This document shows positions 1-64,000 of a DNA stretch of 64,000 bases, in pieces. Position numbers and translations under genes: made by a program. Numbering within the stretch: the stretch's first letter is position 1; each line of letters starts with the position of its first letter. The stretch comes from an uncultured delta proteobacterium. Its GTDB lineage: Bacteria > Desulfobacterota > WTBG01 > CAIYCZ01 > CAIRTM01. Below the pieces are notes generated by a model. It made no database searches. It was given only the letters and a program-made list of their open reading frames with translations, and was not told the DNA's origin. The stretch spans positions 192,001 through 256,000 of the forward strand of contig CAWDSQ010000005.1 of NCBI GenBank assembly GCA_963804955.1, in the 5' to 3' direction.

Positions 1-160
1 ATGCGTTTCTGAGCTTCCGGTGTTATTTTGCGAGAGTTCACGATTTTTTAGGATAATGGATATTTGAAAATAGCTATTATTAAATATGTAGCCTGCCCCG
101 GCACTTTTTTCAAGCTGTTTTGTGCTTTTTTTGGGCGGGGATCACGCGCTGTGAACAGGC

Positions 161-1292
161 TCAGCGGTTCGTATCTTCTGCGTGAAATACAGGGAGATGA
201 ATGGTCAGGCAGGCGCCAATTATAAACGGCAGCCGCCAGTTCACCAGCCACAGCGCGCCGCCAAACAGCGGTATCACCACGGCTGAGATATGGTTTATCG
301 TAAAGCCCACAGCCGTGCTCTGTGCCAGGTCTTTCGGGTCGGCTATTTTCTGCAGATAGGTGTTCAGGCCGATGGCGAAGTTGAAGAATATGCTGTCAAG
401 CACGTACAGCGCAACCGCGACCCAGACATTTTCAATGAACGCATACCCGAGAAACAGTATCACCAGGCTTGCGCTTTCAAGACTGAGCACGACCTTTTCG
501 CCATAGGTATTGATCGCCCGTGAAATATAGGGATTGGTAAGCCAGGTCAGGGCGTAATTCACCACATAAATACCGGCGATGGTCGTCACGCTGAGCCGGT
601 ACTTTTCGACCAGCAGAAAAATAGCAAAGACGATGAAAATCTGCCGCCGCGCGCCGCTCAGAAAATTCAGGACATAATAGAGCCAGTACCTGCGCCGCAG
701 CACAAGGCTGTTCTGCACATGGGCCGGGGCTGTCATGGGCCGGATTGAGCCACAGCATATAGCCGCCCGCGCAGCAGATAAAAATCCCCAGCAGCAGAAA
801 ATTGATTTTATAGGGCAGCATAAAGGCAAGCAGCCAGATGATGCTCCCGACCGCAATATTTGCAAGTGCCCCGTAGCCGCGCAGCCGGGCAAACACAACA
901 GGGGCCTCCTGCCGGGTGAAATACTGCACGGTGAGGGATTTGTTGATGGTTTCAAAATAGTGAAACCCGATGGACATGATGGTCGTTGAGAGCAGCAGGC
1001 CCGGAAATGTGGTGAGATAGCCGGTCGCGCCGATGCCGATGCCCATGAGGATTACCGACAGCGATGCCAGCCGGTATTCGCTGACAAGCAGCACGATATA
1101 CATGACCAGAAAGGTGAGAAAGCCGGGTATTTCCCGCACGCACTGGGCAGCACCTATCTGAAAGCCGTCGACGCCGATCACCTCTTTGGCAAAGTTTGTG
1201 AACAGCGCCATCCAGCCCTGCAGCCCCGCGCTGGCGCAGACCACAAGTATAAGTAGATAGCGATACATCGGGTTATGTTTAAGCTGCTGCAT
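161..1292 (-). CDS. MFS transporter (split by frameshift between ORFs 477..1388 and 161..955)
   Basis: Hydrophobic helices run through both frames (MQQLKHNPMYRYLLILVV... and ...RRYWLYYVLNFLSGARRQIFIVFAIFLLV...), and the combined length fits a 12-TM MFS protein. Confidence 0.8.
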
Positions 1293-2261
1293 GAAATCAT
1301 TTCTGCCGTAAGTTTTGAGCGGAAAAGTCTGTAGCGGGCGCCAACCCGCAGCAGGCAAACAATACCACACTACAGACCGGCAGGGCATGATATTTTCATT
1401 GTGCCTCTACCCCACTCAGCGGGTAGAATGCGCAGAGCGCACCGAATATTATAAGAAATGATGCGCAGCGCATACCTTGCCAGCCGTGTCGCAGGTGCAT
1501 ATTTTTTTTATCCCGGGTCCGCTGCTGCGGACTGCACCTGCACTCCAGCCTATTGTCTACAGCCTGTCTGGTCCGCATCAATGACTTTGCAGCTTTCCTG
1601 CCGAAAACAAACTCCTCGACACTTTTATTGAAATTTGCAATAAGCATTTAAGCTAAGGGCTGAAAGTTCCGGACGCCGCATCACTACTGGAAGTTTCTAA
1701 AGGGTAGGGGGGCCGGCGCAGTCACCTGCGGGGTTTTGCCGGTCTGTGTAAAACTCTGATGAAATTATATAATCATGGAAAGGCTGAACCGCTCTTTTAC
1801 CAATGCCCTTTCGGGAAATATTTTTATTGACGCCTGCACTATTCAGAATAATATCGGAGGCACCTGGTACCCTGTGTATCCGGGTATATCAATGCATGCT
1901 GAAACGCACATTGAGGTAGTTGATTCAGTGATAACGGAATAGCGATGCATTAACAAACGCGCACCTTTTCATGCAGGCTGTCCGAAAGTAATCGTATGGC
2001 GCACGATTTAAAAAACTTTTTTAAATCGATCAACGAGATAAGCAGCCACGGCTTGTTATTATTTGTATCGCTGCTTGCAGCAGTGGTTTTATTCTGCCTG
2101 CTCCCGGCCCTCCTGCACCTGGCTATTATTCTTCTTGCCGTATTCTCCAAGTGATTCAGCAGTTTTAAAAGCATCTGTTTCCCGGTATGACCCCGGCTTA
2201 AAAATTTTAAGCTGCAGTTCCGCCTTCTGTCCGCTCCGCAGTTTTGAATCTTGAATCATTC

Positions 2262-2390
2262 TCCCCGAACTCCCAACTCCACCAACCATCTGATGCTCCC
2301 AACTCAATCCGAACTCCAACCCTGAACTCCAACCCGAACTCCGAACCATCTGATGCTCCCAACTCCGAACTCCCAACTCCGAACTTCACA
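2262..2390. repeat. Degenerate 6-7-mer tandem repeat (CCGAACT/CCAACT) containing two copies of AACCATCTGATGCTCCCAACTC
   Basis: Seen directly in the sequence. Confidence 0.8.
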
Positions 2391-2750
2391 TCTCCGCCCC
2401 TGACCCTTAACCAATGCTAAGCTTTTTTAATAAAATAAAAAATCCCATTGAATAAAACACAAAATAATGGTTTGATGTTCAAACATTTTAAACTTACCCT
2501 GGGGGCTTCGTGAAAAGTAAGTTTATCATCTCCACCGCTGCTGCCACTAACGTACCACTGACACCTGATCCCCGAACCCTGACACCTAAAACAAGCGCTG
2601 CGCGGCGCGTATTCGCATGCCGGTCTATTAAAGCAAAACAGTCGGGAAAAACGAAATGGGGAAGTGTCTAAGTAGCGTGGTTCTTCATTGCGCTATACAG
2701 GCAAAAAAGTGGTGGCTGTTGTCTTTAATTATTTTCCAGGAGGAGCAGGC

Positions 2751-3557
2751 ATGCTGAAAAAAATACTTTTACGGACGGTAATCGTGCTTGCAGCACCACT
2801 GCTGCTTGCCGGCTGCACGATGTATGACAAAGATGCTATCATCGACGGCATCGAATTCGTGTACTGCCCGCCGGGGTCTTTTCTCATGGGCTGCCTGCCC
2901 GGTGAAGAAGGCTGCTCCACATCGGAGCAGCCGCAGCATACGGTGACATTCTCCAGCGGGTTTTATATTTCAAAATACGAGATCACGCAGAGGCAGTGGT
3001 TGGCGGTCATGGGAACGCGGCCATCACGCAATCGCCGGTTGCTGCTGTGCGCCACCGCCGATTCTCCCGTTGACAGCGTAACCTGGCCGGAAACCCAGGA
3101 GTTTATGACCGCTCTTAACGAGGCCCGGCCCGGCAGGCAGTATCGCCTGCCGTCCGAGGCCCAATGGGAATACGCCTGCAGGGCCGGAACGACAACCCGG
3201 TATTACTGGGGCGATGATCCTGATACTGCGCTCATGCCCGACTACGCCTGGGTGCCGGAGAACAGCCTCAGAAGGACGCATCCCGTGGGGCTGCTGGAGC
3301 CCAATGCCTGGGGCATTCACGACATGGGCGGCAATGTATGGGAATGGGTGCAGGATTACTGGTACAATGGGTATAACGGCGCGCCCGCCGACGGAACCGC
3401 CTGGGAGGCGGCCCCCTCGGAATTGCGCGTGGTGCGGGGCGGCAGCTACACGAATAACCGGGGCTGCCGTTCGGCTTTTCACGGCGGCTACAACCCGGAA
3501 ATACGCAACAGGGATTACGGTTTTCGCATCGTCTATAGCGGCACGGGCGCGCCCTGA
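2751..3557 (+). CDS. Formylglycine-generating-enzyme (FGE-sulfatase, C-type-lectin fold) family lipoprotein
   Basis: Lipobox LLAGC; motifs YEITQRQW, YRLPSEAQWEYACRAGT, PNAWGIHDMGGNVWEW, RGGS...GFR; AGGAG RBS. Confidence 0.9.
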   Translation: MLKKILLRTVIVLAAPLLLAGCTMYDKDAIIDGIEFVYCPPGSFLMGCLPGEEGCSTSEQPQHTVTFSSGFYISKYEITQRQWLAVMGTRPSRNRRLLLCATADSPVDSVTWPETQEFMTALNEARPGRQYRLPSEAQWEYACRAGTTTRYYWGDDPDTALMPDYAWVPENSLRRTHPVGLLEPNAWGIHDMGGNVWEWVQDYWYNGYNGAPADGTAWEAAPSELRVVRGGSYTNNRGCRSAFHGGYNPEIRNRDYGFRIVYSGTGAP

Positions 3558-3574
3558 AAAACCGGCAGCCGGAA

Positions 3575-3645
3575 GAAGGGTGGGTAAAACCCACCATCAA
3601 TGATTGAAATAACAGATGGGTTCCGCGACGCTGCACCCGCTACAG
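3575..3645. repeat. REPIN-like element, family A copy 1 (other copies at 5358-5430 and 9315-9390)
   Basis: GGTGGGTAAAACCCACC hairpin followed by CCATCAATGATTGAAA and CGCTGCAC, shared with the other copies. Confidence 0.65.
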
Positions 3646-3716
3646 ACTTATTTAAAAAACAACCGGGGCAAACGGAACAGTGAAGTGTCCCTGATTTTCG
3701 AAAGAGAAGGATACGC

Positions 3717-4000
3717 ATGCTGAAACTTGTGCCGGAAAATAAGCTGCTGCGCTTCGCGCTGGGCCTGTTCACGCTGCTGGTGCTGCCGGGCTGCGCGACC
3801 AGCCAATGGTGAGAATACAATCCGGCGCCAAACCGCCGGCAGATGCCTTCGTTGCGGTGAATTACAGTGATCACTGGTTCTGGATCGATAACAGCGACTA
3901 CCATTCCAAGGCTGTTTTCAGCTTTCTGATGCTGCTGACCTCGCTGGCCCAGACCGGCGTGGCGCCGCAAACACCCGTAATTACCGTTCCGGCTTCCTGA
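3717..4000 (+). pseudogene. Lipoprotein remnant: signal peptide joined out of frame to a C-terminal fragment
   Basis: MLKLVPENKLLRFALGLFTLLVLPGC (3717-3812) overlaps ORF 3806..4000 (ADAFVAVNYSDHWFWID...PVITVPAS). Confidence 0.55.
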
Positions 4001-4077
4001 AAAAAAACAGGCGGGTGAATTTGCGTGCGATAATTCCTTAAAACCTGTTGATTTGTAACAATTTTTTGGTTACATAT

Positions 4078-4344
4078 ATGGTATATGAAATTCTGGTCAG
4101 CAAAAAGGTTTTAAAGAATATTGAAAAAATGCCGGCGCCCGTTCAAAAGAAGCTGGTAAACCTTATTGACGACCTTCGTGACAGAGGGCCTCTGCGCAGT
4201 GAGTGGCCGAATTACAGCAAACTTGGAGCAGACAGCTATCATTGCCATCTTGCCCATAAGTGGGTTGCATGCTGGCAGTGGAGGAAACAGTCAATCATTA
4301 TAGAGGTGTATTATGCAGGCAGTCGTGAAAACGCCCCATATTGA
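4078..4344 (+). CDS. RelE/HigB-like toxin of a type II toxin-antitoxin pair
   Basis: 88 aa basic protein (YHCHL...WVACW...EVYYAGSRENAPY) that overlaps a downstream HTH gene, in toxin-first order. Confidence 0.75.
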   Translation: MVYEILVSKKVLKNIEKMPAPVQKKLVNLIDDLRDRGPLRSEWPNYSKLGADSYHCHLAHKWVACWQWRKQSIIIEVYYAGSRENAPY

Positions 4345-4681
4345 CATTACGATACGCGGCAATATTCCGGAAAAACTTCTTTTGGCGCTGAAAAAAGAAT
4401 ATGGCCGGAAAGTCCGTATTGTTGATGACTCCGAGAATACCCTGCTGCGAGCTGTTGATACCGACTGGTATAAAAAAACAAAGGCCTCGATTCAGCCCGG
4501 TGACAATATGAAGCTCTACCGGGACCTGCATAAAATGACACAGGCTGAACTCGGCGAAAAACTCGGCGGCCTTCCCCGGCAGCATATTTCAAACATGGAA
4601 CGAGGCATGCGGGCCATCAGCCTTGCTACGGCAAAAAAACTGTCCGCTTTGTTTAAAGTCTCTGTTGAGCGGTTCATTTGA
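4313..4681 (+). CDS. XRE-family HTH antitoxin (HigA-like)
   Basis: C-terminal HTH MTQAELGEKLGG...HISNMERGMRAIS. Confidence 0.8.
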   Translation: MQAVVKTPHIDITIRGNIPEKLLLALKKEYGRKVRIVDDSENTLLRAVDTDWYKKTKASIQPGDNMKLYRDLHKMTQAELGEKLGGLPRQHISNMERGMRAISLATAKKLSALFKVSVERFI

Positions 4682-4746
4682 GGCCCAGTTAACGCAATAC
4701 CTGCAGCGTGTGTGCACCGCACACCATGGTGACGGAATAACCAATT

Positions 4747-5256
4747 ATGCAACTCATTTGTTGTACTAAAAAGCTGCAAAAAGAAATGGGCATCACCAAA
4801 TCCGCGCTCGCGGCAGCCTGGCCCTTGCATACCCGCCTCGGCCCATGGCACGCAAATCTTATTTTTATTGATCGGCGCAAATGCGCTCTGTTTACCAATG
4901 ATAAAACCCTTTTCAATTTCATCGCAGCTGATGTCTCTCGTGCTCAGATACGAAATCTTTCCGAATTGTTCAGGGGTTTTCTAACATGCGTGCTGGCTGA
5001 TGAGGGTTTCCCCCGGCCGGTCATAGAAGCCGTTATGGCCGAGCATGCTGATATCGCGTATGCCAATACCACTAGCAAAAGCGTGCTCGGCTCCATGAAT
5101 GATATAGCCAAAATGTATCACTATCATATTCTGTCCGAAGGCGGGGTACACAGCCCGGCGGTTCCGGCTATCATACGCCAGCTAAACCGAATGCCCTTGA
5201 GCGCTATCGGCTATGGCTACGCAATAGAGAAATTGAGAGCGCTGCTTTACAATTGA
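4747..5256 (+). CDS. DUF6933-like hypothetical protein
   Basis: CTKKL...LGPWHANL...RRKC...SKSVLGSMND pattern. Confidence 0.65.
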   Translation: MQLICCTKKLQKEMGITKSALAAAWPLHTRLGPWHANLIFIDRRKCALFTNDKTLFNFIAADVSRAQIRNLSELFRGFLTCVLADEGFPRPVIEAVMAEHADIAYANTTSKSVLGSMNDIAKMYHYHILSEGGVHSPAVPAIIRQLNRMPLSAIGYGYAIEKLRALLYN

Positions 5257-5577
5257 GCTGGCAGAGTGCTTGATGGGCAGGTTAGGGGACGTTGTTTACT
5301 TTGTTGAATTGCTTGCATGCGGGAGAGGAAAAGGGGAAAGCGCCCTTTAGTAAGAAGGCGGGGTTGGGGATACTACCATCAATGATTGAAAAAAAATCGG
5401 TTGGTTACGCTACGCTGCACTACCCTGCAGACTAGCCCTTTACGTGCCCATCCCGGCAGTCGTTCAAATTTTATTGACACCCGTTACCTCCTGGCGCATA
5501 CAATACAGAGAATGCCCCCCTCAAAGAGAAGACCGGCGCGCGCGTCGAACCAGGTAAACCAATCCGGAGGTGAAAAA

Positions 5578-6165
5578 ATGAAAGTATTGGGTTTTATGGC
5601 AAGTCCGAGAAAGGGCGGAAACTCAGACATGCTGCTTGAACGCTTTCTGGAAGGCGCGAGCTCTTCGGGTGCTGCAACGGAAAAGATCAGCCTCTATGAT
5701 TGCACCATTGAATACTGCCAGGGCTGCCACCTCAAATGCTGGGTTAACGATGACTGCTGCCCCCGGTGGCAGGATGACATGGACATGCTCCATGACAAGA
5801 TGGGCGCAAGCGATCTTCTCGTTTTTTCCTCGCCGGTGTATATGGGCGCGCCCCCGGCAAAGCTCATGGCGTTTTTTGAGCGGAGCATTGACCAGAAGAA
5901 AGTCAATCTTGAAACGCTGAAAGTGGAAAACAACAAGCTCCTCGGCAAAAAAGCGGTAGTGCTGCAGGTTAATTTTTTCAATGATACGGCGTACCAGAAG
6001 CTGCCCATGCTGGTGTATGCAAGGATACTCTCCGAAGTGTTCAAAATGAACATCGTCGGCAGCCTGGGCGTAGCGGATGTGAGAGAGCCCGGGGATATTG
6101 CTCGAAAGAAAGACTCCCTGCAGGAGGCCTATAACCTTGGCGCACAACTGTGCGCCCTGTCGTAA
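5578..6165 (+). CDS. Flavodoxin-like NAD(P)H:FMN reductase / iron-sulfur flavoprotein family
   Basis: SPRKGGNS, CQGCxxxC...C and SPVY motifs; GGAGG RBS. Confidence 0.88.
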   Translation: MKVLGFMASPRKGGNSDMLLERFLEGASSSGAATEKISLYDCTIEYCQGCHLKCWVNDDCCPRWQDDMDMLHDKMGASDLLVFSSPVYMGAPPAKLMAFFERSIDQKKVNLETLKVENNKLLGKKAVVLQVNFFNDTAYQKLPMLVYARILSEVFKMNIVGSLGVADVREPGDIARKKDSLQEAYNLGAQLCALS

Positions 6166-6303
6166 TTGGCTGTATAATTATAAATTATAAGTAAAGGTTG
6201 CTTATTGACTCTTCTAAAATGCTTCAACCGGACTGCAAACTCCTGCTTTACTACTCTAAAGCACAGCCAGAATCAAAAACCCAACCGGCAAAAGGAAAAG
6301 CTC

Positions 6304-7320
6304 ATGAATACAGTTCTGATTAAAGTACCGCCCCTGGCTCTCATCCTCTTAACCGCTTTCGGCCTGTATTCCTGCGGCATGAAAGACAACAACCACTTTG
6401 ACGGCACCTGCACCGAGTTCAGCATGGATGGAAGCGGAGAGGATATACAGATCGACCGGGACCGGGGGCTGGCCTATATCTCTCTGTATGACAGGCAGGG
6501 CCTTGCAAACGATATACCTGTGCCGCCCGGTGACATCCTGGCGCTTGACCTGACAAAAACCCCTTTGGCAGGCACATCTGCACTTCTTGACGGGCCTGAA
6601 CTGCGGCCCCACGGCATAAGCCTGTTCATTGACCAGATCGGACAGCGTCATCTGTTTGTCATCAACCATCCGGAGGACCGCTCAACCGGTGCTGAAAAAA
6701 TTGAGCGCTACCGTGAAGAAACCCCCGGTGCATTCCGTCACGTCGAAACTTTTACAAGCCCCCTGATTACCCGTGCCAATGACCTGGTCGCTGTAGGCGA
6801 CCGCCAGTTTTATGTAGCCCAGGATGTTGACCGCTCAAGCGACGAAACACTGACCAGCCTTGTTTATTTTGACGGGGAAGACTACGCTGTGGCTGCAGAC
6901 GACATCCAGTCCGGCGGCGGCATCAATACGTCTGCTGACTACACGACCCTGTATATCTCCGAAACCAATGGAAAAACTATACGGGTTGTGTCCCGCGATG
7001 TATCTGATGGAAGCATTACTACTCTGCAGAATATAAACCTGGGCACCTCTCCTGACAATATCGATGTTGCCTCAGACGGTTCACTCTGGGTCGGCGCACA
7101 CTCCAAGGTTCTGGCACTGGTACTGCATTTCATCACCGGCAGCAAGTCTCCAACGCAGATACTGCGAATTGACCTCAGCGAATCAGAACCGCAGATTACA
7201 GAAATTTACCTGAATGACGGTGAAGAAATATCTGCCGGCAGCTGCGGCGCCACATACGGCAACACACTTCTGATCGGGTCCATCACTGCTAAAAAGCTGC
7301 TTATCTGTGAAATGGACTAG
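6304..7320 (+). CDS. Arylesterase/paraoxonase-like (SMP-30) beta-propeller lipoprotein
   Basis: Lipobox LYSC; GEDI, PHGI, NDLV and PDNI motifs. Confidence 0.85.
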   Translation: MNTVLIKVPPLALILLTAFGLYSCGMKDNNHFDGTCTEFSMDGSGEDIQIDRDRGLAYISLYDRQGLANDIPVPPGDILALDLTKTPLAGTSALLDGPELRPHGISLFIDQIGQRHLFVINHPEDRSTGAEKIERYREETPGAFRHVETFTSPLITRANDLVAVGDRQFYVAQDVDRSSDETLTSLVYFDGEDYAVAADDIQSGGGINTSADYTTLYISETNGKTIRVVSRDVSDGSITTLQNINLGTSPDNIDVASDGSLWVGAHSKVLALVLHFITGSKSPTQILRIDLSESEPQITEIYLNDGEEISAGSCGATYGNTLLIGSITAKKLLICEMD

Positions 7321-7323
7321 CCC

Positions 7324-7440
7324 GCAGGTCGGGGTGAGGAACGAAACCCGACATCTTCATGCGGGAGCCATTGCGATTGAGCCCGGGGGCTGGTTTGATA
7401 GCTTTGATGTGTCGGGTTCGCTGCACTCAACCCAACCTGC
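7324..7440. repeat. REPIN-like inverted pair
   Basis: GCAGGTCGGGGTGAG..AACCCGACA and TGTCGGGTT..CTCAACCCAACCTGC are complementary. Confidence 0.7.
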
Positions 7441-7705
7441 GAACTAACCATTTTTCCGCATGGTACATTTATCCATCTGATGCCAACAGACATTTAATTT
7501 AAATAACCGGCGTTTGTTATTCTTTCTTCAAATGTCAAAGTTACCCCTCCTGCGAAAGCGTGAGAACAAAAAAACACCCTTTCCTTTACGATACTCCATT
7601 TAAGTGTTATTGAAATAACTGTAAGAACCGGAAACAGAGACCCAACGGGCACTGTATGTGTGCACCTGATGATTGTAAACACTTCATATGAAAAAGGGGA
7701 GAAGC

Positions 7706-8920
7706 ATGAAAAGAAACGCAGTATTGTTTTTGGTTGTTGTGGCAGTGATGTGCTTTACACGGCCCGCCGGGGCCGCCTTTACCAACCTCCTGCAGGACCC
7801 CGGTTTTGAAGCAAATACGCCCAATCCCTATTGGGATGAAGCCTCGACAAACTTCGGGACACCATTGTGCACGGGCGGGGCTTGCGGCACTGGCGCTGGA
7901 ACCGCAGGGCCGCGAACGGGTGCGGTCTGGGCCTGGTTCGGCGGCACAGCATCCTATGAGGCCGGGTCGCTGTCGCAAACCGTCACTATCCCCACCGGCG
8001 CTGCCAAGCTCGAATTTTATTTATGGTTCGGTTTAGCTGAACCAGGCAGCGATGCAACAGACCTGTTCAATGCCGAAATCGACAATGCCACCCTGTTTAC
8101 CACGAATGCGACTGAAATAGCCCTGTACCCGTCGTATACGCTGGTGAGCCTTGATGTCAGCGCTTATGCCGATAATGCTTCGCATACGGTGGTGTTTTCA
8201 TCGATAACCAGTGGCGAGACTGTAAATATCAACCTGGACGATGTGGCCCTGCTCAGTGAACCACCGGTTACTTTGAATATTGTAAAGTCCGGCGCCGGAG
8301 CCGGCACGGTTGCCAGCGCCGACGGCAAAATCAACTGCGGCAGCGACTGCACCGAAGAATATATACAAGGCACGGAGGTGAAGCTTACCGCAGCGGCTGC
8401 TCCCGGCTCAATCTTTACCGGCTGGAGCGGCGAGGGATGTTCGGGGCTGGATAACTGCACGCTGACTATGACTGATAATATGACCGACAATGGTACCGTG
8501 ACGGCGAATTTCGATGTGGCTGCAACGACAACAACCACGACTGCCTCGGCCTGTATTGACAATGACGGCGACGGTTATGGCGAGGGCTGCACCGCAGGCG
8601 ACGACTGCGACGATGACGATGCCTTTTATAGTGAAGTCTGCCCGGACTGCGAGGTGAAAATCATACCCAGGGCCCTGGGCTGGTTTCTGGGTGAAAAAGA
8701 AAAAACCCGGCGCCTGCTCGTCATCGGCAAGAGGAGTACGGAGTTTGACGACACAACGCCGGTTCGGTGGGAGTCCGGTGATATAACCGTGTTGAGCCAA
8801 CGCGTATTGTTTAAGCGGTTCATGTTTATGAAGGTGAGTGTTGACGGCGCAGCACTTGATAAGGGAGCGTACCGGGCACTGATAGGAACATGCTCGGCAA
8901 CACTGAACCTGGTGAGGTGA
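7706..8920 (+). CDS. Secreted multidomain protein (beta-sandwich, InlB-B/Flg_new-like repeat, Thr linker, DxDGDG Ca-binding motif)
   Basis: Signal peptide; GSIFTGWSGEGCSG; TTTTTT; CIDNDGDGYG. Confidence 0.8.
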   Translation: MKRNAVLFLVVVAVMCFTRPAGAAFTNLLQDPGFEANTPNPYWDEASTNFGTPLCTGGACGTGAGTAGPRTGAVWAWFGGTASYEAGSLSQTVTIPTGAAKLEFYLWFGLAEPGSDATDLFNAEIDNATLFTTNATEIALYPSYTLVSLDVSAYADNASHTVVFSSITSGETVNINLDDVALLSEPPVTLNIVKSGAGAGTVASADGKINCGSDCTEEYIQGTEVKLTAAAAPGSIFTGWSGEGCSGLDNCTLTMTDNMTDNGTVTANFDVAATTTTTTASACIDNDGDGYGEGCTAGDDCDDDDAFYSEVCPDCEVKIIPRALGWFLGEKEKTRRLLVIGKRSTEFDDTTPVRWESGDITVLSQRVLFKRFMFMKVSVDGAALDKGAYRALIGTCSATLNLVR

Positions 8921-9443
8921 TCCCTTAAAAACGGCACAACTGGTAACAAGAAAGAGGGGTCAGACGGCTGCCCCCTCTTCATTAAAAAGGGGACAACAGC
9001 GCCCTTTAGGGAAAGCGAATAATCGGCCAGCAGGTGCAGGTTTGCATCCCGCTCTTCGATAAGCCCGCCGATGCGCCGGGGGAACACCAGCACCGAGCAC
9101 TCGGTACAGTTGTCATGCCCAGAAGTCCGCAGGGTGCGCCGTGCGCACCAATGACGGCTGTGGCGTGGATTATTGTGTTGCTATGTCAACGGTACACAAA
9201 ATCCGGTTGCCGGGGTGATTGTGTATTTTGATTGAGATTATTGGTGCTCACTGCGCACACTGCGGACTAAAACATAAAACCTGCCGCCTATCTCTTCATC
9301 ATCGGCGCAAGCTGGCAGGGTGGGTGCAACCCGCCATTAATGAATACATCAAATGAACCGGTGGTTTCGCTGCGCTGCACCCACAATACGGCTGTCAAAC
9401 TCTGCGAGCCCCCCGGCAGAGCCGGGGGGCTCGCTTTGATTAA

Positions 9444-9950
9444 TTACTCGTCCCGATCAACCAGAAACTCTCCGGCCCCTCCAAAATTGCCTATAAATGC
9501 AAAACCGATGGCAAAGCCCCATTTGCCCGAATACGAGACCATTACTTTATTTTCGCTCACACCCGGGCCGTCGAGAAGAAGAATAGCGCAGGTGCCCGGG
9601 CCGCAGCCGCCGGATGCAAGCGTCAGCTTGCCTTGAGCATCCATGAGCCCCGAGACAAGCACCTCCGAAGCCGCAGGAGCCGGAATTCCTGAAGGCCAGC
9701 CTGATGTTTCGGTCAGGCACTGGTAATCAACCTGCACGGTGCCCCTGACTGTCATGTTATCGGAAGGATACTGCGTAAGTGTCATGGTCAGCGGGCACTC
9801 GATAGTCTCTTTCGTCACATTGTCCAGAAATGACCATTGACCGGTGTAGGAGCCTGTGGCATCGTATGGAGCCGTGCATGAAGAACACAAGCCCGATGCA
9901 ATGAGTGCGAGCAGCGTGAGGCAGCATAGATAAGAAGATTTACTTTTCAT
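9444..9950 (-). CDS. Hypothetical lipoprotein
   Basis: Signal peptide with LCSSC; AGGG RBS. Confidence 0.75.
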   Translation of the reverse strand: MKSKSSYLCCLTLLALIASGLCSSCTAPYDATGSYTGQWSFLDNVTKETIECPLTMTLTQYPSDNMTVRGTVQVDYQCLTETSGWPSGIPAPAASEVLVSGLMDAQGKLTLASGGCGPGTCAILLLDGPGVSENKVMVSYSGKWGFAIGFAFIGNFGGAGEFLVDRDE

Positions 9951-10425
9951 ACATATCCCCTTTCCTGGTTGAAAATATTTAATCACTGCTGCTTAAAACA
10001 ATCTGAATGAAACTGTTTTAAACAGCCGGTTGCACTACGTTGTTGTGATGGATCTATATGCTAAAGAACATATAAAATCCGGAATCGTTTCTGTTTTTTG
10101 TGTGGCACGCACAACAGCCAGTAATTATTTTACAATTAAAACAGCCCGCATCCCTGCAAACCGTACCAGCTCTGCTAGCACTACGACTAGAGAACCCTTT
10201 TTGCCTCTCATGACTCCTTTTCGTGGTTCTTTTTATCGGTTTTTTAAAATAATGTACTGTTTCAAAAAAAGCGCATGCTCTGATGCAGAGCAGTCCGCGG
10301 CTCTCCGCATGCAGCCATACTCGCTTATACAATTACATTATTGAGCGAATTACTTTGATTGAAAGTACGCCCTGCCCGCCGGTATAGTCACCCCTGCCGG
10401 ACAGGCAAAACTGAGTTAATTAAAG

Positions 10426-10443
10426 ATGCAATACATGTGCCTA
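10426..10443 (-). promoter_or_regulatory. Sigma54 (-24/-12) promoter
   Basis: Minus strand reads TAGGCACATGTATTGCAT, which is GG-N10-GC. Confidence 0.6.
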
Positions 10444-10560
10444 AAAAAGGTGACCTGCGGTCGAAAAAAAATAGGGGCTTATAAAATAAAGATAATACAA
10501 ATGGTTGAAAAATAATAAAAACATATGCCGATGGTGAGGCCTCCCGGGCCAAAAAAACAA

Positions 10561-10620
10561 TTGGCTGATTGCAGCCAAAGAATTGCAGTTTCACGCCTCA
10601 TATTGGCTGAAATCAGCCAA
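10561..10620. promoter_or_regulatory. Two palindromic TTGGCTG-N4-CAGCCAA sites, candidate enhancer-binding-protein sites
   Basis: Copies at 10561-10578 and 10603-10620, 42 bp apart. Confidence 0.6.
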
Positions 10621-10687
10621 TTGCGGACATGGTAAAATTAATCGGGGACACTAAGGGGCGTCCCATAAATAAATTAATAACTTATTA

Positions 10688-10913
10688 TGGTTATCTCCAA
10701 AGCTGAACCTGTGTATGGTCGTTAATTTCATCGCACAATTTTGTCATTTCGACCGCAGGGAGAAATCTTAGACTGAAGTGAAATTATGGCGTTAGGATTT
10801 CTCATCCCGCTTTCAGCGGGATTCGAAATGACAGCAAGAGCAATTACAACAAAACAAAGGGTACATAAGCTGGTGTCCAGAATAAGGGGTTAGTTCAGCT
10901 TCGGAGATAACCA
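10688..10913. mobile_element. MITE-like element with 21-bp terminal inverted repeats and an internal REP-like palindrome
   Basis: TGGTTATCTCCAAAGCTGAAC / GTTCAGCTTCGGAGATAACCA (1 mismatch); inner TGTCATTTCGA...TCGAAATGACA at 10742-10833. Confidence 0.7.
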
Positions 10914-11109
10914 AAAACCATATAACAACAAAAAGCACTGAAAAAATCGGGGGCTTTTTTTTGATGTTTCCTGCTTGCACCCTTTTTTGAGACAGCTAAA
11001 TCATTATTCCCGTCATTGCAGATTGAAATGTAAAACGCCTTTTGCTAAGCTCCGAAAAAGTATTGAAGTACTGAGCGTGTACCCTTTTCCCTAATCAATC
11101 AGAGGGTCT

Positions 11110-11631
11110 ATGAATAAAACCCGTTTTGTCATTTTCCTGATATTCTTCTTTTTTTTCTCCACCGCACTATCCTCTGCAGAACTGCGCCAAGCCGCGGGTA
11201 ATTCTGGTGGTATTACCGGTATGGTCATGCATACTGACATATCAGCGGGGAAAGTGGATACAGCCGCACTGCAGGTTCCCGGAAAAAGCACAGCACGGGC
11301 AGGCGGCCTTTCGCAGATTGTATATGAGGGGAATACATATACCGTGCTTACGTGCCGTGATCTCACACAGAGTGCAAAAAATTTTGACAATGAATCTATC
11401 GCGATACAGGCCGCGCATATCCGGAAAACAGATTTCTATGATGCCTATCGCAGACAAATTTTTGTCAGCGACCGCACCGGCAGGTATGAGCGCATATTTG
11501 TTGAACTGTATTCGCCCTTGTCTGCAGTGTTGGAGAACATGGAAGGCAAGACCGGTACCTTGTATGGCTCTCTTCAGTGCAAGCCGTCATGTGGTTCCTT
11601 TATTGTTACCCGATGGGAGATCAAGGAGTAA
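11110..11631 (+). CDS. Hypothetical secreted protein
   Basis: N-terminal signal peptide; GAGGG RBS. Confidence 0.65.
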   Translation: MNKTRFVIFLIFFFFFSTALSSAELRQAAGNSGGITGMVMHTDISAGKVDTAALQVPGKSTARAGGLSQIVYEGNTYTVLTCRDLTQSAKNFDNESIAIQAAHIRKTDFYDAYRRQIFVSDRTGRYERIFVELYSPLSAVLENMEGKTGTLYGSLQCKPSCGSFIVTRWEIKE

Positions 11632-11766
11632 AAAAACAGGCATTGGGAACCCACAACGCGTCACATCTTAGATTAATCAGGGACTAAAAAGTTTGGCATA
11701 AACATAAGGCACATATACTGGCGAATAATTAATATTTAAGACCCTGAATTTTCCTGAATTGATAAC

Positions 11767-12450
11767 GTGATATTCGAGAATTTGATAAAATCGTGCAGAA
11801 CCAGCGTGCCGGGATTTGTCATCAGCGCGGCCCTTGCCGTCTATGAGCAGTGGAACCTGCAGGAGTTCTGCTGGAGCTTCTGGATTTGCGGGCTGCTGTA
11901 CTGCTGGTGTTGCGTGGCCGCCGGCTGTATCCGCATTATGCTTCCGTCGGGCCGCGAGATCCTTGTTCGCATGATAGCGGAAAAAGAGCCTCTGCGCTTT
12001 ATGCAGTCAATGCCGCAATCGGCCGTTTTGCCTGCCATGGCCTGCCTGTCATGCATCATCGGCTGGCTGGCCTTCTATGCCTATTCTTACCTATTTTCTT
12101 TTTACGGCCTTTTCCTGTCCGTATTTGCGGAGATGGAACCATCCAGTCTGTTCGGCAGAAACGGGTTTATCAATTCCGATTTTTTCACGCCGGTAACCTA
12201 TCTTGTGGAGCGGTGCTGGCCCATGGCGCTGGGGTCGGTTATCGCCGACCGCGCATACCTCTTTCGCAGCAGCCCCTGGAAGCTGCTGCTGAAGCCCTTT
12301 TCACGGCAGATCGTTGTCATTCATATCGCGGTCCTTATGATGCCCTTTGTCACCCTGCTGAGCTGGATGCTGTTCAAAGAGGCCTATCAACCCCTCACCA
12401 TGATATTTCTGCTTGCAGTATTTTATTTTTTTCCCCGGAAGGAGAACTGA
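11767..12450 (+). CDS. Hypothetical integral membrane protein
   Basis: Several hydrophobic segments over 227 aa. Confidence 0.7.
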   Translation: MIFENLIKSCRTSVPGFVISAALAVYEQWNLQEFCWSFWICGLLYCWCCVAAGCIRIMLPSGREILVRMIAEKEPLRFMQSMPQSAVLPAMACLSCIIGWLAFYAYSYLFSFYGLFLSVFAEMEPSSLFGRNGFINSDFFTPVTYLVERCWPMALGSVIADRAYLFRSSPWKLLLKPFSRQIVVIHIAVLMMPFVTLLSWMLFKEAYQPLTMIFLLAVFYFFPRKEN

Positions 12451-12495
12451 ATAACGATATCTTTGCAGGGACACGAGGAAAGGGAAAAGGGGACA

Positions 12496-12730
12496 ACAAC
12501 GCCCTTTAAGGGAAAGCCAATAATCGGCGAGCAGGCAGTAATGTGGCTTTGTTGAATTGGTTATGTCATTATCATTCCGAGGGACAAGAGGGGGAGGAAA
12601 TTAAGGACACTTTCCTGTTTAGCCCGGCCATAAAATGAAGCGGGAGCAGAATTGAAACTGCCCCCGCTTTTTATTCGGTGGGCATAGCCCACCCTGCATC
12701 TATATCTTACCGCACCATGTGAACGGTGCC
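12496..12730 (+). repeat. ~235 bp direct repeat, copy 1
   Basis: Aligns to 15830-16065 with about 17 differences by eye; a partial copy lies at ~8987-9033. Confidence 0.92.
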
Positions 12731-12855
12731 TGGGACCTTCAAACTAGGGGCCGTTGTTGAATTGGTTAAATTGCTTACGTTACAGTCAACTCTTTACGGG
12801 AGCTGAAAACATCCCTTGTTTAGGGTCTGCACATTCACATGTGAAGCCAATACTT

Positions 12856-13413
12856 CTACGGCTGCGGGGTTAATTCAATCTTATCGGGATTAAACCCGCG
12901 ATCTGCCAGCTGTTGAACAAGTTCGGTATAAAACTGATCGTCCATGGCCGGTGTTCTGCTCAGGATGTACAAGACACTCTTCCCGGGATTTGAAACCACA
13001 GCATAATCATAGTTTTCCCCCAGATCAATAATCCAGTAGGGAAACTCAAATTTCTCAATGCTGGCTCGATCAAAGCGCACCGCAAGTTTGGCGTTGGTTC
13101 TTTGGTCTACTACGCGGGCAACGCCCTGGATGCTGGTAGGCGCCCCGTCAAGTGACCCCACCCGGCCCTGGTTAAGGACACTGACGGTTCCATTATCATT
13201 GAGCGTGTAGAGAGCGGTAACCGCCACGGCATTTTCATCAAACGATGTTGGATAGCGGGCTATTTCATACCAGAGCCCGGCATAGCGCTCAAGATCAACA
13301 TAATCTACTGTTTTCGGCGGCAGCAGCTTGCACCCTGCAACAAAAACAATACAAAACAGCATGCTGAGCATTACCTGAAAACTTTTTGATACATGCTTTT
13401 TGTGGCCCATCAT
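12856..13413 (-). CDS. blc: Bacterial lipocalin (Blc-like lipoprotein)
   Basis: Lipobox VAGC; VDLERYAGLWYEIARYP, YWII and ILSRTP motifs. Confidence 0.9.
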   Translation of the reverse strand: MMGHKKHVSKSFQVMLSMLFCIVFVAGCKLLPPKTVDYVDLERYAGLWYEIARYPTSFDENAVAVTALYTLNDNGTVSVLNQGRVGSLDGAPTSIQGVARVVDQRTNAKLAVRFDRASIEKFEFPYWIIDLGENYDYAVVSNPGKSVLYILSRTPAMDDQFYTELVQQLADRGFNPDKIELTPQP

Positions 13414-13441
13414 AAACCCTTCCTCTATTGTTTGTTGCCGG

Positions 13442-13732
13442 TTAATGTGATGCCGGTATGTCTTCCATGGGCATGGGATTACAGAGGCTGGCTCGGTTGT
13501 CGGCCATCCTGCCGCAGTTCATGCACATGCAGTCGGGCTTTTTAGCAAGCTCCTTGATGAGGTCGAACCGCTCATTGCCGGCGATTTCGCAAAGGTGCTG
13601 CGTATGGTCGCCGGAGCATTTTTCGCAGATGCAGGGGCAGTTCTCTATCAACACGAAAATAGACCGGAAATTTGACAAGCCTGCCCGCGTCCGGATGCAC
13701 GCATTGGTCGGTGATCTTGCGGATTTCTTCAA
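13442..13732 (-). CDS. Small Cys-rich protein, 5' part probably degraded
   Basis: HLC...CxCxxCGR...LCNP motif. Confidence 0.5.
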   Translation of the reverse strand: MKKSARSPTNACIRTRAGLSNFRSIFVLIENCPCICEKCSGDHTQHLCEIAGNERFDLIKELAKKPDCMCMNCGRMADNRASLCNPMPMEDIPASH

Positions 13733-13825
13733 GTAATGGCCCTGATGTCTCCTGCTTTGTTTTGTGGAGATAGAACCGCCTGCCGCCCGCGCTCTTCTGC
13801 AAAAGCATATACCTTCAAAGATGCA

Positions 13826-14323
13826 TTATTTAGGCAGCAGTACTGTATCAATAACATGAATCACTCCATTGCTGCACATAATATCTGTTTTCGTTACCTT
13901 GGCATTATCAACCATAACAGTTCCGTCCATAACGGTTATCTTCAGCTCCTGACCATTGACAGTTTTCGCGGTTTTCAGTTTGGTAACATCTGTAGCCGTC
14001 ACTTTACCCGAGACCACATGATACGTCAGGATGCCCTTCAGCTTTTCTTTGTTTTCCGGTTTAAGTAAATCATCAAGAGTTCCTGCCGGTAATTTAGCAA
14101 AAGCCTCATCAGTGGGGGCAAAAACTGTGAATGGTCCCTTACCCTTCAATGTCTCCACTAATCCAGCAGCTGTTAATGCTTTGGCCAGGGTATTAAATGA
14201 TCCTGCGGCAACAGCTGTATCAACTATATCTTTTTTATCATGGCTTTTTGCCCACCCATTTGTGGTAATTGTAAATATGAATAAAAATGCAACTAATGAA
14301 TAATTAAAAAATAATCTTTTCAT
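13826..14323 (-). CDS. Fasciclin (FAS1) domain secreted protein
   Basis: [20 protein letters not shown] and [13 protein letters not shown] motifs. Confidence 0.95.
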
Positions 14324-14746
14324 AAAATTGCTCCTTTTAAATAAAATAAATTAATTAATAAAGTTTAGTCTTAACTCTTTAATGCAACTTCCGTTAATAA
14401 TTTAAAACTATTGCGCAATAACCTCCTTCCCTTTGTCATATATTAGTATAAAAGAAAAACAGCACTCTGAATCATTATTGTTCAGTGTGCGTCTTTAAGG
14501 TTTTAGATACAGGGGGTATGACTGTGGTATATAGATTAATAAATTCGTATGCGCAAGTCGCAAAACGCAGAATATGTGGTAGCGGGAATAGGCTGGGGGA
14601 ACGTTGATGGCTTTGTTGAATTGCTCAGCAAGAAAAAAGCTGCACCGGCTTGGACCAACCAGGTGACGGTGTGGACACATTGTACAGGCTAAATCGGCCC
14701 CGTACCCTGCAGTCTACTACATGATTCCGGGCAAGCCGGAGTAGAA

Positions 14747-15673
14747 TCATAGAAGGTCTGGTCTGACGCTTTGCACAGGATCAGCATCCGCCGGCAGTGC
14801 TGCCGGGCTCAAAGCAGCCCTTCGGAATACCGGCTCGGCAGGAAAGAGATCGTCTCGATTGGCCATCAACTCCTCGCAGGTGTCAAGGTCGTCGGCAACG
14901 GGGACAAGTAGTATGGGGCTCAGGCCCGGGTCCTCATATTGCGGTGGGCTGCTTGGCATATTCAGGATGTTCAGGGTTGCGCCGATAACGAGTTGCTCTG
15001 ATGTGTCGACAACATGGCCGTAGAGACTGCCGTCAGAGTAAAGGGTGAGAAAGTTCTGAAAAATCTCGCGGCGCGCAATGTAGAGTTCGGCTTTGATGAG
15101 GCCGTAGAGCGTGAGGTGCACGGTGACGCCGGGCTTGCCGTCTCCGTCGTCATCGTTTATGTTCGGATCGTCGGGATTCAGGGAGAGTGGCTGCCAGGGA
15201 TCGCCGTCTATCCCGATGAGGGTTGGCGTGGCCGGGCGCACTATTTTCCAGGCCCCGCCGTCCTGAGACACCTCCACTGTTGCCGTGCGCGGCTTAATAG
15301 CCTGTGTGGCCGCATCGTTGAGGTTCGCGGTAAAGGGCTGATTGTTTTTGTTCACGGAAAAACAGAAACGGTCGGTTTCGACGAGATCATTTCCCTCCAC
15401 AGTAAAGTCGGTGAAGCCGTAAGAAATGATAAAGGTCCGCATCGGCCCGGCAGGCGTCTGGCCAATGTAGGCAACTATGTCGTAGTGGGCGTAATGGCCC
15501 TGAATGGCTGCCTCGGCCTCTGCAGCGGTGGCCGGAGGCACCCAGTCAGGGTCGTTATCCGGCGGCTCATAGAGGGGGCTGTCAGGCCACGGCTTTTGCG
15601 TGCACCCTGTTGTAAAAGACCAGCAGAAAATCAAACTGCTGAAAATCAGCATGCGCAGAAATGTTTTGTGCAT
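14747..15673 (-). CDS. Hypothetical lipoprotein
   Basis: Lipobox TTGC; DDDGDGKPGVTV motif; the 3' end may be frameshift-extended. Confidence 0.75.
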   Translation of the reverse strand: MHKTFLRMLIFSSLIFCWSFTTGCTQKPWPDSPLYEPPDNDPDWVPPATAAEAEAAIQGHYAHYDIVAYIGQTPAGPMRTFIISYGFTDFTVEGNDLVETDRFCFSVNKNNQPFTANLNDAATQAIKPRTATVEVSQDGGAWKIVRPATPTLIGIDGDPWQPLSLNPDDPNINDDDGDGKPGVTVHLTLYGLIKAELYIARREIFQNFLTLYSDGSLYGHVVDTSEQLVIGATLNILNMPSSPPQYEDPGLSPILLVPVADDLDTCEELMANRDDLFPAEPVFRRAALSPAALPADADPVQSVRPDLL

Positions 15674-15829
15674 TGGAAAAACCCTTTTTTCCTGCTGATG
15701 CAGTGCGGCAGGCATTTGCTGTATCCGGCCGGCCCCAAAACCCCGCGTATATTCATTTAGTAGCAGGAAAATTGATATAAAGCAATCCACGGGAAACCGG
15801 AGCAGGGCCATTAGGGGGAATAATTATGG

Positions 15830-16065
15830 ACAACGCCCTTTAATGGAAAGCCAATAATCGGCGAGCAGGCAGTAATGGGGCTTTGTTGAATTGGTTATGT
15901 CATTATCGTTCCGAGGGACAAGAGGGGGAGGGAATTAAGGACACTTTCCCTATTTAGTCCGGCCATACAATGATGCGGGCGCAGCACTGAAACTGCTCCC
16001 GCTTTTTATTCAACGGGCATAGCCCACCCTGCATCTATATCTTACCGCACCATGTGCAGGGTGCC
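15830..16065 (+). repeat. ~235 bp direct repeat, copy 2
   Basis: See copy 1 at 12496-12730. Confidence 0.92.
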
Positions 16066-16120
16066 GGTGCAATTATCAACCGTTACCGTATAATCTCCCT
16101 TTTCAACCAGCGTGCCGCCG

Positions 16121-16184
16121 CCCGTTCAGGAGCAATTTCTTTGACACCGCAGCCCGGTATATCTTATACTGCAAAAAATTAACC
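16121..16184 (+). promoter_or_regulatory. Sigma70 promoter block (TTGACA-18-TATACT), duplicated at 18971-19034
   Basis: CAGGAGCAATTTCTTTGACAC...TATACTG..AAATTAACCG appears in both copies. Confidence 0.75.
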
Positions 16185-16307
16185 GCCAATCTGAAGGGTA
16201 GGCTGCGCCCGCCATTTTTATCTATTTCAAATGAACCGAAGACAATATAAATCTTGCAGGAACTGCGCGACAGCGCCAATATAAATCTACAAACCAGGGA
16301 GTGCCCG

Positions 16308-17972
16308 ATGCTATCAGGAGATTTTAGAAAAGCGGTTTTTTGTGTTTTTATTACTGTCTGGCCAGCGCTGCTCTTGCCGGCACTTCCCCTGCATGCCGCA
16401 GCTCCTCCGGGGACCAATACAAATCCGTTTACTGCCTTCAATCATGACTATGTGCTTATAGCTCTGGGCGACAGCCTGACCCAGGGCGCAATGGATGGCA
16501 TTATTAACTTCAAAACGATCCCCCACGCGTATCTGCAAAGAGTTCATGAATCGCTTGCGCAGGTGCAGGATATCGAACTTGTGCAGCCGCTGCTCGACAT
16601 GGCCGGAAAGCGTATGGCGCCCTTCGCCATCCCGACAAATCTTGCCGTCGGCGGCGCAGGCATCCTCAACATGGATGGTTTCAGCTACGGCAAGCGTGAG
16701 ACCACCGGGCACAAGATCCGCAGCAAAAGGTTTCTCTGCAACAGCCTGCTGCCCGCGAACTTTGAGGATCTCTATGATATAACGCTCTATCCCTACAATC
16801 TCCTGCAGGGCGGGCCAGCGTCACAGATCGACAGCGCTGTCTGGCTGCTCAATTACATACATCGCCACCAGACTGCCCGCGCCGTATGTATTTTGTGGAT
16901 CGGGGCTATTGACGTCGGCTATGCCGCTATGGGTTATGGCTATGGCCATCCTGTTTATGCATTGCTGCCGCTTACCTTCATAGAAAACGTATTGTCGCCC
17001 GGTGCGGCAACATTGCTGCGCCTGGGACAGGCCATCGGCGCGGTCTCCTTTGAGCCCTATACGATGGAGGCCATCGAGCACAACCTCACGGACCCGGCCG
17101 AATTTGCAGCGCAGTATGAGCAAACCCTTGCCAGGCTTGAACAGGGCGTACCCGGTTTTTATGAAACCACCGATCTGTTTGTCTGCACCCTGTATGACAT
17201 CTGGGCCTCGTATCTGTTTGATTCCAATGACCTTGAATTTTATCTGCGCAAGCTTGATAAGCAGTACACGGTGCCGGCAACCTTCGCCCGCGCTCCAGCC
17301 ACGGGGGCATGGGACACCGCTGCACCCCGCGGCGACCGCATAGGGCTCCTCACCTTTTTGTGCATGTACGCGCTGTTCAGCACGGGCGCTGATGCGCAAA
17401 CCGTGAACCAGATACTTGAGGTCGATGGCGTGCAGAATGACGGCCTGGTATTATCGGAAGACGAGCAGGCGCTTCTCCACGAACGCACTGCTGCGTATAA
17501 TGACGCCATCAGGAAGGCTGTGCAGAAACGGGCGGGCAAGGTCCATCTGATTGATATCGGACCCTGGCTTACTGATATATTAACCGACAACGAATCTTAT
17601 AAAGCAGGGGAAAAGAGCATCACCAGCAAATGGGGCCGCGGCGGCTGGTTTACCCTTGACGGCGTGCATCCCGGCCATACCGGTCAGGCGCTTATTGCCA
17701 ACAAAATTATTGAGAACATAAACGGGGCCCTGGGCTGGCATGCGCCCCCTGGCGATATGAGTGCCGTTGCTGCAGATGATCCCTATATTGATAATGACGG
17801 TGACGGCTGGCCAGCCGGTCCGGATTATGATTCTATCGGTCCCACCGGCATGTTTTTCCTCTTCAAAGATCCCGATGACACTGACCCTTTAGTGCTGCCC
17901 GAGCTTACCGCTGATTTCTGGAGCAGGCTTTCCGACGTCATCAAGCTGATCGCTTTTAAGCAATATCCGTAA
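16308..17972 (+). CDS. Secreted SGNH/GDSL-family hydrolase
   Basis: Signal peptide; ALGDSLTQG, NLAVGGA and DGVHP motifs. Confidence 0.85.
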   Translation: MLSGDFRKAVFCVFITVWPALLLPALPLHAAAPPGTNTNPFTAFNHDYVLIALGDSLTQGAMDGIINFKTIPHAYLQRVHESLAQVQDIELVQPLLDMAGKRMAPFAIPTNLAVGGAGILNMDGFSYGKRETTGHKIRSKRFLCNSLLPANFEDLYDITLYPYNLLQGGPASQIDSAVWLLNYIHRHQTARAVCILWIGAIDVGYAAMGYGYGHPVYALLPLTFIENVLSPGAATLLRLGQAIGAVSFEPYTMEAIEHNLTDPAEFAAQYEQTLARLEQGVPGFYETTDLFVCTLYDIWASYLFDSNDLEFYLRKLDKQYTVPATFARAPATGAWDTAAPRGDRIGLLTFLCMYALFSTGADAQTVNQILEVDGVQNDGLVLSEDEQALLHERTAAYNDAIRKAVQKRAGKVHLIDIGPWLTDILTDNESYKAGEKSITSKWGRGGWFTLDGVHPGHTGQALIANKIIENINGALGWHAPPGDMSAVAADDPYIDNDGDGWPAGPDYDSIGPTGMFFLFKDPDDTDPLVLPELTADFWSRLSDVIKLIAFKQYP

Positions 17973-18161
17973 GAGCTCCACAGAGGGCAACAATGGGTAT
18001 GCTGTTGCATTTGTTGAATTAAGCAACTGAATTAATCAGGGACAACAGCCACTGCTTAATTTGCAACAATAAAACGGTACCAATACTGTTGGAGAGGGAA
18101 GGGCGCTGCAGAGCAGGTCCTCAGAGCCTGACGTATCAAGGCCGGGCTGCGGCAGCGAGCT

Positions 18162-18761
18162 TTATTTATGCCGCCGGGATTGCTGTAATAAATAAAACAG
18201 GAGCATCTTGCGGTCTATAGCGTTTTGGTCGAGATTGCCATCGCTGTAATCAAGCAGGTGGTCATGCTTTGGTGTGTCAGCCCCCGGCGCCTGCGTGTCC
18301 GTGCAGGCAGGGTCAAAAATTTCAGAAGGGTAGCCCTGCCAGGCTGGGCTTGTGAACCCGCTGCTGCCGGCAGTGTAATAAACGGTAAAGTCCGCTGCGC
18401 AGTTGGTAAAAACATCAGCCCCCATCAGTGGCGCATTCCCGCTGAAAAATGCGCTTGTGAGGTTGGCGCAATCAGAAAATGCCGCATCCTCAATGCTGGT
18501 AACGCTGTTCAGGATAAGTATGCTCTCCAGGCTCAACTGCCCGGCAAAAGCACAATTCCCAATGGTGGCAACCGGCTTATTGTCAATGGTATCCGGGATT
18601 ACAACAGACCCGCCAGAACCGGTATAGCCGGTGATTATGATTGCGGCAGTGCCGCTCGATACCGTATATGTAAAATCAACCAGCTGCGCTGCAAAGGCCG
18701 ACGGCAACAGAAACACACAACCGGTTAAGGTTACAATGAATGCCGTTTTTCTGAAGTGCAT
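18162..18761 (-). CDS. BspA-like leucine-rich-repeat secreted protein (short, possibly truncated)
   Basis: ITGYTGSGGSVVIPDTI...VTSIEDAAFSDCANLTS motif. Confidence 0.75.
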   Translation of the reverse strand: MHFRKTAFIVTLTGCVFLLPSAFAAQLVDFTYTVSSGTAAIIITGYTGSGGSVVIPDTIDNKPVATIGNCAFAGQLSLESILILNSVTSIEDAAFSDCANLTSAFFSGNAPLMGADVFTNCAADFTVYYTAGSSGFTSPAWQGYPSEIFDPACTDTQAPGADTPKHDHLLDYSDGNLDQNAIDRKMLLFYLLQQSRRHK

Positions 18762-18970
18762 AGGGCCCTCTTTGGAATCTGTTTATTCCCGTTCACTAAC
18801 AAGCCATAAACCAATGAGCTTGTCGGTCAACGCCACACTCTTTACTATCAGTATAGCATGGAATAAAGAAGGCGGAATTAACCGGGAGAAAGCATACTGA
18901 CTCTTCACCCTCATCCCCGTAAGTGGCGCAGAGGGAATGTCTCTGCAGAGCAGATCTTAAGAGCCTGCCG

Positions 18971-19034
18971 CCCGCACAGGAGCAATTTCTTTGACACAGC
19001 AGGCGGGCATAGCCTATACTGAATAAATTAACCG
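18971..19034 (+). promoter_or_regulatory. Sigma70 promoter of comEA-like gene
   Basis: TTGACA at 18991 and TATACT at 19015. Confidence 0.75.
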
Positions 19035-19115
19035 TTGATTTGCATGGCTGGCGCAGCCCACTCTACGGTCTTTGTTTCTTTGAATTATGTAACCCCACGT
19101 GTAAGGAGTAAGGTA

Positions 19116-19481
19116 ATGAAGGTGGTCCATAGTTTTATATTTATAAGTGCTGTACTGTTTGCCTGTACCGTCGCGCCTGTTCTGGCCCAGCAGGCAGAGA
19201 AGCCAACTACATCGGCTCTATTTGAGAAGGCTAAAAAACCTGCCAAGCCTCCAGTAACAGGCAAAATCAATATAAATACCGCAACGGCAGAGCAGCTTGC
19301 AATGCTGCCCGGCGTCAGCATGAGAAAGGCCCAGGGGCTTATTGACTACCGCACCAAAAACGGTACGTTCAAAGATATAGAAGACCTCCGAAAAATGCCG
19401 GGCATCAAGCAGAAAAGAATTGATAAGGTTAAAGAGTATTTAATATTTGACGGCGAGACAACACTGAAAGCCGTACAATAA
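19116..19481 (+). CDS. comEA: ComEA-family helix-hairpin-helix DNA-binding protein
   Basis: ININTATAEQLAMLPGV...IDYRTKNGTFKDIEDL motif; signal peptide. Confidence 0.88.
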   Translation: MKVVHSFIFISAVLFACTVAPVLAQQAEKPTTSALFEKAKKPAKPPVTGKININTATAEQLAMLPGVSMRKAQGLIDYRTKNGTFKDIEDLRKMPGIKQKRIDKVKEYLIFDGETTLKAVQ

Positions 19482-19498
19482 GAGCTGCTGTAAAAACA

Positions 19499-19532
19499 AA
19501 AAAGGCGGAGTCGTAGTCGGCTCCGCCTTTTT
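19499..19532. terminator. Intrinsic terminator after comEA
   Basis: AAAAAGGCGGAG...CTCCGCCTTTTT. Confidence 0.75.
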
Positions 19533-19723
19533 CCTGGCCCCCCTTTTTTTATCGCCGCCGGCCATAAGCACGGCAGCCTGCGAATGAACCTCGTTATGCG
19601 CATGTTTATATTTAACTTGACGCACAATCGCCCCCAATTTATAGTCTGTCCGTATCAATGAAAGTTCCCGGTAGCCATTCCTGGCAGTCTCCCGCACTTC
19701 ATAGCATAAGGAGGGACCCTTCC

Positions 19724-20509
19724 ATGACAGGAGTAAAAGCTTTTTTTACCGTACTGCTCATAATGCCGTTAGGGCATGCACTGACGGTTCTTGCCTTAAA
19801 AGCACCCCCACAGGGGCAAATTTTTATTGCATGTGCCGGCATACTTGCAGCAACCATCCTTATTTATCTGACAAAATATATTGCATCTCCTGCCTGGGAA
19901 ACTTTTGCCGGTATGGTTAGCGGCGTTATTTTATGGGCGAGTCTGGTGGAGATCGGGGTAAAATTAGGGGCGCAAGCAATTTTTGTTGAAGAAAAAAAAG
20001 TGGTTGAATTGTCTCTGGCAATCATTATACCACTGCTGCTGTACCTGGCTTTTAACGAACAGATACGGTGCAATTTTTTCATTTCCTTGAGGAAGGCTTT
20101 GCATCTTACCCGGGGGGAACTGCCGGAGATAGCAATAGATAATTGGGGGCCTCGAGCAGCTTTTAAAATGTTTGCCATTATCTGGATAGGGCATGTGGCG
20201 CTTTTTTTTGCCTATGACAATGATTTTTTCGGGCCGCAGGGGCTGTTTTGCAAACTGTTTTTTCTGTTCTGCCTTGTGTCCGGGATATACCTTTTTTACA
20301 GATTAACCAGGGCGCAGGAGATGGGTTTTGCTTTTCGCTATGCAATGCCCACCGTGATTGTTCTATGGAGCTGCATTGAAACTCTGGTAAAATGGAAAAT
20401 CTTTTCTGAGCCATGGATAACTTTAAACCCCGTTTTTTTGACACTGGTGGTCCTGACATTTGCAGGGGTTCTTGTTGTTATAAAATACACGGCATCAGAA
20501 AAGAAATAG
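19724..20509 (+). CDS. Hypothetical polytopic membrane protein
   Basis: About 8 hydrophobic segments; AGGAGG RBS. Confidence 0.8.
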   Translation: MTGVKAFFTVLLIMPLGHALTVLALKAPPQGQIFIACAGILAATILIYLTKYIASPAWETFAGMVSGVILWASLVEIGVKLGAQAIFVEEKKVVELSLAIIIPLLLYLAFNEQIRCNFFISLRKALHLTRGELPEIAIDNWGPRAAFKMFAIIWIGHVALFFAYDNDFFGPQGLFCKLFFLFCLVSGIYLFYRLTRAQEMGFAFRYAMPTVIVLWSCIETLVKWKIFSEPWITLNPVFLTLVVLTFAGVLVVIKYTASEKK

Positions 20510-20580
20510 GGCTGCTCTCCCGGACTGTATCGGGGGAATATTTGGGGCAACCAGGTACATGCCTGAAATAGTAACGTACG

Positions 20581-20618
20581 AAAGCGGTTGCGGCAATGTG
20601 CTGCAACCGCTTTTTTTT
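20581..20618. terminator. Bidirectional terminator
   Basis: AAAGCGGTTGC...GCAACCGCTTTTTTT between convergent genes. Confidence 0.75.
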
Positions 20619-20643
20619 CAAATGAAAAGGGGGTTGTGGTTTT

Positions 20644-20991
20644 CTAGTACTTCACCCCGAGAACATCGAAGACTTTCAAAATTTCCGGCAGGTGTGCGAA
20701 TGCCGGGCCGCCGGCCATGAGCACGGCAACGCCTGCTGCCTCAAGAATCTCTTTGGGCATGGCGCCCTCCTGCACGGCAGCCTGCGTGTGCTGATACATG
20801 CAGGGCTTGCAGTGGCTGGCAACGGCAATCCCCAGAGCGATCAGCTCCTTCTGCTTTTTGTCAAGAGCGCCGGGCTCCATGACTTTTTCGTGCAAAGCAT
20901 AAAATCCCCGGTAGGTTTCGGGAATATGTTTTGACATTTTCTGTTTGGTTTTTGCAACATCCCTGAAAAAATCCTGCACATCATTTGTCAT
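20644..20991 (-). CDS. Carboxymuconolactone decarboxylase / AhpD family protein
   Basis: LDKKQKELIALGIAVASHCKPCMYQH motif. Confidence 0.9.
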   Translation of the reverse strand: MTNDVQDFFRDVAKTKQKMSKHIPETYRGFYALHEKVMEPGALDKKQKELIALGIAVASHCKPCMYQHTQAAVQEGAMPKEILEAAGVAVLMAGGPAFAHLPEILKVFDVLGVKY

Positions 20992-21598
20992 CGTCTGTAT
21001 TTCCTTTCCCTGCAAGAGGATTTTCCTTTATAAGGCGCATCCAGTACGAGGAGTACAGCGCTCCTGCCGGGTTATTGACAAGCACGCGGTCCTTGACGAT
21101 CACCGTACTGACAGGCGCTGCCGAATGTTTATTAAAAAGCATGTCATGGCCCAGGCACAGGCCCACTAGAAGATTTAGCTCTGTACCGGCACGGTTTAAA
21201 ATATCAGCCTGCCCCACGGGGTTGCATATGACCTCGGCAGCATTTTCCCGCACTTTGGGCAGGTTGAAATCATCCTTTGCTATGCCGCAGAGCTTGCAGC
21301 AGGCAGAGGTTATCTCGAAGTGGGGGGCAAGCAGCTCCTCCAGCAGCCGCGCCTCGCGGTGCAGCCCTGCGCAAAAGGCCATGCCCAGATGCCGGTAGCC
21401 CATCTTTTTTCCAAAGACTATCACCTCCTGCACGCGCGGCAGCATCATATAGCCCTCGGCCTCCAGCGCTGCCGCGGCTCCCATGATCGCAAGCGCCTGC
21501 GGATCATTTTTGTACAGGTCTGCAATCCCGCCCTTGTCGCCGGTGCAGTCCTTGCCTTTGGTATAGCAATCAAGCGTTTTACAGCGTGCGCAATCCAT
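20981..21598 (-). CDS. DUF1847 family Cys-rich protein
   Basis: PRVQE, AFCAGL, CNPVGQA, GLCLGHD and VKDRVL motifs. Confidence 0.88.
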   Translation of the reverse strand: MDCARCKTLDCYTKGKDCTGDKGGIADLYKNDPQALAIMGAAAALEAEGYMMLPRVQEVIVFGKKMGYRHLGMAFCAGLHREARLLEELLAPHFEITSACCKLCGIAKDDFNLPKVRENAAEVICNPVGQADILNRAGTELNLLVGLCLGHDMLFNKHSAAPVSTVIVKDRVLVNNPAGALYSSYWMRLIKENPLAGKGNTDDDK

Positions 21599-21652
21599 AG
21601 TTCTCCTTATCGCAGCTTAATTTATTCTCGGAGCTTAAAGTACAGTTGGCAG

Positions 21653-21724
21653 GTCATTCTGAGCGCAGCGAAAAATCTCGCGGTTTATTGAACTCAGAGA
21701 TCCTTCGCTGCGCTCAGGATGACA
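21653..21724. repeat. REP-like palindrome
   Basis: GTCATTCTGAGCGCAGCGAA..ATCTC / GAGATCCTTCGCTGCGCTCAGGATGAC. Confidence 0.8.
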
Positions 21725-21771
21725 TTTGAAAGCTTTTCGTACAGGCTCTTCGGCCTTGAGTTCAAGTTGCA

Positions 21772-23094
21772 TTATGCATGTTCATCCGGTTTGATTTTTA
21801 CCGCAACCCCTGTTTTTTGCTTTTCCTTCCAGGCTTCATCTGTTGTTTGCTGCTGTATGGCGGCAATCTTTTGAACAAGTGCCGGGTTTTTGCTCTGAAT
21901 CTCAGGCAGCAGCTTCTGAAAAAAAGCGCCCAGAAGCTGCTGGGCTTTTCTGGGCTCCATGGAAGCGATGATTTCACCGGGCATATACGAAAAAAATTCG
22001 TCAAGTTCATCAGCGGTCAGGAGTTCGAACATATTGGCGCCGCCGGGCACTTTTATATAATTGACGAAATTCTCTGTCCACCAGCTGCGGTAGGGCAGAT
22101 ACACCTCATCGCCCCGGAGCCTGTTGTGCAGGGCGGTATGGATGCACGCTGCCGCCTTTGCGCCGGTAAGGGCGGCATGAGTATTGCTGGTCTGGCCGAA
22201 CCATGCGCCATCGCCTGCAATAAACACATTGTCCCGGCAGGGGTTTTTAAGCGGCTCCAAAAGAGTAAGAATGCAGGCAGACCGCCGGAGCACTGTAACA
22301 GTATTGAAATACCGTGAAAGGGCTGAGCTGTTTTGCACCTGTTCAAATCGTTTCTGATACGCGGGCTTGCGGGCAAAGCCGCTGATTATCACGCTCCACT
22401 CCCCCGGTTCAACACTCGGGCATATGCAGAAGACCGAAGGGTCATCGCTTCCCTCCAGCAGATGGATATGGGCGGCCTCTTCCGGCTCAAATCCCGTGAT
22501 ATGCCAGCAGGCCGCGGTTAGCGTGCCGTAAAATTTCCGTTCACGGTTAAAGCCGGCAAAGCGTGCGCACAGAGAATTGTGACCGTCGGCGGCTATAAGA
22601 AACCGTGCCCGGAAGCTGTCTTTGCTGGTATGAACAGTCACACCCTCCGGCGAGGTATCAACGCCGGTAACATTCCGGTCCGGAAAGAAAGAAACGCCCG
22701 CTGCACGTGCGCGGTCCAGGTTTTCCTCAAGGTAGCGGCCCTTGTCAAAGACAAGATGCACCGGAAGATTGTTTTCCCTGACCAGCTTCATGCGGTTGCC
22801 GCTGCGTGAAATATTTATGAAGCTGGGAACGTCGCGGGTTTTTCCGGAGTAGGAAAGGGAAAAATTATTATGTTTAAAGTCGATGGCGCCTTTTTCCTTA
22901 TTAATGGTGATGCTGTCTCCAAAGTAAAACTCATCATACAGAAGCCCTTCCGAGCAGGCACGGGTAAGAGGGGCAAGCCTGCTGCGGCGCTCAATCAGGG
23001 CTGTTTTCAGCCCGAGAGATGAAGCCTTCAAAGCCGCGCCAAGCCCTGCCGGGCCTGCGCCGGCAATAATGAGATCATAGTTTTTCATGCGCAT
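21772..23094 (-). CDS. FAD-dependent oxidoreductase, geranylgeranyl-reductase-like
   Basis: GAGPAG, IAADG and AGDGA motifs. Confidence 0.85.
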   Translation of the reverse strand: MRMKNYDLIIAGAGPAGLGAALKASSLGLKTALIERRSRLAPLTRACSEGLLYDEFYFGDSITINKEKGAIDFKHNNFSLSYSGKTRDVPSFINISRSGNRMKLVRENNLPVHLVFDKGRYLEENLDRARAAGVSFFPDRNVTGVDTSPEGVTVHTSKDSFRARFLIAADGHNSLCARFAGFNRERKFYGTLTAACWHITGFEPEEAAHIHLLEGSDDPSVFCICPSVEPGEWSVIISGFARKPAYQKRFEQVQNSSALSRYFNTVTVLRRSACILTLLEPLKNPCRDNVFIAGDGAWFGQTSNTHAALTGAKAAACIHTALHNRLRGDEVYLPYRSWWTENFVNYIKVPGGANMFELLTADELDEFFSYMPGEIIASMEPRKAQQLLGAFFQKLLPEIQSKNPALVQKIAAIQQQTTDEAWKEKQKTGVAVKIKPDEHA

Positions 23095-23127
23095 ATCCCT
23101 TTCATACTAGAGGGCCGTCAACCGGCA

Positions 23128-23431
23128 TTATTTCTTTGTATACCGCTCATAGGAGAGTTTGGTCGGAGGCAGAGGCATTTTGTGCAGCTTCTTTAAATGA
23201 AAATGACTGTTGAGCGCTATGATTCTGGCAGCCACTAGTATCGTTACCGTAACAAACATGAGCAGTATCGGATTATTTTGAAACAGCTGCAACCTGAAAA
23301 TAAAAAAATAAACTGCCGCGCCCAGTATGCTGGCAGTAGCGTAAAATCCGGATTTCAGTACCTCGGACACCTCTGAGACCAGAAGGCCCGGGATAGGGGG
23401 AATGAATTATGCCTATCGGCGTCAGCTGCAT
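23128..23431 (-). pseudogene. Deletion chimera: TsaA/TrmO-like N-terminus plus UPF0126 (TRIC-like) C-terminus
   Basis: MQLTPIGIIHSPY is followed within ~25 nt by EVLKSGFYATASILGAAVYF... in another frame. Confidence 0.55.
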
Positions 23432-23433
23432 GT

Positions 23434-24054
23434 TCAGGCCGCGGCCTTTTTCCATATGTTTTTTTGCGCACCTTCGGTGGGGTGAATCCACAGGTACGTG
23501 ATTTCCCCGGGCTCGATTTTTATCAGGTTAAAGCGTTTCAGGGCCTTGATGATTCCCTCATCAAAACTGTCGGCCGCCTGCCCCGGGGCAGCAAGCCTTT
23601 CGGTCATGATTTTCGCCGCCGCAGCATAGACGCCCATGATTTTGAGCCGCTCGATAAATTCCTGTTCATGTCCGGCATAGGGTATGAGACTGGCCGTGCC
23701 GCTTATCTGCAGGCTGCGGTTAAGCACGCTGTGGTCAACGGGATGGTATATGCCGACGGCCACCTTCGGGTTTGAGCGGATATTGCGGATTTTGAGGCCC
23801 GGCTCGCCGGCCAGCCAGAGGGTCAGGCCGTCGACGAAAAAGTCGATGGGTGTAGCGCGCGGCATGCCGTCATGCACGGTGCACAGCACGCAGGCAAGGC
23901 CGTGCTTGAGCGGGCAGCCCGGCTTGTCGGTGGCGCCGGGCTTCGAGCTTGCATCATCAAGAAACGCGCGTATTTCCTTTTCCAGCTCCTGGCGGGTCAT
24001 GGTGTTTTTGTGGATATGGTCCGCCAGGGTTGATTTTTTCTGGGCATCGCTCAT
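23434..24054 (-). CDS. Pyridoxamine-5'-phosphate-oxidase-like FMN-binding protein
   Basis: LCTVHDGMPRATP...KIRNIRSNPKVAV motif. Confidence 0.8.
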   Translation of the reverse strand: MSDAQKKSTLADHIHKNTMTRQELEKEIRAFLDDASSKPGATDKPGCPLKHGLACVLCTVHDGMPRATPIDFFVDGLTLWLAGEPGLKIRNIRSNPKVAVGIYHPVDHSVLNRSLQISGTASLIPYAGHEQEFIERLKIMGVYAAAAKIMTERLAAPGQAADSFDEGIIKALKRFNLIKIEPGEITYLWIHPTEGAQKNIWKKAAA

Positions 24055-24241
24055 GATGAAATCTCCTTACAAGGTACTGCTGATTAGGGTCTCACCGGTC
24101 TTCATATTTAAAATTATGAGCAGGGGGCCCGGTGGGTCGGGCAGGCCCGAGGCTGCCGCAAGCACCGCGAGTATCTTTTTTTTAACGAAAGCCCTTGAAG
24201 CCTTTCGGTTCCGCCCACGCCGCACTCCTATTTGAATGCTG

Positions 24242-25159
24242 CTAGCTGAATATTTTCTGAAAGAATGATTTTTCAGGCCCCTTTGAAAGGAGAGCTTCCC
24301 AGGCGTCGGCAATGCCCGCAAACGCCGCCGTTGCAGGTGATGCGGGATGATTTGTTACAAAGGGCTTTCCCTCATCGCCGCACACAACCATGGCCGGATC
24401 AAGGGGCACGCGGCCCAGAAAGGGTACCTTCATTGTTTTGGCGATGTTTTCTCCTCCCCCGACCTTGAACAGATCAATCTCTTTGCCGCAATGCGGGCAC
24501 AGCATGCCGCTCATGTTCTCCACGACCCCGATCAGGGGGATTTTGAGCTCCTTGCAAAAAGAGATGCTTTTTTTCGAGTCAAGCAGGGCCACATCCTGAG
24601 GCGTGGTGACGATCACCGCGCCGTCGATAGTCCCTATGGTATGCGCGATGCTCAGAGCCTCATCCCCCGTGCCCGGCGGCAGATCGATAATCAGATAATC
24701 AAGTGCGCCCCAGCGCACATCGCCAAGAAACTGTTTGATCACTCCATGCTTCATGGGGCCGCGCCATACAACGGCATGCTCTTCACTTTTGAGAAAGAAC
24801 CCGACTGACATGACATGCAGATTATCCGCAGCGCAGACAGGCAGCATGCCCGCTCCGGGTGATGCTTCGGGCCGATCCTGATCAAGGCCGAACATTTTAG
24901 GGATATTGGGCCCATGCATGTCGGCATCAAGAATGCCGACCTTTTTGCCCCGGCCGGCGAGAGTTGCCGCGAGATTCACCGCGACCGAGCTCTTGCCCAC
25001 TCCGCCCTTGCCGGAGAGGACCATGAATTTTTTTCCGATAGCGCCCATTGCACGGGCAATGCGCTCCTGCTCCTGCCGCTGTTTCTCTTCCTGCGAGCAG
25101 GCTGATGCGCTGCCGCAGCTCTGGCAGCTTGAGCCGCCGTCGCATGTACTGTCTGACAT
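24242..25159 (-). CDS. mrp: Mrp/ApbC/NBP35 Fe-S carrier ATPase
   Basis: SGKGGVGKS, DADMHGPN, DLPPGTGD and ENMSGMLCPHC motifs. Confidence 0.95.
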   Translation of the reverse strand: MSDSTCDGGSSCQSCGSASACSQEEKQRQEQERIARAMGAIGKKFMVLSGKGGVGKSSVAVNLAATLAGRGKKVGILDADMHGPNIPKMFGLDQDRPEASPGAGMLPVCAADNLHVMSVGFFLKSEEHAVVWRGPMKHGVIKQFLGDVRWGALDYLIIDLPPGTGDEALSIAHTIGTIDGAVIVTTPQDVALLDSKKSISFCKELKIPLIGVVENMSGMLCPHCGKEIDLFKVGGGENIAKTMKVPFLGRVPLDPAMVVCGDEGKPFVTNHPASPATAAFAGIADAWEALLSKGPEKSFFQKIFS

Positions 25160-25275
25160 ATACATTTTCTCCGTCAACAAATTTTTGAGCGTATCTTCTT
25201 AGCAAAGGTCCTTTCCGCCGCGGCGGATGAGGTATCTTTGGTTTTAGCCGTCTGTGCAAACAATTATTTGCTCTA

Positions 25276-25707
25276 TCACTGCAGCCGGTGCTGCATGCGG
25301 CCCCTGCCCAAACCGCGGCCCTCGCCGCCGCCTTCGCGGACCTCGGGCTGCACGGCAAAAGCAAACAGCGCGAACAAAAGGCACACTAGCATAAAAACAG
25401 CCGCAAGCACTTTTGCGGATAGCCGCCCCGAAATCATGGCGCGGGCCGTGCCGGCTATCCAGCTGATGTGCAGAATTATATGGGCTGCCAGCAGGCCTGC
25501 CAGGCAGAGGCCGAGCCACAGATGCAGCGTACCCCATTCGTGCCGGTCAAGGCCAAGAAAAAAAAGATCGACATTGCGGCCATACACGACAAACCGCTCT
25601 TTGCCCGGTATGAGCACGAATTTCATGAGAAAACCGATTCCCGCCAGCGCGGCTCCGCACAGGAGCATGGCGGCATCAATAATGAAATATACCCGTGATT
25701 TGCTCAT
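25276..25707 (-). CDS. DUF4405 (cytochrome b-like) membrane protein
   Basis: LDRHEWGTLHLW...AHIILH motif. Confidence 0.8.
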   Translation of the reverse strand: MSKSRVYFIIDAAMLLCGAALAGIGFLMKFVLIPGKERFVVYGRNVDLFFLGLDRHEWGTLHLWLGLCLAGLLAAHIILHISWIAGTARAMISGRLSAKVLAAVFMLVCLLFALFAFAVQPEVREGGGEGRGLGRGRMQHRLQ

Positions 25708-25811
25708 AACCCCCTCCTTCCAAGGTTGCAAAAACGGAAGCGCAGGGGCTCAAAATTTGAGCCCCTAAGCCAATTTGAGCCCTTACAGCCAAATTCAGCC
25801 CACAGCCAATT

Positions 25812-26177
25812 TCAGTGGCAGCTGTGGGACGCGCAGGCATTGTTCACAGTCAGCTCTTCCAGATCCTCTGCGTTGAAGGTTCCGATAATAGTATCCACCG
25901 TGCCGGGCACGGCCCTGAACACCTTGATGCCCTGAGCATTGAGCATCATGACAGCCCGTGCGCCCATGCCGCCGGTCACCACAACATCCACAGATCTTCC
26001 CTGCAGCGCGGCCACAGGATTGCAGGTGCCGTGCTCATGATGGCTGTTGGCGTTATCGATAATTTCAAGGGCCAGGGAATCGGTGTCGTAAATGGTAAAA
26101 TACGGCGCGCTGCCGAAGTGGCCGTACACCTGGGCTGTTTTTCCTTCTCCTGTTTCCGTGGGAATGCAAATTTTCAT
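25812..26177 (-). CDS. NifB/NifX family cofactor-binding protein
   Basis: HFGSAPYF and GGMGARA motifs. Confidence 0.9.
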   Translation of the reverse strand: MKICIPTETGEGKTAQVYGHFGSAPYFTIYDTDSLALEIIDNANSHHEHGTCNPVAALQGRSVDVVVTGGMGARAVMMLNAQGIKVFRAVPGTVDTIIGTFNAEDLEELTVNNACASHSCH

Positions 26178-26205
26178 TCTGGTATCCTCTCCTGCTGTTT
26201 TTTTG

Positions 26206-26505
26206 TTATGCGGTTTGTTTACCGGGGGCGCTCCCCGAAATTTTCAAAGCCTTGCCGTTGACAAGGGCATCGGCAACTTTACTGCGGGCTTTATGTACAA
26301 TAGTGGCAAAAGTCTGACGCGAAATTTTCATGCGCCGTGCGGCATCTGCCTGATACAGGCCCTCAAGGTCGGCAAGCCGCAGGGCTTCAAATTCATCAAG
26401 GCTGAGCTCTGTTTCCTCAAGCTCGCACAGGGGCACCGCCCGAGGTTTGAAATAGATGGCCCCCGGCTCACCTTCAATATGTCTGCACTTACAGGGCCTG
26501 GGCAT
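26206..26505 (-). CDS. DUF134 family DNA-binding protein
   Basis: MPRPCKCR...DEFEALRLADLEGLYQADAARRMKISRQTF motif. Confidence 0.92.
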   Translation of the reverse strand: MPRPCKCRHIEGEPGAIYFKPRAVPLCELEETELSLDEFEALRLADLEGLYQADAARRMKISRQTFATIVHKARSKVADALVNGKALKISGSAPGKQTA

Positions 26506-26696
26506 GAAATTGTCTCCTTGGAATTATTAGCATATGCTACAAACATACGACGTGTTGCGCCTTATGTCAAGGACTGCAGCAAAAATTTGTGTTATACTGT
26601 TTGTCTTGACAGGTATAATTTTTTATGAGATATTTAAAAGTATAAAGATCTAAAGCAATACAGTTTAATTTAAAATCCAGTAAGACCGACGAATAG

Positions 26697-26737
26697 AAAG
26701 CCCATGGGATTTAGATTAATCTCACGGGCTTTTTTTT
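26697..26737 (+). terminator. Hairpin plus U-tract in the leader of the RRM gene
   Basis: AAAGCCCATGGGATT...AATCTCACGGGCTTTTTTTT. Confidence 0.55.
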
Positions 26738-26800
26738 GACCGGAAACTTTAGATGAATAGTTTGCAGGCAAACGCAGTTAACCTACAGGGAGCTCGTAGT

Positions 26801-27100
26801 ATGAATAATAAAATATATGTCGGCAACCTGACGGAACTCATAACTTCTGAGGATCTTAAGGATAACTTCAATGACCTTGGCAAATGTATTTCAGCAAAAG
26901 TCATCAAAGACAGGCTGACGGGAAAATCAAAAGGATTTGCCTTTGTCGAAATGGCCACGGAGCAGGATGCGCAGGAAGTTGTGCGGAAATGCAAGGGCGT
27001 CGAGCTTGACGGAAATAAGCTGACCGTGAGTCTTGCGCGGCCCAAGACCGAGTCGAAAAACGCTGCCGGACCGGGTTTTAAGAAGCGCCGCGCTTTATAA
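26801..27100 (+). CDS. RRM RNA-binding protein
   Basis: KIYVGNL (RNP2) and KGFAFVEM (RNP1). Confidence 0.93.
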   Translation: MNNKIYVGNLTELITSEDLKDNFNDLGKCISAKVIKDRLTGKSKGFAFVEMATEQDAQEVVRKCKGVELDGNKLTVSLARPKTESKNAAGPGFKKRRAL

Positions 27101-27296
27101 TTTATATACATGGAGATGAAATATGTGTAAAATGCACTGAGAATCACCTGTCGTGACTTCTCGTGCTTTTTCGGGCAAGCCGGACTGGTTTTTGGAGTCC
27201 TTTGTAATCGGCCATAGTGTGGATGCAACAGGAATAAAACAAGATTACCAAAATCCACTCTCGCAAGTACTATTAATAAGAAAGGAGGAAAAAAGT

Positions 27297-27497
27297 ATGG
27301 CTGAAGGTAAAGTAAAATGGTTCAATGAGAAAAAAGGTTTCGGTTTTATTGAGTCTGCTGAACATGGGGACGTGTTTGTGCATTATTCTGCAATTGCACA
27401 ATCAGGTTTCCGTTCACTGGCCGAAGGCGATAATGTTACCTTTGATGTTGAAAAGGGCAACAAGGGTCTTCAGGCGGTTAATGTCAGAACAAAGTAA
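27297..27497 (+). CDS. csp: Cold-shock protein
   Basis: [15 protein letters not shown]...DVFVHYSAI motif; AGGAGG RBS. Confidence 0.97.
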
Positions 27498-27555
27498 GTA
27501 CGCCAACCTGAGCAGGTGCTCCCCGTAACCGGGGGGGCCTGCTTCCAGATCCTGA

Positions 27556-27600
27556 AAGCGGATGAATGTAGGCACCTTTCTACCTTCATCCGCTTTTTTT
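27556..27600 (+). terminator. Intrinsic terminator after csp
   Basis: AAAGCGGATGAA...TTCATCCGCTTTTTT. Confidence 0.75.
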
Positions 27601-27765
27601 ATGCGCTCTGCCGCGTCCCGTGCAGCGGTGGAAATGTTTTTGTGCGCCCGGGATCCCGCTGTGTTCCGAGTCGTAACATTCTTTAATCTGCTGCACGCCG
27701 AAGCAGGCTCCTGTGCCTGTGAAAATAAGCATGCGTCATTGCCGCCCTGTGATATACTTATTTCC

Positions 27766-28663
27766 ATGAAACGGCTGTTTGTTCTGGTACTTATTATGTG
27801 CTGGCTGGCGCCGGCTCTCGCATTCGCCCCGCTGCGGACGCAGCACTTTGTTTTTTATGCCGGGGCCGAGGGGCAGAAGGCGGCAGCATATCTGGCTCAG
27901 AGCGCCGACGCAATCCTGCAGCAACATGGCGGCAAGCCTGGGCATGCAGGCAGGCGCTGTGATTGATGTGTATGTGGTGCAGGAGTTTGAGGAATTGTAT
28001 CGGGCGCGGCCCGATGCCGGCCGCCTGCCATCATGGGCAGCGGGTGCGGCATATCCTGAAAAAAATCTTATCGTGCTTCTGCTCAACCGCAGCGCCGACC
28101 TTGATAAAACCTTTCTGCATGAGACGCACCACATGCTGCTGGGGCAGGCTTTCAGGGGAAGCGAGCGGGTGCCGCGCTGGCTTGATGAAGGGCTTGCCAT
28201 GATCTGGGCCGATGAATGGAGCCTGTCGCGCCTGAACACCATGACCATGGCCGTTCTTTCCGGTAAACTTCTGCCCATGGATGAGCTTGCCGGGCATTTT
28301 CCCGCTGATCTGCGCAGCGCAGAAATCGCCTATTGCCAGAGCTTTTATTTTATTGCGTTTCTCAAAGGGGAATTCGGCAATGAAGCGTTCCGGCGGTTTT
28401 TTCTTGAATATATCAAGCATAAGGACTTTACGGGCGCGCTGCGCCTGGCCTACCGGATGGACTGGCCCGAGCTTGAAAAGCTCTGGCTGAAACACACCAC
28501 CCTGCGCTTCAGCTGGATACCGCTTATCACCAGCACGTCGACCCTGTGGTTCGCGGCAGCGCTTCTGTTCATAGCCGGCTATATTCGCAAGAAGCGCAAG
28601 GCGCGGCAGATTTTGCTTGCCTGGCAGCAGGAGGAGTCATGCTCGCCCGATACGCGGCATTAA
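27766..28663 (+). CDS. Peptidase MA-like metalloprotease (frameshifted near the 5' end)
   Basis: HETHH and PRWLDEGLA motifs; signal peptide in a different frame; C-terminal TM helix. Confidence 0.8.
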
Positions 28664-28706
28664 AAATTAAACACACGGGCGGGCAGGGCTGCGCGCTTCC
28701 TTAGCG

Positions 28707-30057
28707 TTACGTTCGTTCATCATAACAAAAGGTTTTGAGCGCATCGTAGAGCACCTTGATGCCGAAGGTCAGCTGCCTGATGCTGGTGCGCTCATTGTGG
28801 CCGTGAATGCGGTCGATGGCGTCAATGGAGGGCTCCATCTGGACGCCGTAGCAGGGAATGCCCAGCTGCCGGAAAAACCGGGAATCGGTTGCGCCCGGAG
28901 ACATATAGGGGAGCATGCACGCTTTGGGGTCAGTGCGGATAAAGCTTTGCTCCAGTACGCGGTAAAAATCGGTGTCGCAGGATGATTCTGATGAAAGAGA
29001 TCCCGACATTTCAATGGAGTAGTCGCCGCAGTCGTGAGCATCGAGAATGTGAGCAAGCGTTTTTTTAAACTCCTCAGGCGTTTCGCCGGGGAGAATCCGG
29101 CAGTCGACCTCGCAGGAGCACTCTCCGGGAATGACATTGGTTTTGCTGCCGCCGGCTATCAGCGTGGGCACGGCCGTATTTTTTACCAGCGCTGCAATAA
29201 TGCGCCGCAGCACAGGGTCTGCAATGCGCTCGAGCACGGCAGTGCACCGTGATGCATCAAGAAGCCCTGCACAGTCAGCCTCCGGCATGAATCTGCTGCA
29301 CTGCTGCAAAGCCGCGAAGAAATTTTTCAACAGGCGGAGTTATTTTTACCGGGAAACCGTGACCGGCCAGGGCCAGCACAGCCCGCGCCATAGTAACCAC
29401 GCAATTATCATCATGGGGCACGGAAGCATGGCCGGGCCTGCCCCTGAAGGTGATGCGCGTCCAGCAGGCAGCCTTTTCCGCAACCTGGCACAGGTAGATG
29501 GTGCTGGTGTCGCTTGAAAAGCCGAGCCCCACGCCTTCATTGATCACATAGCGCGTGCGCAGCTTCCCGGGATGATGCTGCAGGAGCCACTGCACGCCCC
29601 GGGCGCCGCCGATTTCCTCATCGGCAGTGGCGGCATATATGATTTTCTTTTCCGGCTCAAGCCCCTGCCGTTTCAATAGAGCCATGGCCATGAGCTCCAT
29701 GATCCCCAGCGACTTGCAGTCAACAGCTCCGCGGCCCCAGATCTCGCCGTCGAGAACGGCGCCGGAGAAGGGCGGATGCAGCCATTTGTCGGCCTCTGCA
29801 GGAACTACATCGATATGGTGCAGCAGCAGCACATCGGCTGCAGCTTCGGAGCCGGTAAAACGCGAAATGAGATTGCCTCGCCCGGGAGCTGATTCAATGA
29901 TCTCACAGGCAATATCCTCACGCTCAAGCGCTTTTTTGAGAAAAACAGCTCCGGCTGTTTCATTGCCGGGAGGATTGGTCGTATTGACTTGCAGATAGCG
30001 CACCAAAAGGTCGGACGCTTCTTTTTCTATGCTGTCCCAGTCGATTGAACCTGTCAT
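28707..30057 (-). CDS. M20/M25/M40 family metallopeptidase (frameshifted)
   Basis: HIDVVPA, GRGAVDCK, DEE, GATDSR and IHGHNER motifs. Confidence 0.88.
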
Positions 30058-30280
30058 ACCAACTCCATGATTGTACCCGGGCATATGCGGTATACGCCCA
30101 AGATAAAACATTATTGATCTTACCGATAGTAGTACAACTCCCCATAAACAAGGGGGTAAAATGCCGGACACGAACCTGAAGGAATCAGTCAATTGTAGGC
30201 CGGACAAAGCATAGCGTGTCCGGCTATCGAAAAGGCCTTGAGCTATAATTTGTCCAGCCGCGCTCCCCACAAACTATTTA

Positions 30281-30423
30281 ATCCCCCTTTGAAAAGGGGG
30301 AATACAGGGGGATTATGTGGCAGCCTACAAATCCCCCTAACCCCCTTTGCTAAAGAGGGAATTTTTTTGCCCCATCTTTCCTGCGGACCCCAGAAATTAG
30401 CTCCCCTTTGAACAAGGGGGGGA
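30281..30423. repeat. CCCCCTTTG..AAGGGGG palindromic repeat cluster (second cluster at 42508-42590)
   Basis: Both clusters share ACAAATCCCCCTAACCCCCTTTGCTAAAG.GGGAATTTTT. Confidence 0.85.
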
Positions 30424-30525
30424 TACAGAATGATTGCAGCGGACAAATAAGCCGGCATGATCCCTTTAACATAGGGGAATTTTTGACAGAAATTGTTTTG
30501 ATTACGGGAGATGTAATCGTTACGG

Positions 30526-30609
30526 GTCAATGCCCCGCAGCTTGCTGCGCATGATTTATACAACTAAAATATCTTTGATATCCCGTCCGCTTGCGGCATG
30601 GTAGTTCAT
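30526..30609. mobile_element. Putative IS200/IS605-type non-autonomous remnant (two end hairpins, no ORF)
   Basis: GTCAATGCCCCGCAGCTTGCTGCG ... CCGCTTGCGGCATGGTAGTTCA resembles IS200/IS605 ends; judged from memory. Confidence 0.45.
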
Positions 30610-30688
30610 TTTCATCCTGCACAATCAAATTTGAAGGACTGTCCGGGGCAAGTTAGGTAGAGCCCATTATGCAGAATAGTGATTCTGC

Positions 30689-31301
30689 CTATATCGACGC
30701 GCCCTCAAGCCGCAGCAGCGATTTTTTGAGCTCGATTCCCTGGACAGCGGAAAAACCGCCCAGGCCCCCGTCTTCCCTGATTACCCGGTGGCAGGGAATG
30801 ATGATGGGAAAAGGGTTGCGTCCAAGGGCAGACCCCGACTGCGCGCATGGCCCGGGGGCTCCCGATTGCCTGAGCAAGCCAGCCATAGGTTCTCACCTGA
30901 CCGTAGGCAATGGCGGATGCCGCCTGCCAGACCTTTCTTTGAAACGCAGTTGCCGGGGCAAGATCAAGGGGGCAGTCAAAACAGGGCCCTTCCCCATTAA
31001 AATATTTTTGCAATTCCAGAACCGTTTCTTGGAAGCCGGTTTCCCCGCAGCTCATGCCGGGAAATTGTGCTGCCATGCGGTCAAGCAGGCCGTCACGGTC
31101 CGGCTCGGGCAGATAGATTCTTTGCAGGCCCGCAGCTCCCCCGACAATGCCGCCCCAGCCAAAGGGGGTCAAAAAGCAGCATGCTGTAGAGTTAGTTATA
31201 GCGGGCAGAATGTTGTATACTGATCTTTGTCTGTGTTGCCGGTTTTCAGCATAGGTGTGCCTGAAAAAGAACCAATTGCTGCGATAATAAACTATTGACA
31301 A
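30689..31301 (-). CDS. ogt: Methylated-DNA-protein cysteine methyltransferase (frameshifted; start uncertain)
   Basis: TAFQRKVW..IAYGQVRTYG and NPFPIIIPCHRVI motifs. Confidence 0.88.
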
Positions 31302-31323
31302 CAGGCTTAATTTTCACTATTAT
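31295..31323 (+). promoter_or_regulatory. Sigma70 promoter of rpsT
   Basis: TTGACA-17-TATTAT. Confidence 0.7.
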
Positions 31324-31378
31324 GTTCAATTCTCAAATATAAAAAAGGTAATTACTATTTTACAAAAGGAGTCTTTCA

Positions 31379-31651
31379 TTGGCAAATCACAAATCAGCTC
31401 TCAAGCGTCATCGTCAGAGTCTTGAAAACCGGGAGCGTAACCGTGCGACACGATCACGCATGAAAACCGCTGTCAAGGCCGTCACCCAGGCCGTTGAAAC
31501 CAAGGATGCCAATGCCGCAGCCGTTCTGAGCAGCGCTGTTTCCGTTGTGGCAAAGTCGGCATCCAAAGGGCTTATTCATAAAAACACCGCAGCCCGCAAA
31601 ATTTCCCGACTCACGAAACGCACCAACGCCGCGCTTCAGGCAAAAGCCTAA
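31379..31651 (+). CDS. rpsT: 30S ribosomal protein S20 (TTG start)
   Basis: ANHKSALKR...IHKNTAARKISRL motif. Confidence 0.98.
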   Translation: MANHKSALKRHRQSLENRERNRATRSRMKTAVKAVTQAVETKDANAAAVLSSAVSVVAKSASKGLIHKNTAARKISRLTKRTNAALQAKA

Positions 31652-32652
31652 GCACGCAATTCCGTCAGCCGCAGCAGCAGCCGCTCAAGCACAATGCGGG
31701 CATCGGCCCTGCTTGACTTGGTCAGGCTGCTTGCCTCGAAAATTTCTTCAAAGATTCTACCCAGACGTTCAGCAGGCCAGCCTCTGGCCTGCTGCAGCAC
31801 TCCTTTTACAACGAATTCCGGCAGCCGCAGCCGCTGGCCGATACGGGACGAGGATTCATTCTGATTGAGCATCAGCCGGGCGGTGCCGATCAGCCTGAAC
31901 TGCCGGGCGATCATTTTCAGTACAACCAGCGGATGCACCCCTGAACCCAGAATGCCTCCGAGCAGCTCCAGGGACTGCTCAAGCCGGCCCTGCCCCACGG
32001 CGTCGACCAGATTGAATATCGTGCCTCTGCCTCCGCCGCAGACCACCTCATCGACATCTGCAGCTTCAACAGCTGTGCGCTCTCCGCAGTACAGAGCAAG
32101 CTTTTCAACTTCACCTGCAATGACCTGTGCGTTTTCTCCAAGAATTGCGCCGCAATAGGCCAGAGCGTCCGGGGCAATGGTTTTGCCGTAGCGCGCAAGC
32201 TGCGCTTTCACGAACTGAGCTATCTGCCTGTCGCCTTTGGGGTTCTGAAAAGCCAGGGCAGGGCCGAATTTTTTAAGCGCCTCAAGCCGTGTTTTATCCT
32301 TTTTTTCATCAAGCAGCAGCATGAAGACCAGGCAGCATGATTCCAGGGGCTTTTTAAGATAGGTCTTGAGCTGGTCCCACTGGGGCGCCTTGAAATGGTG
32401 CGCCTGCCGCACAATGACAAGTTTTTTGCGGGAGAAGAATGATATGGTGCGCACGGCCTGCAGTATATCGCCCGGTCCCTGGCTCTGCGCGTTCAACTGC
32501 CTGATATCCAGCTCCGCAGCACCCCCGGGGAAAAGAGCTGCCGTAACCAGCCGTATCGCTTCTTCCAGAGCAGGCTCATTGTCACCGTAAAAAAAATAAA
32601 GGGGAGCGACAACTCCCCCTGCAAGGCTTTTTTTCAGGTCGTCGATGGCCAT
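31648..32652 (-). CDS. holA: DNA polymerase III delta subunit
   Basis: LYFFYGD, EVEKLALY and IFNLVDA motifs; leuS-lptE-holA synteny. Confidence 0.93.
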   Translation of the reverse strand: MAIDDLKKSLAGGVVAPLYFFYGDNEPALEEAIRLVTAALFPGGAAELDIRQLNAQSQGPGDILQAVRTISFFSRKKLVIVRQAHHFKAPQWDQLKTYLKKPLESCCLVFMLLLDEKKDKTRLEALKKFGPALAFQNPKGDRQIAQFVKAQLARYGKTIAPDALAYCGAILGENAQVIAGEVEKLALYCGERTAVEAADVDEVVCGGGRGTIFNLVDAVGQGRLEQSLELLGGILGSGVHPLVVLKMIARQFRLIGTARLMLNQNESSSRIGQRLRLPEFVVKGVLQQARGWPAERLGRIFEEIFEASSLTKSSRADARIVLERLLLRLTELRA

Positions 32653-33186
32653 TTAAAAACCCATCATCATGCTGTCATGCGCCCGCTCGGCAAGGTCTTT
32701 GGCTATTTTTTGCAACGCCATGCGCTTGGATGCTTCAGATGCCTGAATGTCTTTGGTCAAAATAGGATAATCTTCGCCATGGCGCATGCCTTTACGCTTC
32801 CAGAGAACTTTGCCCGTTGTGCGCTCCTCAAGCTGCAGGTCCACAACCATCTGAAGAATATTATCAATAGACTTATCATTTTCGTTATAGGCTATAGACT
32901 CCTCCCTGAGGCTGCGCACCGTGCCGTACAGAATCACATCCGCCTCGTTCGCGCCAACCATCTGCAGCTTGCGGGTTGCGATAAATTCATTCATGAAAGC
33001 ATTGGTGAAAATCTTTTCCGCTTCCGGCTCGAATGTTTTATTTTTGAAATACGGTATTGCCATCGTGTGCACATTGGCAAGCAGCGGGTTGTTGAGCTGC
33101 GCCCGGTGATAGCCGCAGCCGGCGGCTATCATGCTTACAAGACCGATAAAAAAGAAAATGCTGATTTTTTTCACATCACACCTCAC
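32653..33186 (-). CDS. lptE: LPS assembly lipoprotein LptE
   Basis: AAGCGY lipobox; position between leuS and holA. Confidence 0.85.
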   Translation of the reverse strand: MRCDVKKISIFFFIGLVSMIAAGCGYHRAQLNNPLLANVHTMAIPYFKNKTFEPEAEKIFTNAFMNEFIATRKLQMVGANEADVILYGTVRSLREESIAYNENDKSIDNILQMVVDLQLEERTTGKVLWKRKGMRHGEDYPILTKDIQASEASKRMALQKIAKDLAERAHDSMMMGF

Positions 33187-33221
33187 TTGCAGCTTTTAAA
33201 GAATTACGGTTCTTGAGAAAA

Positions 33222-33388
33222 GAAGCCAAAAAACAGAAGTCGGAATTCAGTAGTCAGAATTCAGAATAAATAGCTAAAGAGGCTCTGAATTCTGGGCAGG
33301 TTTAAAACCTGCCCCTACATGAATTTTTTAAATTTTGAATCTGCTTTCCTTCTGGCTTCTGACTCCTGAATTCTGCCTTCTGGTTTTA
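33222..33388. repeat. Inverted heptamer-repeat element with an internal REP-like hairpin
   Basis: CAGAAGT/CAGAATT/CAGTAGT runs on the left, TTCTGGC/TTCTGAC/TCCTGAA on the right, and GGCAGGTTTAAAACCTGCC inside. Confidence 0.7.
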
Positions 33389-33397
33389 TGCTCCGCA

Positions 33398-35983
33398 TTA
33401 CTTTACGACAATGCTGACCAGTTTTCCCGGTACAACAATAACTTTTTTGATCTCTTTGCCGCTCACCCACGGTGCAACCTGCTCGCAGGCAAGGGCCTGC
33501 TGCTTGACGCTTTCCTCCGGGTCATCGGCTCCGGTTATGATTTTGCCGCGCAGCTTCCCATTGATCTGAATGACAATCTCAACCTCATCTTCTCTGGCAA
33601 CCTCAGGATCAAAGTCCGGCCATGGGGTATGCATGATGTTCGCCTGACCGCCCAGCATGCCCCAGAGCTCTTCGCACATATGGGGCACCATGGGAGCCAG
33701 CAGCAGCACCACGGCCTGCACAGCCTCTTTGAAAGCGAAGGCTGCGGGCGGGATCAGCGCCCTGCTTAAGATCATACTGATAGAGATGGTTCAAAAGCTC
33801 CATAACGGCGCTGATGGCGGTGTTGAAATGGAAACGCTTGTCGATGTCATCGGTCACCTTGCGGATGGTCTGATGGGTTTTGCGCCGCAGGGCCTTCACC
33901 TCGGCATCGGGAGCAAAGCCCGCCGGGCATGATGCATGTTGCCTGATAGTGTCCAGATTGTCAGCGGCTATGCGCCACACGCGCTGCAGAAAACGGAATG
34001 AGCCTTCAACGCCTTTATCGCTCCAGGCAAGGTCCATCTCCGGCGGGGCGGCAAACAGGCAGAAAAGCCGGGCCGTGTCAGCTCCGTATGTGCCGATCAG
34101 CAGCTCGGGATCGACAACGTTTTTGCACGATTTTGACATTTTCTCAATGCGGCCCACCTGCGCAGAGCCCCCGCATTTTTTGCAGGCGCCGTTTTCAGCC
34201 TCTTCGGGAAACAGCCAGCCGCACTTTTCGCAGCGGTAGGTTTCCATGCAGACCATGCCCTGCGTGAGCAGGTTGACAAAAGGCTCGTCGACATTCACGA
34301 GTCCGAAATCCCGCAGCACTTTCGTGTAAAAACGGGAGTACAGCAAATGCAGCACGGCATGCTCGATGCCGCCGATATACTGATCAACGGGCATCCAGTA
34401 GTTGACCCGTTTTTTGTCCAGCATGCCCGTGTCAAAGTCAGAGCAGGTATAGCGGGCAAAATACCATGAGGACTCCACAAAGGTATCCATCGTGTCGGTT
34501 TCGCGGCGGGCAGGTTTGCCGCATATCGGGCAGGCCACATTCACGAAATCCGGCACATCCGAAAGAGGGGAGCGGCCCAGCACCTCAAGCGAGACCTTCT
34601 CCGGCAGCAGCACGGGCAAATCTTTTTCAGGCACCGGCACCGTGCCGCAGCCATCGCAGTAAATCATGGGAATGGGCGCGCCCCAGTAGCGCTGGCGCGA
34701 AATGCCCCAGTCCTTGAGCCGGTAATTAATCGGCCTTTTTACCGATATTTTTTTCGGCAAGCGAATCGGTGATGGCGGCCTTGGCAGCTTCATTGGGCAT
34801 GCCGTCGAAGGGGCCGGAATTGGCCATGATGCCCGGATCAACATAGGCGCAGTCCATGGCCGCAGGAGCAAGCTGCCTGCCCCTCGGGCTGGATCACCAC
34901 CTTGATCTCAAGGCCGTATTTTTTTGCAAAGTCAAAATCGCGCTGGTCATGGGCAGGCACGGCCATGACAGCTCCCGTGCCATAGTCCATAAGCACGAAG
35001 TTGGCGACATACACGGGCATGCGGTAGCCGGTCACGGGGTTTATGCAGTGGCTGCCGGTGAAGACGCCCTCTTTTTCAAGGTCATCGGAGCAGCGCACGA
35101 TTTTGTCCTGCTTCAGCGTCTTCTCAATGAAGGCTTTTACCGCTGCCGCCTGCGGCGTATCCTGTGAAAGGCTTATGGCAAGGGGGTTTTCCGGCGCTAT
35201 GCTCATGAATGTGGCGCCGTAAAGCGTGTCGGGCCGCGTGGTGAAAACGGTTATTTTTTTGCCGGTGTTTTCAATCGGGAAGTCGATTTCCGAGCCGTAG
35301 CTGCGGCCGATCCAGTTGCGCTGCATGGCAACGACCCTGTCGGGCCAGCCGGTGAGCTTATCAAGGCTGTCCAGCAGCTCATCGGCATACTGCGTGATGC
35401 GGAAAAACCACTGCTCAAGCTCCTTCTGCTGCACCGGGCTTTTGCAGCGCCAGCACTGGCCGCCCTCGACCTGCTCATTTGCCAGCACGGTCTGGCATGA
35501 GTCGCACCAGTTTACCTGTGACTTCCTGCGGTAGGCCAGGCCCTTCTCCCACATTTTGATGAACAGCTGCTGCTCCCATCTGTAATAGCCGGGTGAGCAG
35601 GTGGCAAGCTCGCGGTCCCAGTCATAGCTGAAGCCGAGGCGCTTGAGCTGAACCTTCATCGCTTCGATATTAGCATAGGTCCAGGCTGCCGGATGGGTCT
35701 TGTTGCTGATGGCGGCGTTTTCAGCGGGCATGCCGAAAGCGTCCCAGCCCATGGGGTGCAGGACATTGTAGCCGCGCATCATCTTGTAGCGGGCCACCAC
35801 ATCGCCTATCGTGTAGTTGCGCACATGGCCCATGTGAATGCGGCCTGAAGGGTAGGGGAACATTTCGAGCAGATAATATTTTTCTTTGCCGGCATCCTCG
35901 CCGACCTTGAACGTCTTTGTGTCGTCCCAGTATTTCTGCCATTTTTCCTCGATGGCATGAGGGGTGTAAGGTGTCGTGTCCAT
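33398..35983 (-). CDS. leuS: Leucyl-tRNA synthetase (several frameshifts, likely sequencing errors)
   Basis: [27 protein letters not shown] and QINGKLR motifs. Confidence 0.97.
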
Positions 35984-36227
35984 GCTCTGCGTGCCTGAGA
36001 ATAAAAAATTCAACTGTTTGAGAATGCTTTAATTTTTGATTTTTAACACAGTTTAGCGGGGGTGGCAAGACAAACTGTCCGGCCCGCTGCAGCCCATGTC
36101 GAAAACCGCCAGTTTTGCTTTGCCGGAGAAAACTTTTTGTCGTATAGTGTGTTTTAAAAAATATAGTTGTTGCGTGATTTCCAGACAATAAAAAAATCAT
36201 ATATAATTATTAAAAGGAGGGAGTTTT

Positions 36228-36658
36228 ATGAACACAAAAAAACTGGTCTGGTGCTGTGCCGCTGTTTGCCCTGCTGATGCTGTCGGGGTGTAAGCCTTTT
36301 TATCAAAAAATGATAGAAGGCGAATGGAAGGTTGATACATATTATAAAAACGGCAGTGACGATACTACGGAATTTCTCCTGCTGTTCGGCGATTATACCA
36401 TTACCTTCTATTCCAACGGTGACTTTGTCGAGGAATATCTTGCTCTCAACATACTTCCGACCACCAATACCGGCACCTGGGTAATAGAGAAGAAACCGGA
36501 AGGGAAGTTGGGAGAATTTCAGCTGCGGCTGACCGATGACAGCCAGGTTAGAACTTTTGATATCAAAAAGATCTCGAAGGATACGATCAATATTTACCGG
36601 CCATCTTGGCGAAGGAGACGATGAAGAGTTTTTCCTTGAGCCGGTGCCGGAGACATAG
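36228..36658 (+). CDS. Lipocalin-like lipoprotein (frameshifted)
   Basis: AGGAGG RBS; LSGC lipobox; IEGEW...GTW motif. Confidence 0.65.
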
Positions 36659-36718
36659 GCAAAGCAGACTGGTTCGGAGCGAACCGGGCCCGTAAGATTC
36701 ATGCTGGCTTGCAGATAG

Positions 36719-36760
36719 AAGCGGCGCCTGAAGGTATACCCTTCAGGCGCCGCTTTTTTT
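36719..36760. terminator. Bidirectional terminator
   Basis: AAGCGGCGCCTGAAGG..CCTTCAGGCGCCGCTTTTTT. Confidence 0.85.
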
Positions 36761-37815
36761 AAATGTTGTCAGACCTTTTAATGCGCCGTGGGCGCAAGCG
36801 AACCGGTCGGCGGCCTCGGCAAAGCGGGCAACCGTTTGTCATCATGGCGGCGAATTTGTCGGGCTTCAGCGACTGTATGCCGTCGCTGACCGCATGCTCG
36901 GGATTGGGGTGCACTTCGATGAGCAGGCCGTCGGCCCCTGCGGCAATGGCTGCATAGGACATGGGCGCAACGAGCTTCCAGTGGCCGGTGCCGTGGCTCG
37001 GGTCGACAACCACGGGCAGATGCGTGCGGTGCCGCAGCAGGGGAACGCAGCTGAGATCAAGGGTGTTGCGCGTGGCTGTTTCAAAGGTGCGGATGCCGCG
37101 CTCGCAGAGTATGACCTTGCTGTTGCCGGCAGACAATATGTATTCGGCGGACATGAGGAATTCCTCAATGGTCGTCATCATGCCGCGCTTTAAAAGCACG
37201 GGCTTGTCGATTTTGCCGAGCTCCTTGAGCAGGGCAAAATTCTGCACATTGCGCGCCCCCACCTGCAGCACATCGGCATACTTGCAGATAATGTCAATGT
37301 CCGAAGCTTTCATCACCTCGGTCACGATGGGCAGCCCGGTTTCGTCGCGGGCATTGCGCAATAAGAATCAGCCCTTCCTCTTCCATGCCCTGGAAGCTGT
37401 AGGGCGATGTGCGGGGCTTGAACGCCCCTCCGCGCAGCATGGTCGCCCCCGCAGCCTTCACGGCTTTGGCCGTCTCGATGAGCTGCTCCTCGCTTTCAAC
37501 CGCGCAGGGGCCGGCGATCACCACCACATCCCGGCCGCCCACACTGGTGCCGTTGCGGACCGGTATGACGGTCTTCTCGGGCTTGACCTCAAGGCTTGCA
37601 AGCTTGTAGGGCTGAAGAATCGGCATGACATTCTCCACGCCCGGCATGTTCTCCATGGCCTGCAGCTTTTCCTTGCCGCGGCTGCTCCCGACAGCGCCGA
37701 TCACGGTGCGCTCCGTGCCCTGAATGACATGGGCGTGGAACCCCAGCTCCTTGACCATGTCAACCACCTCCTGAAACTGCTGCTGCGTTATGTCTTTCTT
37801 TAAAACGATAATCAT
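36759..37815 (-). CDS. aroF: DAHP synthase, type I-beta with N-terminal ACT-like domain (frameshifted)
   Basis: [38 protein letters not shown] and DPSHGTG motifs. Confidence 0.95.
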
Positions 37816-37848
37816 TGTCTTTGCCTCCTGTGCGCATTAATAATAAAT

Positions 37849-37884
37849 AAAAAAAGAGCCATGGATGGATATCCATGGCTCTTT
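37849..37884 (-). terminator. Attenuator terminator upstream of aroF
   Basis: Minus strand reads AAAGAGCCATGGA-loop-TCCATGGCTCTTTTTTT. Confidence 0.85.
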
Positions 37885-37952
37885 GAAATGTGCGCTTATT
37901 TAAATGGCCATGGACACCGCTTTGCTCTGCCCATGACCCTGATACAGCTGTA

Positions 37953-38024
37953 TCAGGCCCCACCGGCAGAGGGGCTAAAATTAAAATAAAACCAGAAAAA
38001 GCGGGTGATGGAAGACTGTCTCAT
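37953..38024 (-). CDS. Aromatic-amino-acid leader peptide [23 protein letters not shown]
   Basis: 23-aa ORF translated by hand, with an AAGG RBS; 7 of 8 consecutive codons are Phe/Trp/Tyr. Confidence 0.88.
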
Positions 38025-38085
38025 GACCTTGTTGTATGCTGCTAAAATGTTTGCAATGTTTTTTATGAACCTAATTTGTACCTTC

Positions 38086-38113
38086 ATTATAAATCAACCT
38101 GCTTTTTTGTCAA
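38086..38113 (-). promoter_or_regulatory. Sigma70 promoter for the leader-aroF transcript
   Basis: Minus strand TTGACA-16-TATAAT. Confidence 0.65.
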
Positions 38114-38194
38114 GCAAATTCAATATCACAAGCTTTTTCTTGTACTTTACGGGCTCGTATGGTAATTTTTTTTATTCTCAAAGGTGCTTTTGCC

Positions 38195-38250
38195 GTAGGG
38201 TGGGCTGCGCCCACCAAATAATTACTATCGGTGGGCGCAGCCCACCCTGC
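38195..38250. repeat. REP pair (GTAGGGTGGGC..GCCCACC type); single copies at ~12677-12697 and ~16014-16032
   Basis: GTAGGGTGGGCTGCGCCCACC ... GGTGGGCGCAGCCCACCCTGC. Confidence 0.8.
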
Positions 38251-38328
38251 ATGTATGTGCGCATTTTTTGCTTTATTACGAAAATAGCAGCATGTACGCT
38301 TTTAGTTTTCACTCAGCCGGAGGTAGTA

Positions 38329-41092
38329 ATGGACTATAAAAACACGATCAATCTGCCGCAGACCGATTTCCCCATGAAGGCAAGCCTTGCTCAGAATGAG
38401 CCGGGCCTGCTCAAGCGGTGGCAGGAGATGGGTCTGTACGACAGTATCAAGCAGGCCCATGCGGGCAGGCAAAAATTCATCCTGCATGACGGCCCGCCCT
38501 ATGCCAATGGCCATATTCATATCGGCACGGCCCTCAATAAGATACTGAAAGACATTATAATCAAGTCAAAAAACATGGCGGGCTTTTCCACCGTGTATGT
38601 GCCCGGCTGGGACTGCCACGGGCTGCCCATCGAGCTGAACGTGGAAAAAAAGCTCGGCAGGAAAAAAGAGGATTTGGAGAAAACCGAAATCCGCAAAAAC
38701 TGCCGCGAGTATGCCGCTGATTTCATAAATATCCAGCGCGAGGAGTTTAAGCGCCTGGGCGTGCTTGCCGAATGGGACAACCCCTATCTGACACTGACAA
38801 ACGGCTACAGCTCAACCATCGTGCGCGAGTTCGGTAAATTTGTCGCCTCGGGCGATGTGTATAAAAAGAAAAAACCCATACAGTGGTGCGCTTCATGCCA
38901 GACAGCCCTTGCCGAGGCCGAAGTTGAATATGAAGACCACAGCTCGCCATCCATCTATGTCAAATTTCCGCTCATCTCCGATATCGGGCAGACCGTGCCG
39001 GAGCTTGCAGGCCGGAACGCATCGGTGCTGATCTGGACCACCACGCCCTGGACGATACCGGCAAATCTTGCGATCTGCGTCAACCCCGACTACGACTATG
39101 TTGCAGTCAAGGCAGGAGAGGACATTCTGATTCTTGCCGAGGGGCTGCTGAATGCCACCATGCTCGACTGCGGCATTGAAGGGCACAGCGTGCTTGCCAA
39201 ATTTAACGGCGCCCTTCTTGAAGGCCTGAAATGCCGCCACCCCCTGTATGACCGTGAGTCGCAGCTGGTGCTTGGAGATCATGTCACCCTGGAAGCAGGC
39301 ACGGGCTGCGTCCACACGGCGCCCGGCCATGGCCAGGAAGACTATGAGGTTGGCCTGAAATACGGACTCGACGTGTATGCTCCGGTGAACAACAAAGGGT
39401 GCTTCACCAAAGAGGTTGAGGATTTTGCGGGCCAGTTCGTTTTTGCCGCCAATAAGCCCATCAACAAAAAGCTTGCCGACATCGGCGCGCTGGTGAAAGA
39501 GCGTGAAATAACGCATTCATATCCCCACTGCTGGCGCTGCAAGCAGCCGGTCATCTTTCGCGCCACCGAGCAGTGGTTTATTTCCATGGAAAAAAACGAC
39601 CTTCGCAAAAAAGCCCTTGCCTGCATTGAACAGACGCAGTGGATACCCCGCTGGGGCATCGACCGCATCAACGGCATGGTCATCAACCGGCCTGACTGGT
39701 GCCTGTCGCGCCAGCGCTCATGGGGCGTGCCCATCGTGGCCTTCTCCTGCAGGGAGTGCGGCCATCTGCTGGTGGATCAGAAAATCATCAACCACGTGGC
39801 AGACCTGTTTGAAAAAGAAGGCAGCGATATCTGGTTTGCCTGGAGCGAAGACAGGCTTCTGCCGCCGGGCACGGTCTGCCCGCAGTGCAGCTCGGCATCC
39901 CTTGCCCGGGAAAATGATATTCTGGACGTGTGGTTCGACTCGGGCGTAAGCCATGCGGCAGTGCTTGAGCGCAATCCGGAGCTCGGCAGCCCGGCTGATC
40001 TCTATCTTGAGGGCAGCGATCAGCACCGCGGCTGGTTCCAGAGCTCGCTGCTCACCTCGGTGGGAACCCGGGGCCGGGCGCCGTACAAAGCCGTGCTCAC
40101 CCACGGCTTTGTCATGGACGGCAAGGGCGAGAAGATGGCAAAATCAAAGGGCAATGTCGTGAGCCCCGATGAGGTCATCAAACAGTATGGCGCCGATGTT
40201 TTGCGCCTGTGGGTGGCATCGGAAAACTATCAGGAAGACATGCGCATTTCTCCCGACATACTCAAGCGCCTGTCTGAGGCATACCGCAAGATTCGCAACA
40301 CCTGCCGGTTTATGCTGGGGACCCTCAATGGCTTTGACCCGGCCGGTGATGCCGCACCCTATGCGCAGCTTGAAGAAATCGACAAGTGGGCGCTCTGCCG
40401 CTTTGCCGGGCTCGTGAAGCGCGTCACAAAGGCCTATGCCGACTATGAATTTCACGCCATTTACCACAGCGTTACCAATTTCTGCATCACCGACATGAGT
40501 TCCGTGTACCTCGACATACTCAAAGACCGGCTCTACTGCTCAGCCGCCGGCGACCCGCTGCGCAAAACCGCACAGACCACGCTGCATATCATACTCAAGG
40601 GCCTGCTGAGCCTGCTGTCTCCCATTCTTTCGTTCACCTCTGATGAGGCATGGCAGTTCATGCCCGGCAGCAATGAGAAAAGCGTGCATCTGGCGGCATT
40701 TCCCGAGGTGAAGCCGGAATATGAAAACAGCGCGCTTGCCGGCAAGTGGGACGTGCTGCTTGCCCTGCGGGACCGCGTGCTCAAACAGCTTGAAACAGCC
40801 CGCGCCAATAAGGAAATCGGCAATGCCCTTGAGGCCGCGGTGACGCTGTCTCTGCCGGGACAGCTGCACGCTTTTCTGCAGCCCTATAAAGACGGCCTTG
40901 CCGACATACTTTATCGTTTCCCAGCTTGAGCTGAAGCTTCAGGAAAACGCGGAGACGGATCTCATGAAATGCATTGAGGCAACAGGCATTGTCATTGGCC
41001 GGGCTCAAGGTGAAAAATGCCAGCGCTGCTGGAAATACTATACCGGCGGCCAGCCCGATGTCTGCCCGCGCTGCGCTGCGGCATTAAAGTAA
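38329..41092 (+). CDS. ileS: Isoleucyl-tRNA synthetase (frameshift near the 3' end)
   Basis: [30 protein letters not shown] and the C-terminal CQRCW..CPRC zinc finger. Confidence 0.97.
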
Positions 41093-41098
41093 AGCACT

Positions 41099-41609
41099 AT
41101 GCAGGCAAACATAAAATCATTTTTCATAATAGCGCTTATCGCCGCGGCGGTCATAGCCCTTGACCAGTACACCAAATATCTGATCTGCGCGAACCTCGGG
41201 CTGTACGGACGCATAGAGGTCATACCGGGCTATCTCGACATTATTCATATTCGCAACTCAGGCGTTGCCTTCGGCTTTTTAAAGGGCTTCGGCACCCAGT
41301 ATAAAACGCTGTCGCTTATCGGCGTTGCCGGGGTAGCCGTTTTTCTCCTGGGTTTTCTTATTTCGCAGGTCAGGCGCGAGCAGAAGCTGCAGGCTTTCAG
41401 CCTCGCGCTCATACTGGGCGGCGCCATCGGCAATATCATCGACCGGTTCCGCCTCGGCGAAGTGGTTGATTTCGTCGACGCGCACTGGCAGGGACATGTA
41501 TCACTGGCCGGCTTTCAATGTGGCCGATATGGCTATTTCCATAGGCATCGTGCTGCTGCTTACCGATGAGCTGCTGCTGCAGAGAATATCCAAAAAAAAT
41601 AACGGATAA
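41099..41609 (+). CDS. lspA: Lipoprotein signal peptidase (frameshift)
   Basis: DQYTK, NSGVAFG and GAIGNIIDR motifs; HWPAFNVAD lies in the next frame. Confidence 0.95.
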
Positions 41610-41655
41610 TTTCGGATTGCGGGCGTAAAACAGCTAATCCAAAATTCAAAATCAC

Positions 41656-42423
41656 ATGCATCCAATTCTTTTAGAAATCGGACCCCTTTCCATCAAGACC
41701 TACGGCTTCCTGATAGCCGTCGGTTTTCTTATCGGCATTGCCCTTGCCTCGCGCGAGGCAAAACGCATCGGCATCAACCAGCAGGCCGTGCTTGACCTGG
41801 CCTTCTATATCATCCTCGGGGCAATTATCGGCTCGCGGTTTTTTTACGTGATCACGCATCCGGAATATTTTCGCGAAAGCCTGCTTGACGCATTCAAGGT
41901 ATGGGAGGGCGGGCTTACCTTTTACGGCGGCTTTATCATGGCGAGTGCGATAGCCGTTTTCATGATAAAAAAGTACCGGCTTCCGGCATGCCAGACCCTT
42001 GACCTGTTCGCTCCGTCGCTTGCCGTAGGGATTCTGTTCGGCAGGCTGGGCTGCTTTTTTGCCGGCTGCTGCTACGGCGCACCCTGCAGCCTGCCCTGGG
42101 CAATCACCTTCACAAACCCTCAAAGCCTTGCCGAACTGAATGTGCCCCTGCACCCGACGCAGCTGTATGCTGCCGCAGGCTCTGCCGTTACGCTTGCAGT
42201 TCTTCTCTATTTGAAAAATCGCAAAACATTTCACGGCGAGCTGGCCCTTGTCTGGGTTATGCTGTATTCCGGCTTCAGGCTTTTTGAAGAGCTGTTCAGG
42301 GGGGGCGTGCGGGGTGATCTCGTATTCAACCGGTATCCGGCCTCGCAGGTGATGGCACTGGTGCTGCTGATAGTTGCAGCAGCCCTTTTTCCCGTGATGA
42401 AAAAAAGAAACCGCTGCTTGTGA
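41656..42423 (+). CDS. lgt: Prolipoprotein diacylglyceryl transferase
   Basis: WEGGLTFYGG, GRLGCFFAGCCYG and HPTQLY motifs. Confidence 0.96.
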   Translation: MHPILLEIGPLSIKTYGFLIAVGFLIGIALASREAKRIGINQQAVLDLAFYIILGAIIGSRFFYVITHPEYFRESLLDAFKVWEGGLTFYGGFIMASAIAVFMIKKYRLPACQTLDLFAPSLAVGILFGRLGCFFAGCCYGAPCSLPWAITFTNPQSLAELNVPLHPTQLYAAAGSAVTLAVLLYLKNRKTFHGELALVWVMLYSGFRLFEELFRGGVRGDLVFNRYPASQVMALVLLIVAAALFPVMKKRNRCL

Positions 42424-42633
42424 CAGTAAGGCTTTTCGCTCAGCCATTACGTACAGCGCCTCATAAACAAGAGGGCAGTATTTTATATAAAAAATATGCC
42501 TCTTTCATCCCTCTTTGAACAAGGGGGATAAGGGGGATTTATTGCAACCCGACAAATCCCCCTAACCCCCTTTGCTAAAGGGGGAATTTTTCCGCCCCCT
42601 CTTTTGCGGGGCTTTTGCCAGGCAAAATCGGTT

Positions 42634-44844
42634 ATGAAAAAATTCGGCGCGAAATTTGAGATAGACGGCCTGATAGAGGCGGTTATAAACAGCGGACAGT
42701 CTGCTGCAGCACTGCCGGCGGATATGCGTGCGCGTGCCGAGCGCGTTCGCGCTTTTGACTGCAGCGCCGCACGCGTAGTCGTGTTCGGCGGCGGAACAGG
42801 ACTTTCGACGGTCATTGGCGGCAACTCGCAGCTTGCAAGCTGGCTGGAAAATCCCGATGTGGGGCTCAAAAAAATATTCCCCCATCTTGATATTGTTGTT
42901 TGTACCACTGATGACGGCGGGTCAACCGGCTCTTTTTTGAAACAGCTGCCCATGATCGGCATAGGCGATATGCGCAAAGCATGCCTGTCGATGATCCGCT
43001 CCCGCAATCTTGAAAAGACCTACGGCATAAGCTCTGAGCAGTGCAGCCGGCTTATCCGCCTCATTCACCGGATATTCAACCATCGTTTCCCTGCGGACTA
43101 TGGCGGCTTTAAATATCTCGCCGATCCGCTGCTGGTGGCGCCGAAGGAGCTGAGGATCAGCTGCCCTGCTGCGCTGCAACAGATGCTCCGCCGTCTGGGG
43201 GTGTTTTTTACTCCGGCCGGTGAGGGGCCTGCCATTAAACCCTCCGGGCATAGTCTTGGCAATATGCTCCTTACGGCGGCCCTGCTCATGGAAACGGGGG
43301 GCAACTTTCAGCGGCCAGCCCGCATACATGAAGTCCGCAGGGGGCTTGACCGCATTGCCCGCGCACTCGGGATAATCCCCGGCTGTCTGCATCCGGCAAC
43401 CGTCGCGCCGGGAGAGCTTGTTTTCCGTTACGCAAACGGGGTTGAGGTGCAGGGCGAGAGCAAATCAACCAATGCCCGCCGCGGTTTTCCGGTGGAAGCG
43501 GTCTACACGGAATTTCGCAGCGCCCCTGTCCTGAGCAGCCGCATCATCCGGGCGGTGCAGAACGCCGATCTGATCGTGCTTGCTCCCGGCAGCCTGTATA
43601 CGAGCATCATTCCCGTGCTGCAGCTGCCGGGCCTTGCCGACCTCATCCGGGCAAACCGCAGGGCTTTAAAAATTCTCGGGGCCAATTTCTGGATAGAGGA
43701 GGGGGAAACAGACATTACCCATGCGGACAAGCGGCGCGGATACCGCATATCCGAGCTGATCGATGCCTATGACAGAAATGTTCCCGGCGGCGCTGCAGAG
43801 CTGTTCGACTTTGTCCTGAGCGCGAACCTTGAGCATATGCCCGGAAGCATTATCAGGAACTATGCACTGGAGGGCAAAAGGCCCATCTATCTCGACCGGC
43901 AGCATGTAGAGGCCATGGGCGTGCAGCCTGTTGAATCAACGCTTTTTTCTCTTGAGCAGTTGCGCCAGCGGGACGCCATTCAGCACGATCCGGAAAAATT
44001 CAGCCTTGCCCTGCGCACCATGCTGTACAGCTGGCAGCAAACCGGGCTGGCGAAAAAACAAAAATCCGCCCGCCCGGGAGCAAAAGAGACGCACAGGGGC
44101 TGCCGCGTCAGCAAACCTTTTTTATGCGCCTACCGTTCGGCTGTCGACAAGGCGCTTGCATCAAAATTTTTACAGCCGCCGCGCCTGCGCGGCATACTGC
44201 GTGATTTGCTTTGGGACAACCGGGATATTCGACCCGCCCATCTTGACCGCTTCAAAGGCGTTCGGGTCATTCCCGCTGCCGCATGGAACAGAAGCACGGA
44301 ATGGGACAATGTCCTGGGATATTATGACCCGCAGGACCGGCTGCTTAAAATCCACAGTCACCTGTCGGATGACCCTGTGGAGCTCAGGGGCAACCTGCTG
44401 ATAGCACTGGGCGAATCTCTGCTGGGGCGCTATATTGAGTCGCGCAGGTGGATTGCGCAGCAAACCGGCGGGTCCTGGGGCTGGCGAAGCTATGAAATAC
44501 GGCTCCGGGCGCCCCGGGAGCGCGACTGCCTGCTGAGCCCGGCACAGCTGCACGCCTACCTGCGGCTTGCCAGAATGGTTCCGGACCCCGGGCATGAGGG
44601 GATATACCGCATTACGCTCAACAATAATGACGGGTTCATACCGCCGGGCCTGCTGTTCGGCCTTATGTATGCCTGGTATCTTGACAATACCTGCGCGCCG
44701 ATCATGGAAAACGAAATGTCCATGCTGCACTGGCATGAGGCGACGCTGATACCGCATCAGGTAAAGGAGTACCGGCGGAAAAAAAACCTCATAGATTTTT
44801 TCAGGACTGAAATTTTCGGCTATGCCGCGCGGTGCAGCGCCTGA
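42634..44844 (+). CDS. YvcK/GlmR (UPF0052) family protein with a long C-terminal extension
   Basis: VVVFGGGTGLS, DDGGSTG, GHSLGN, LAPGSLYTSIIP and HDPEK motifs. Confidence 0.85.
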   Translation: MKKFGAKFEIDGLIEAVINSGQSAAALPADMRARAERVRAFDCSAARVVVFGGGTGLSTVIGGNSQLASWLENPDVGLKKIFPHLDIVVCTTDDGGSTGSFLKQLPMIGIGDMRKACLSMIRSRNLEKTYGISSEQCSRLIRLIHRIFNHRFPADYGGFKYLADPLLVAPKELRISCPAALQQMLRRLGVFFTPAGEGPAIKPSGHSLGNMLLTAALLMETGGNFQRPARIHEVRRGLDRIARALGIIPGCLHPATVAPGELVFRYANGVEVQGESKSTNARRGFPVEAVYTEFRSAPVLSSRIIRAVQNADLIVLAPGSLYTSIIPVLQLPGLADLIRANRRALKILGANFWIEEGETDITHADKRRGYRISELIDAYDRNVPGGAAELFDFVLSANLEHMPGSIIRNYALEGKRPIYLDRQHVEAMGVQPVESTLFSLEQLRQRDAIQHDPEKFSLALRTMLYSWQQTGLAKKQKSARPGAKETHRGCRVSKPFLCAYRSAVDKALASKFLQPPRLRGILRDLLWDNRDIRPAHLDRFKGVRVIPAAAWNRSTEWDNVLGYYDPQDRLLKIHSHLSDDPVELRGNLLIALGESLLGRYIESRRWIAQQTGGSWGWRSYEIRLRAPRERDCLLSPAQLHAYLRLARMVPDPGHEGIYRITLNNNDGFIPPGLLFGLMYAWYLDNTCAPIMENEMSMLHWHEATLIPHQVKEYRRKKNLIDFFRTEIFGYAARCSA

Positions 44845-44944
44845 CGCAGACCATGTCCGCGCAGGCAGGCTCCGGTATATACCGTAGCGCCGCAGATGCG
44901 GGCTATCGCACTGCTTTTAATTTTAACATCAGCACGGGGGAACT

Positions 44945-46295
44945 ATGGGAACCTTATTCGGGACCGATGGCATCAGGGGCGAGGCCAACCGCCATCCGAT
45001 GGACGCTTATATGGCCTTTGCCGTGGGGCAGGCCGTCACGCATGTGCTGAAAAAAAAGGGGCATACCACGCGGGTGATCATCGGCAAGGACACGCGCATT
45101 TCAGGCTATATGCTGGAAAGCGCTCTTGAATCGGGCATTACCTCCATGGGCGGTGTTCCCTACCTGGTCGGCGTGCTGCCGACCCCGGGCATTGCTTTTA
45201 TCACGGAAAGCATGCGGGCTGATGCAGGCATTGTCATATCGGCATCCCATAATCCCTTCCAGGACAACGGCATAAAAATATTTTCAGGCTCCGGGTTTAA
45301 GCTCTCCGATACGCAGGAAGCTGAAATCGAGCAGCTTATTCTCGGGGGCAGGCTTCCCGAGATGGTAGCCCCTCCCCGTGAGATGGGCCATGCATTCCGC
45401 CTGACGGACGTGCACGGCCGCTATATAGTATTTCTGAAAAGCACCTTCTCCCGCAGCCTGTCCATGGAGGGAATGAAAATCGTCATGGATGCTGCAAACG
45501 GCGCAACCTATAAGGTCGCACCTGAGGCATTCACCGAGCTCGGGGCCGATCTTACCGTCATTCACAATATGCCCAACGGCCTCAACATAAACGACCAGTG
45601 CGGCTCCCAGCACACCGATGGTCTCAAAAAGACATGTTGTTGAAACCGGCGCTTCGATCGGCCTGGCATTTGACGGCGACGGCGACAGGCTCATTGCTGT
45701 TGATGAAAAGGGCAACACCATTACCGGCGATCAGATACTGCTTATCTGCGCCCGGATGCTGCAGGCTGAAGGCAAACTCGCCAACGATCTCGTGGTCAGC
45801 ACGGTCATGAGCAATCTCGGTTTCATTCTTGCCTGTAAAAAATACGGCTTGCGGCACCATGCAGCACAGGTCGGCGACCGCAATGTGCTTGAGGACATGC
45901 AGCGCCTCGGAGCGGTCATCGGCGGCGAGGATTCGGGTCATATGATATTTACAAACCACCACTCGACCGGCGACGGCATCATTACCGCGCTGCAGCTGAT
46001 CTCGGCCATGCTCAGGTCTGGCAAGCCGCTCTCAGAGCTTGCGCGTCTTATGAACGTGCTGCCGCAGAAGCTGATTAATATAGATGTCAAGTCCAAGCCC
46101 GATATCGCCACCGTGCCTGAAATAGTTGAAGCCATCAGGCAGGTCGAGGCTGAGCTGGGTGAGCAGGGCCGCGTGCTGGTGCGCTATTCCGGCACGCAGA
46201 ACATGTGCCGGGTCATGGTCGAAGGACCCACCAGGGAGCAGACCGAAAAATACTGCGGCCATATCGCCGACGCGGTCAGGGCAGCCCTGACCTGA
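44945..46295 (+). CDS. glmM: Phosphoglucosamine mutase (frameshift)
   Basis: LFGTDGIRG, ISASHNP, FDGDGDR and RYSGT motifs. Confidence 0.96.
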
Positions 46296-46556
46296 CGGGC
46301 TGAAATGCTCTTTATAAAAGCTGCGCCGCGCTTGCAGGCCGGACTAATCTGCCGCGGCGGAGTGCCCGGCATGGGAACAGCATTTCGAGATGCTGTGCAG
46401 GCATCCTTCTTTTTGTGGCCTTCGATCACAGGCAACCGGAAACAGCCCATGCTCATGTGTCTCAGATCTTAGACATGACACCAGCCCCTTTAAATTTTTA
46501 GTAAAGCTGCGCAGCAGGGATAACAATACCAAATAGCGGGATTATTATTTTCTTGA

Positions 46557-47408
46557 GTGTTTCCAGTGCTGAAAAAAATTACAGTACTATTTTTACTCTT
46601 CTTTTTTGACCTCCATTCAAGCGCCATTGCCGGAATTGAAAAACTTGGCGAAACGCTGAGCACGCTCGGCATACAAGATATGCTCCCGCAATCGGGAATA
46701 GATTTCGACCGGGCTGCCGACTATCTTAACTGGGAACAGCTGAATGTTTCACTCAAAGCAGATATGACAAGCTCGACCCACATGTTCGGGAAAACCGTGC
46801 GGGTTGATTCGGTTGTTTATAAAAAAGGCCTTACCGGCATACGCATTGATATCATAGGGGGGCTGCAGGTACAGGAAAATGCAAAAACCCTGTCGCTTGT
46901 AAACTGCTACCTGCTGGAGTACCCGCTCAAAGATAAAGCTTTTATAGTGTTCCCATTGAAAAAAGGCTACATGGAGCTTGATCCTGAAAAAATCAGGGAG
47001 ATGCTTGGCGACAGGCTTAAAAAAAGCGGGAAGAAAAAAAGCACTGTGCAAAAAAAGGAGAAGCAGGGCGCCGAGGAAATTGATGGCAGGCAGTGCGAAA
47101 AAATGCATATCGTTACGGTATCAGGCAAGGGAATGAAAAACGATATAACCACCTGGCTAGCCAAAGACCTTTCAGGCTTTCCCGTAAAATCACTTCTGCA
47201 GTTTGACCTTCCGCTCGGCCAGACCGGCGCCAGCTCCATCATATTCAGCAATATTGTTAAAGGGGAACAGGAAGAGGCCCTTTTTGAACTGTCCGAGGAG
47301 TATGAAAAATACGATAACCTTGTCGAGCTTGCAACGGAAGGCAGAATGGGCTCGCGTCTGGAAAAATCCAAAGACCGGAGCAGGCCTTTTGAGAAGCGGC
47401 AGCATTGA
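46557..47408 (+). CDS. DUF4412-like secreted protein
   Basis: Signal peptide; GAEEIDGRQCEK..WLAKDLSGFPVK..LFE motif. Confidence 0.7.
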   Translation: MFPVLKKITVLFLLFFFDLHSSAIAGIEKLGETLSTLGIQDMLPQSGIDFDRAADYLNWEQLNVSLKADMTSSTHMFGKTVRVDSVVYKKGLTGIRIDIIGGLQVQENAKTLSLVNCYLLEYPLKDKAFIVFPLKKGYMELDPEKIREMLGDRLKKSGKKKSTVQKKEKQGAEEIDGRQCEKMHIVTVSGKGMKNDITTWLAKDLSGFPVKSLLQFDLPLGQTGASSIIFSNIVKGEQEEALFELSEEYEKYDNLVELATEGRMGSRLEKSKDRSRPFEKRQH

Positions 47409-47673
47409 TGTCAAACACATTGAATGCCACCTAAAAAGGCCCAACGCAGGACTTCTATATTTTCACAGTGCTTCTCTGCTCTGCGTGCAGTAAGGACATT
47501 GGATTTTTTACATATTAAATTTAATAAACTGCAATTCTTCGGGTTTCCCTTTGTCCAGTTAGAGAGCCCTTTCTAAAGCCGTTATCGGTGCGCGATGCGC
47601 ACCCTGACGGCTGATGATTTTAAAATGGACGTTCTCCAATGGCTCCCATTAGATAAAAGGCAATAACAGATCG

Positions 47674-48441
47674 CTAAAACCGTACCGAAGGGGGGAGCAT
47701 GTGCTGCATAAAACTCAGCGGCGGCACTCCCAGGCTGACGCCGCCCTGAAAAAATCTGTTGTCCATAAAGGTAAACCTTACCCACTCTGACCGGAACCGG
47801 TTCATTTGCTCCAGCTGCTCCTGAGAGTAGGGGCTGTCTTTTCTTTTTTCAACTACAGCACCATAGGCATTAAAAATTGCATCGGCAGCATCCATGAAGA
47901 AATCATGATTGGCTTCATCAGGCATGAGAGACAGGCCGGCGGCATAGCCCACCCCGATCCCCGCTTCTTTCATGCGAAACATCTCACAATAGCTTCCGGG
48001 AAGGTCGGGATATTTTCTACCGTGCTTTCTGCAGACAGCGCCGATTTGCGCCTGGAGATAGAGCTTGTCCTCCTCGATGGGCACGATCGGATACACATCG
48101 AAAAATCCGGGATGATGCACAAGGCCCTGCTCATCCACGCGCTCGAAAACAGCCATCAACAAGGGCACCATGGGGTTTGCCGGAAAGGTTTGGATGCCCA
48201 GCCACTGGATGCTGCTTTGATACTCACGGTCTGGAATTCTCACCGTTGCAGAGATGTTTGAGACGCAAACCTTTTCAAATACTGCACCCCGGCTGACATT
48301 GACTTCAACCTGGCCGGCTTTCGTTGTAAAATCCAGCTGTTCTTTTTCAAAAGCGCTGTCCGGGTTGAACAGGGAAAAGGCATCAATATAGTTCTGCTTT
48401 AATTTCAGAAGAAAGGTATCGGTAAGCATAGAGGTCTCCAT
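47674..48441 (-). CDS. Divergent HemF (coproporphyrinogen III oxidase)-fold protein
   Basis: GAVFEK, PANPMVP, AYGAVVEKRK and LPPSVRF align with HemF blocks by eye. Confidence 0.7.
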   Translation of the reverse strand: METSMLTDTFLLKLKQNYIDAFSLFNPDSAFEKEQLDFTTKAGQVEVNVSRGAVFEKVCVSNISATVRIPDREYQSSIQWLGIQTFPANPMVPLLMAVFERVDEQGLVHHPGFFDVYPIVPIEEDKLYLQAQIGAVCRKHGRKYPDLPGSYCEMFRMKEAGIGVGYAAGLSLMPDEANHDFFMDAADAIFNAYGAVVEKRKDSPYSQEQLEQMNRFRSEWVRFTFMDNRFFQGGVSLGVPPLSFMQHMLPPSVRF

Positions 48442-48870
48442 TGTTAAGAAAAAAGTGTTTGTCGTGATGTGAAACTGTAAGAAGGACTTATTGCCTGCTT
48501 ATTGATAAGAACTCGCTTTGAGATGGGGCAAATATAGGACGAGGGCGAGTGTGTGTCAAGGCAAACGAAGGATATTTACGTAAGCAGCCGCCAGGCTGAG
48601 GGCTTCGGCAAGGGATCGGAGCATACGCAGAGCAATTCAGATACTTCTGGTAAGCTTGAATTTTCGGGGTTCGTATAAGCCCAGCATGAGAGCCGTACTG
48701 TGGAGTTTTGGGAAGCAAAGTAAAGGCACAAGATGTTGTGGTCAATAGTATTCAGCGTCCGCCTCACTAGACCCTCCCTTTTTTTAGCTAAGTGTTTCTT
48801 GTTGACTCAAAAGCTCAATGGCTGATAGGCTTTGCTTTATGATTAAGATAAATATTCAAAGGAGGGTTCT

Positions 48871-50399
48871 ATGCAGTTAAGAAAATCAATATTCATTCTC
48901 TCCTTGTTTGCCTCGCTGTTACCCGCTCTTGCCGGGGCATACCCTGCCGAAGTGTCGCGCACCGGGCAGACGACCTGTTATGACACGGCCGGCATTGTTA
49001 TCGACTGCGACGATACAGGCCAGGATGGAGACTGGCTGGCCGTGTGCCCTGGCCTGATACTAGATTTAACGAACGCGCTGACGGCACGGTCTCCGACAAT
49101 CTCACAGGCCTCGTTTGGGCTCAAAATGCAAACCTCATGGTTGCGCGGAACCCGGGCTTTGATAACGATAATATATCCGATGACGGCCGGGTAACCTGGC
49201 AGCATGCCCTGACTATGTGGCAAAGCTCAACAATGAAAACTATCGTGCGACAGCGATTGGCGGCTTCCAAATGTGAACGAGCTTGAAAGCCTGGTGAATG
49301 CTGAACTTTAAGCACCGGCCCTGCCGAACCTGCATCCTTTCATAAATGTAGAGTCGCACCTCTACTGGTCGTCTACTACGAACGATAGCTTTCAGACTTC
49401 GCGTGGGGCGTGTACTTCGACGACGGCGGTGTCTACACGACGCCGAAGACAATACTTGTTATGTTTGGCCAGTTCGTTCAGGCATGGATCATCTGGTAAT
49501 TCGGTCAATTGTCTGCGAAACAGGGCAGACAAGTTGCTATAGCGCTGCCGGCGATAACATAACCTGCGCAGGCACGGGGCAGGATGGTGATTCGCTGATC
49601 GGCGTTGACTGGCCTGATCCGCGGTTTACCGATCATGGCGACAATGCGACAACCGACAATCTGACGGGCCTTATGTGGGCAAAGGATGCAAATTTGCCGA
49701 TTGGAGTTTTGACCTGGCAGGGAGCGCTTGAGTATGTGGCAGATATGAATGCGGGCACACATGCGAATTTCGGCTGATACTGACTGGCGGCTGCCCAACA
49801 GACGAGAGCTGCGCAGCCTTGCCGACTATGAACTATTTACCCCTGCGCTTCCCTTGGGGCACCCCTTCACACAGGTGCAGTCGAGCGGCTACTGGTCGTC
49901 GACGTCCTACGCGTACGGTACGGGCGACGCGTGGCTCGTGCACTTCTACTTCGGCGCCGTCATCCCCGACAATAAGGCGGGCAGCGACTACTATGTCTGG
50001 CCGGTACGCTCAGGGCAGTGTGGGTCATTTGATAATTCCACCACCACCACGACGGTGGTCATTTCCACAACAACCACCTCAACCGGCGGCGGTTCGACAA
50101 CAACGACAACAACCGGAGGGGTGTCAACCACGACCTCGATCATTGCTTCAACAACAACCACGACGACCACCGGCATATGCCCGGTAAAAAAGACGCTTGG
50201 CGAGAATAATCCTAATCTTGAAAATCTGCGCGATTTCCGCGACAGCAAACTTGCTCAAAGCGCCGTGGGCCGCAAAGTCATTCAAATCTATTACAACAAT
50301 GCCGACAGCATAAATGCCGCTCTAGAGCGCAGCCCTGCCCTGAGGGCAGCAACAAGACGAGTGCTTGAAACAATTGCACCGATGGTCGGGAAGAATTAA
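48871..50399 (+). CDS. Secreted tandem DUF1566 (Lcl) protein with Thr-rich linker and CFI-box-CTERM-like tail; multiply frameshifted
   Basis: Two copies of TGQTxCY..DGD..WP.PRF..DNLTGLxW..WRLPN..YWSST..YVWPVRSG; the tail reads LRDFRDSKL..GRKVIQIYY. Confidence 0.85.
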
Positions 50400-50436
50400 A
50401 ACTGGAACTGCGGCGAAATCCTTTTGAAGAAAATAG

Positions 50437-50471
50437 GGCCTGGCCACTGCATATTGTGGTCAGGCCTTTTC
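50437..50471 (+). terminator. Terminator after the DUF1566 gene
   Basis: GGCCTGGCCAC...GTGGTCAGGCCTTTT. Confidence 0.65.
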
Positions 50472-50756
50472 TCTAAAAAGTCCACATTACGTGTCAGAAT
50501 GTTGAAATGGCAAAAATTGCATATTACCCCTGACCTCATGCAAAAATGATTGCTGATGTAGTAACTGTACTTTTCAGCTTCAGGGCGGATGCCACTTTCC
50601 CCGCAATTAAGTTTGTAGGGTCGACGACGGCCGCCCCTGCTTTATAGATCGAAAACAGTGAATTTCTGAAATGATTGGTGTTTGATAATAAAAAAAGGCG
50701 GGTTAGCACCCGCCATTTGAACTCACGATTTACAAAGTAAAGAACTATGAACCTGC

Positions 50757-53236
50757 TTACGAAGACGGCCGTTCAATCACCCATTTGTTGACCATTGCAA
50801 AAACGATTTCCCGCTTGATGGGCTTGGCCATATAGTCATCCATGCCCGCATCAAGGCATTTCTGGCTGTCTCCCTTCATTGCATGGGCGGTCATGGCAAC
50901 AATGGGTATTTTGTCGAATCCCAAACGCTCTGATTTCACGCGTGGCGTCGAGACCGGAGAGCTCCGGCATCTGTACATCCATGAAGATAAGGTCGAATGA
51001 TGCAGCCTGCGCAATGCATAAGGCGACAGCCTCCCTGCCGTTGTTCGCTACTGGTTACGTGGTAGCCGGCCTTGGTCAGCAGGGTGGTGGCCAGCTTCTG
51101 GTTCACAATATTGTCTTCGGCCAGCAGAATCGATACGGCATGCTTGACCTCTTCGCGGACCGAATACTGCGTCATGATTTTCGGCTGTGCGCCGGGCTCA
51201 TCGCCATTACCCGTTTTTGTCTTGCTCAGCAGCAGCTCCACCATTTTTAAAAGCTTCTGCCGGTGTACGGGTTTGGGCATATAGCCGCTGAACCCGACCG
51301 ACTGGCACTTGCGGACACTGCGCACGGACAGGGACGATGATGCGATGAGCGGAAACCCGCCGCCGGGCATTTCCTGAATCCGCTGAGCTATTTCATAGCC
51401 GCTGATGCGGGGCATCTGAATATCGAGAATACCCAGAGCAAAAAGGTCGCCGGTTGCCTCTGACCTGCTCACGGCTGCAAAGGCCTCCTCTGCCGTGCTT
51501 GCCGTCACCACGCGCATGCCGGCATGTTCAAGCATATGCTGCAGAATTTCGATATTGTTAAAGTTGTCGTCAACCACGAGAGCTTTCTGGTTTTCCAGCG
51601 ACTCATAGCACAGGCGCGGCGCGTTTATGCTGGCCGCTTTTTTCATGACCGCCGTGCAGTGAAATATGCTGCCTTTGCCGGGCGTGCTTTCGGCCCAGGC
51701 ATCGCCGTCAAACAGGCGGGCGATTCTGCGGCAGATTGACAGCCCGAGCCCCGTGCCGCCGTATCTGCGGGTGGTCGATCCGTCTGCCTGCAGAAAAGGT
51801 TCAAAGATTATTTTGAGTTTGTCCGGCGGAATGCCGATGCCGGTATCGCGCACCATGGCGTGCAGCTTTACCTCCGAGCCGGTTTCAGTTTCCACATCAA
51901 GGGCAAGCTCTATTTCCCCCTGCTCGGTGAACTTGGCTGCATTGCTCATGAGATTGGTCAGGACCTGCTTGAAACGGTACGGATCGCCGAGGAGCTTGAA
52001 CGGCACATGATCGCCTACGCGCAGCAGCACTTCAATCGGCTTGCCGAGCACGCGGGGGCGCAGCAGTTCGCATACATCGTAGCAGAGGATTTCAGGGTCG
52101 AATTCAATCGACTCGAATTCGAGCACGCCTGATTCTATTTTTGAAAAGTCAAGAATATCGTTGATGAGCGCCAGCAGCGTCTCGCCGCTGCGCTTGATGG
52201 TTTCAACAAAATCGCTTTGCTCCGTTGACAGCTTGGTATCCATGAGCATATCGGCAAAACCGATAACGCCATTCATGGGCGTTCGTATTTCATGGCTCAT
52301 ATTTGCCAGAAATTCGCTTTTTGCAATATTTGCAAGCTCTGCTTCCTCTGCCAGCATGCGGGTTTCTTCCATGGCTTTTTGCAGGGCGCGGTCGGCGATT
52401 TTGCGCTGCGTAATATCGCGGAAGTTGCAGATGGAACCGCGGCGCTCACCGTTTTTGTCTTTCAGAATCGCTATGGTCGCCTCGACGGGAACCACCTTGC
52501 TGTCTTTGTTGAACAGATAAAAGTCATAATTGCTGACCCGGCCCTTTTGAAAAAGCTCATTGGCCCGTTCAACCTGGCTGTTTTGATAGTCTTCCCCGAT
52601 TTCGACGGTTTCTCCGGTCGTGCTTTCGAAAACGCCGTCAAAGGGACCCATCTCGATCAGGTGCCTTCCAAGCATCTCTTCGGCGGTAAACCCGAGCAGA
52701 TGCTCCATGGCAGCATTGACCGTTACCACATGGCCGGTAAAATCGGCGATTAAAATAGCGTCGCCTGAATTCTCCAGTACGTATTTGTAGTTTTCCTCAA
52801 GCTCCCACAGCTTTTCGTCATCGGCTTTATCAAGTGCTGGAGCGGCATCAGGCTTTTTGCCTGTCAGCGGCTCGATCATGCCGATTGCCATGGTTACTTC
52901 GCCTGCCGCGTCACGAATCATCGCAGAGCGCAGTCGAAGAGGAACGAGCTCGCCCTGTTTATTGACGAGCGACATTTCAATAGGGCTCTGCTCGGCACGC
53001 TGAAAATGGTGCAGCCTGATGGCATAGGTGACCTTTTGGACCCGGTCTTCTTTGTGGACAATATGGATAAAATTTTTATCAGCGAGGTCTTCTTCTGTGT
53101 AGCCGAGAATGTCGGTAAATGCAGGATTGATGCGCAGGAAATTCCCTTTGGGATTAATGAAAAACATGCCCTCAAAAGAATTTTGAAGGATCTGTTCGCA
53201 ATACTGCCGCACGTTTGGATCACTCTGTGTGGTCAT
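50757..53236 (-). CDS. Hybrid sensor histidine kinase (2 PAS, HisKA, HATPase, 2 REC); frameshifted at the 3' end
   Basis: [32 protein letters not shown] and [10 protein letters not shown] motifs. Confidence 0.93.
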
Positions 53237-53428
53237 GGCCCAGTCTCACCTGTTTAAATTGTTTGAACGAGAACGGGTGCTAATAATAAATCTATATTAT
53301 TTTAACGCGAACCTCTTATTTTTCAAAACAATAATTAATTAATGCCAGTATATTTTTTTGTTGCCATTACATAAATTGTATTTTATGCTTTAATCATACT
53401 TATTGTTTTGTATATAGGTATTAAAATT

Positions 53429-53825
53429 ATGGCAGAAAAAAGAAAAATTAAACAGATCCCTGAAACGTCTTAAGCTGAGATACGGCGTCAATCGTGCTTC
53501 AACTCTGGCCTTTACGGAAGATCTCTCGGAAACAGGCGTTTTTGTCAGGGCGGTAAATGTCATGGGTCCGGGAGTTATTATGCAGGTGGAGCTCTTCATG
53601 CCGGACAATTTGCCCGTAACTTTTGAGGCCAGGGTGGTCTGGAGCAGACGTGTGCCTGGAAGCCTTATTCATCTGTCAAAAGGCGGCATGGGCCTGCTGA
53701 TAACAAAATTTTTGTCCGGTGAGGAAAAATATCTCGATTTCTGCCGCAGCGTGTTGGACAAACAACAGCAAACGCCCGGGCTGGCACCCACTACTCCTAC
53801 TGTTTCCCCGGATAAGCAGCCTTAA
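53429..53825 (+). CDS. PilZ-domain protein (frameshift in the 5' poly-A)
   Basis: Removing one A gives MAEKRKLNR (RxxxR), followed by DLSETG and ARVVW. Confidence 0.75.
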
Positions 53826-54782
53826 CGGTTGCATTGTCAGCGGCTGCAGCCCCTTCCTTTACGCCTTCGCAGGACGGAGAAAAATTCTCTATTTCAGATT
53901 TTTCAACAATAAAAACCTGTTGTTGAGACCCCGGTTTTACATAGTTCTGAAAGGCGTTTTTATCCGCGCCCACAAAAAGCACTTCCCTGGTGCCGTTGTC
54001 GAACACGGCGGTAATGGTGCGCATGGGCTTTTCGAGCCCGGCTTCTTTAGGGGTTCCCATCAATGAAGTCAACCGCTTTAAGCGTTGCAAAGCTCTGGAT
54101 TGCTTTTGCCGCGGCACTTTTTCCTGCGGCGAAAGCCTTGCCATCGCAGACTGCCTGCCAGGAACCCGCGGCATCTTTTCTGAGCTGCAGGGTCCTGTCG
54201 CCCGCAACAGTGTACTGTGCAATCCTGTCTCCGTTTAGCCCCCAGATTTTTTTATCGCGCCAGTCTTTGAGCTCCCTGTCAGCCATGTTTTTTAAAATTC
54301 CGGGCACAAGATACACTGTCCCGGCGTCTTTGGCGCGCACATAGGTGCTGAAAATATCCGGGCCGTTTTTTCCCAGCAGAACATGGGCGGAAACTTTCTG
54401 GCCGGCATCCTCTATTTTTACGTCAACTGCTTTGCCGTCTGAGACATCAAAGGATTCAAAATTTTTCGGGTTTCTGGATGCCACCGTCGCAGACTTCAGT
54501 TTGCCGATCTGTGTCAAGCAGCGATGTCACCGCAGCCGTATCTGCGCCAAAGGTTGTATCTCCGGCTGTCAGCTTCCATGCCCCGCCATGTTTTTTTAGT
54601 ACTACAGCAGCCTTGCCCGGCGCTGTGATCGTTATTGCCGCAGCCCGGGACGCGTCAAAACCTGCTGTGAGGGGCAATTCGATTTTTTGCCCTTTTTTTG
54701 CTGCCCGCTGCTCCGAGCTGAAATAGAGGGCCGCAAGAGCTGCAAGCACCATGGCAAAAAAAAGCATTTTTTTACCGTTCAT
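53797..54782 (-). CDS. DUF4340 family protein (frameshifted)
   Basis: N-terminal TM helix; WRDKKI motif; last gene of the Gld-type ABC operon. Confidence 0.75.
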
Positions 54783-56419
54783 CACAACTCCTTGATAGCA
54801 AGCCGCTTGCGCCGCCTGCGCAGATACGCGTGCGCGATGCCGAAAACAGCTACAAGCACGGGCACCGCACACATATTGAGCAGCCGCACGGCAGCTTTTA
54901 CATTGTCCGACATAACATACAGCATACTGTCGCCCGATTCCCGGGCCCTGATACCCATAAGCCTGTCGTCAGCCGTGCACCAGTCTACTGCATTTAGAAA
55001 GAAAGCCCGGTTGCCGTCAAACTGGGCTATAAAATTGTCGGATATAAACCGGGAACTGCCCGTTACAATGATTCTCGTGTCAGGGCTTTGCTGGATCACC
55101 GCGGGCTGCTCAGCCTTTTTTTCCACGTCCTTGGGCGCGGCAGGTTCTTCTCCCGCAGTAGCATTGTCGGCAGGCGGCGCGGGTTTGCCGGCGAAATAGC
55201 TTGAGAAAGAGCCGCTCATGGCCAGTGCCAGCACATGCTGCCGCTGCTGGTTTTCAGGAGCGGAAAAATCCTGTTTGGGGCTGAGATCGAAATAGCCCTT
55301 CATGGTCCAGGAGGAGGGGCTGCTCCGGGCCAGCACCGAAACGGTCCTGCCGCCGGCTTTTTCCTGCAGCAGCTCAAGCGGGCTTGCCCATGGCATGACC
55401 ATAGTTTCGATACTGCTCACAATGGGGTTGTCTGTCTGCGTGTTTTGCCGGACCACGCGCACCCAGAACGGATAGGGCAGCAGAACATCATAGGGCCCGC
55501 TTCTGAACGAAGCGTTTTCGCTCAGCTGATCAAGCACCAGTTCGGGGGCCACCCTGACGCCGTAATGCTCAAGCAGTTTCAGCACCGGCGATTCGATCAG
55601 CGTGCCCTGCATGCCGCGCTCCTGAATTTCTATGGCATCAGCAAGAAAAACAGCTTTGCCCCCAGCCATGATGTACTGGTCGATGGCAAAAAGCTCGCGC
55701 TCGGTGAGCTGTTTGGGAGATGCCACCACCAGCACGGCAACCTCTGCCGGTATTATCTGGTTGCCTGTTGTAGCAACCGTGCGGGTGTAATACTGCTCGC
55801 GCAGTTCATTGTTAACGGTTCCCAGCTCTCTGTCCAGCCCCGGCTCACCGTGGCCGCTTAAAAACCCGATTGTTTTGACCTCTTTCTTCAGTACGCGCAG
55901 TATTTTTCCCGTCAGCTCGTATTCAAGGGCGGCCACATCTGTGAGGGCCGGGATAACCTCCTTGCTGTCGCCGTAGAATACGGCAAGACCCATATACACG
56001 GTGGTGACGGCGGCCTGATCCTTTTCTACAATATTGAGCTGCAGCTGCGGTATGCCCATGAACTGGAGCTTTTGCTGCATCGAGGGGTCATCTGCCGGGT
56101 CGATATATTCGATGTCAAGGTTGCCGTTTGCGCAGATGCGGTACTCCTCAAGCATATCCTTTACCTGGTCGACCAGCGGCGCCATATAGGGCGGCAGCTT
56201 GCGGGAGAGGTAGACCTTGATGTTGACAATATCATCCAGCCCTGCGACGGCTTTTTTTGTCGCCTCCGACACGGTGTATTTTTTCGTCGCCGTAAGATCA
56301 ACTCTGAAAAAATGCCGGTAGGAGAGGGCATTAATACATACAAGAATGCCGGCCGCGAGCACGGCAAGCACAAAAAAGTTTGTTCCCCTGGCCAGTTTCT
56401 TGAAGCCTGTGCTTTTCAT
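54782..56419 (-). CDS. GldG-family ABC auxiliary component
   Basis: RVDLTATKKYTVS, GFLSGHGE, DQYIMAGG and FFLNAVDW motifs. Confidence 0.9.
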   Translation of the reverse strand: MKSTGFKKLARGTNFFVLAVLAAGILVCINALSYRHFFRVDLTATKKYTVSEATKKAVAGLDDIVNIKVYLSRKLPPYMAPLVDQVKDMLEEYRICANGNLDIEYIDPADDPSMQQKLQFMGIPQLQLNIVEKDQAAVTTVYMGLAVFYGDSKEVIPALTDVAALEYELTGKILRVLKKEVKTIGFLSGHGEPGLDRELGTVNNELREQYYTRTVATTGNQIIPAEVAVLVVASPKQLTERELFAIDQYIMAGGKAVFLADAIEIQERGMQGTLIESPVLKLLEHYGVRVAPELVLDQLSENASFRSGPYDVLLPYPFWVRVVRQNTQTDNPIVSSIETMVMPWASPLELLQEKAGGRTVSVLARSSPSSWTMKGYFDLSPKQDFSAPENQQRQHVLALAMSGSFSSYFAGKPAPPADNATAGEEPAAPKDVEKKAEQPAVIQQSPDTRIIVTGSSRFISDNFIAQFDGNRAFFLNAVDWCTADDRLMGIRARESGDSMLYVMSDNVKAAVRLLNMCAVPVLVAVFGIAHAYLRRRRKRLAIKEL

Positions 56420-56423
56420 AGCC

Positions 56424-57134
56424 TTATTTTCTGCCTTCAATGGTCATCTGGTTTAAAAAAAGGAAAAATCCGATCATGGAAATATAGTAGACAATATCGC
56501 GTGAGTCAATTACGCCCCGGCCGATGCTCTGGAAGTGCGCCCCCAGTCCAAGGTAGGAGAAAACCGGCCCCCATGAAGACGGAACACTGTAGAGCACCAT
56601 GCTCTCGCCTGCAATCAGGAAGGCGAAACCGATGACAATGGCGATGATGAAGGCTACTATTTGATTTTCCGTTATGCCCGATGCGAAAAGCCCGATGGCC
56701 AGGCAGGTGCCGCCCAGCAGGCAGGCGCCTGCATAGCCGCCCCAGATCGGTCCCGGGTCAGGGTCTCCGAGCAGCACCACGGTGAGCACCAGCGGCAAAG
56801 TCAGGGCGAGGTTCAGCGCAAGGAAAGCAAATGCCGAGAGAAATTTGCCCAGCACGACCTCATATTCGCGCACCGGAAGCGTCATGAGCATCTCGATGGT
56901 GCCGAGTTTTTTTTCCTCGGCCCATGAGCGCATGGTGATGGCGGGCGCAAGAAACAGAAACAGCCAGGGCAGCAGGCCGAAAAAAGGCCTGAGGCTTGCC
57001 TGGTTGGTCAAAAAAAACGTTTTAAAGAAAAGCCAGTTTGTCACAGCCAGAAAAGCGATGATGAAGATATAGGCAACCGGCGAGCTGAAATAGTTCTTGA
57101 ACTCTTTCCAGAAAAGAGCGCGTATGTTTTTCAT
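56424..57134 (-). CDS. GldF-like ABC-2 permease
   Basis: KEFKNYFSSPVAY, TMRSWAEEKKLGTIE and GVIDSRD motifs. Confidence 0.9.
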   Translation of the reverse strand: MKNIRALFWKEFKNYFSSPVAYIFIIAFLAVTNWLFFKTFFLTNQASLRPFFGLLPWLFLFLAPAITMRSWAEEKKLGTIEMLMTLPVREYEVVLGKFLSAFAFLALNLALTLPLVLTVVLLGDPDPGPIWGGYAGACLLGGTCLAIGLFASGITENQIVAFIIAIVIGFAFLIAGESMVLYSVPSSWGPVFSYLGLGAHFQSIGRGVIDSRDIVYYISMIGFFLFLNQMTIEGRK

Positions 57135-58069
57135 GATGCCTCCCGCATGGTCAGGTCAAGGAATACGTCTTCCAGATTGATGCTTTTGCGGTACAGCTCC
57201 GCAAGGCTCCAGCCGCCTGCTGCCACGGCGAAAAATATTCTTTCGCTGACGGCATCAGCCTCGCGCGACAGCAGTTCGAAGCGCTGAAGTCCGCCGTCTT
57301 CTCCGAGATGCCTGACCTCGACAACGGCTTCAATAGCCGCAAGCGCCGCTTCCACGCAGTCGCGGGGCCCCCGGATGGCAGCCACAATCGCCTGCCCGCC
57401 GCTTGACAGGGCCGAGAGCTCTTCAGGCGTGCCGCTGCCGACGATGGCGCCCCTGTTGAGTATCAGTACGCGGTCGCAGGTTGCGGCAACTTCCGGCAAT
57501 ATATGAGAGCTTAAAATGATGGTCTTTTCTCTGCCGATATTTTTTATAAGATGCCTGATTTCGATGATCTGATGCGGATCGAGGCCGATGGTCGGCTCAT
57601 CCAGGATGAGCACGTCCGGGTCATGGATAAGCGCCTGCGCCAGGCCCAGGCGCTGACGATAGCCCTTTGAAAGCTCTCCCACATCTTTTGCCGCCATGGA
57701 TGCCAGGCCGCAGATGTCGATCACATGCCTGAGCCGCTCCCGTATTCTGCCGCCGGCGATGCCGCGCAGGGAGGCGATGAATTTGAGATACTCGATCACG
57801 CCCATGTCAAGGTACAGCGGATTGTTTTCGGGCAGATACCCGATGCGCTTTTTGACCTCAAGGGGCTGGGCCGTGATGTCAAAGCCGGCGATGCGCGCCG
57901 TGCCTGCATCGGGCGAGATATAGCAGGTGAGCATGCGCATGGTTGTTGATTTGCCTGCGCCGTTGGGGCCCAGGAATCCAATGACCTCGCCTTTCTCAAC
58001 CCGGAACGATAGGTCCTGCACGGCTCGTGTAGCCCCGTAGCTTTTGGAAAGGTGTTCGACATCGATCAT
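57131..58069 (-). CDS. GldA-like ABC ATPase
   Basis: GPNGAGKS, LSKGYRQR and ILDEPT motifs. Confidence 0.95.
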   Translation of the reverse strand: MIDVEHLSKSYGATRAVQDLSFRVEKGEVIGFLGPNGAGKSTTMRMLTCYISPDAGTARIAGFDITAQPLEVKKRIGYLPENNPLYLDMGVIEYLKFIASLRGIAGGRIRERLRHVIDICGLASMAAKDVGELSKGYRQRLGLAQALIHDPDVLILDEPTIGLDPHQIIEIRHLIKNIGREKTIILSSHILPEVAATCDRVLILNRGAIVGSGTPEELSALSSGGQAIVAAIRGPRDCVEAALAAIEAVVEVRHLGEDGGLQRFELLSREADAVSERIFFAVAAGGWSLAELYRKSINLEDVFLDLTMREAS

Positions 58070-58334
58070 GGATGAAACCTCTATATAACCTATACGTGTG
58101 TCTGGTATGCCAGGTTATACCGGTGATGTGCGGTATAATTGTAAATAGAAAATGGTAGTGAAGCGGCCGCTGGTTGTCAAGCAAATTTTAAACATCAGGC
58201 AAGCGCATGCCGCAGCAGAGCCCTGTCTTCTTTTTTAGTTGGCGTCCGCAGGATGCATTTTTCAGTTTTCCGCACAAGCAGGCTGTGACTTCATAAGGGA
58301 AATATGGCATAGTAGTAATTCATAAGGAGGCTCT

Positions 58335-59204
58335 ATGAAGCTTGTGACTGCCGCAGCAGCGTGTCTGCTCCTGTTTCTATGCACAGCGGCATGGTGTTTT
58401 GATGCCGTGCAGCTCCGCAGCTTGCCCGGGGAGGAGCTTGTGCGGCAGGTGCGGGTCTACCGATGCACCGACAGGGATATGGACATTCTTCTGCCTGAGC
58501 TGCATCGCCGTTTCCCTGCATTTGACGACCGCGTGAAGGCCCTGGCGCAGATGTACCGGGGAGCGCCCTATGTAGCCGAGCCGTTAACGGATGAAACCGC
58601 GGATTGGCTGCCCTATGGCGCCACCAACTGCACCATGTATATTCTGTATATAGAGGCCTTTGCCAACAGCCGCTGCATGGCTGAAGCCCGCGAGCATATG
58701 CGCCTGCTGCACTACCGCGGCGGAAGGGTCGGCTTTGCCGATCGCTATCATTTTACCGAAGACCGCATCACCGATCCGGCAAACAGCTACTTTGCCGAAA
58801 CAACCGGGAACTATGTGCGTGACGCACAGTCGCTTCGCCGAATCGGCCTTGAGCTTAACCGCAGGAAAGACGGCTCGCTGCTGTTTGGCGACCGGCTGGG
58901 CCGGTGGACAAAAAAGGTGGCTGTGTCCTATATTCCCCGGGCGGGCTTTACCCCGGGAATGCTTGCCCCTCTTCCACGGGTGCTGGGCATTGCCTTCGTG
59001 AAAAAAGCCAACTGGGATAAGGGGCTCATCGTCGGCCATGAAGGCCTGCTCATAGACGGCGATCTCTATCACGCATCGCTCACGGGCGGGGTTGTTGTGG
59101 AAAAAAATTATCTCGCGGCCCGTTTTCCCGCTTCACCATGGGAGGGAATGATGCTGTTCCAGCTGGCATCCCGGGTGTTTGCGGCAGATACAGCGTGCCG
59201 GTAG
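58335..59204 (+). CDS. DUF1460 (NlpC/P60-type amidase-like) secreted protein
   Basis: GAPY, NCTMY, RYHF and HEG..HAS motifs. Confidence 0.75.
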   Translation: MKLVTAAAACLLLFLCTAAWCFDAVQLRSLPGEELVRQVRVYRCTDRDMDILLPELHRRFPAFDDRVKALAQMYRGAPYVAEPLTDETADWLPYGATNCTMYILYIEAFANSRCMAEAREHMRLLHYRGGRVGFADRYHFTEDRITDPANSYFAETTGNYVRDAQSLRRIGLELNRRKDGSLLFGDRLGRWTKKVAVSYIPRAGFTPGMLAPLPRVLGIAFVKKANWDKGLIVGHEGLLIDGDLYHASLTGGVVVEKNYLAARFPASPWEGMMLFQLASRVFAADTACR

Positions 59205-59446
59205 CGCACTGCTCCATATGGTCTTGACATTATCGGCTAATCTGTCATATATAAGAGGAATAGCGGCAGTGGGCCGCACAGCCTGCTTTTCGTCATCAAC
59301 TATCTTGCTGGTATCCACGCACCTCCTTTTCAGGCCTCTCAGGATTCCCGCCGGAAATACTGCGATTAACCGAAGTGCCGTATGCGGCATACCTACAAGC
59401 ATCGGCAGAAGAAAATACTATTTTGATTATTATGAAGGAGAAACAC

Positions 59447-59945
59447 ATGGCAGCACATTGTACAAAAAGGCGACACCATATCCGTGCATTATACCGGACG
59501 GCTCGCCGATGGAGACGTTTTTGATTCATCGGAAGGACGTGAGCCGCTGAAATTTACTGTCGGCGCGGGCCAGATGATACCGGGCTTTGATGCCGCTGTT
59601 GTGGGCATGGCCCAGGGCGAGAAAAAAACGGTCAGCATTGCGCCTGAACAGGCCTATGGTGAGCGCAGCGATGACTTCCTGTTTGATTTTCCACGGGCAA
59701 ATGTGCCCGAAGGCATGGAGGTCGAGGCAGGCATGCAGGTATATCTGCAGGACAATGCAGGCAATCCGCTGCCCGCCACGGTGGTTGCCATAGGAGAGGA
59801 AACTCTCAAGATGGACTGCAATCATCCCCTGGCGGGCAAAACGCTCGTGTTTGACATCAGCATCGCAGAAACCGGCCTGAAGCCTGACGCGGCCGCCTGC
59901 ACGCCGAGCTGCGGCGGGTCATGCTGCGGCAGCTGCGGGGACTGA
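59447..59945 (+). CDS. slyD: FKBP-type PPIase (SlyD-like) with Cys-rich tail; 5' frameshift
   Basis: VHYTGRLADGDVFDSS and DCNHPLAGKTLVF motifs. Confidence 0.9.
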
Positions 59946-60035
59946 TGCCGGAGCTGCGCTACGGCTGCTGAAGCAAATTTTGTGCTACACTAAAAGCTGA
60001 GGATATACTCCTCGGCTTTTTTTGCGGGTACAGCA

Positions 60036-60965
60036 ATGAAAACAGCCGCCTTGACGAATATACACGACTCGACTATTTTCCGCACGCCCCATGTCTTTCT
60101 CGACAAACGCGGCGCGCCTGTTATCGTGCGGGCCTACGATCCGCAGTTTTTGAGCGGCCTGACCGCCATGTGTCTTGCCTTCAGCCCCCGCGCCTCCATC
60201 GACGGTGTGCCGCCCGTTGATGACAGCGAGTGCGCCGCCTGGGTGCGGCGCATCACCACCGGCACGACAAGCCTCATTGCCCTGTCTTTTGACGGGCCCG
60301 TGATCGGCTACACGGTGCTGCTGCCCATGCGCAAGCGGATATGCGAGCTGTTCATTGTGGTAGCACCTTTGTTTCAGAAAAGCGGCATCGGCACCCAGAT
60401 GATGCGCTGCATCATTCAGCTCGGCTATGAGCTGGGGTTTTCAAAAATATGGCTGTCCGTGCACCGGACCAATTTTGTCGCCCTGCACCTCTATAACAAA
60501 TGCGGCTTCGACTGCGTGTCCTTCACCGACAGCCCCCAGGTTGAGATGCTGCTTGATTTAAAGCGCTATCACCCGACGGCCAATATCAGTATTGCCGATG
60601 CGATGAACCGAAACGTCATCACGGTGCCCGCCGGGCACTCCTGCCGGCAGGCCGCGGAGCTGTTTTTGAAAAATGCAGTCGATGCGCTGCCGGTGGTGAC
60701 CCCCGACAACAGGCTGGCGGGCATTATTTCGCAGACCGATCTGATCTTTAAAGCAAACCTGCACCGCCGCGTGTGCGAGGTGGCCACCATGGAGGTGGTG
60801 AGCCTGCACGAGCACTGCACGATCGATAAGGCCATTCGCCTGCTGCAGACGCGCAAGCTGCGCAGCATTCCTGTGGTGGACGCGCGCCATCGTGTGGTTG
60901 GCATCATCGGCCGGCGCGATATTCTTGCCCATTACTTCAGAACCTACCCGGGCGCGCTCGGCTGA
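60036..60965 (+). CDS. GNAT acetyltransferase fused to a CBS pair
   Basis: FQKSGIGT and ALHLYNKCGF motifs, then two CBS repeats (LPVV..GIISQTDL; IPVVD..GIIGRRDI). Confidence 0.85.
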   Translation: MKTAALTNIHDSTIFRTPHVFLDKRGAPVIVRAYDPQFLSGLTAMCLAFSPRASIDGVPPVDDSECAAWVRRITTGTTSLIALSFDGPVIGYTVLLPMRKRICELFIVVAPLFQKSGIGTQMMRCIIQLGYELGFSKIWLSVHRTNFVALHLYNKCGFDCVSFTDSPQVEMLLDLKRYHPTANISIADAMNRNVITVPAGHSCRQAAELFLKNAVDALPVVTPDNRLAGIISQTDLIFKANLHRRVCEVATMEVVSLHEHCTIDKAIRLLQTRKLRSIPVVDARHRVVGIIGRRDILAHYFRTYPGALG

Positions 60966-61089
60966 GGCAGCCGCGGGTCTCAGCTGCCGCCATGCCGCGC
61001 GCCGCCGCCTGCCGCTCCGGTCTGCCCCAGCATCCTCACGGTTATGCCGGCTTCGCGCAGAATCTTTTTGGGAGCCTGCGTCGCCGGCA

Positions 61090-61569
61090 TCAGTGCTTTG
61101 CCTCGCGGTCGCGCTCGGCAAGGCGTGTTGCGCGCCGGGCAAGGGCCTGCTGATTACGGCGCTTCTCATCCTCGGTTTCAAGAATCAGGGGCGGAATTTC
61201 CGTGGGACGGCCGCTTTTATCAAGGGCCACAAAGGTGAGATAGGCCGATGCCGTATGCCGCACCTCGCCGCTGAGCAGATTTTCCGCCTCGATGCGCACG
61301 CCGATTTCCATGGATGTCCGGCTTGCCATATTCAGGCTTGCCCTGAGTGTGAGCAGGTCGCCGACAAAAACGGGGTAATGAAATATCAGGCGGTCGATGG
61401 AGGCCGTGACCGAATTGCGCCGCGTATGGCGGAAAGCCGCAACACCGGCCGTGGTATCCACATGCTTCATGATAACGCCGCCATGCACATTGCCCGCCGG
61501 ATTGGCGTCTTCGGGCATCATGACGATGGAGGTAATAATCGCGCTCTCCCTGACTGTTTTTCCCTGCAT
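61090..61569 (-). CDS. Acyl-CoA thioesterase (hotdog fold)
   Basis: DANPAGNVHGG and TFVALD motifs. Confidence 0.92.
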   Translation of the reverse strand: MQGKTVRESAIITSIVMMPEDANPAGNVHGGVIMKHVDTTAGVAAFRHTRRNSVTASIDRLIFHYPVFVGDLLTLRASLNMASRTSMEIGVRIEAENLLSGEVRHTASAYLTFVALDKSGRPTEIPPLILETEDEKRRNQQALARRATRLAERDREAKH

Positions 61570-61700
61570 GCCTGCATCCTTTCAATAAGTAGTGGCACAA
61601 CGAAAACCAGGTGACTCCCGGCTTCATTGTGAGAAATGATATGGATTTCCGGTAACAATCGAGCCCCGCACAAGCGTGTACATCTTAGCATATTCACGCA

Positions 61701-63022
61701 TCATGGCAAAAAGGTTTTGCCTGCAAGATCATAGGTGAGAGCACGGGTTATTTTTACCCGCACCATGGCGCCGGCCGGCAGCTTCTCCTGCAGCAGCACC
61801 ACGCCATCGACTTCAGGGGCCTGAAACTCGGAGCGCGCCTGCACGGCATACCGGCTGTTTGCTGCGGGGCCTTCAACCAGCGCAGGCAACTCTGTTCCTT
61901 TACATGCTGCAAGCTTTTCCTTTGATATCAGCCGCTGCAAACTCATGAGGCGGTGGTGGCGCTCGCGCTTTACCGCTTCAGGCACCTTGGCCGGAAGGCG
62001 TGCTGCAGGCGTGCCGTCTTCATCGCTGTACATGAACGCGCCCAGATGGTCAAAGCGGGCCTGAGCCGCAAATTCCATGAGCTTCTCAAAATCGTTATCC
62101 GTCTCTCCCGGAAATCCAACGATGAAGGTTGTGCGCAGGGCAATGCCTGGAACACGTCTTTGCATGGCCGCAATCAGCGCCTCGGTTTTTGCCCCGGTAA
62201 TTTTCCTGCCCATGCGCCTGAGCACCGGGTCGGCGATATGCTGCAGCGGTATATCAAGATAGCGGCAGACCTTTTCCTCGCCTGCCATCACGGCCAGAAC
62301 CTCGGGTTCAGGCTTGCCGGATGTCCGTAGAGCAGCCGCAGCCAGGCCATGCCGTCGATGCGGGCAAGCCGCCGCAGCAGGCCGGCAAGATCATCATATC
62401 GTGTCGTGTCCTGCGCAATAAGATTTATTTCTTTAACGCCATGGCCGGCCAGCTGCTGTGCCTCCTGCAGGATGGAGCGCTGGGACCGGGCCCGGTATGG
62501 CCCGCGGATCAGGGGTATGGTGCAGTAGGTGCAGCGATGCGAGCAGCCCTCGGCAATTTTCAGATAGGCGCTGCCTGCAGGCGTTGACACGACGCGTGGC
62601 GTCGCAGCGCCCATGAGCAGGGTTGGGCGGCGGCTGTGCAGGCGCGATGTCTGCCTGCCTGCAATGAGCTTGCGCAGGTGTGTATCGATGCGGCCGAATT
62701 CGCCGGTGCCCAGGAACAGATCAACTTCGGGAAATTCGGCAAGGAGCTCCTCCTTGTAGCGCTGCGGCAGGCAGCCGCAGACGACCAGGTGACGGCAGGC
62801 GCCGGTCTGCTTGCACCGGGCAAGATCAAAAATGGTGCTGATCGCCTCCCGGGTTGAGTCCTCAATGAAGGCGCAGGTGTTGACGATGATGATATGGGCG
62901 GCATTCCGGTCTGCCGTCAGGGTGAATCCTGCACGCGCAAGCACGCCCAGCATCACTTCGCTGTCCACAAGATTCTTGGCGCAGCCAAGGCTCACCAGGC
63001 AAATCAGCTGTTTCAGCTCCAT
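61701..63022 (-). CDS. rimO: Ribosomal protein S12 methylthiotransferase (frameshift)
   Basis: SLGCAKNLVDSE, EGCSHRCTYCTIP, VGFPGET and APEVDG motifs. Confidence 0.95.
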
Positions 63023-63976
63023 GAATCCTTCTTTCTAAAATCGGGCACAAAGCTGCCGTCAAGCTCATCGTGCTGCTGCGTCCAGCCGTTTTCAAAACCA
63101 AGCTCTTCAAGCATGGCAACATGCAGCGGCATACTCCTGGGCCGGGGTCTGACCGTTCAGCTCCGGAAAATCCGCGGCATGGTAACAGGGCCGGTACTGG
63201 CACATAAGGCTGACGCTCAGAAATCGCCCGAACTGATGCCGGAGTCTTTTTAAAACAGTTTCAGTTCCTGCACGGCCGCCCGGCAGAACCAGATGCCGCA
63301 CAATAAGCCCTTGGCGGGCAATGCCTGCCTCATCAAGCTCAAGATAGCCAGCCTGCCGGAACATTTCGTCAAGGGCTGCGAAATTGACCTCATGATAGCT
63401 GCGGGCTGCTGAATACTTTTCCGCGCAGCCGTCATCGCCGTATTTTGCATCGGGCAGATAGATATCGACGATGCCATCGAGAAGCGCGAGCATAGCCGCA
63501 TCTTCATACCCGTTTGAGTTGTATACCACCGGCAGCGTGAGCCCCCGGGCCGCAGCCAGGGCCAGGGCCTGCACGATCCAGGGCATGAAATGCGCGGCTG
63601 AGACAAGATTGATATTGTGGCAGCCCTGCTGCTGAAGCCCGCACAGGTGCATGGCAAGCTGCTCAACGGTCATGTCCGTTCCCAGCCCCTCATGGCTGAT
63701 CTGCCAGTTCTGGCAAAAGCAGCACTTCAGGTTGCAGTGCGCAAAAAAAACAGTGCCTGAGCCGCCGGTGCCGGTGATGGCCGGCTCCTCTCCGAAATGG
63801 GCAAGGGCCCTGGCAACACGCACCGAGGACCCTGCGCCGCAGCGCCCTTTTTCGCCCTTGTGCCTGTTGACGCCGCAGTGCCACGGGCAGAGCCTGCAGG
63901 CAGCGGCCAGCGCCATAAGAGCTTCGGCGCGCCGGTCAAGCTCGCCTGTTTCAAGAAGTATATGATAGCCGGGCAT
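63013..63976 (-). CDS. PflX-like radical SAM protein (3' frameshift)
   Basis: CRLCPWHCGVNR, CNLKCCFCQN, DIYLPDAKY and RHLVLP motifs. Confidence 0.9.
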
Positions 63977-64000
63977 AGTGTTGTCACGTTGTTGTCTGCA

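Follow-up and report, generated by a model that had tools for sequence, protein, structure and literature searches.

GGGAC-headed boundary motifs of a mosaic accessory gene array and their link to the terminal repeats of Y1 transposase genes

Introduction

The 64,000-nt stretch of DNA analysed here (the window) carries within its first 20 kb an array of unrelated genes separated by spacers in which GGGAC-headed motifs recur. An earlier note on this DNA had interpreted the motifs as the ends or recombination scars of a gene-capture or shuffling system, possibly one of HUH/RAYT-like (Y1) type and distinct from attC integrons. Our question was what these motifs are and whether they account for the makeup of the array. 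The host is an uncultured bacterium of the sulfate-reducer type.

Results

Genes and spacer repeats of the array

About 18 genes in mixed orientation were counted in the array (Table 1), in agreement with the approximately 15 unrelated, mostly monocistronic genes reported before. They had been called chiefly secreted proteins and lipoproteins, which held for 12 of the approximately 18 when signal-peptide or lipobox-like N-termini were judged by eye from the translations, with no predictor. The proposed toxin-antitoxin pair consists of an HTH_3 protein (4313-4681) and an overlapping 98-aa ORF that had no match in Pfam or NCBIfam. The 168-aa lipoprotein, the 173-aa secreted protein and the 227-aa membrane protein had no family match either.

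Table 1. Genes and repeats of the array, in order of position in the window.
Feature	Coordinates	Strand	Remark
FGE-sulfatase lipoprotein	2751-3557	+	within 2751..5256
REP/REPIN-like palindromic element	3577..3648		GGTGGG..CCCACC type; GTAG/REP reading by eye
C-type head, inverted	3685..3696	-	GTGTCCCTGATT on +
Small lipoprotein, frameshifted	3718-4000	+	
98-aa ORF and HTH_3 protein	4048-4681	+	
DUF6933	4747-5256	+	
A1, solo A-type terminal repeat	5283..5311	+	TAGGGGACGTTGTTTACTTTGTTGAATTG; same element type as inverted repeats at the L074 Y1 gene and its homologues
B1, variant B module	5329..5349	+	AAAAGGGGAAAGCGCCCTTTAG
Relatives of the REP/REPIN-like element	5360-5440, 9317-9395, 12675-12703, 16010-16038, 16195-16238, 19045-19068		
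FMN_red flavoprotein	5579-6165	+	within 5579..8920
SGL/arylesterase-like lipoprotein	6304-7320	+	
Secreted Flg_new_2 protein	7688-8920	+	
B2, B module	8985..9008	+	AAAAGGGGACAACAGCGCCCTTTA; short stem AAAGGG/CCCTTT
Dispersed ~150-nt element, inverted ends	9124..9270		copy at C5:63994 91% identical, others ~70%
168-aa lipoprotein	9444-9950	-	within 9444..12450
C-type head paired with terminal-repeat-like copy	10640..10687	+	AATCGGGGACAC; copy GGGGCGTCCCATAAATAAATTAATAAC
MITE-like element	10685..10916		24-nt terminal inverted repeats, 92% complementary; many genome copies
173-aa secreted protein	11110-11631	+	
C module	11675..11690	+	AATCAGGGACTAAAAAG
227-aa membrane protein	11767-12450	+	
Composite spacer module, first copy of 236-nt duplication	12485..12730	+	B3 12485-12508; A2 tail 12544-12560; AATTAAGGACAC 12599; hairpin and T-run 12638-12669; REP-like palindrome 12675-12703
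A3, solo A-type terminal repeat	12745..12773	+	head GGGGCC; 2 mismatches to 24-mer
Lipocalin_2	12856-13413	-	within 12856..15811
96-aa ORF	13442-13732	-	
Fasciclin	13826-14323	-	
A4, solo A-type terminal repeat	14597..14623	+	head GGGAAC
354-aa lipoprotein	14747-15811	-	
Composite module, second copy	15822..16065	+	B variant; A5 tail 15883; AATTAAGGACAC 15933; hairpin; REP-like palindrome
GDSL lipase	16308-17972	+	within 16308..19481
A6, then C module	17995..18057	+	degenerate head GGGTAT; C module AATTAATCAGGGACAACAGCCACTGC
LRR_5 protein	18162-18761	-	
ComEA-like HHH_3 protein	19044-19481	+	
GTAG-headed copy of REP/REPIN-like element	38193-38216		

The boundary motifs are far from chance. The word TTGTTGAATT has 22 copies in the 4.26-Mb genome (both strands), and thus 0.07 copies would be expected in 12.7 kb, whereas six were observed within a 12.7-kb span of the window, all on the + strand (5301, 12549, 12754, 14613, 15883 and 18011). 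The 24-mer of the full motif, allowing up to six mismatches, gave 25 matches in the genome and 2 in the reversed genome. AATYRGGGAC was found at 10640, 11675 and 18034 (+), with its complement at 3687; AATTAAGGACAC at 12599 and 15933; and GGGGA..CGCCCTTTA at 5333, 8989 and 12489, with a variant of CGCCCTTTA at 15834. Apart from small slips, two of them of a single nucleotide, these are the positions claimed earlier; GTCCCATAAAT, placed at 10650, actually starts at 10660, and the complement string placed at 11740 reads GACCC, not GTCCC. Past 20 kb the window has no copy of any of the longer words, as had been noticed; the bare pentamer GGGAC/GTCCC occurs there 32 times.

The motifs and genes of the earlier description thus stood, but its single motif family did not: at least three GGGAC-headed families and four other kinds of repeats were distinguished. 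Besides the GGGGAC/GGGAC-headed modules A, B and C, the spacers contain REP-like palindromes of the GTAG type, MITE-like elements and a duplication of 236 nt. Module A is TAGGGGACGTTGTTGAATTAGTTGAATTG, its family pattern being GGGGACGTTGTTGA followed by a tandem pair of ~9-nt units; family B follows GGGGAC..CGCCCTTTAA and family C AATCRGGGACA..CAGCCAC. The duplication (12496-12730 and 15830-16065, 92.4% identity) contains two of the A copies, one B with its variant at 15834, and both copies of AATTAAGGACAC.

The A modules behave as 46-76-nt units that are independent of the adjacent gene blocks. The 46-nt unit bearing A1 (5274-5319) has an 89% match on contig C21 of the congener G003 (G003:C21), in a different context. 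A3 is linked to the lipocalin block in metagenome contig X1, is missing ahead of the same block in both G003 and G002, and on L078 is located after the 354-aa block. The A4 unit (14582-14657) separates two blocks that both lack it in G003.

Y1 genes carry inverted copies of the motifs on their flanks

The suggestion that the motifs are HUH/RAYT-like ends was supported by the finding of Y1 genes with inverted motif copies on their flanks. The metagenome locus L074 holds an intact 321-aa Y1_Tnp gene (602-1567) with inverted A copies on both sides, TAGGGGACGTTGTTGACTTTGTTGAATTG upstream at 526-556 and the inverted copy immediately past the stop codon. Flanking inverted repeats were present at all 16 loci of its homologues (13 genomes of the class), headed by GGGACGTTG on both sides in 15 of them, and A-like tails were seen at L081, L082 and L083-L086. 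A clade of Y1 (IS200/RAYT-like) genes thus has module A as its terminal inverted repeat. Moreover, at 14 of 17 Y1-DnaA_C loci a GGGAC-headed element lies upstream at a constant distance, and in 7 of the 17 an inverted copy follows within 45 nt of the stop codon. The weight matrix derived from 13 terminal repeats that belong to relatives' Y1-DnaA_C genes had a single match in the window (14.5 bits), the element at 10640..10687.

Inverted GGGAC-headed repeats also flank all three Y1 genes that were examined first (G000:C30 and G000:C20 of the host genome and G003:C21), whose top profile was NF047646 (REP-associated tyrosine transposase; cut-off 80 bits), with scores of 79.9, 61.9 and 60.1 bits. 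The C20 copy is split into two separate frames. On G003:C21, C-type repeats surround a frameshifted RAYT-like pseudogene within a related array, and the C tail at 17995..18057 resembles the 16-nt inverted repeats around this pseudogene; the A-then-C order of that element recurs on L022 and L071. A and C are thus shown to be terminal repeats of Y1 genes, and the Y1 link of the boundary motifs as a whole is supported. Module B appears to resemble another Y1-flanking repeat, the similarity being partial, and a weight matrix of the C20-type repeat did not score on A, B or C.

The ends in the window are all orphans; neither the window nor its contig C5 contains a Y1 gene, and no L074-type gene was found in the host genome (87% complete) at E ≤ 1e-60. 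Copy numbers are low: A-like copies number about 18, and no other family has more than 4-6. The orientation of A copies relative to GC skew agreed at five loci and disagreed at three, which leaves a replication-strand rule unsupported.

The GGGAC-headed motifs of the window can be assigned to the published TIRYT ("TIRtron") class, whose genes are flanked by GGGGWSAS-headed repeats. Such repeats are described in solo, dimeric and grouped copies (PMC3733652); subclass 2.1 is characterised by a Bac_DnaA_C tail, its repeats having the consensus GGGG[AT][CG]A[CG] (PMC6006769). According to both papers, cleavage or mobility has not been demonstrated for any TIRYT.

The repeats cluster and the array is a mosaic

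As predicted, the A, B and C repeats are clustered in a few accessory loci and not dispersed evenly. A-like copies were located at C5:197-210k (six), C7:258-270k (four), C11, C5:61k, C29, C30 and C21. Toxin-antitoxin and secreted-protein genes are likewise abundant at C7 and C11 and towards the right-hand end of C5:48-68k. Searches of loci L028-L031 and L033 for transposase and recombinase families gave no match.

Conserved gene order would have spoken against shuffling, and in the closest relative the order is not conserved: the array is a mosaic, shuffled in relatives and in other metagenomes. Gene-sized blocks are 93-96% identical to G003, where both their order and their context differ. 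Five of them lie in a different order on G003:C21 (93-95% identity), and 15-52 kb of that contig maps onto nine different contigs of the host genome. A different G003 contig is collinear with 20.6-30.8 kb of the window. Block 6170-7320 matches G003:C21 at 94.6% identity, and its end at 6170 recurs in X3; block 11755-12478 matches G003 at 94.9%, and its end at 12478 is found again in G003, X1 and X2. Blocks 12816-13813, 13812-14584 and 14658-15793 are found in both G003 and G002 (93-94%), in other contexts. Within 16308..19481 only 17186-17979 matches G003:C28 (96%), beside DNA that maps to G000:C36. The contigs of three other metagenomes added 30 alternative joints, 21 of them listed.

A minority of breakpoints falls on motif heads

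Breakpoints fall on the motif in a minority of cases. Among the endpoints listed, 4 of 29 non-coding ones lay no more than 2 nt from GGGAC/GTCCC, where 0.56 would be expected (binomial P 0.002, in a test defined post hoc with the data already seen). The joints were read off short contigs at 90% likeness, and repeats shared between places may explain part of them. One endpoint (3691) is the last base of GTCCC in the inverted C-type head, another (11685) the first base past GGGAC of a C module, and 10664 lies inside the 10640..10687 element; in record 3 of X1, 8996 is joined to 12752, fusing the head of B2 to the tail of A3. Most non-coding breakpoints are elsewhere. Of the 29 listed, 7 were no farther than 40 nt from an exact GGGAC, compared with 4.5 expected, which is not significant; just one of nine non-coding G003 block ends was within 10 nt; and the recurrent ends 6170, 7320 and 13812 have no GGGAC-type motif. 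Joints at 3577, 3609, 3636 and 9363 are inside REP/REPIN-like elements, and others end at 9124 and 9260, in the dispersed element.

Discussion

We lean towards the explanation that the boundary motifs are orphan terminal repeats of Y1/HUH (TIRYT-class) elements, strewn through a plastic accessory array whose shuffling is mostly ordinary. Solo copies would have been spread in trans by Y1 enzymes working on single-stranded DNA, with cuts in the GGGGAC head or next to it. Exchange between two heads could then generate hybrids, for instance a B head with an A tail, and might explain a minority of the rearrangement joints, whereas most turnover of gene blocks would occur elsewhere in the same spacers, through ordinary recombination and gene gain and loss. 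The array would therefore be both a junkyard and a hot spot for Y1-dependent small repeats and not the product of dedicated capture.

Rather unlikely, in our judgement, is that the repeats are passive passengers, i.e., selfish or decaying small elements that amass in non-essential spacers and have no role in rearrangement, the mosaic being due to nothing but homologous recombination, horizontal transfer and deletion, like that of ordinary flexible genomic islands. The many breakpoints that are motif-free or at MITE ends and REP-like elements would fit, as would the typical accessory content of the loci and an identity to G003 that is similar in the cassettes (93-96%) to that of the core (83-94%) or above it. 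This does not account for endpoints within 2 nt of GGGAC at about seven times expectation, for head-joined hybrids (the 8996 to 12752 joint and the composite B/A module) or for the co-orientation of copies inside each array.

The co-orientation of A copies (6/6 on + in the window, 4/4 on - in C7 and 3/3 in G003:C21) could instead point to an HUH-based cassette platform, in which TIRYT Y1 enzymes cut solo repeats of like orientation at the GGGGAC head and exchange the strands, thereby excising, inserting and reordering single-gene cassettes as a functional integron analogue without attC or IntI. Four head-precise joints, the B-head/A-tail hybrid, block ends at 12816, 14581, 14658 and 17979 that are 13-36 nt from A modules, the RAYT-like gene in the G003 array and the recurrence of the same blocks in several contexts (G002, G003, X1-X3, L078) are compatible with such a platform. 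We nevertheless consider it unlikely, as heads are not at most breakpoints, three recurrent ends are motif-free, A units come and go independently of adjoining blocks, the RAYT-like gene of G003 is frameshifted, the window and its surroundings have no Y1 gene and no circular or excised form was seen (in the single raw-read run, 1 read aligned). With 4 of the 29 breakpoints at heads, A units independent and no local Y1 gene, the motifs are no more than putative crossover sites of a gene-capture system, and a dedicated capture machine is unproven. The earlier interpretation is supported for Y1 ends, clustering, non-conserved order and non-attC character, but not for capture crossovers.

It is very improbable that A serves regulation, as a protein-binding array of two ~9-nt units or as part of neighbours' promoters or terminators. 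The genome has 32 tandem arrays of similar 9-mers (GTTNNATTR), several of them, by eye, directly before start codons; several Y1 genes have TTGACA at the end of their upstream repeats, and B and C gave weak terminator-like matches on the - strand. Yet A occupies convergent, divergent and tandem spacers on one strand irrespective of gene orientation, promoter-like matches numbered 19 versus 19.1 in shuffles, and inverted A copies flank Y1 genes. That the mosaic is an artefact of chimeric contigs joined at repeats is barely credible: G000 and G003 are both metagenome-assembled and repeats invite misjoins, but joints recur in independent data (12478 in G003, X1 and X2; 17979 in G003 and X1; 6170 in G003 and X3), and block ends are unchanged in G002 and two G003 contigs.

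Typical cassette cargo includes lipocalins and toxin-antitoxin genes, and the content of the array would suit a degenerate integron cassette array (CALIN) with overlooked attC sites. The host genome does have an integron-type integrase on contig C32, in two pieces (182.7 and 132.3 bits), with adjoining attC-like hairpins. This possibility is exceedingly slight, given that the genes are in mixed orientation, the integrase search of contig C5 had zero matches and A1, A3 and A4 show no end-to-end folding (z about +1.0). The earlier view that the array is not an attC integron is supported, as C5 has no tyrosine recombinase and A is not attC-like. Unlike A1, A3 and A4, the C32 sites have AAC/GTT ends that pair in three of four cases and z values from -1.45 to -6.6; C32 holds a true integron, separate from the array of the window.

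Results

Genes and repeats of the array

The window, C5:192001-256000, belongs to a 4.26-Mb metagenome-assembled genome in 36 contigs that is 87% complete (G000), and five other genomes with the same motif are also MAGs, of uncultured Desulfobacterales, Thermodesulfobacteriota or 'delta proteobacterium'. All motifs listed in the earlier note were found in the window, with slips in position of 1 nt in two cases and 10 nt in one. All six window copies of the word TTGTTGAATT are on the + strand and fall between 5301 and 18011; since the whole genome contains 22 occurrences on both strands, 0.07 copies would be expected in this span. The four copies of CGCCCTTTA, the three direct and one inverted copies of AATYRGGGAC, and the two copies of AATTAAGGACAC, which are the sole two in the genome, all lie within the first 19 kb. 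The absence of motifs beyond 20 kb reported in that note therefore applies to the longer words but not to the bare pentamer GGGAC, which is not confined.

The accessory genes are in mixed orientation and many are secreted or lipoprotein-like, as described before, but they number about 18 instead of about 15. Between 2751 and 19481, 11 genes are on the + strand and 6 on the - strand, leaving out a frameshifted ORF at 3718-4000. Pfam matches were obtained for FGE-sulfatase, HTH_3, DUF6933, FMN_red, SGL/arylesterase-like, Flg_new_2, lipocalin_2, fasciclin, GDSL lipase, LRR_5 and ComEA-like HHH_3 proteins, and six other ORFs matched no Pfam or NCBIfam family. Signal-peptide- or lipobox-like N-termini were recognised by eye in the translations of 12 array genes. 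The supposed toxin-antitoxin pair retains its HTH_3 protein, but the overlapping 98-aa ORF belongs to no Pfam or NCBIfam family. The small lipoprotein gene at 3718-4000 is apparently frameshifted: the ORF with the signal peptide and lipobox stops at 3811, and the other frame runs from 3806 to 4000. The leader of the FGE-sulfatase gene (2175-2760) recurs at C5:53163 and C5:60710, on the contig of the window, and at C1:128268 (79-84%); its GAACTCC-type short tandem repeats form a long array directly upstream of a RAYT-like gene (C30:144.8-145.2k). No tRNA was found in the window, and an Rfam scan of positions 1-24000 at E ≤ 1 gave only three sub-threshold matches, all at 19.5-20.6 kb.

The spacers contain several kinds of repeats (see table), and the view that they carry one family of motifs had to be abandoned. 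Three modules, designated A, B and C, have a GGGGAC or GGGAC head; A is sharply delimited and contains a tandem pair of units of about 9 nt. The 236-nt duplication includes one B (plus a variant at 15834 in its second copy), two A tails and both copies of AATTAAGGACAC, and the promoter-like module stands before two unrelated genes, those of the GDSL lipase and the ComEA-like protein. A six-frame reading of the quasi-palindromic B gave peptide-like strings on both strands; the idea of a coding remnant was dropped because B-like repeats were found at the ends of Y1 genes. A sigma-54 promoter, a Xer/dif site, a CRISPR repeat and an att duplication of a tRNA 3' end were rejected by eye. Beyond the array, a hairpin-rich repeat of about 100 nt (TAATCCCCCTTTGAAAAGGGGGAAT...) is present at 30274-30380 and 42505-42604; its dozens of copies (80-92%) in the four congeners mark it as a dispersed, high-copy element of this genus.

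Repeats, repeat-flanked Y1 genes and other elements (positions without a contig are those of the window)
Feature	Position	Sequence	Remarks
Module A, full form		(T)AGGGGACGTTGTTGA(A/C)TT(A/T)GTTGAATTG	From the genome and other genomes
Module B		AAAAGGGGAC..CGCCCTTTA	
Module C		AATCRGGGACA(ACAGCCAC)	
REP-like palindromes	38193 (GTAG-headed copy)	GGTGGG..CCCACC type	By eye; one GTAG-headed
MITE-like element	10685-10916		24-nt terminal inverted repeats; many copies
150-nt element	9124-9270		
Promoter-like module	16117-16177; 18967-19027; C5:66189	TTGACA-18-TATACT	Near-consensus; 84-91% identical
236-nt duplication	12496-12730; 15830-16065		92% identity
Y1 gene	G000:C30	AAAGGGGACGGTTCTAT / ATAGAACCGTCCCCTTT	Flanks
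Y1 gene, split	G000:C20	AATAGGGGACGTCCATG	Twice upstream, inverted copy downstream
RAYT-like gene, frameshifted	G003:C21 array	GGGACAGTCACCTATT / AATAGGTGACTGTCCC	Flanks; exact 16-nt inverted repeat
Sister repeat family	G000:C30:146905; G003:C21 about 35195; L039; L041; L089; L109	GGGGACGTTGT	
Integron of G000	C32:99809-101233 (-); C32:101300-107500		Loci L001, L002, L080
9-mer tandem arrays	C7:534579; C19:49479; C17:5129; C20:96729; C22:29384	GTTNNATTR	Examples

Y1 genes flanked by related repeats

The first three Y1_Tnp genes examined were all bordered by inverted GGGAC-headed repeats (3/3), and module C resembles the repeat around the RAYT-like pseudogene in the related array of the congener G003 (contig C21). 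The best profile of the three proteins was NF047646, REP-associated tyrosine transposase, to which the intact C30 protein scored 79.9 bits (cut-off 80); against PF01797, Y1 proteins scored 69, 50.9, 37.4 and 42.8 bits (cut-off 23). As far as their sequences tell, the associated proteins are of the HUH/Y1 fold of the RAYT type. The C20 gene encodes a DnaA_C-like tail (27.2 bits to Bac_DnaA_C, under the cut-off of 31.5), a homologue of which occurs in 29 of the 41 genomes searched, all relatives within the class. A GGGAC-headed element was located at a fixed distance upstream at 14 of the 17 Y1-DnaA_C loci examined, and 7 of the 17 had an inverted copy no more than 45 nt past the stop. A weight matrix made from 13 C20-type repeats of relatives detected a sole window site, at 10656 (14.5 bits; mean of 0.5 hits in shuffles). 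The matrix did not score A, B and C, and these are therefore families separate from the C20 type, with which they have nothing but the head and the overall build in common.

An exact-pattern scan for A over metagenome contigs returned 14 loci. The metagenome locus L074 has an intact Y1_Tnp gene of 321 aa with TAGGGGACGTTGTTGACTTTGTTGAATTG in front of it and the inverted copy immediately behind its stop codon. We inspected 16 loci with homologues of the L074 protein, in 13 genomes of the class. Flanking inverted repeats were present at all of them, with the GGGACGTTG head on both sides in 15, and A-like tails were seen in the closest homologues (77% and 73% identity) and in four at 60-62%. In view of the L074 flanks and of the inverted repeats at the homologous loci, a clade of Y1 genes evidently has A as its terminal inverted repeat, which makes the six window copies orphans. 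B showed only partial likeness, to the repeat GGGACGCCCTTAAG of locus L044 and to the 3' end of the RAYT-like gene of G003:C21. Thus, the proposed tie between the motifs and HUH/RAYT-like Y1 genes is borne out by flanking pairs in relatives, but contig C5 itself carries no Y1 gene. No L074-type gene was detected at E ≤ 1e-60 in G000, which is incomplete.

Two further observations concern these loci. An RHS-repeat ORF (L074:2-562) extends into the A repeat on the upstream side, from which come its last codons (..GDVVDFVELL) and its stop; the L074 Y1 unit may have inserted in the 3' end of this RHS-repeat gene. A sister repeat family, GGGGACGTTGT(T/G)GACAAA(T)TGTACA.., forms inverted repeats of 29-30 nt around Y1 genes on G003:C34 and G030:C9 and is found at most about 700 nt from four other Y1 genes.

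Distribution in the genome

Clusters of A-like copies were found in the window (six), at C7:258-270k (four, all on the - strand), C11:103-114k and C5:61k, and on C29, C30 and C21. The families are small, with at most about 18 copies of A-like repeats and 4-6 of the others. Because the A-like copies cluster at few accessory loci, the motifs are not evenly dispersed, and the even genome-wide distribution considered in the earlier note was not observed. Toxin-antitoxin pairs, LRR_5 and other secreted proteins and SNase, TerB, WYL and HNH genes again abound at the C7 and C11 loci and in the right-hand part of C5:48-68k; no transposase or recombinase family was matched among the sister loci scanned. 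The C7 locus terminates at tRNA-Asp and tRNA-Val, beside lon and clpXP. Within arrays, A is strictly co-oriented (6/6, 4/4 and 3/3). A lagging-strand rule is unsupported, since the orientation of A fits the local GC skew at five loci and fails at three. Intergenic GGGGAC counted in 20-kb bins had a variance of 1.05 against a mean of 0.62, a weak over-dispersion from which nothing is concluded here, as the crude ORF mask hid several window copies. GGGGAC/GTCCCC is about 3-fold under-represented in G000 (696 occurrences, compared with 1253-3506 for 7 of 9 other G-rich hexamers counted). Avoidance of this word is possible, as GGGAC is a Type IIS restriction site.

As the earlier note had supposed, the array is not an attC integron: the integron-integrase model TIGR02249 gave seven matches, on C32, C20, C35 and C8 and none on C5, and the copies A1, A3 and A4 are not attC-like, folding as shuffles do (z +1.0) and not end to end. 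With 11 genes on one strand and 6 on the other, the array is also not mostly co-oriented with its sites, unlike an integron. G000 does possess a true integron, on C32. Its integrase is in two pieces (model positions 1-156 and 220-314; 182.7 and 132.3 bits), the gene being split by a 670-nt insert with two small ORFs, and at least four attC-like hairpins follow among small cassettes. When four of these C32 sites were folded as DNA, three paired their AAC and GTT ends (z from -1.45 to -6.6); their 5' arms were not aligned by MAFFT. Three versions of our own attC scanner recovered 0/4 of the C32 sites read by eye, and nothing was inferred from them.

Rearrangement of the array

The array is shuffled. 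As the earlier note had anticipated, gene order is not conserved in the closest genome, G003. Five window blocks are found on G003:C21 at 93-95% (6170-7320, 11755-12478, 12816-14581, 14658-15793 and short A units), where their order differs and other genes stand between them, including a toxin-antitoxin pair and the RAYT-like pseudogene, and the G003 array stretch maps onto nine different G000 contigs. The window region 20.6-30.8 kb is collinear on another G003 contig and conserved in 4/4 congeners. The lipocalin and fasciclin blocks have the same ends in the congener G002 and on two G003 contigs, with different neighbours. Among Logan contigs of three other metagenomes (X1-X3; likeness of at least 90%), we listed at least 21 alternative joints and found 9 further ones; one contig of 2.8 kb reads [..12478]-[7453-8996]-[12752-13536]. 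Several ends recurred in independent data, namely 12478 (G003, X1, X2), 17979 (G003, X1), 6170 (G003, X3) and 9124 (X1, X2), and A units of 46-76 nt are present or absent independently of the adjoining blocks.

Forty-seven distinct endpoints were tested, 29 of them non-coding. Four of the 29 (3691, 8996, 10664 and 11685) lie within 2 nt of an exact GGGAC/GTCCC, where 0.56 would be expected (binomial P 0.002); within 10 nt the count was 5 against 1.5 expected, and within 40 nt it was 7 against 4.5, which is not significant. The expectation that breakpoints fall on the motif thus holds with precision at the head for these four, whereas most non-coding endpoints are elsewhere. As the test was designed post hoc and repeats common to several places can produce joints in short contigs, the enrichment is only suggestive. 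The joint of 8996 with 12752 combines the head of B with the tail of A3, and the composite B/A module of the 236-nt duplication, set against the full A in G003, looks like a hybrid of the same kind. Four block ends (12816, 14581, 14658 and 17979) are 13-36 nt from an A module, others lie inside REP-like elements or at MITE ends, and the recurrent ends 6170, 7320 and 13812 have no motif.

Discussion

We lean slightly towards a reading in three steps. A, B and C would be non-autonomous ends spread in trans by Y1 enzymes that act on single-stranded DNA and, as their family suggests, are predicted to cut at or next to the GGGGAC head. The modules would then pile up in the permissive spacers of a few accessory arrays. 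Exchange from head to head would finally give the hybrids and a minority of the joints, and ordinary recombination with gene gain and loss would cause most of the block turnover. The strict co-orientation of A within arrays would also suit an HUH-based counterpart of the integron. TIRYT-type Y1 enzymes (TIR-associated tyrosine transposases) would exchange strands at the GGGGAC head of co-oriented solo repeats and so excise, reinsert and permute single-gene cassettes between the arrays of one Desulfobacterales genome, with the 9-nt units of the A tail docking the DnaA_C-like domain. Many breakpoints lack a motif and no Y1 gene is nearby, and we consider such a cassette platform improbable compared with the three steps described.

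The closest known elements are Y1 genes with flanking TIRs, named TIRYTs, which form units called TIRtrons; GGGGWSAS is found in many of their repeats, and the repeat families include solo, dimeric and grouped copies (Di Nocera et al. 2013, PMC3733652). Most TIRYTs fall in subclass 2.1 of the TnpA_REP-like HUH proteins, a group that ends in a Bac_DnaA_C or HTH domain and whose repeats have the consensus GGGG[AT][CG]A[CG] (Quentin et al. 2018, PMC6006769). TIRYT activity is demonstrated in the available text of neither paper. The elements described here similarly have a Y1/HUH gene between GGGG-headed inverted repeats of about 16-30 nt, one placed ~50-100 nt upstream of the start and the other at the stop, a C-terminal DnaA_C-like HTH in some members, and solo, dimeric and grouped copies elsewhere. 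GGGGACAC at 10643 fits GGGGWSAS exactly; A reads GGGGACGT, with a mismatch at position 7, and B reads GGGGACAA, with a mismatch at position 8, the G003 flank reading TGGGACAG. The differences are that the head here is mostly GGGGACG(T), with G at position 7 where the published consensus has A; that the A tail has two tandem ~9-nt units; that the copies are few, in a handful of accessory arrays and co-oriented per array; and that some are exactly at rearrangement joints, the window holding orphan ends only. The A family, its tandem 9-nt units, the co-oriented clusters in shuffled arrays and the head-precise joints appear to be new details, although a similar repeat may be included in the figures or supplements of PMC3733652.

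Like integron cassette arrays and CALINs, the array consists mostly of single-gene accessory units with co-oriented repeated sites between them, reshuffled across strains. However, the sites are linear 30-mers and not AAC...GTT imperfect palindromes, the contig has no IntI, the genes are in both orientations and most breakpoints are off the sites. Flexible (additive) genomic islands or hypervariable regions are likewise strain-specific, rich in toxin-antitoxin and secreted-protein genes and fast in turnover, and one sister locus adjoins tRNA genes; here, in contrast, neither the window and its flanks nor the sister loci scanned yielded an integrase or any other recombinase, and blocks are exchanged among several arrays of one genome. 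The IS200/IS605 family (IS608, ISDra2) also uses a Y1 HUH enzyme, and its cleavage beside a short conserved word with strand-specific insertion would fit head-precise joints and co-orientation, but its left and right ends are dissimilar and hairpin-bearing. An IS200-type TnpA was rejected, as NF033573 gave 27.9 and 25.6 bits (cut-off 55) and the ends here are inverted repeats.

In the REP/REPIN-RAYT systems reportedly described by Bertels and Rainey in 2011, as here, the short repeats are non-autonomous, lie outside genes, often immediately 3' of them, and belong with a single-copy RAYT-like Y1 gene that has inverted copies on its two sides. A, B and C are not GTAG REPs: they lack the GTAG head, A forms no hairpin, and there are tens of copies (at most about 18 in one family) instead of hundreds. 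The separate REP-like palindromic family of the same spacers, with its one GTAG copy, may qualify as REP.

TIRYT/TIRtron elements are known as a class but hardly studied. This lineage offers a clean and conserved family of repeats, relatives that have intact enzyme genes, and orphan copies concentrated in arrays differing between near-identical populations, with a few joints exactly on the conserved head. Two questions thus become directly testable, namely whether the domesticated-looking Y1 enzymes still cut DNA and whether they reshape the genome. For annotation, the 'integron-like' pattern is accounted for without a new recombination system.

G000 also contains 32 tandem arrays of the 9-mer GTTNNATTR, with 3-11 units each, often as inverted pairs and often next to a start codon, from which just a T-run separates them. 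Both units in the A tail resemble this 9-mer, which may be connected with the DnaA_C-like tail of Y1 proteins. At its contig end, C7 (1-8900) carries ~53 perfect tandem copies of a 168-nt unit.
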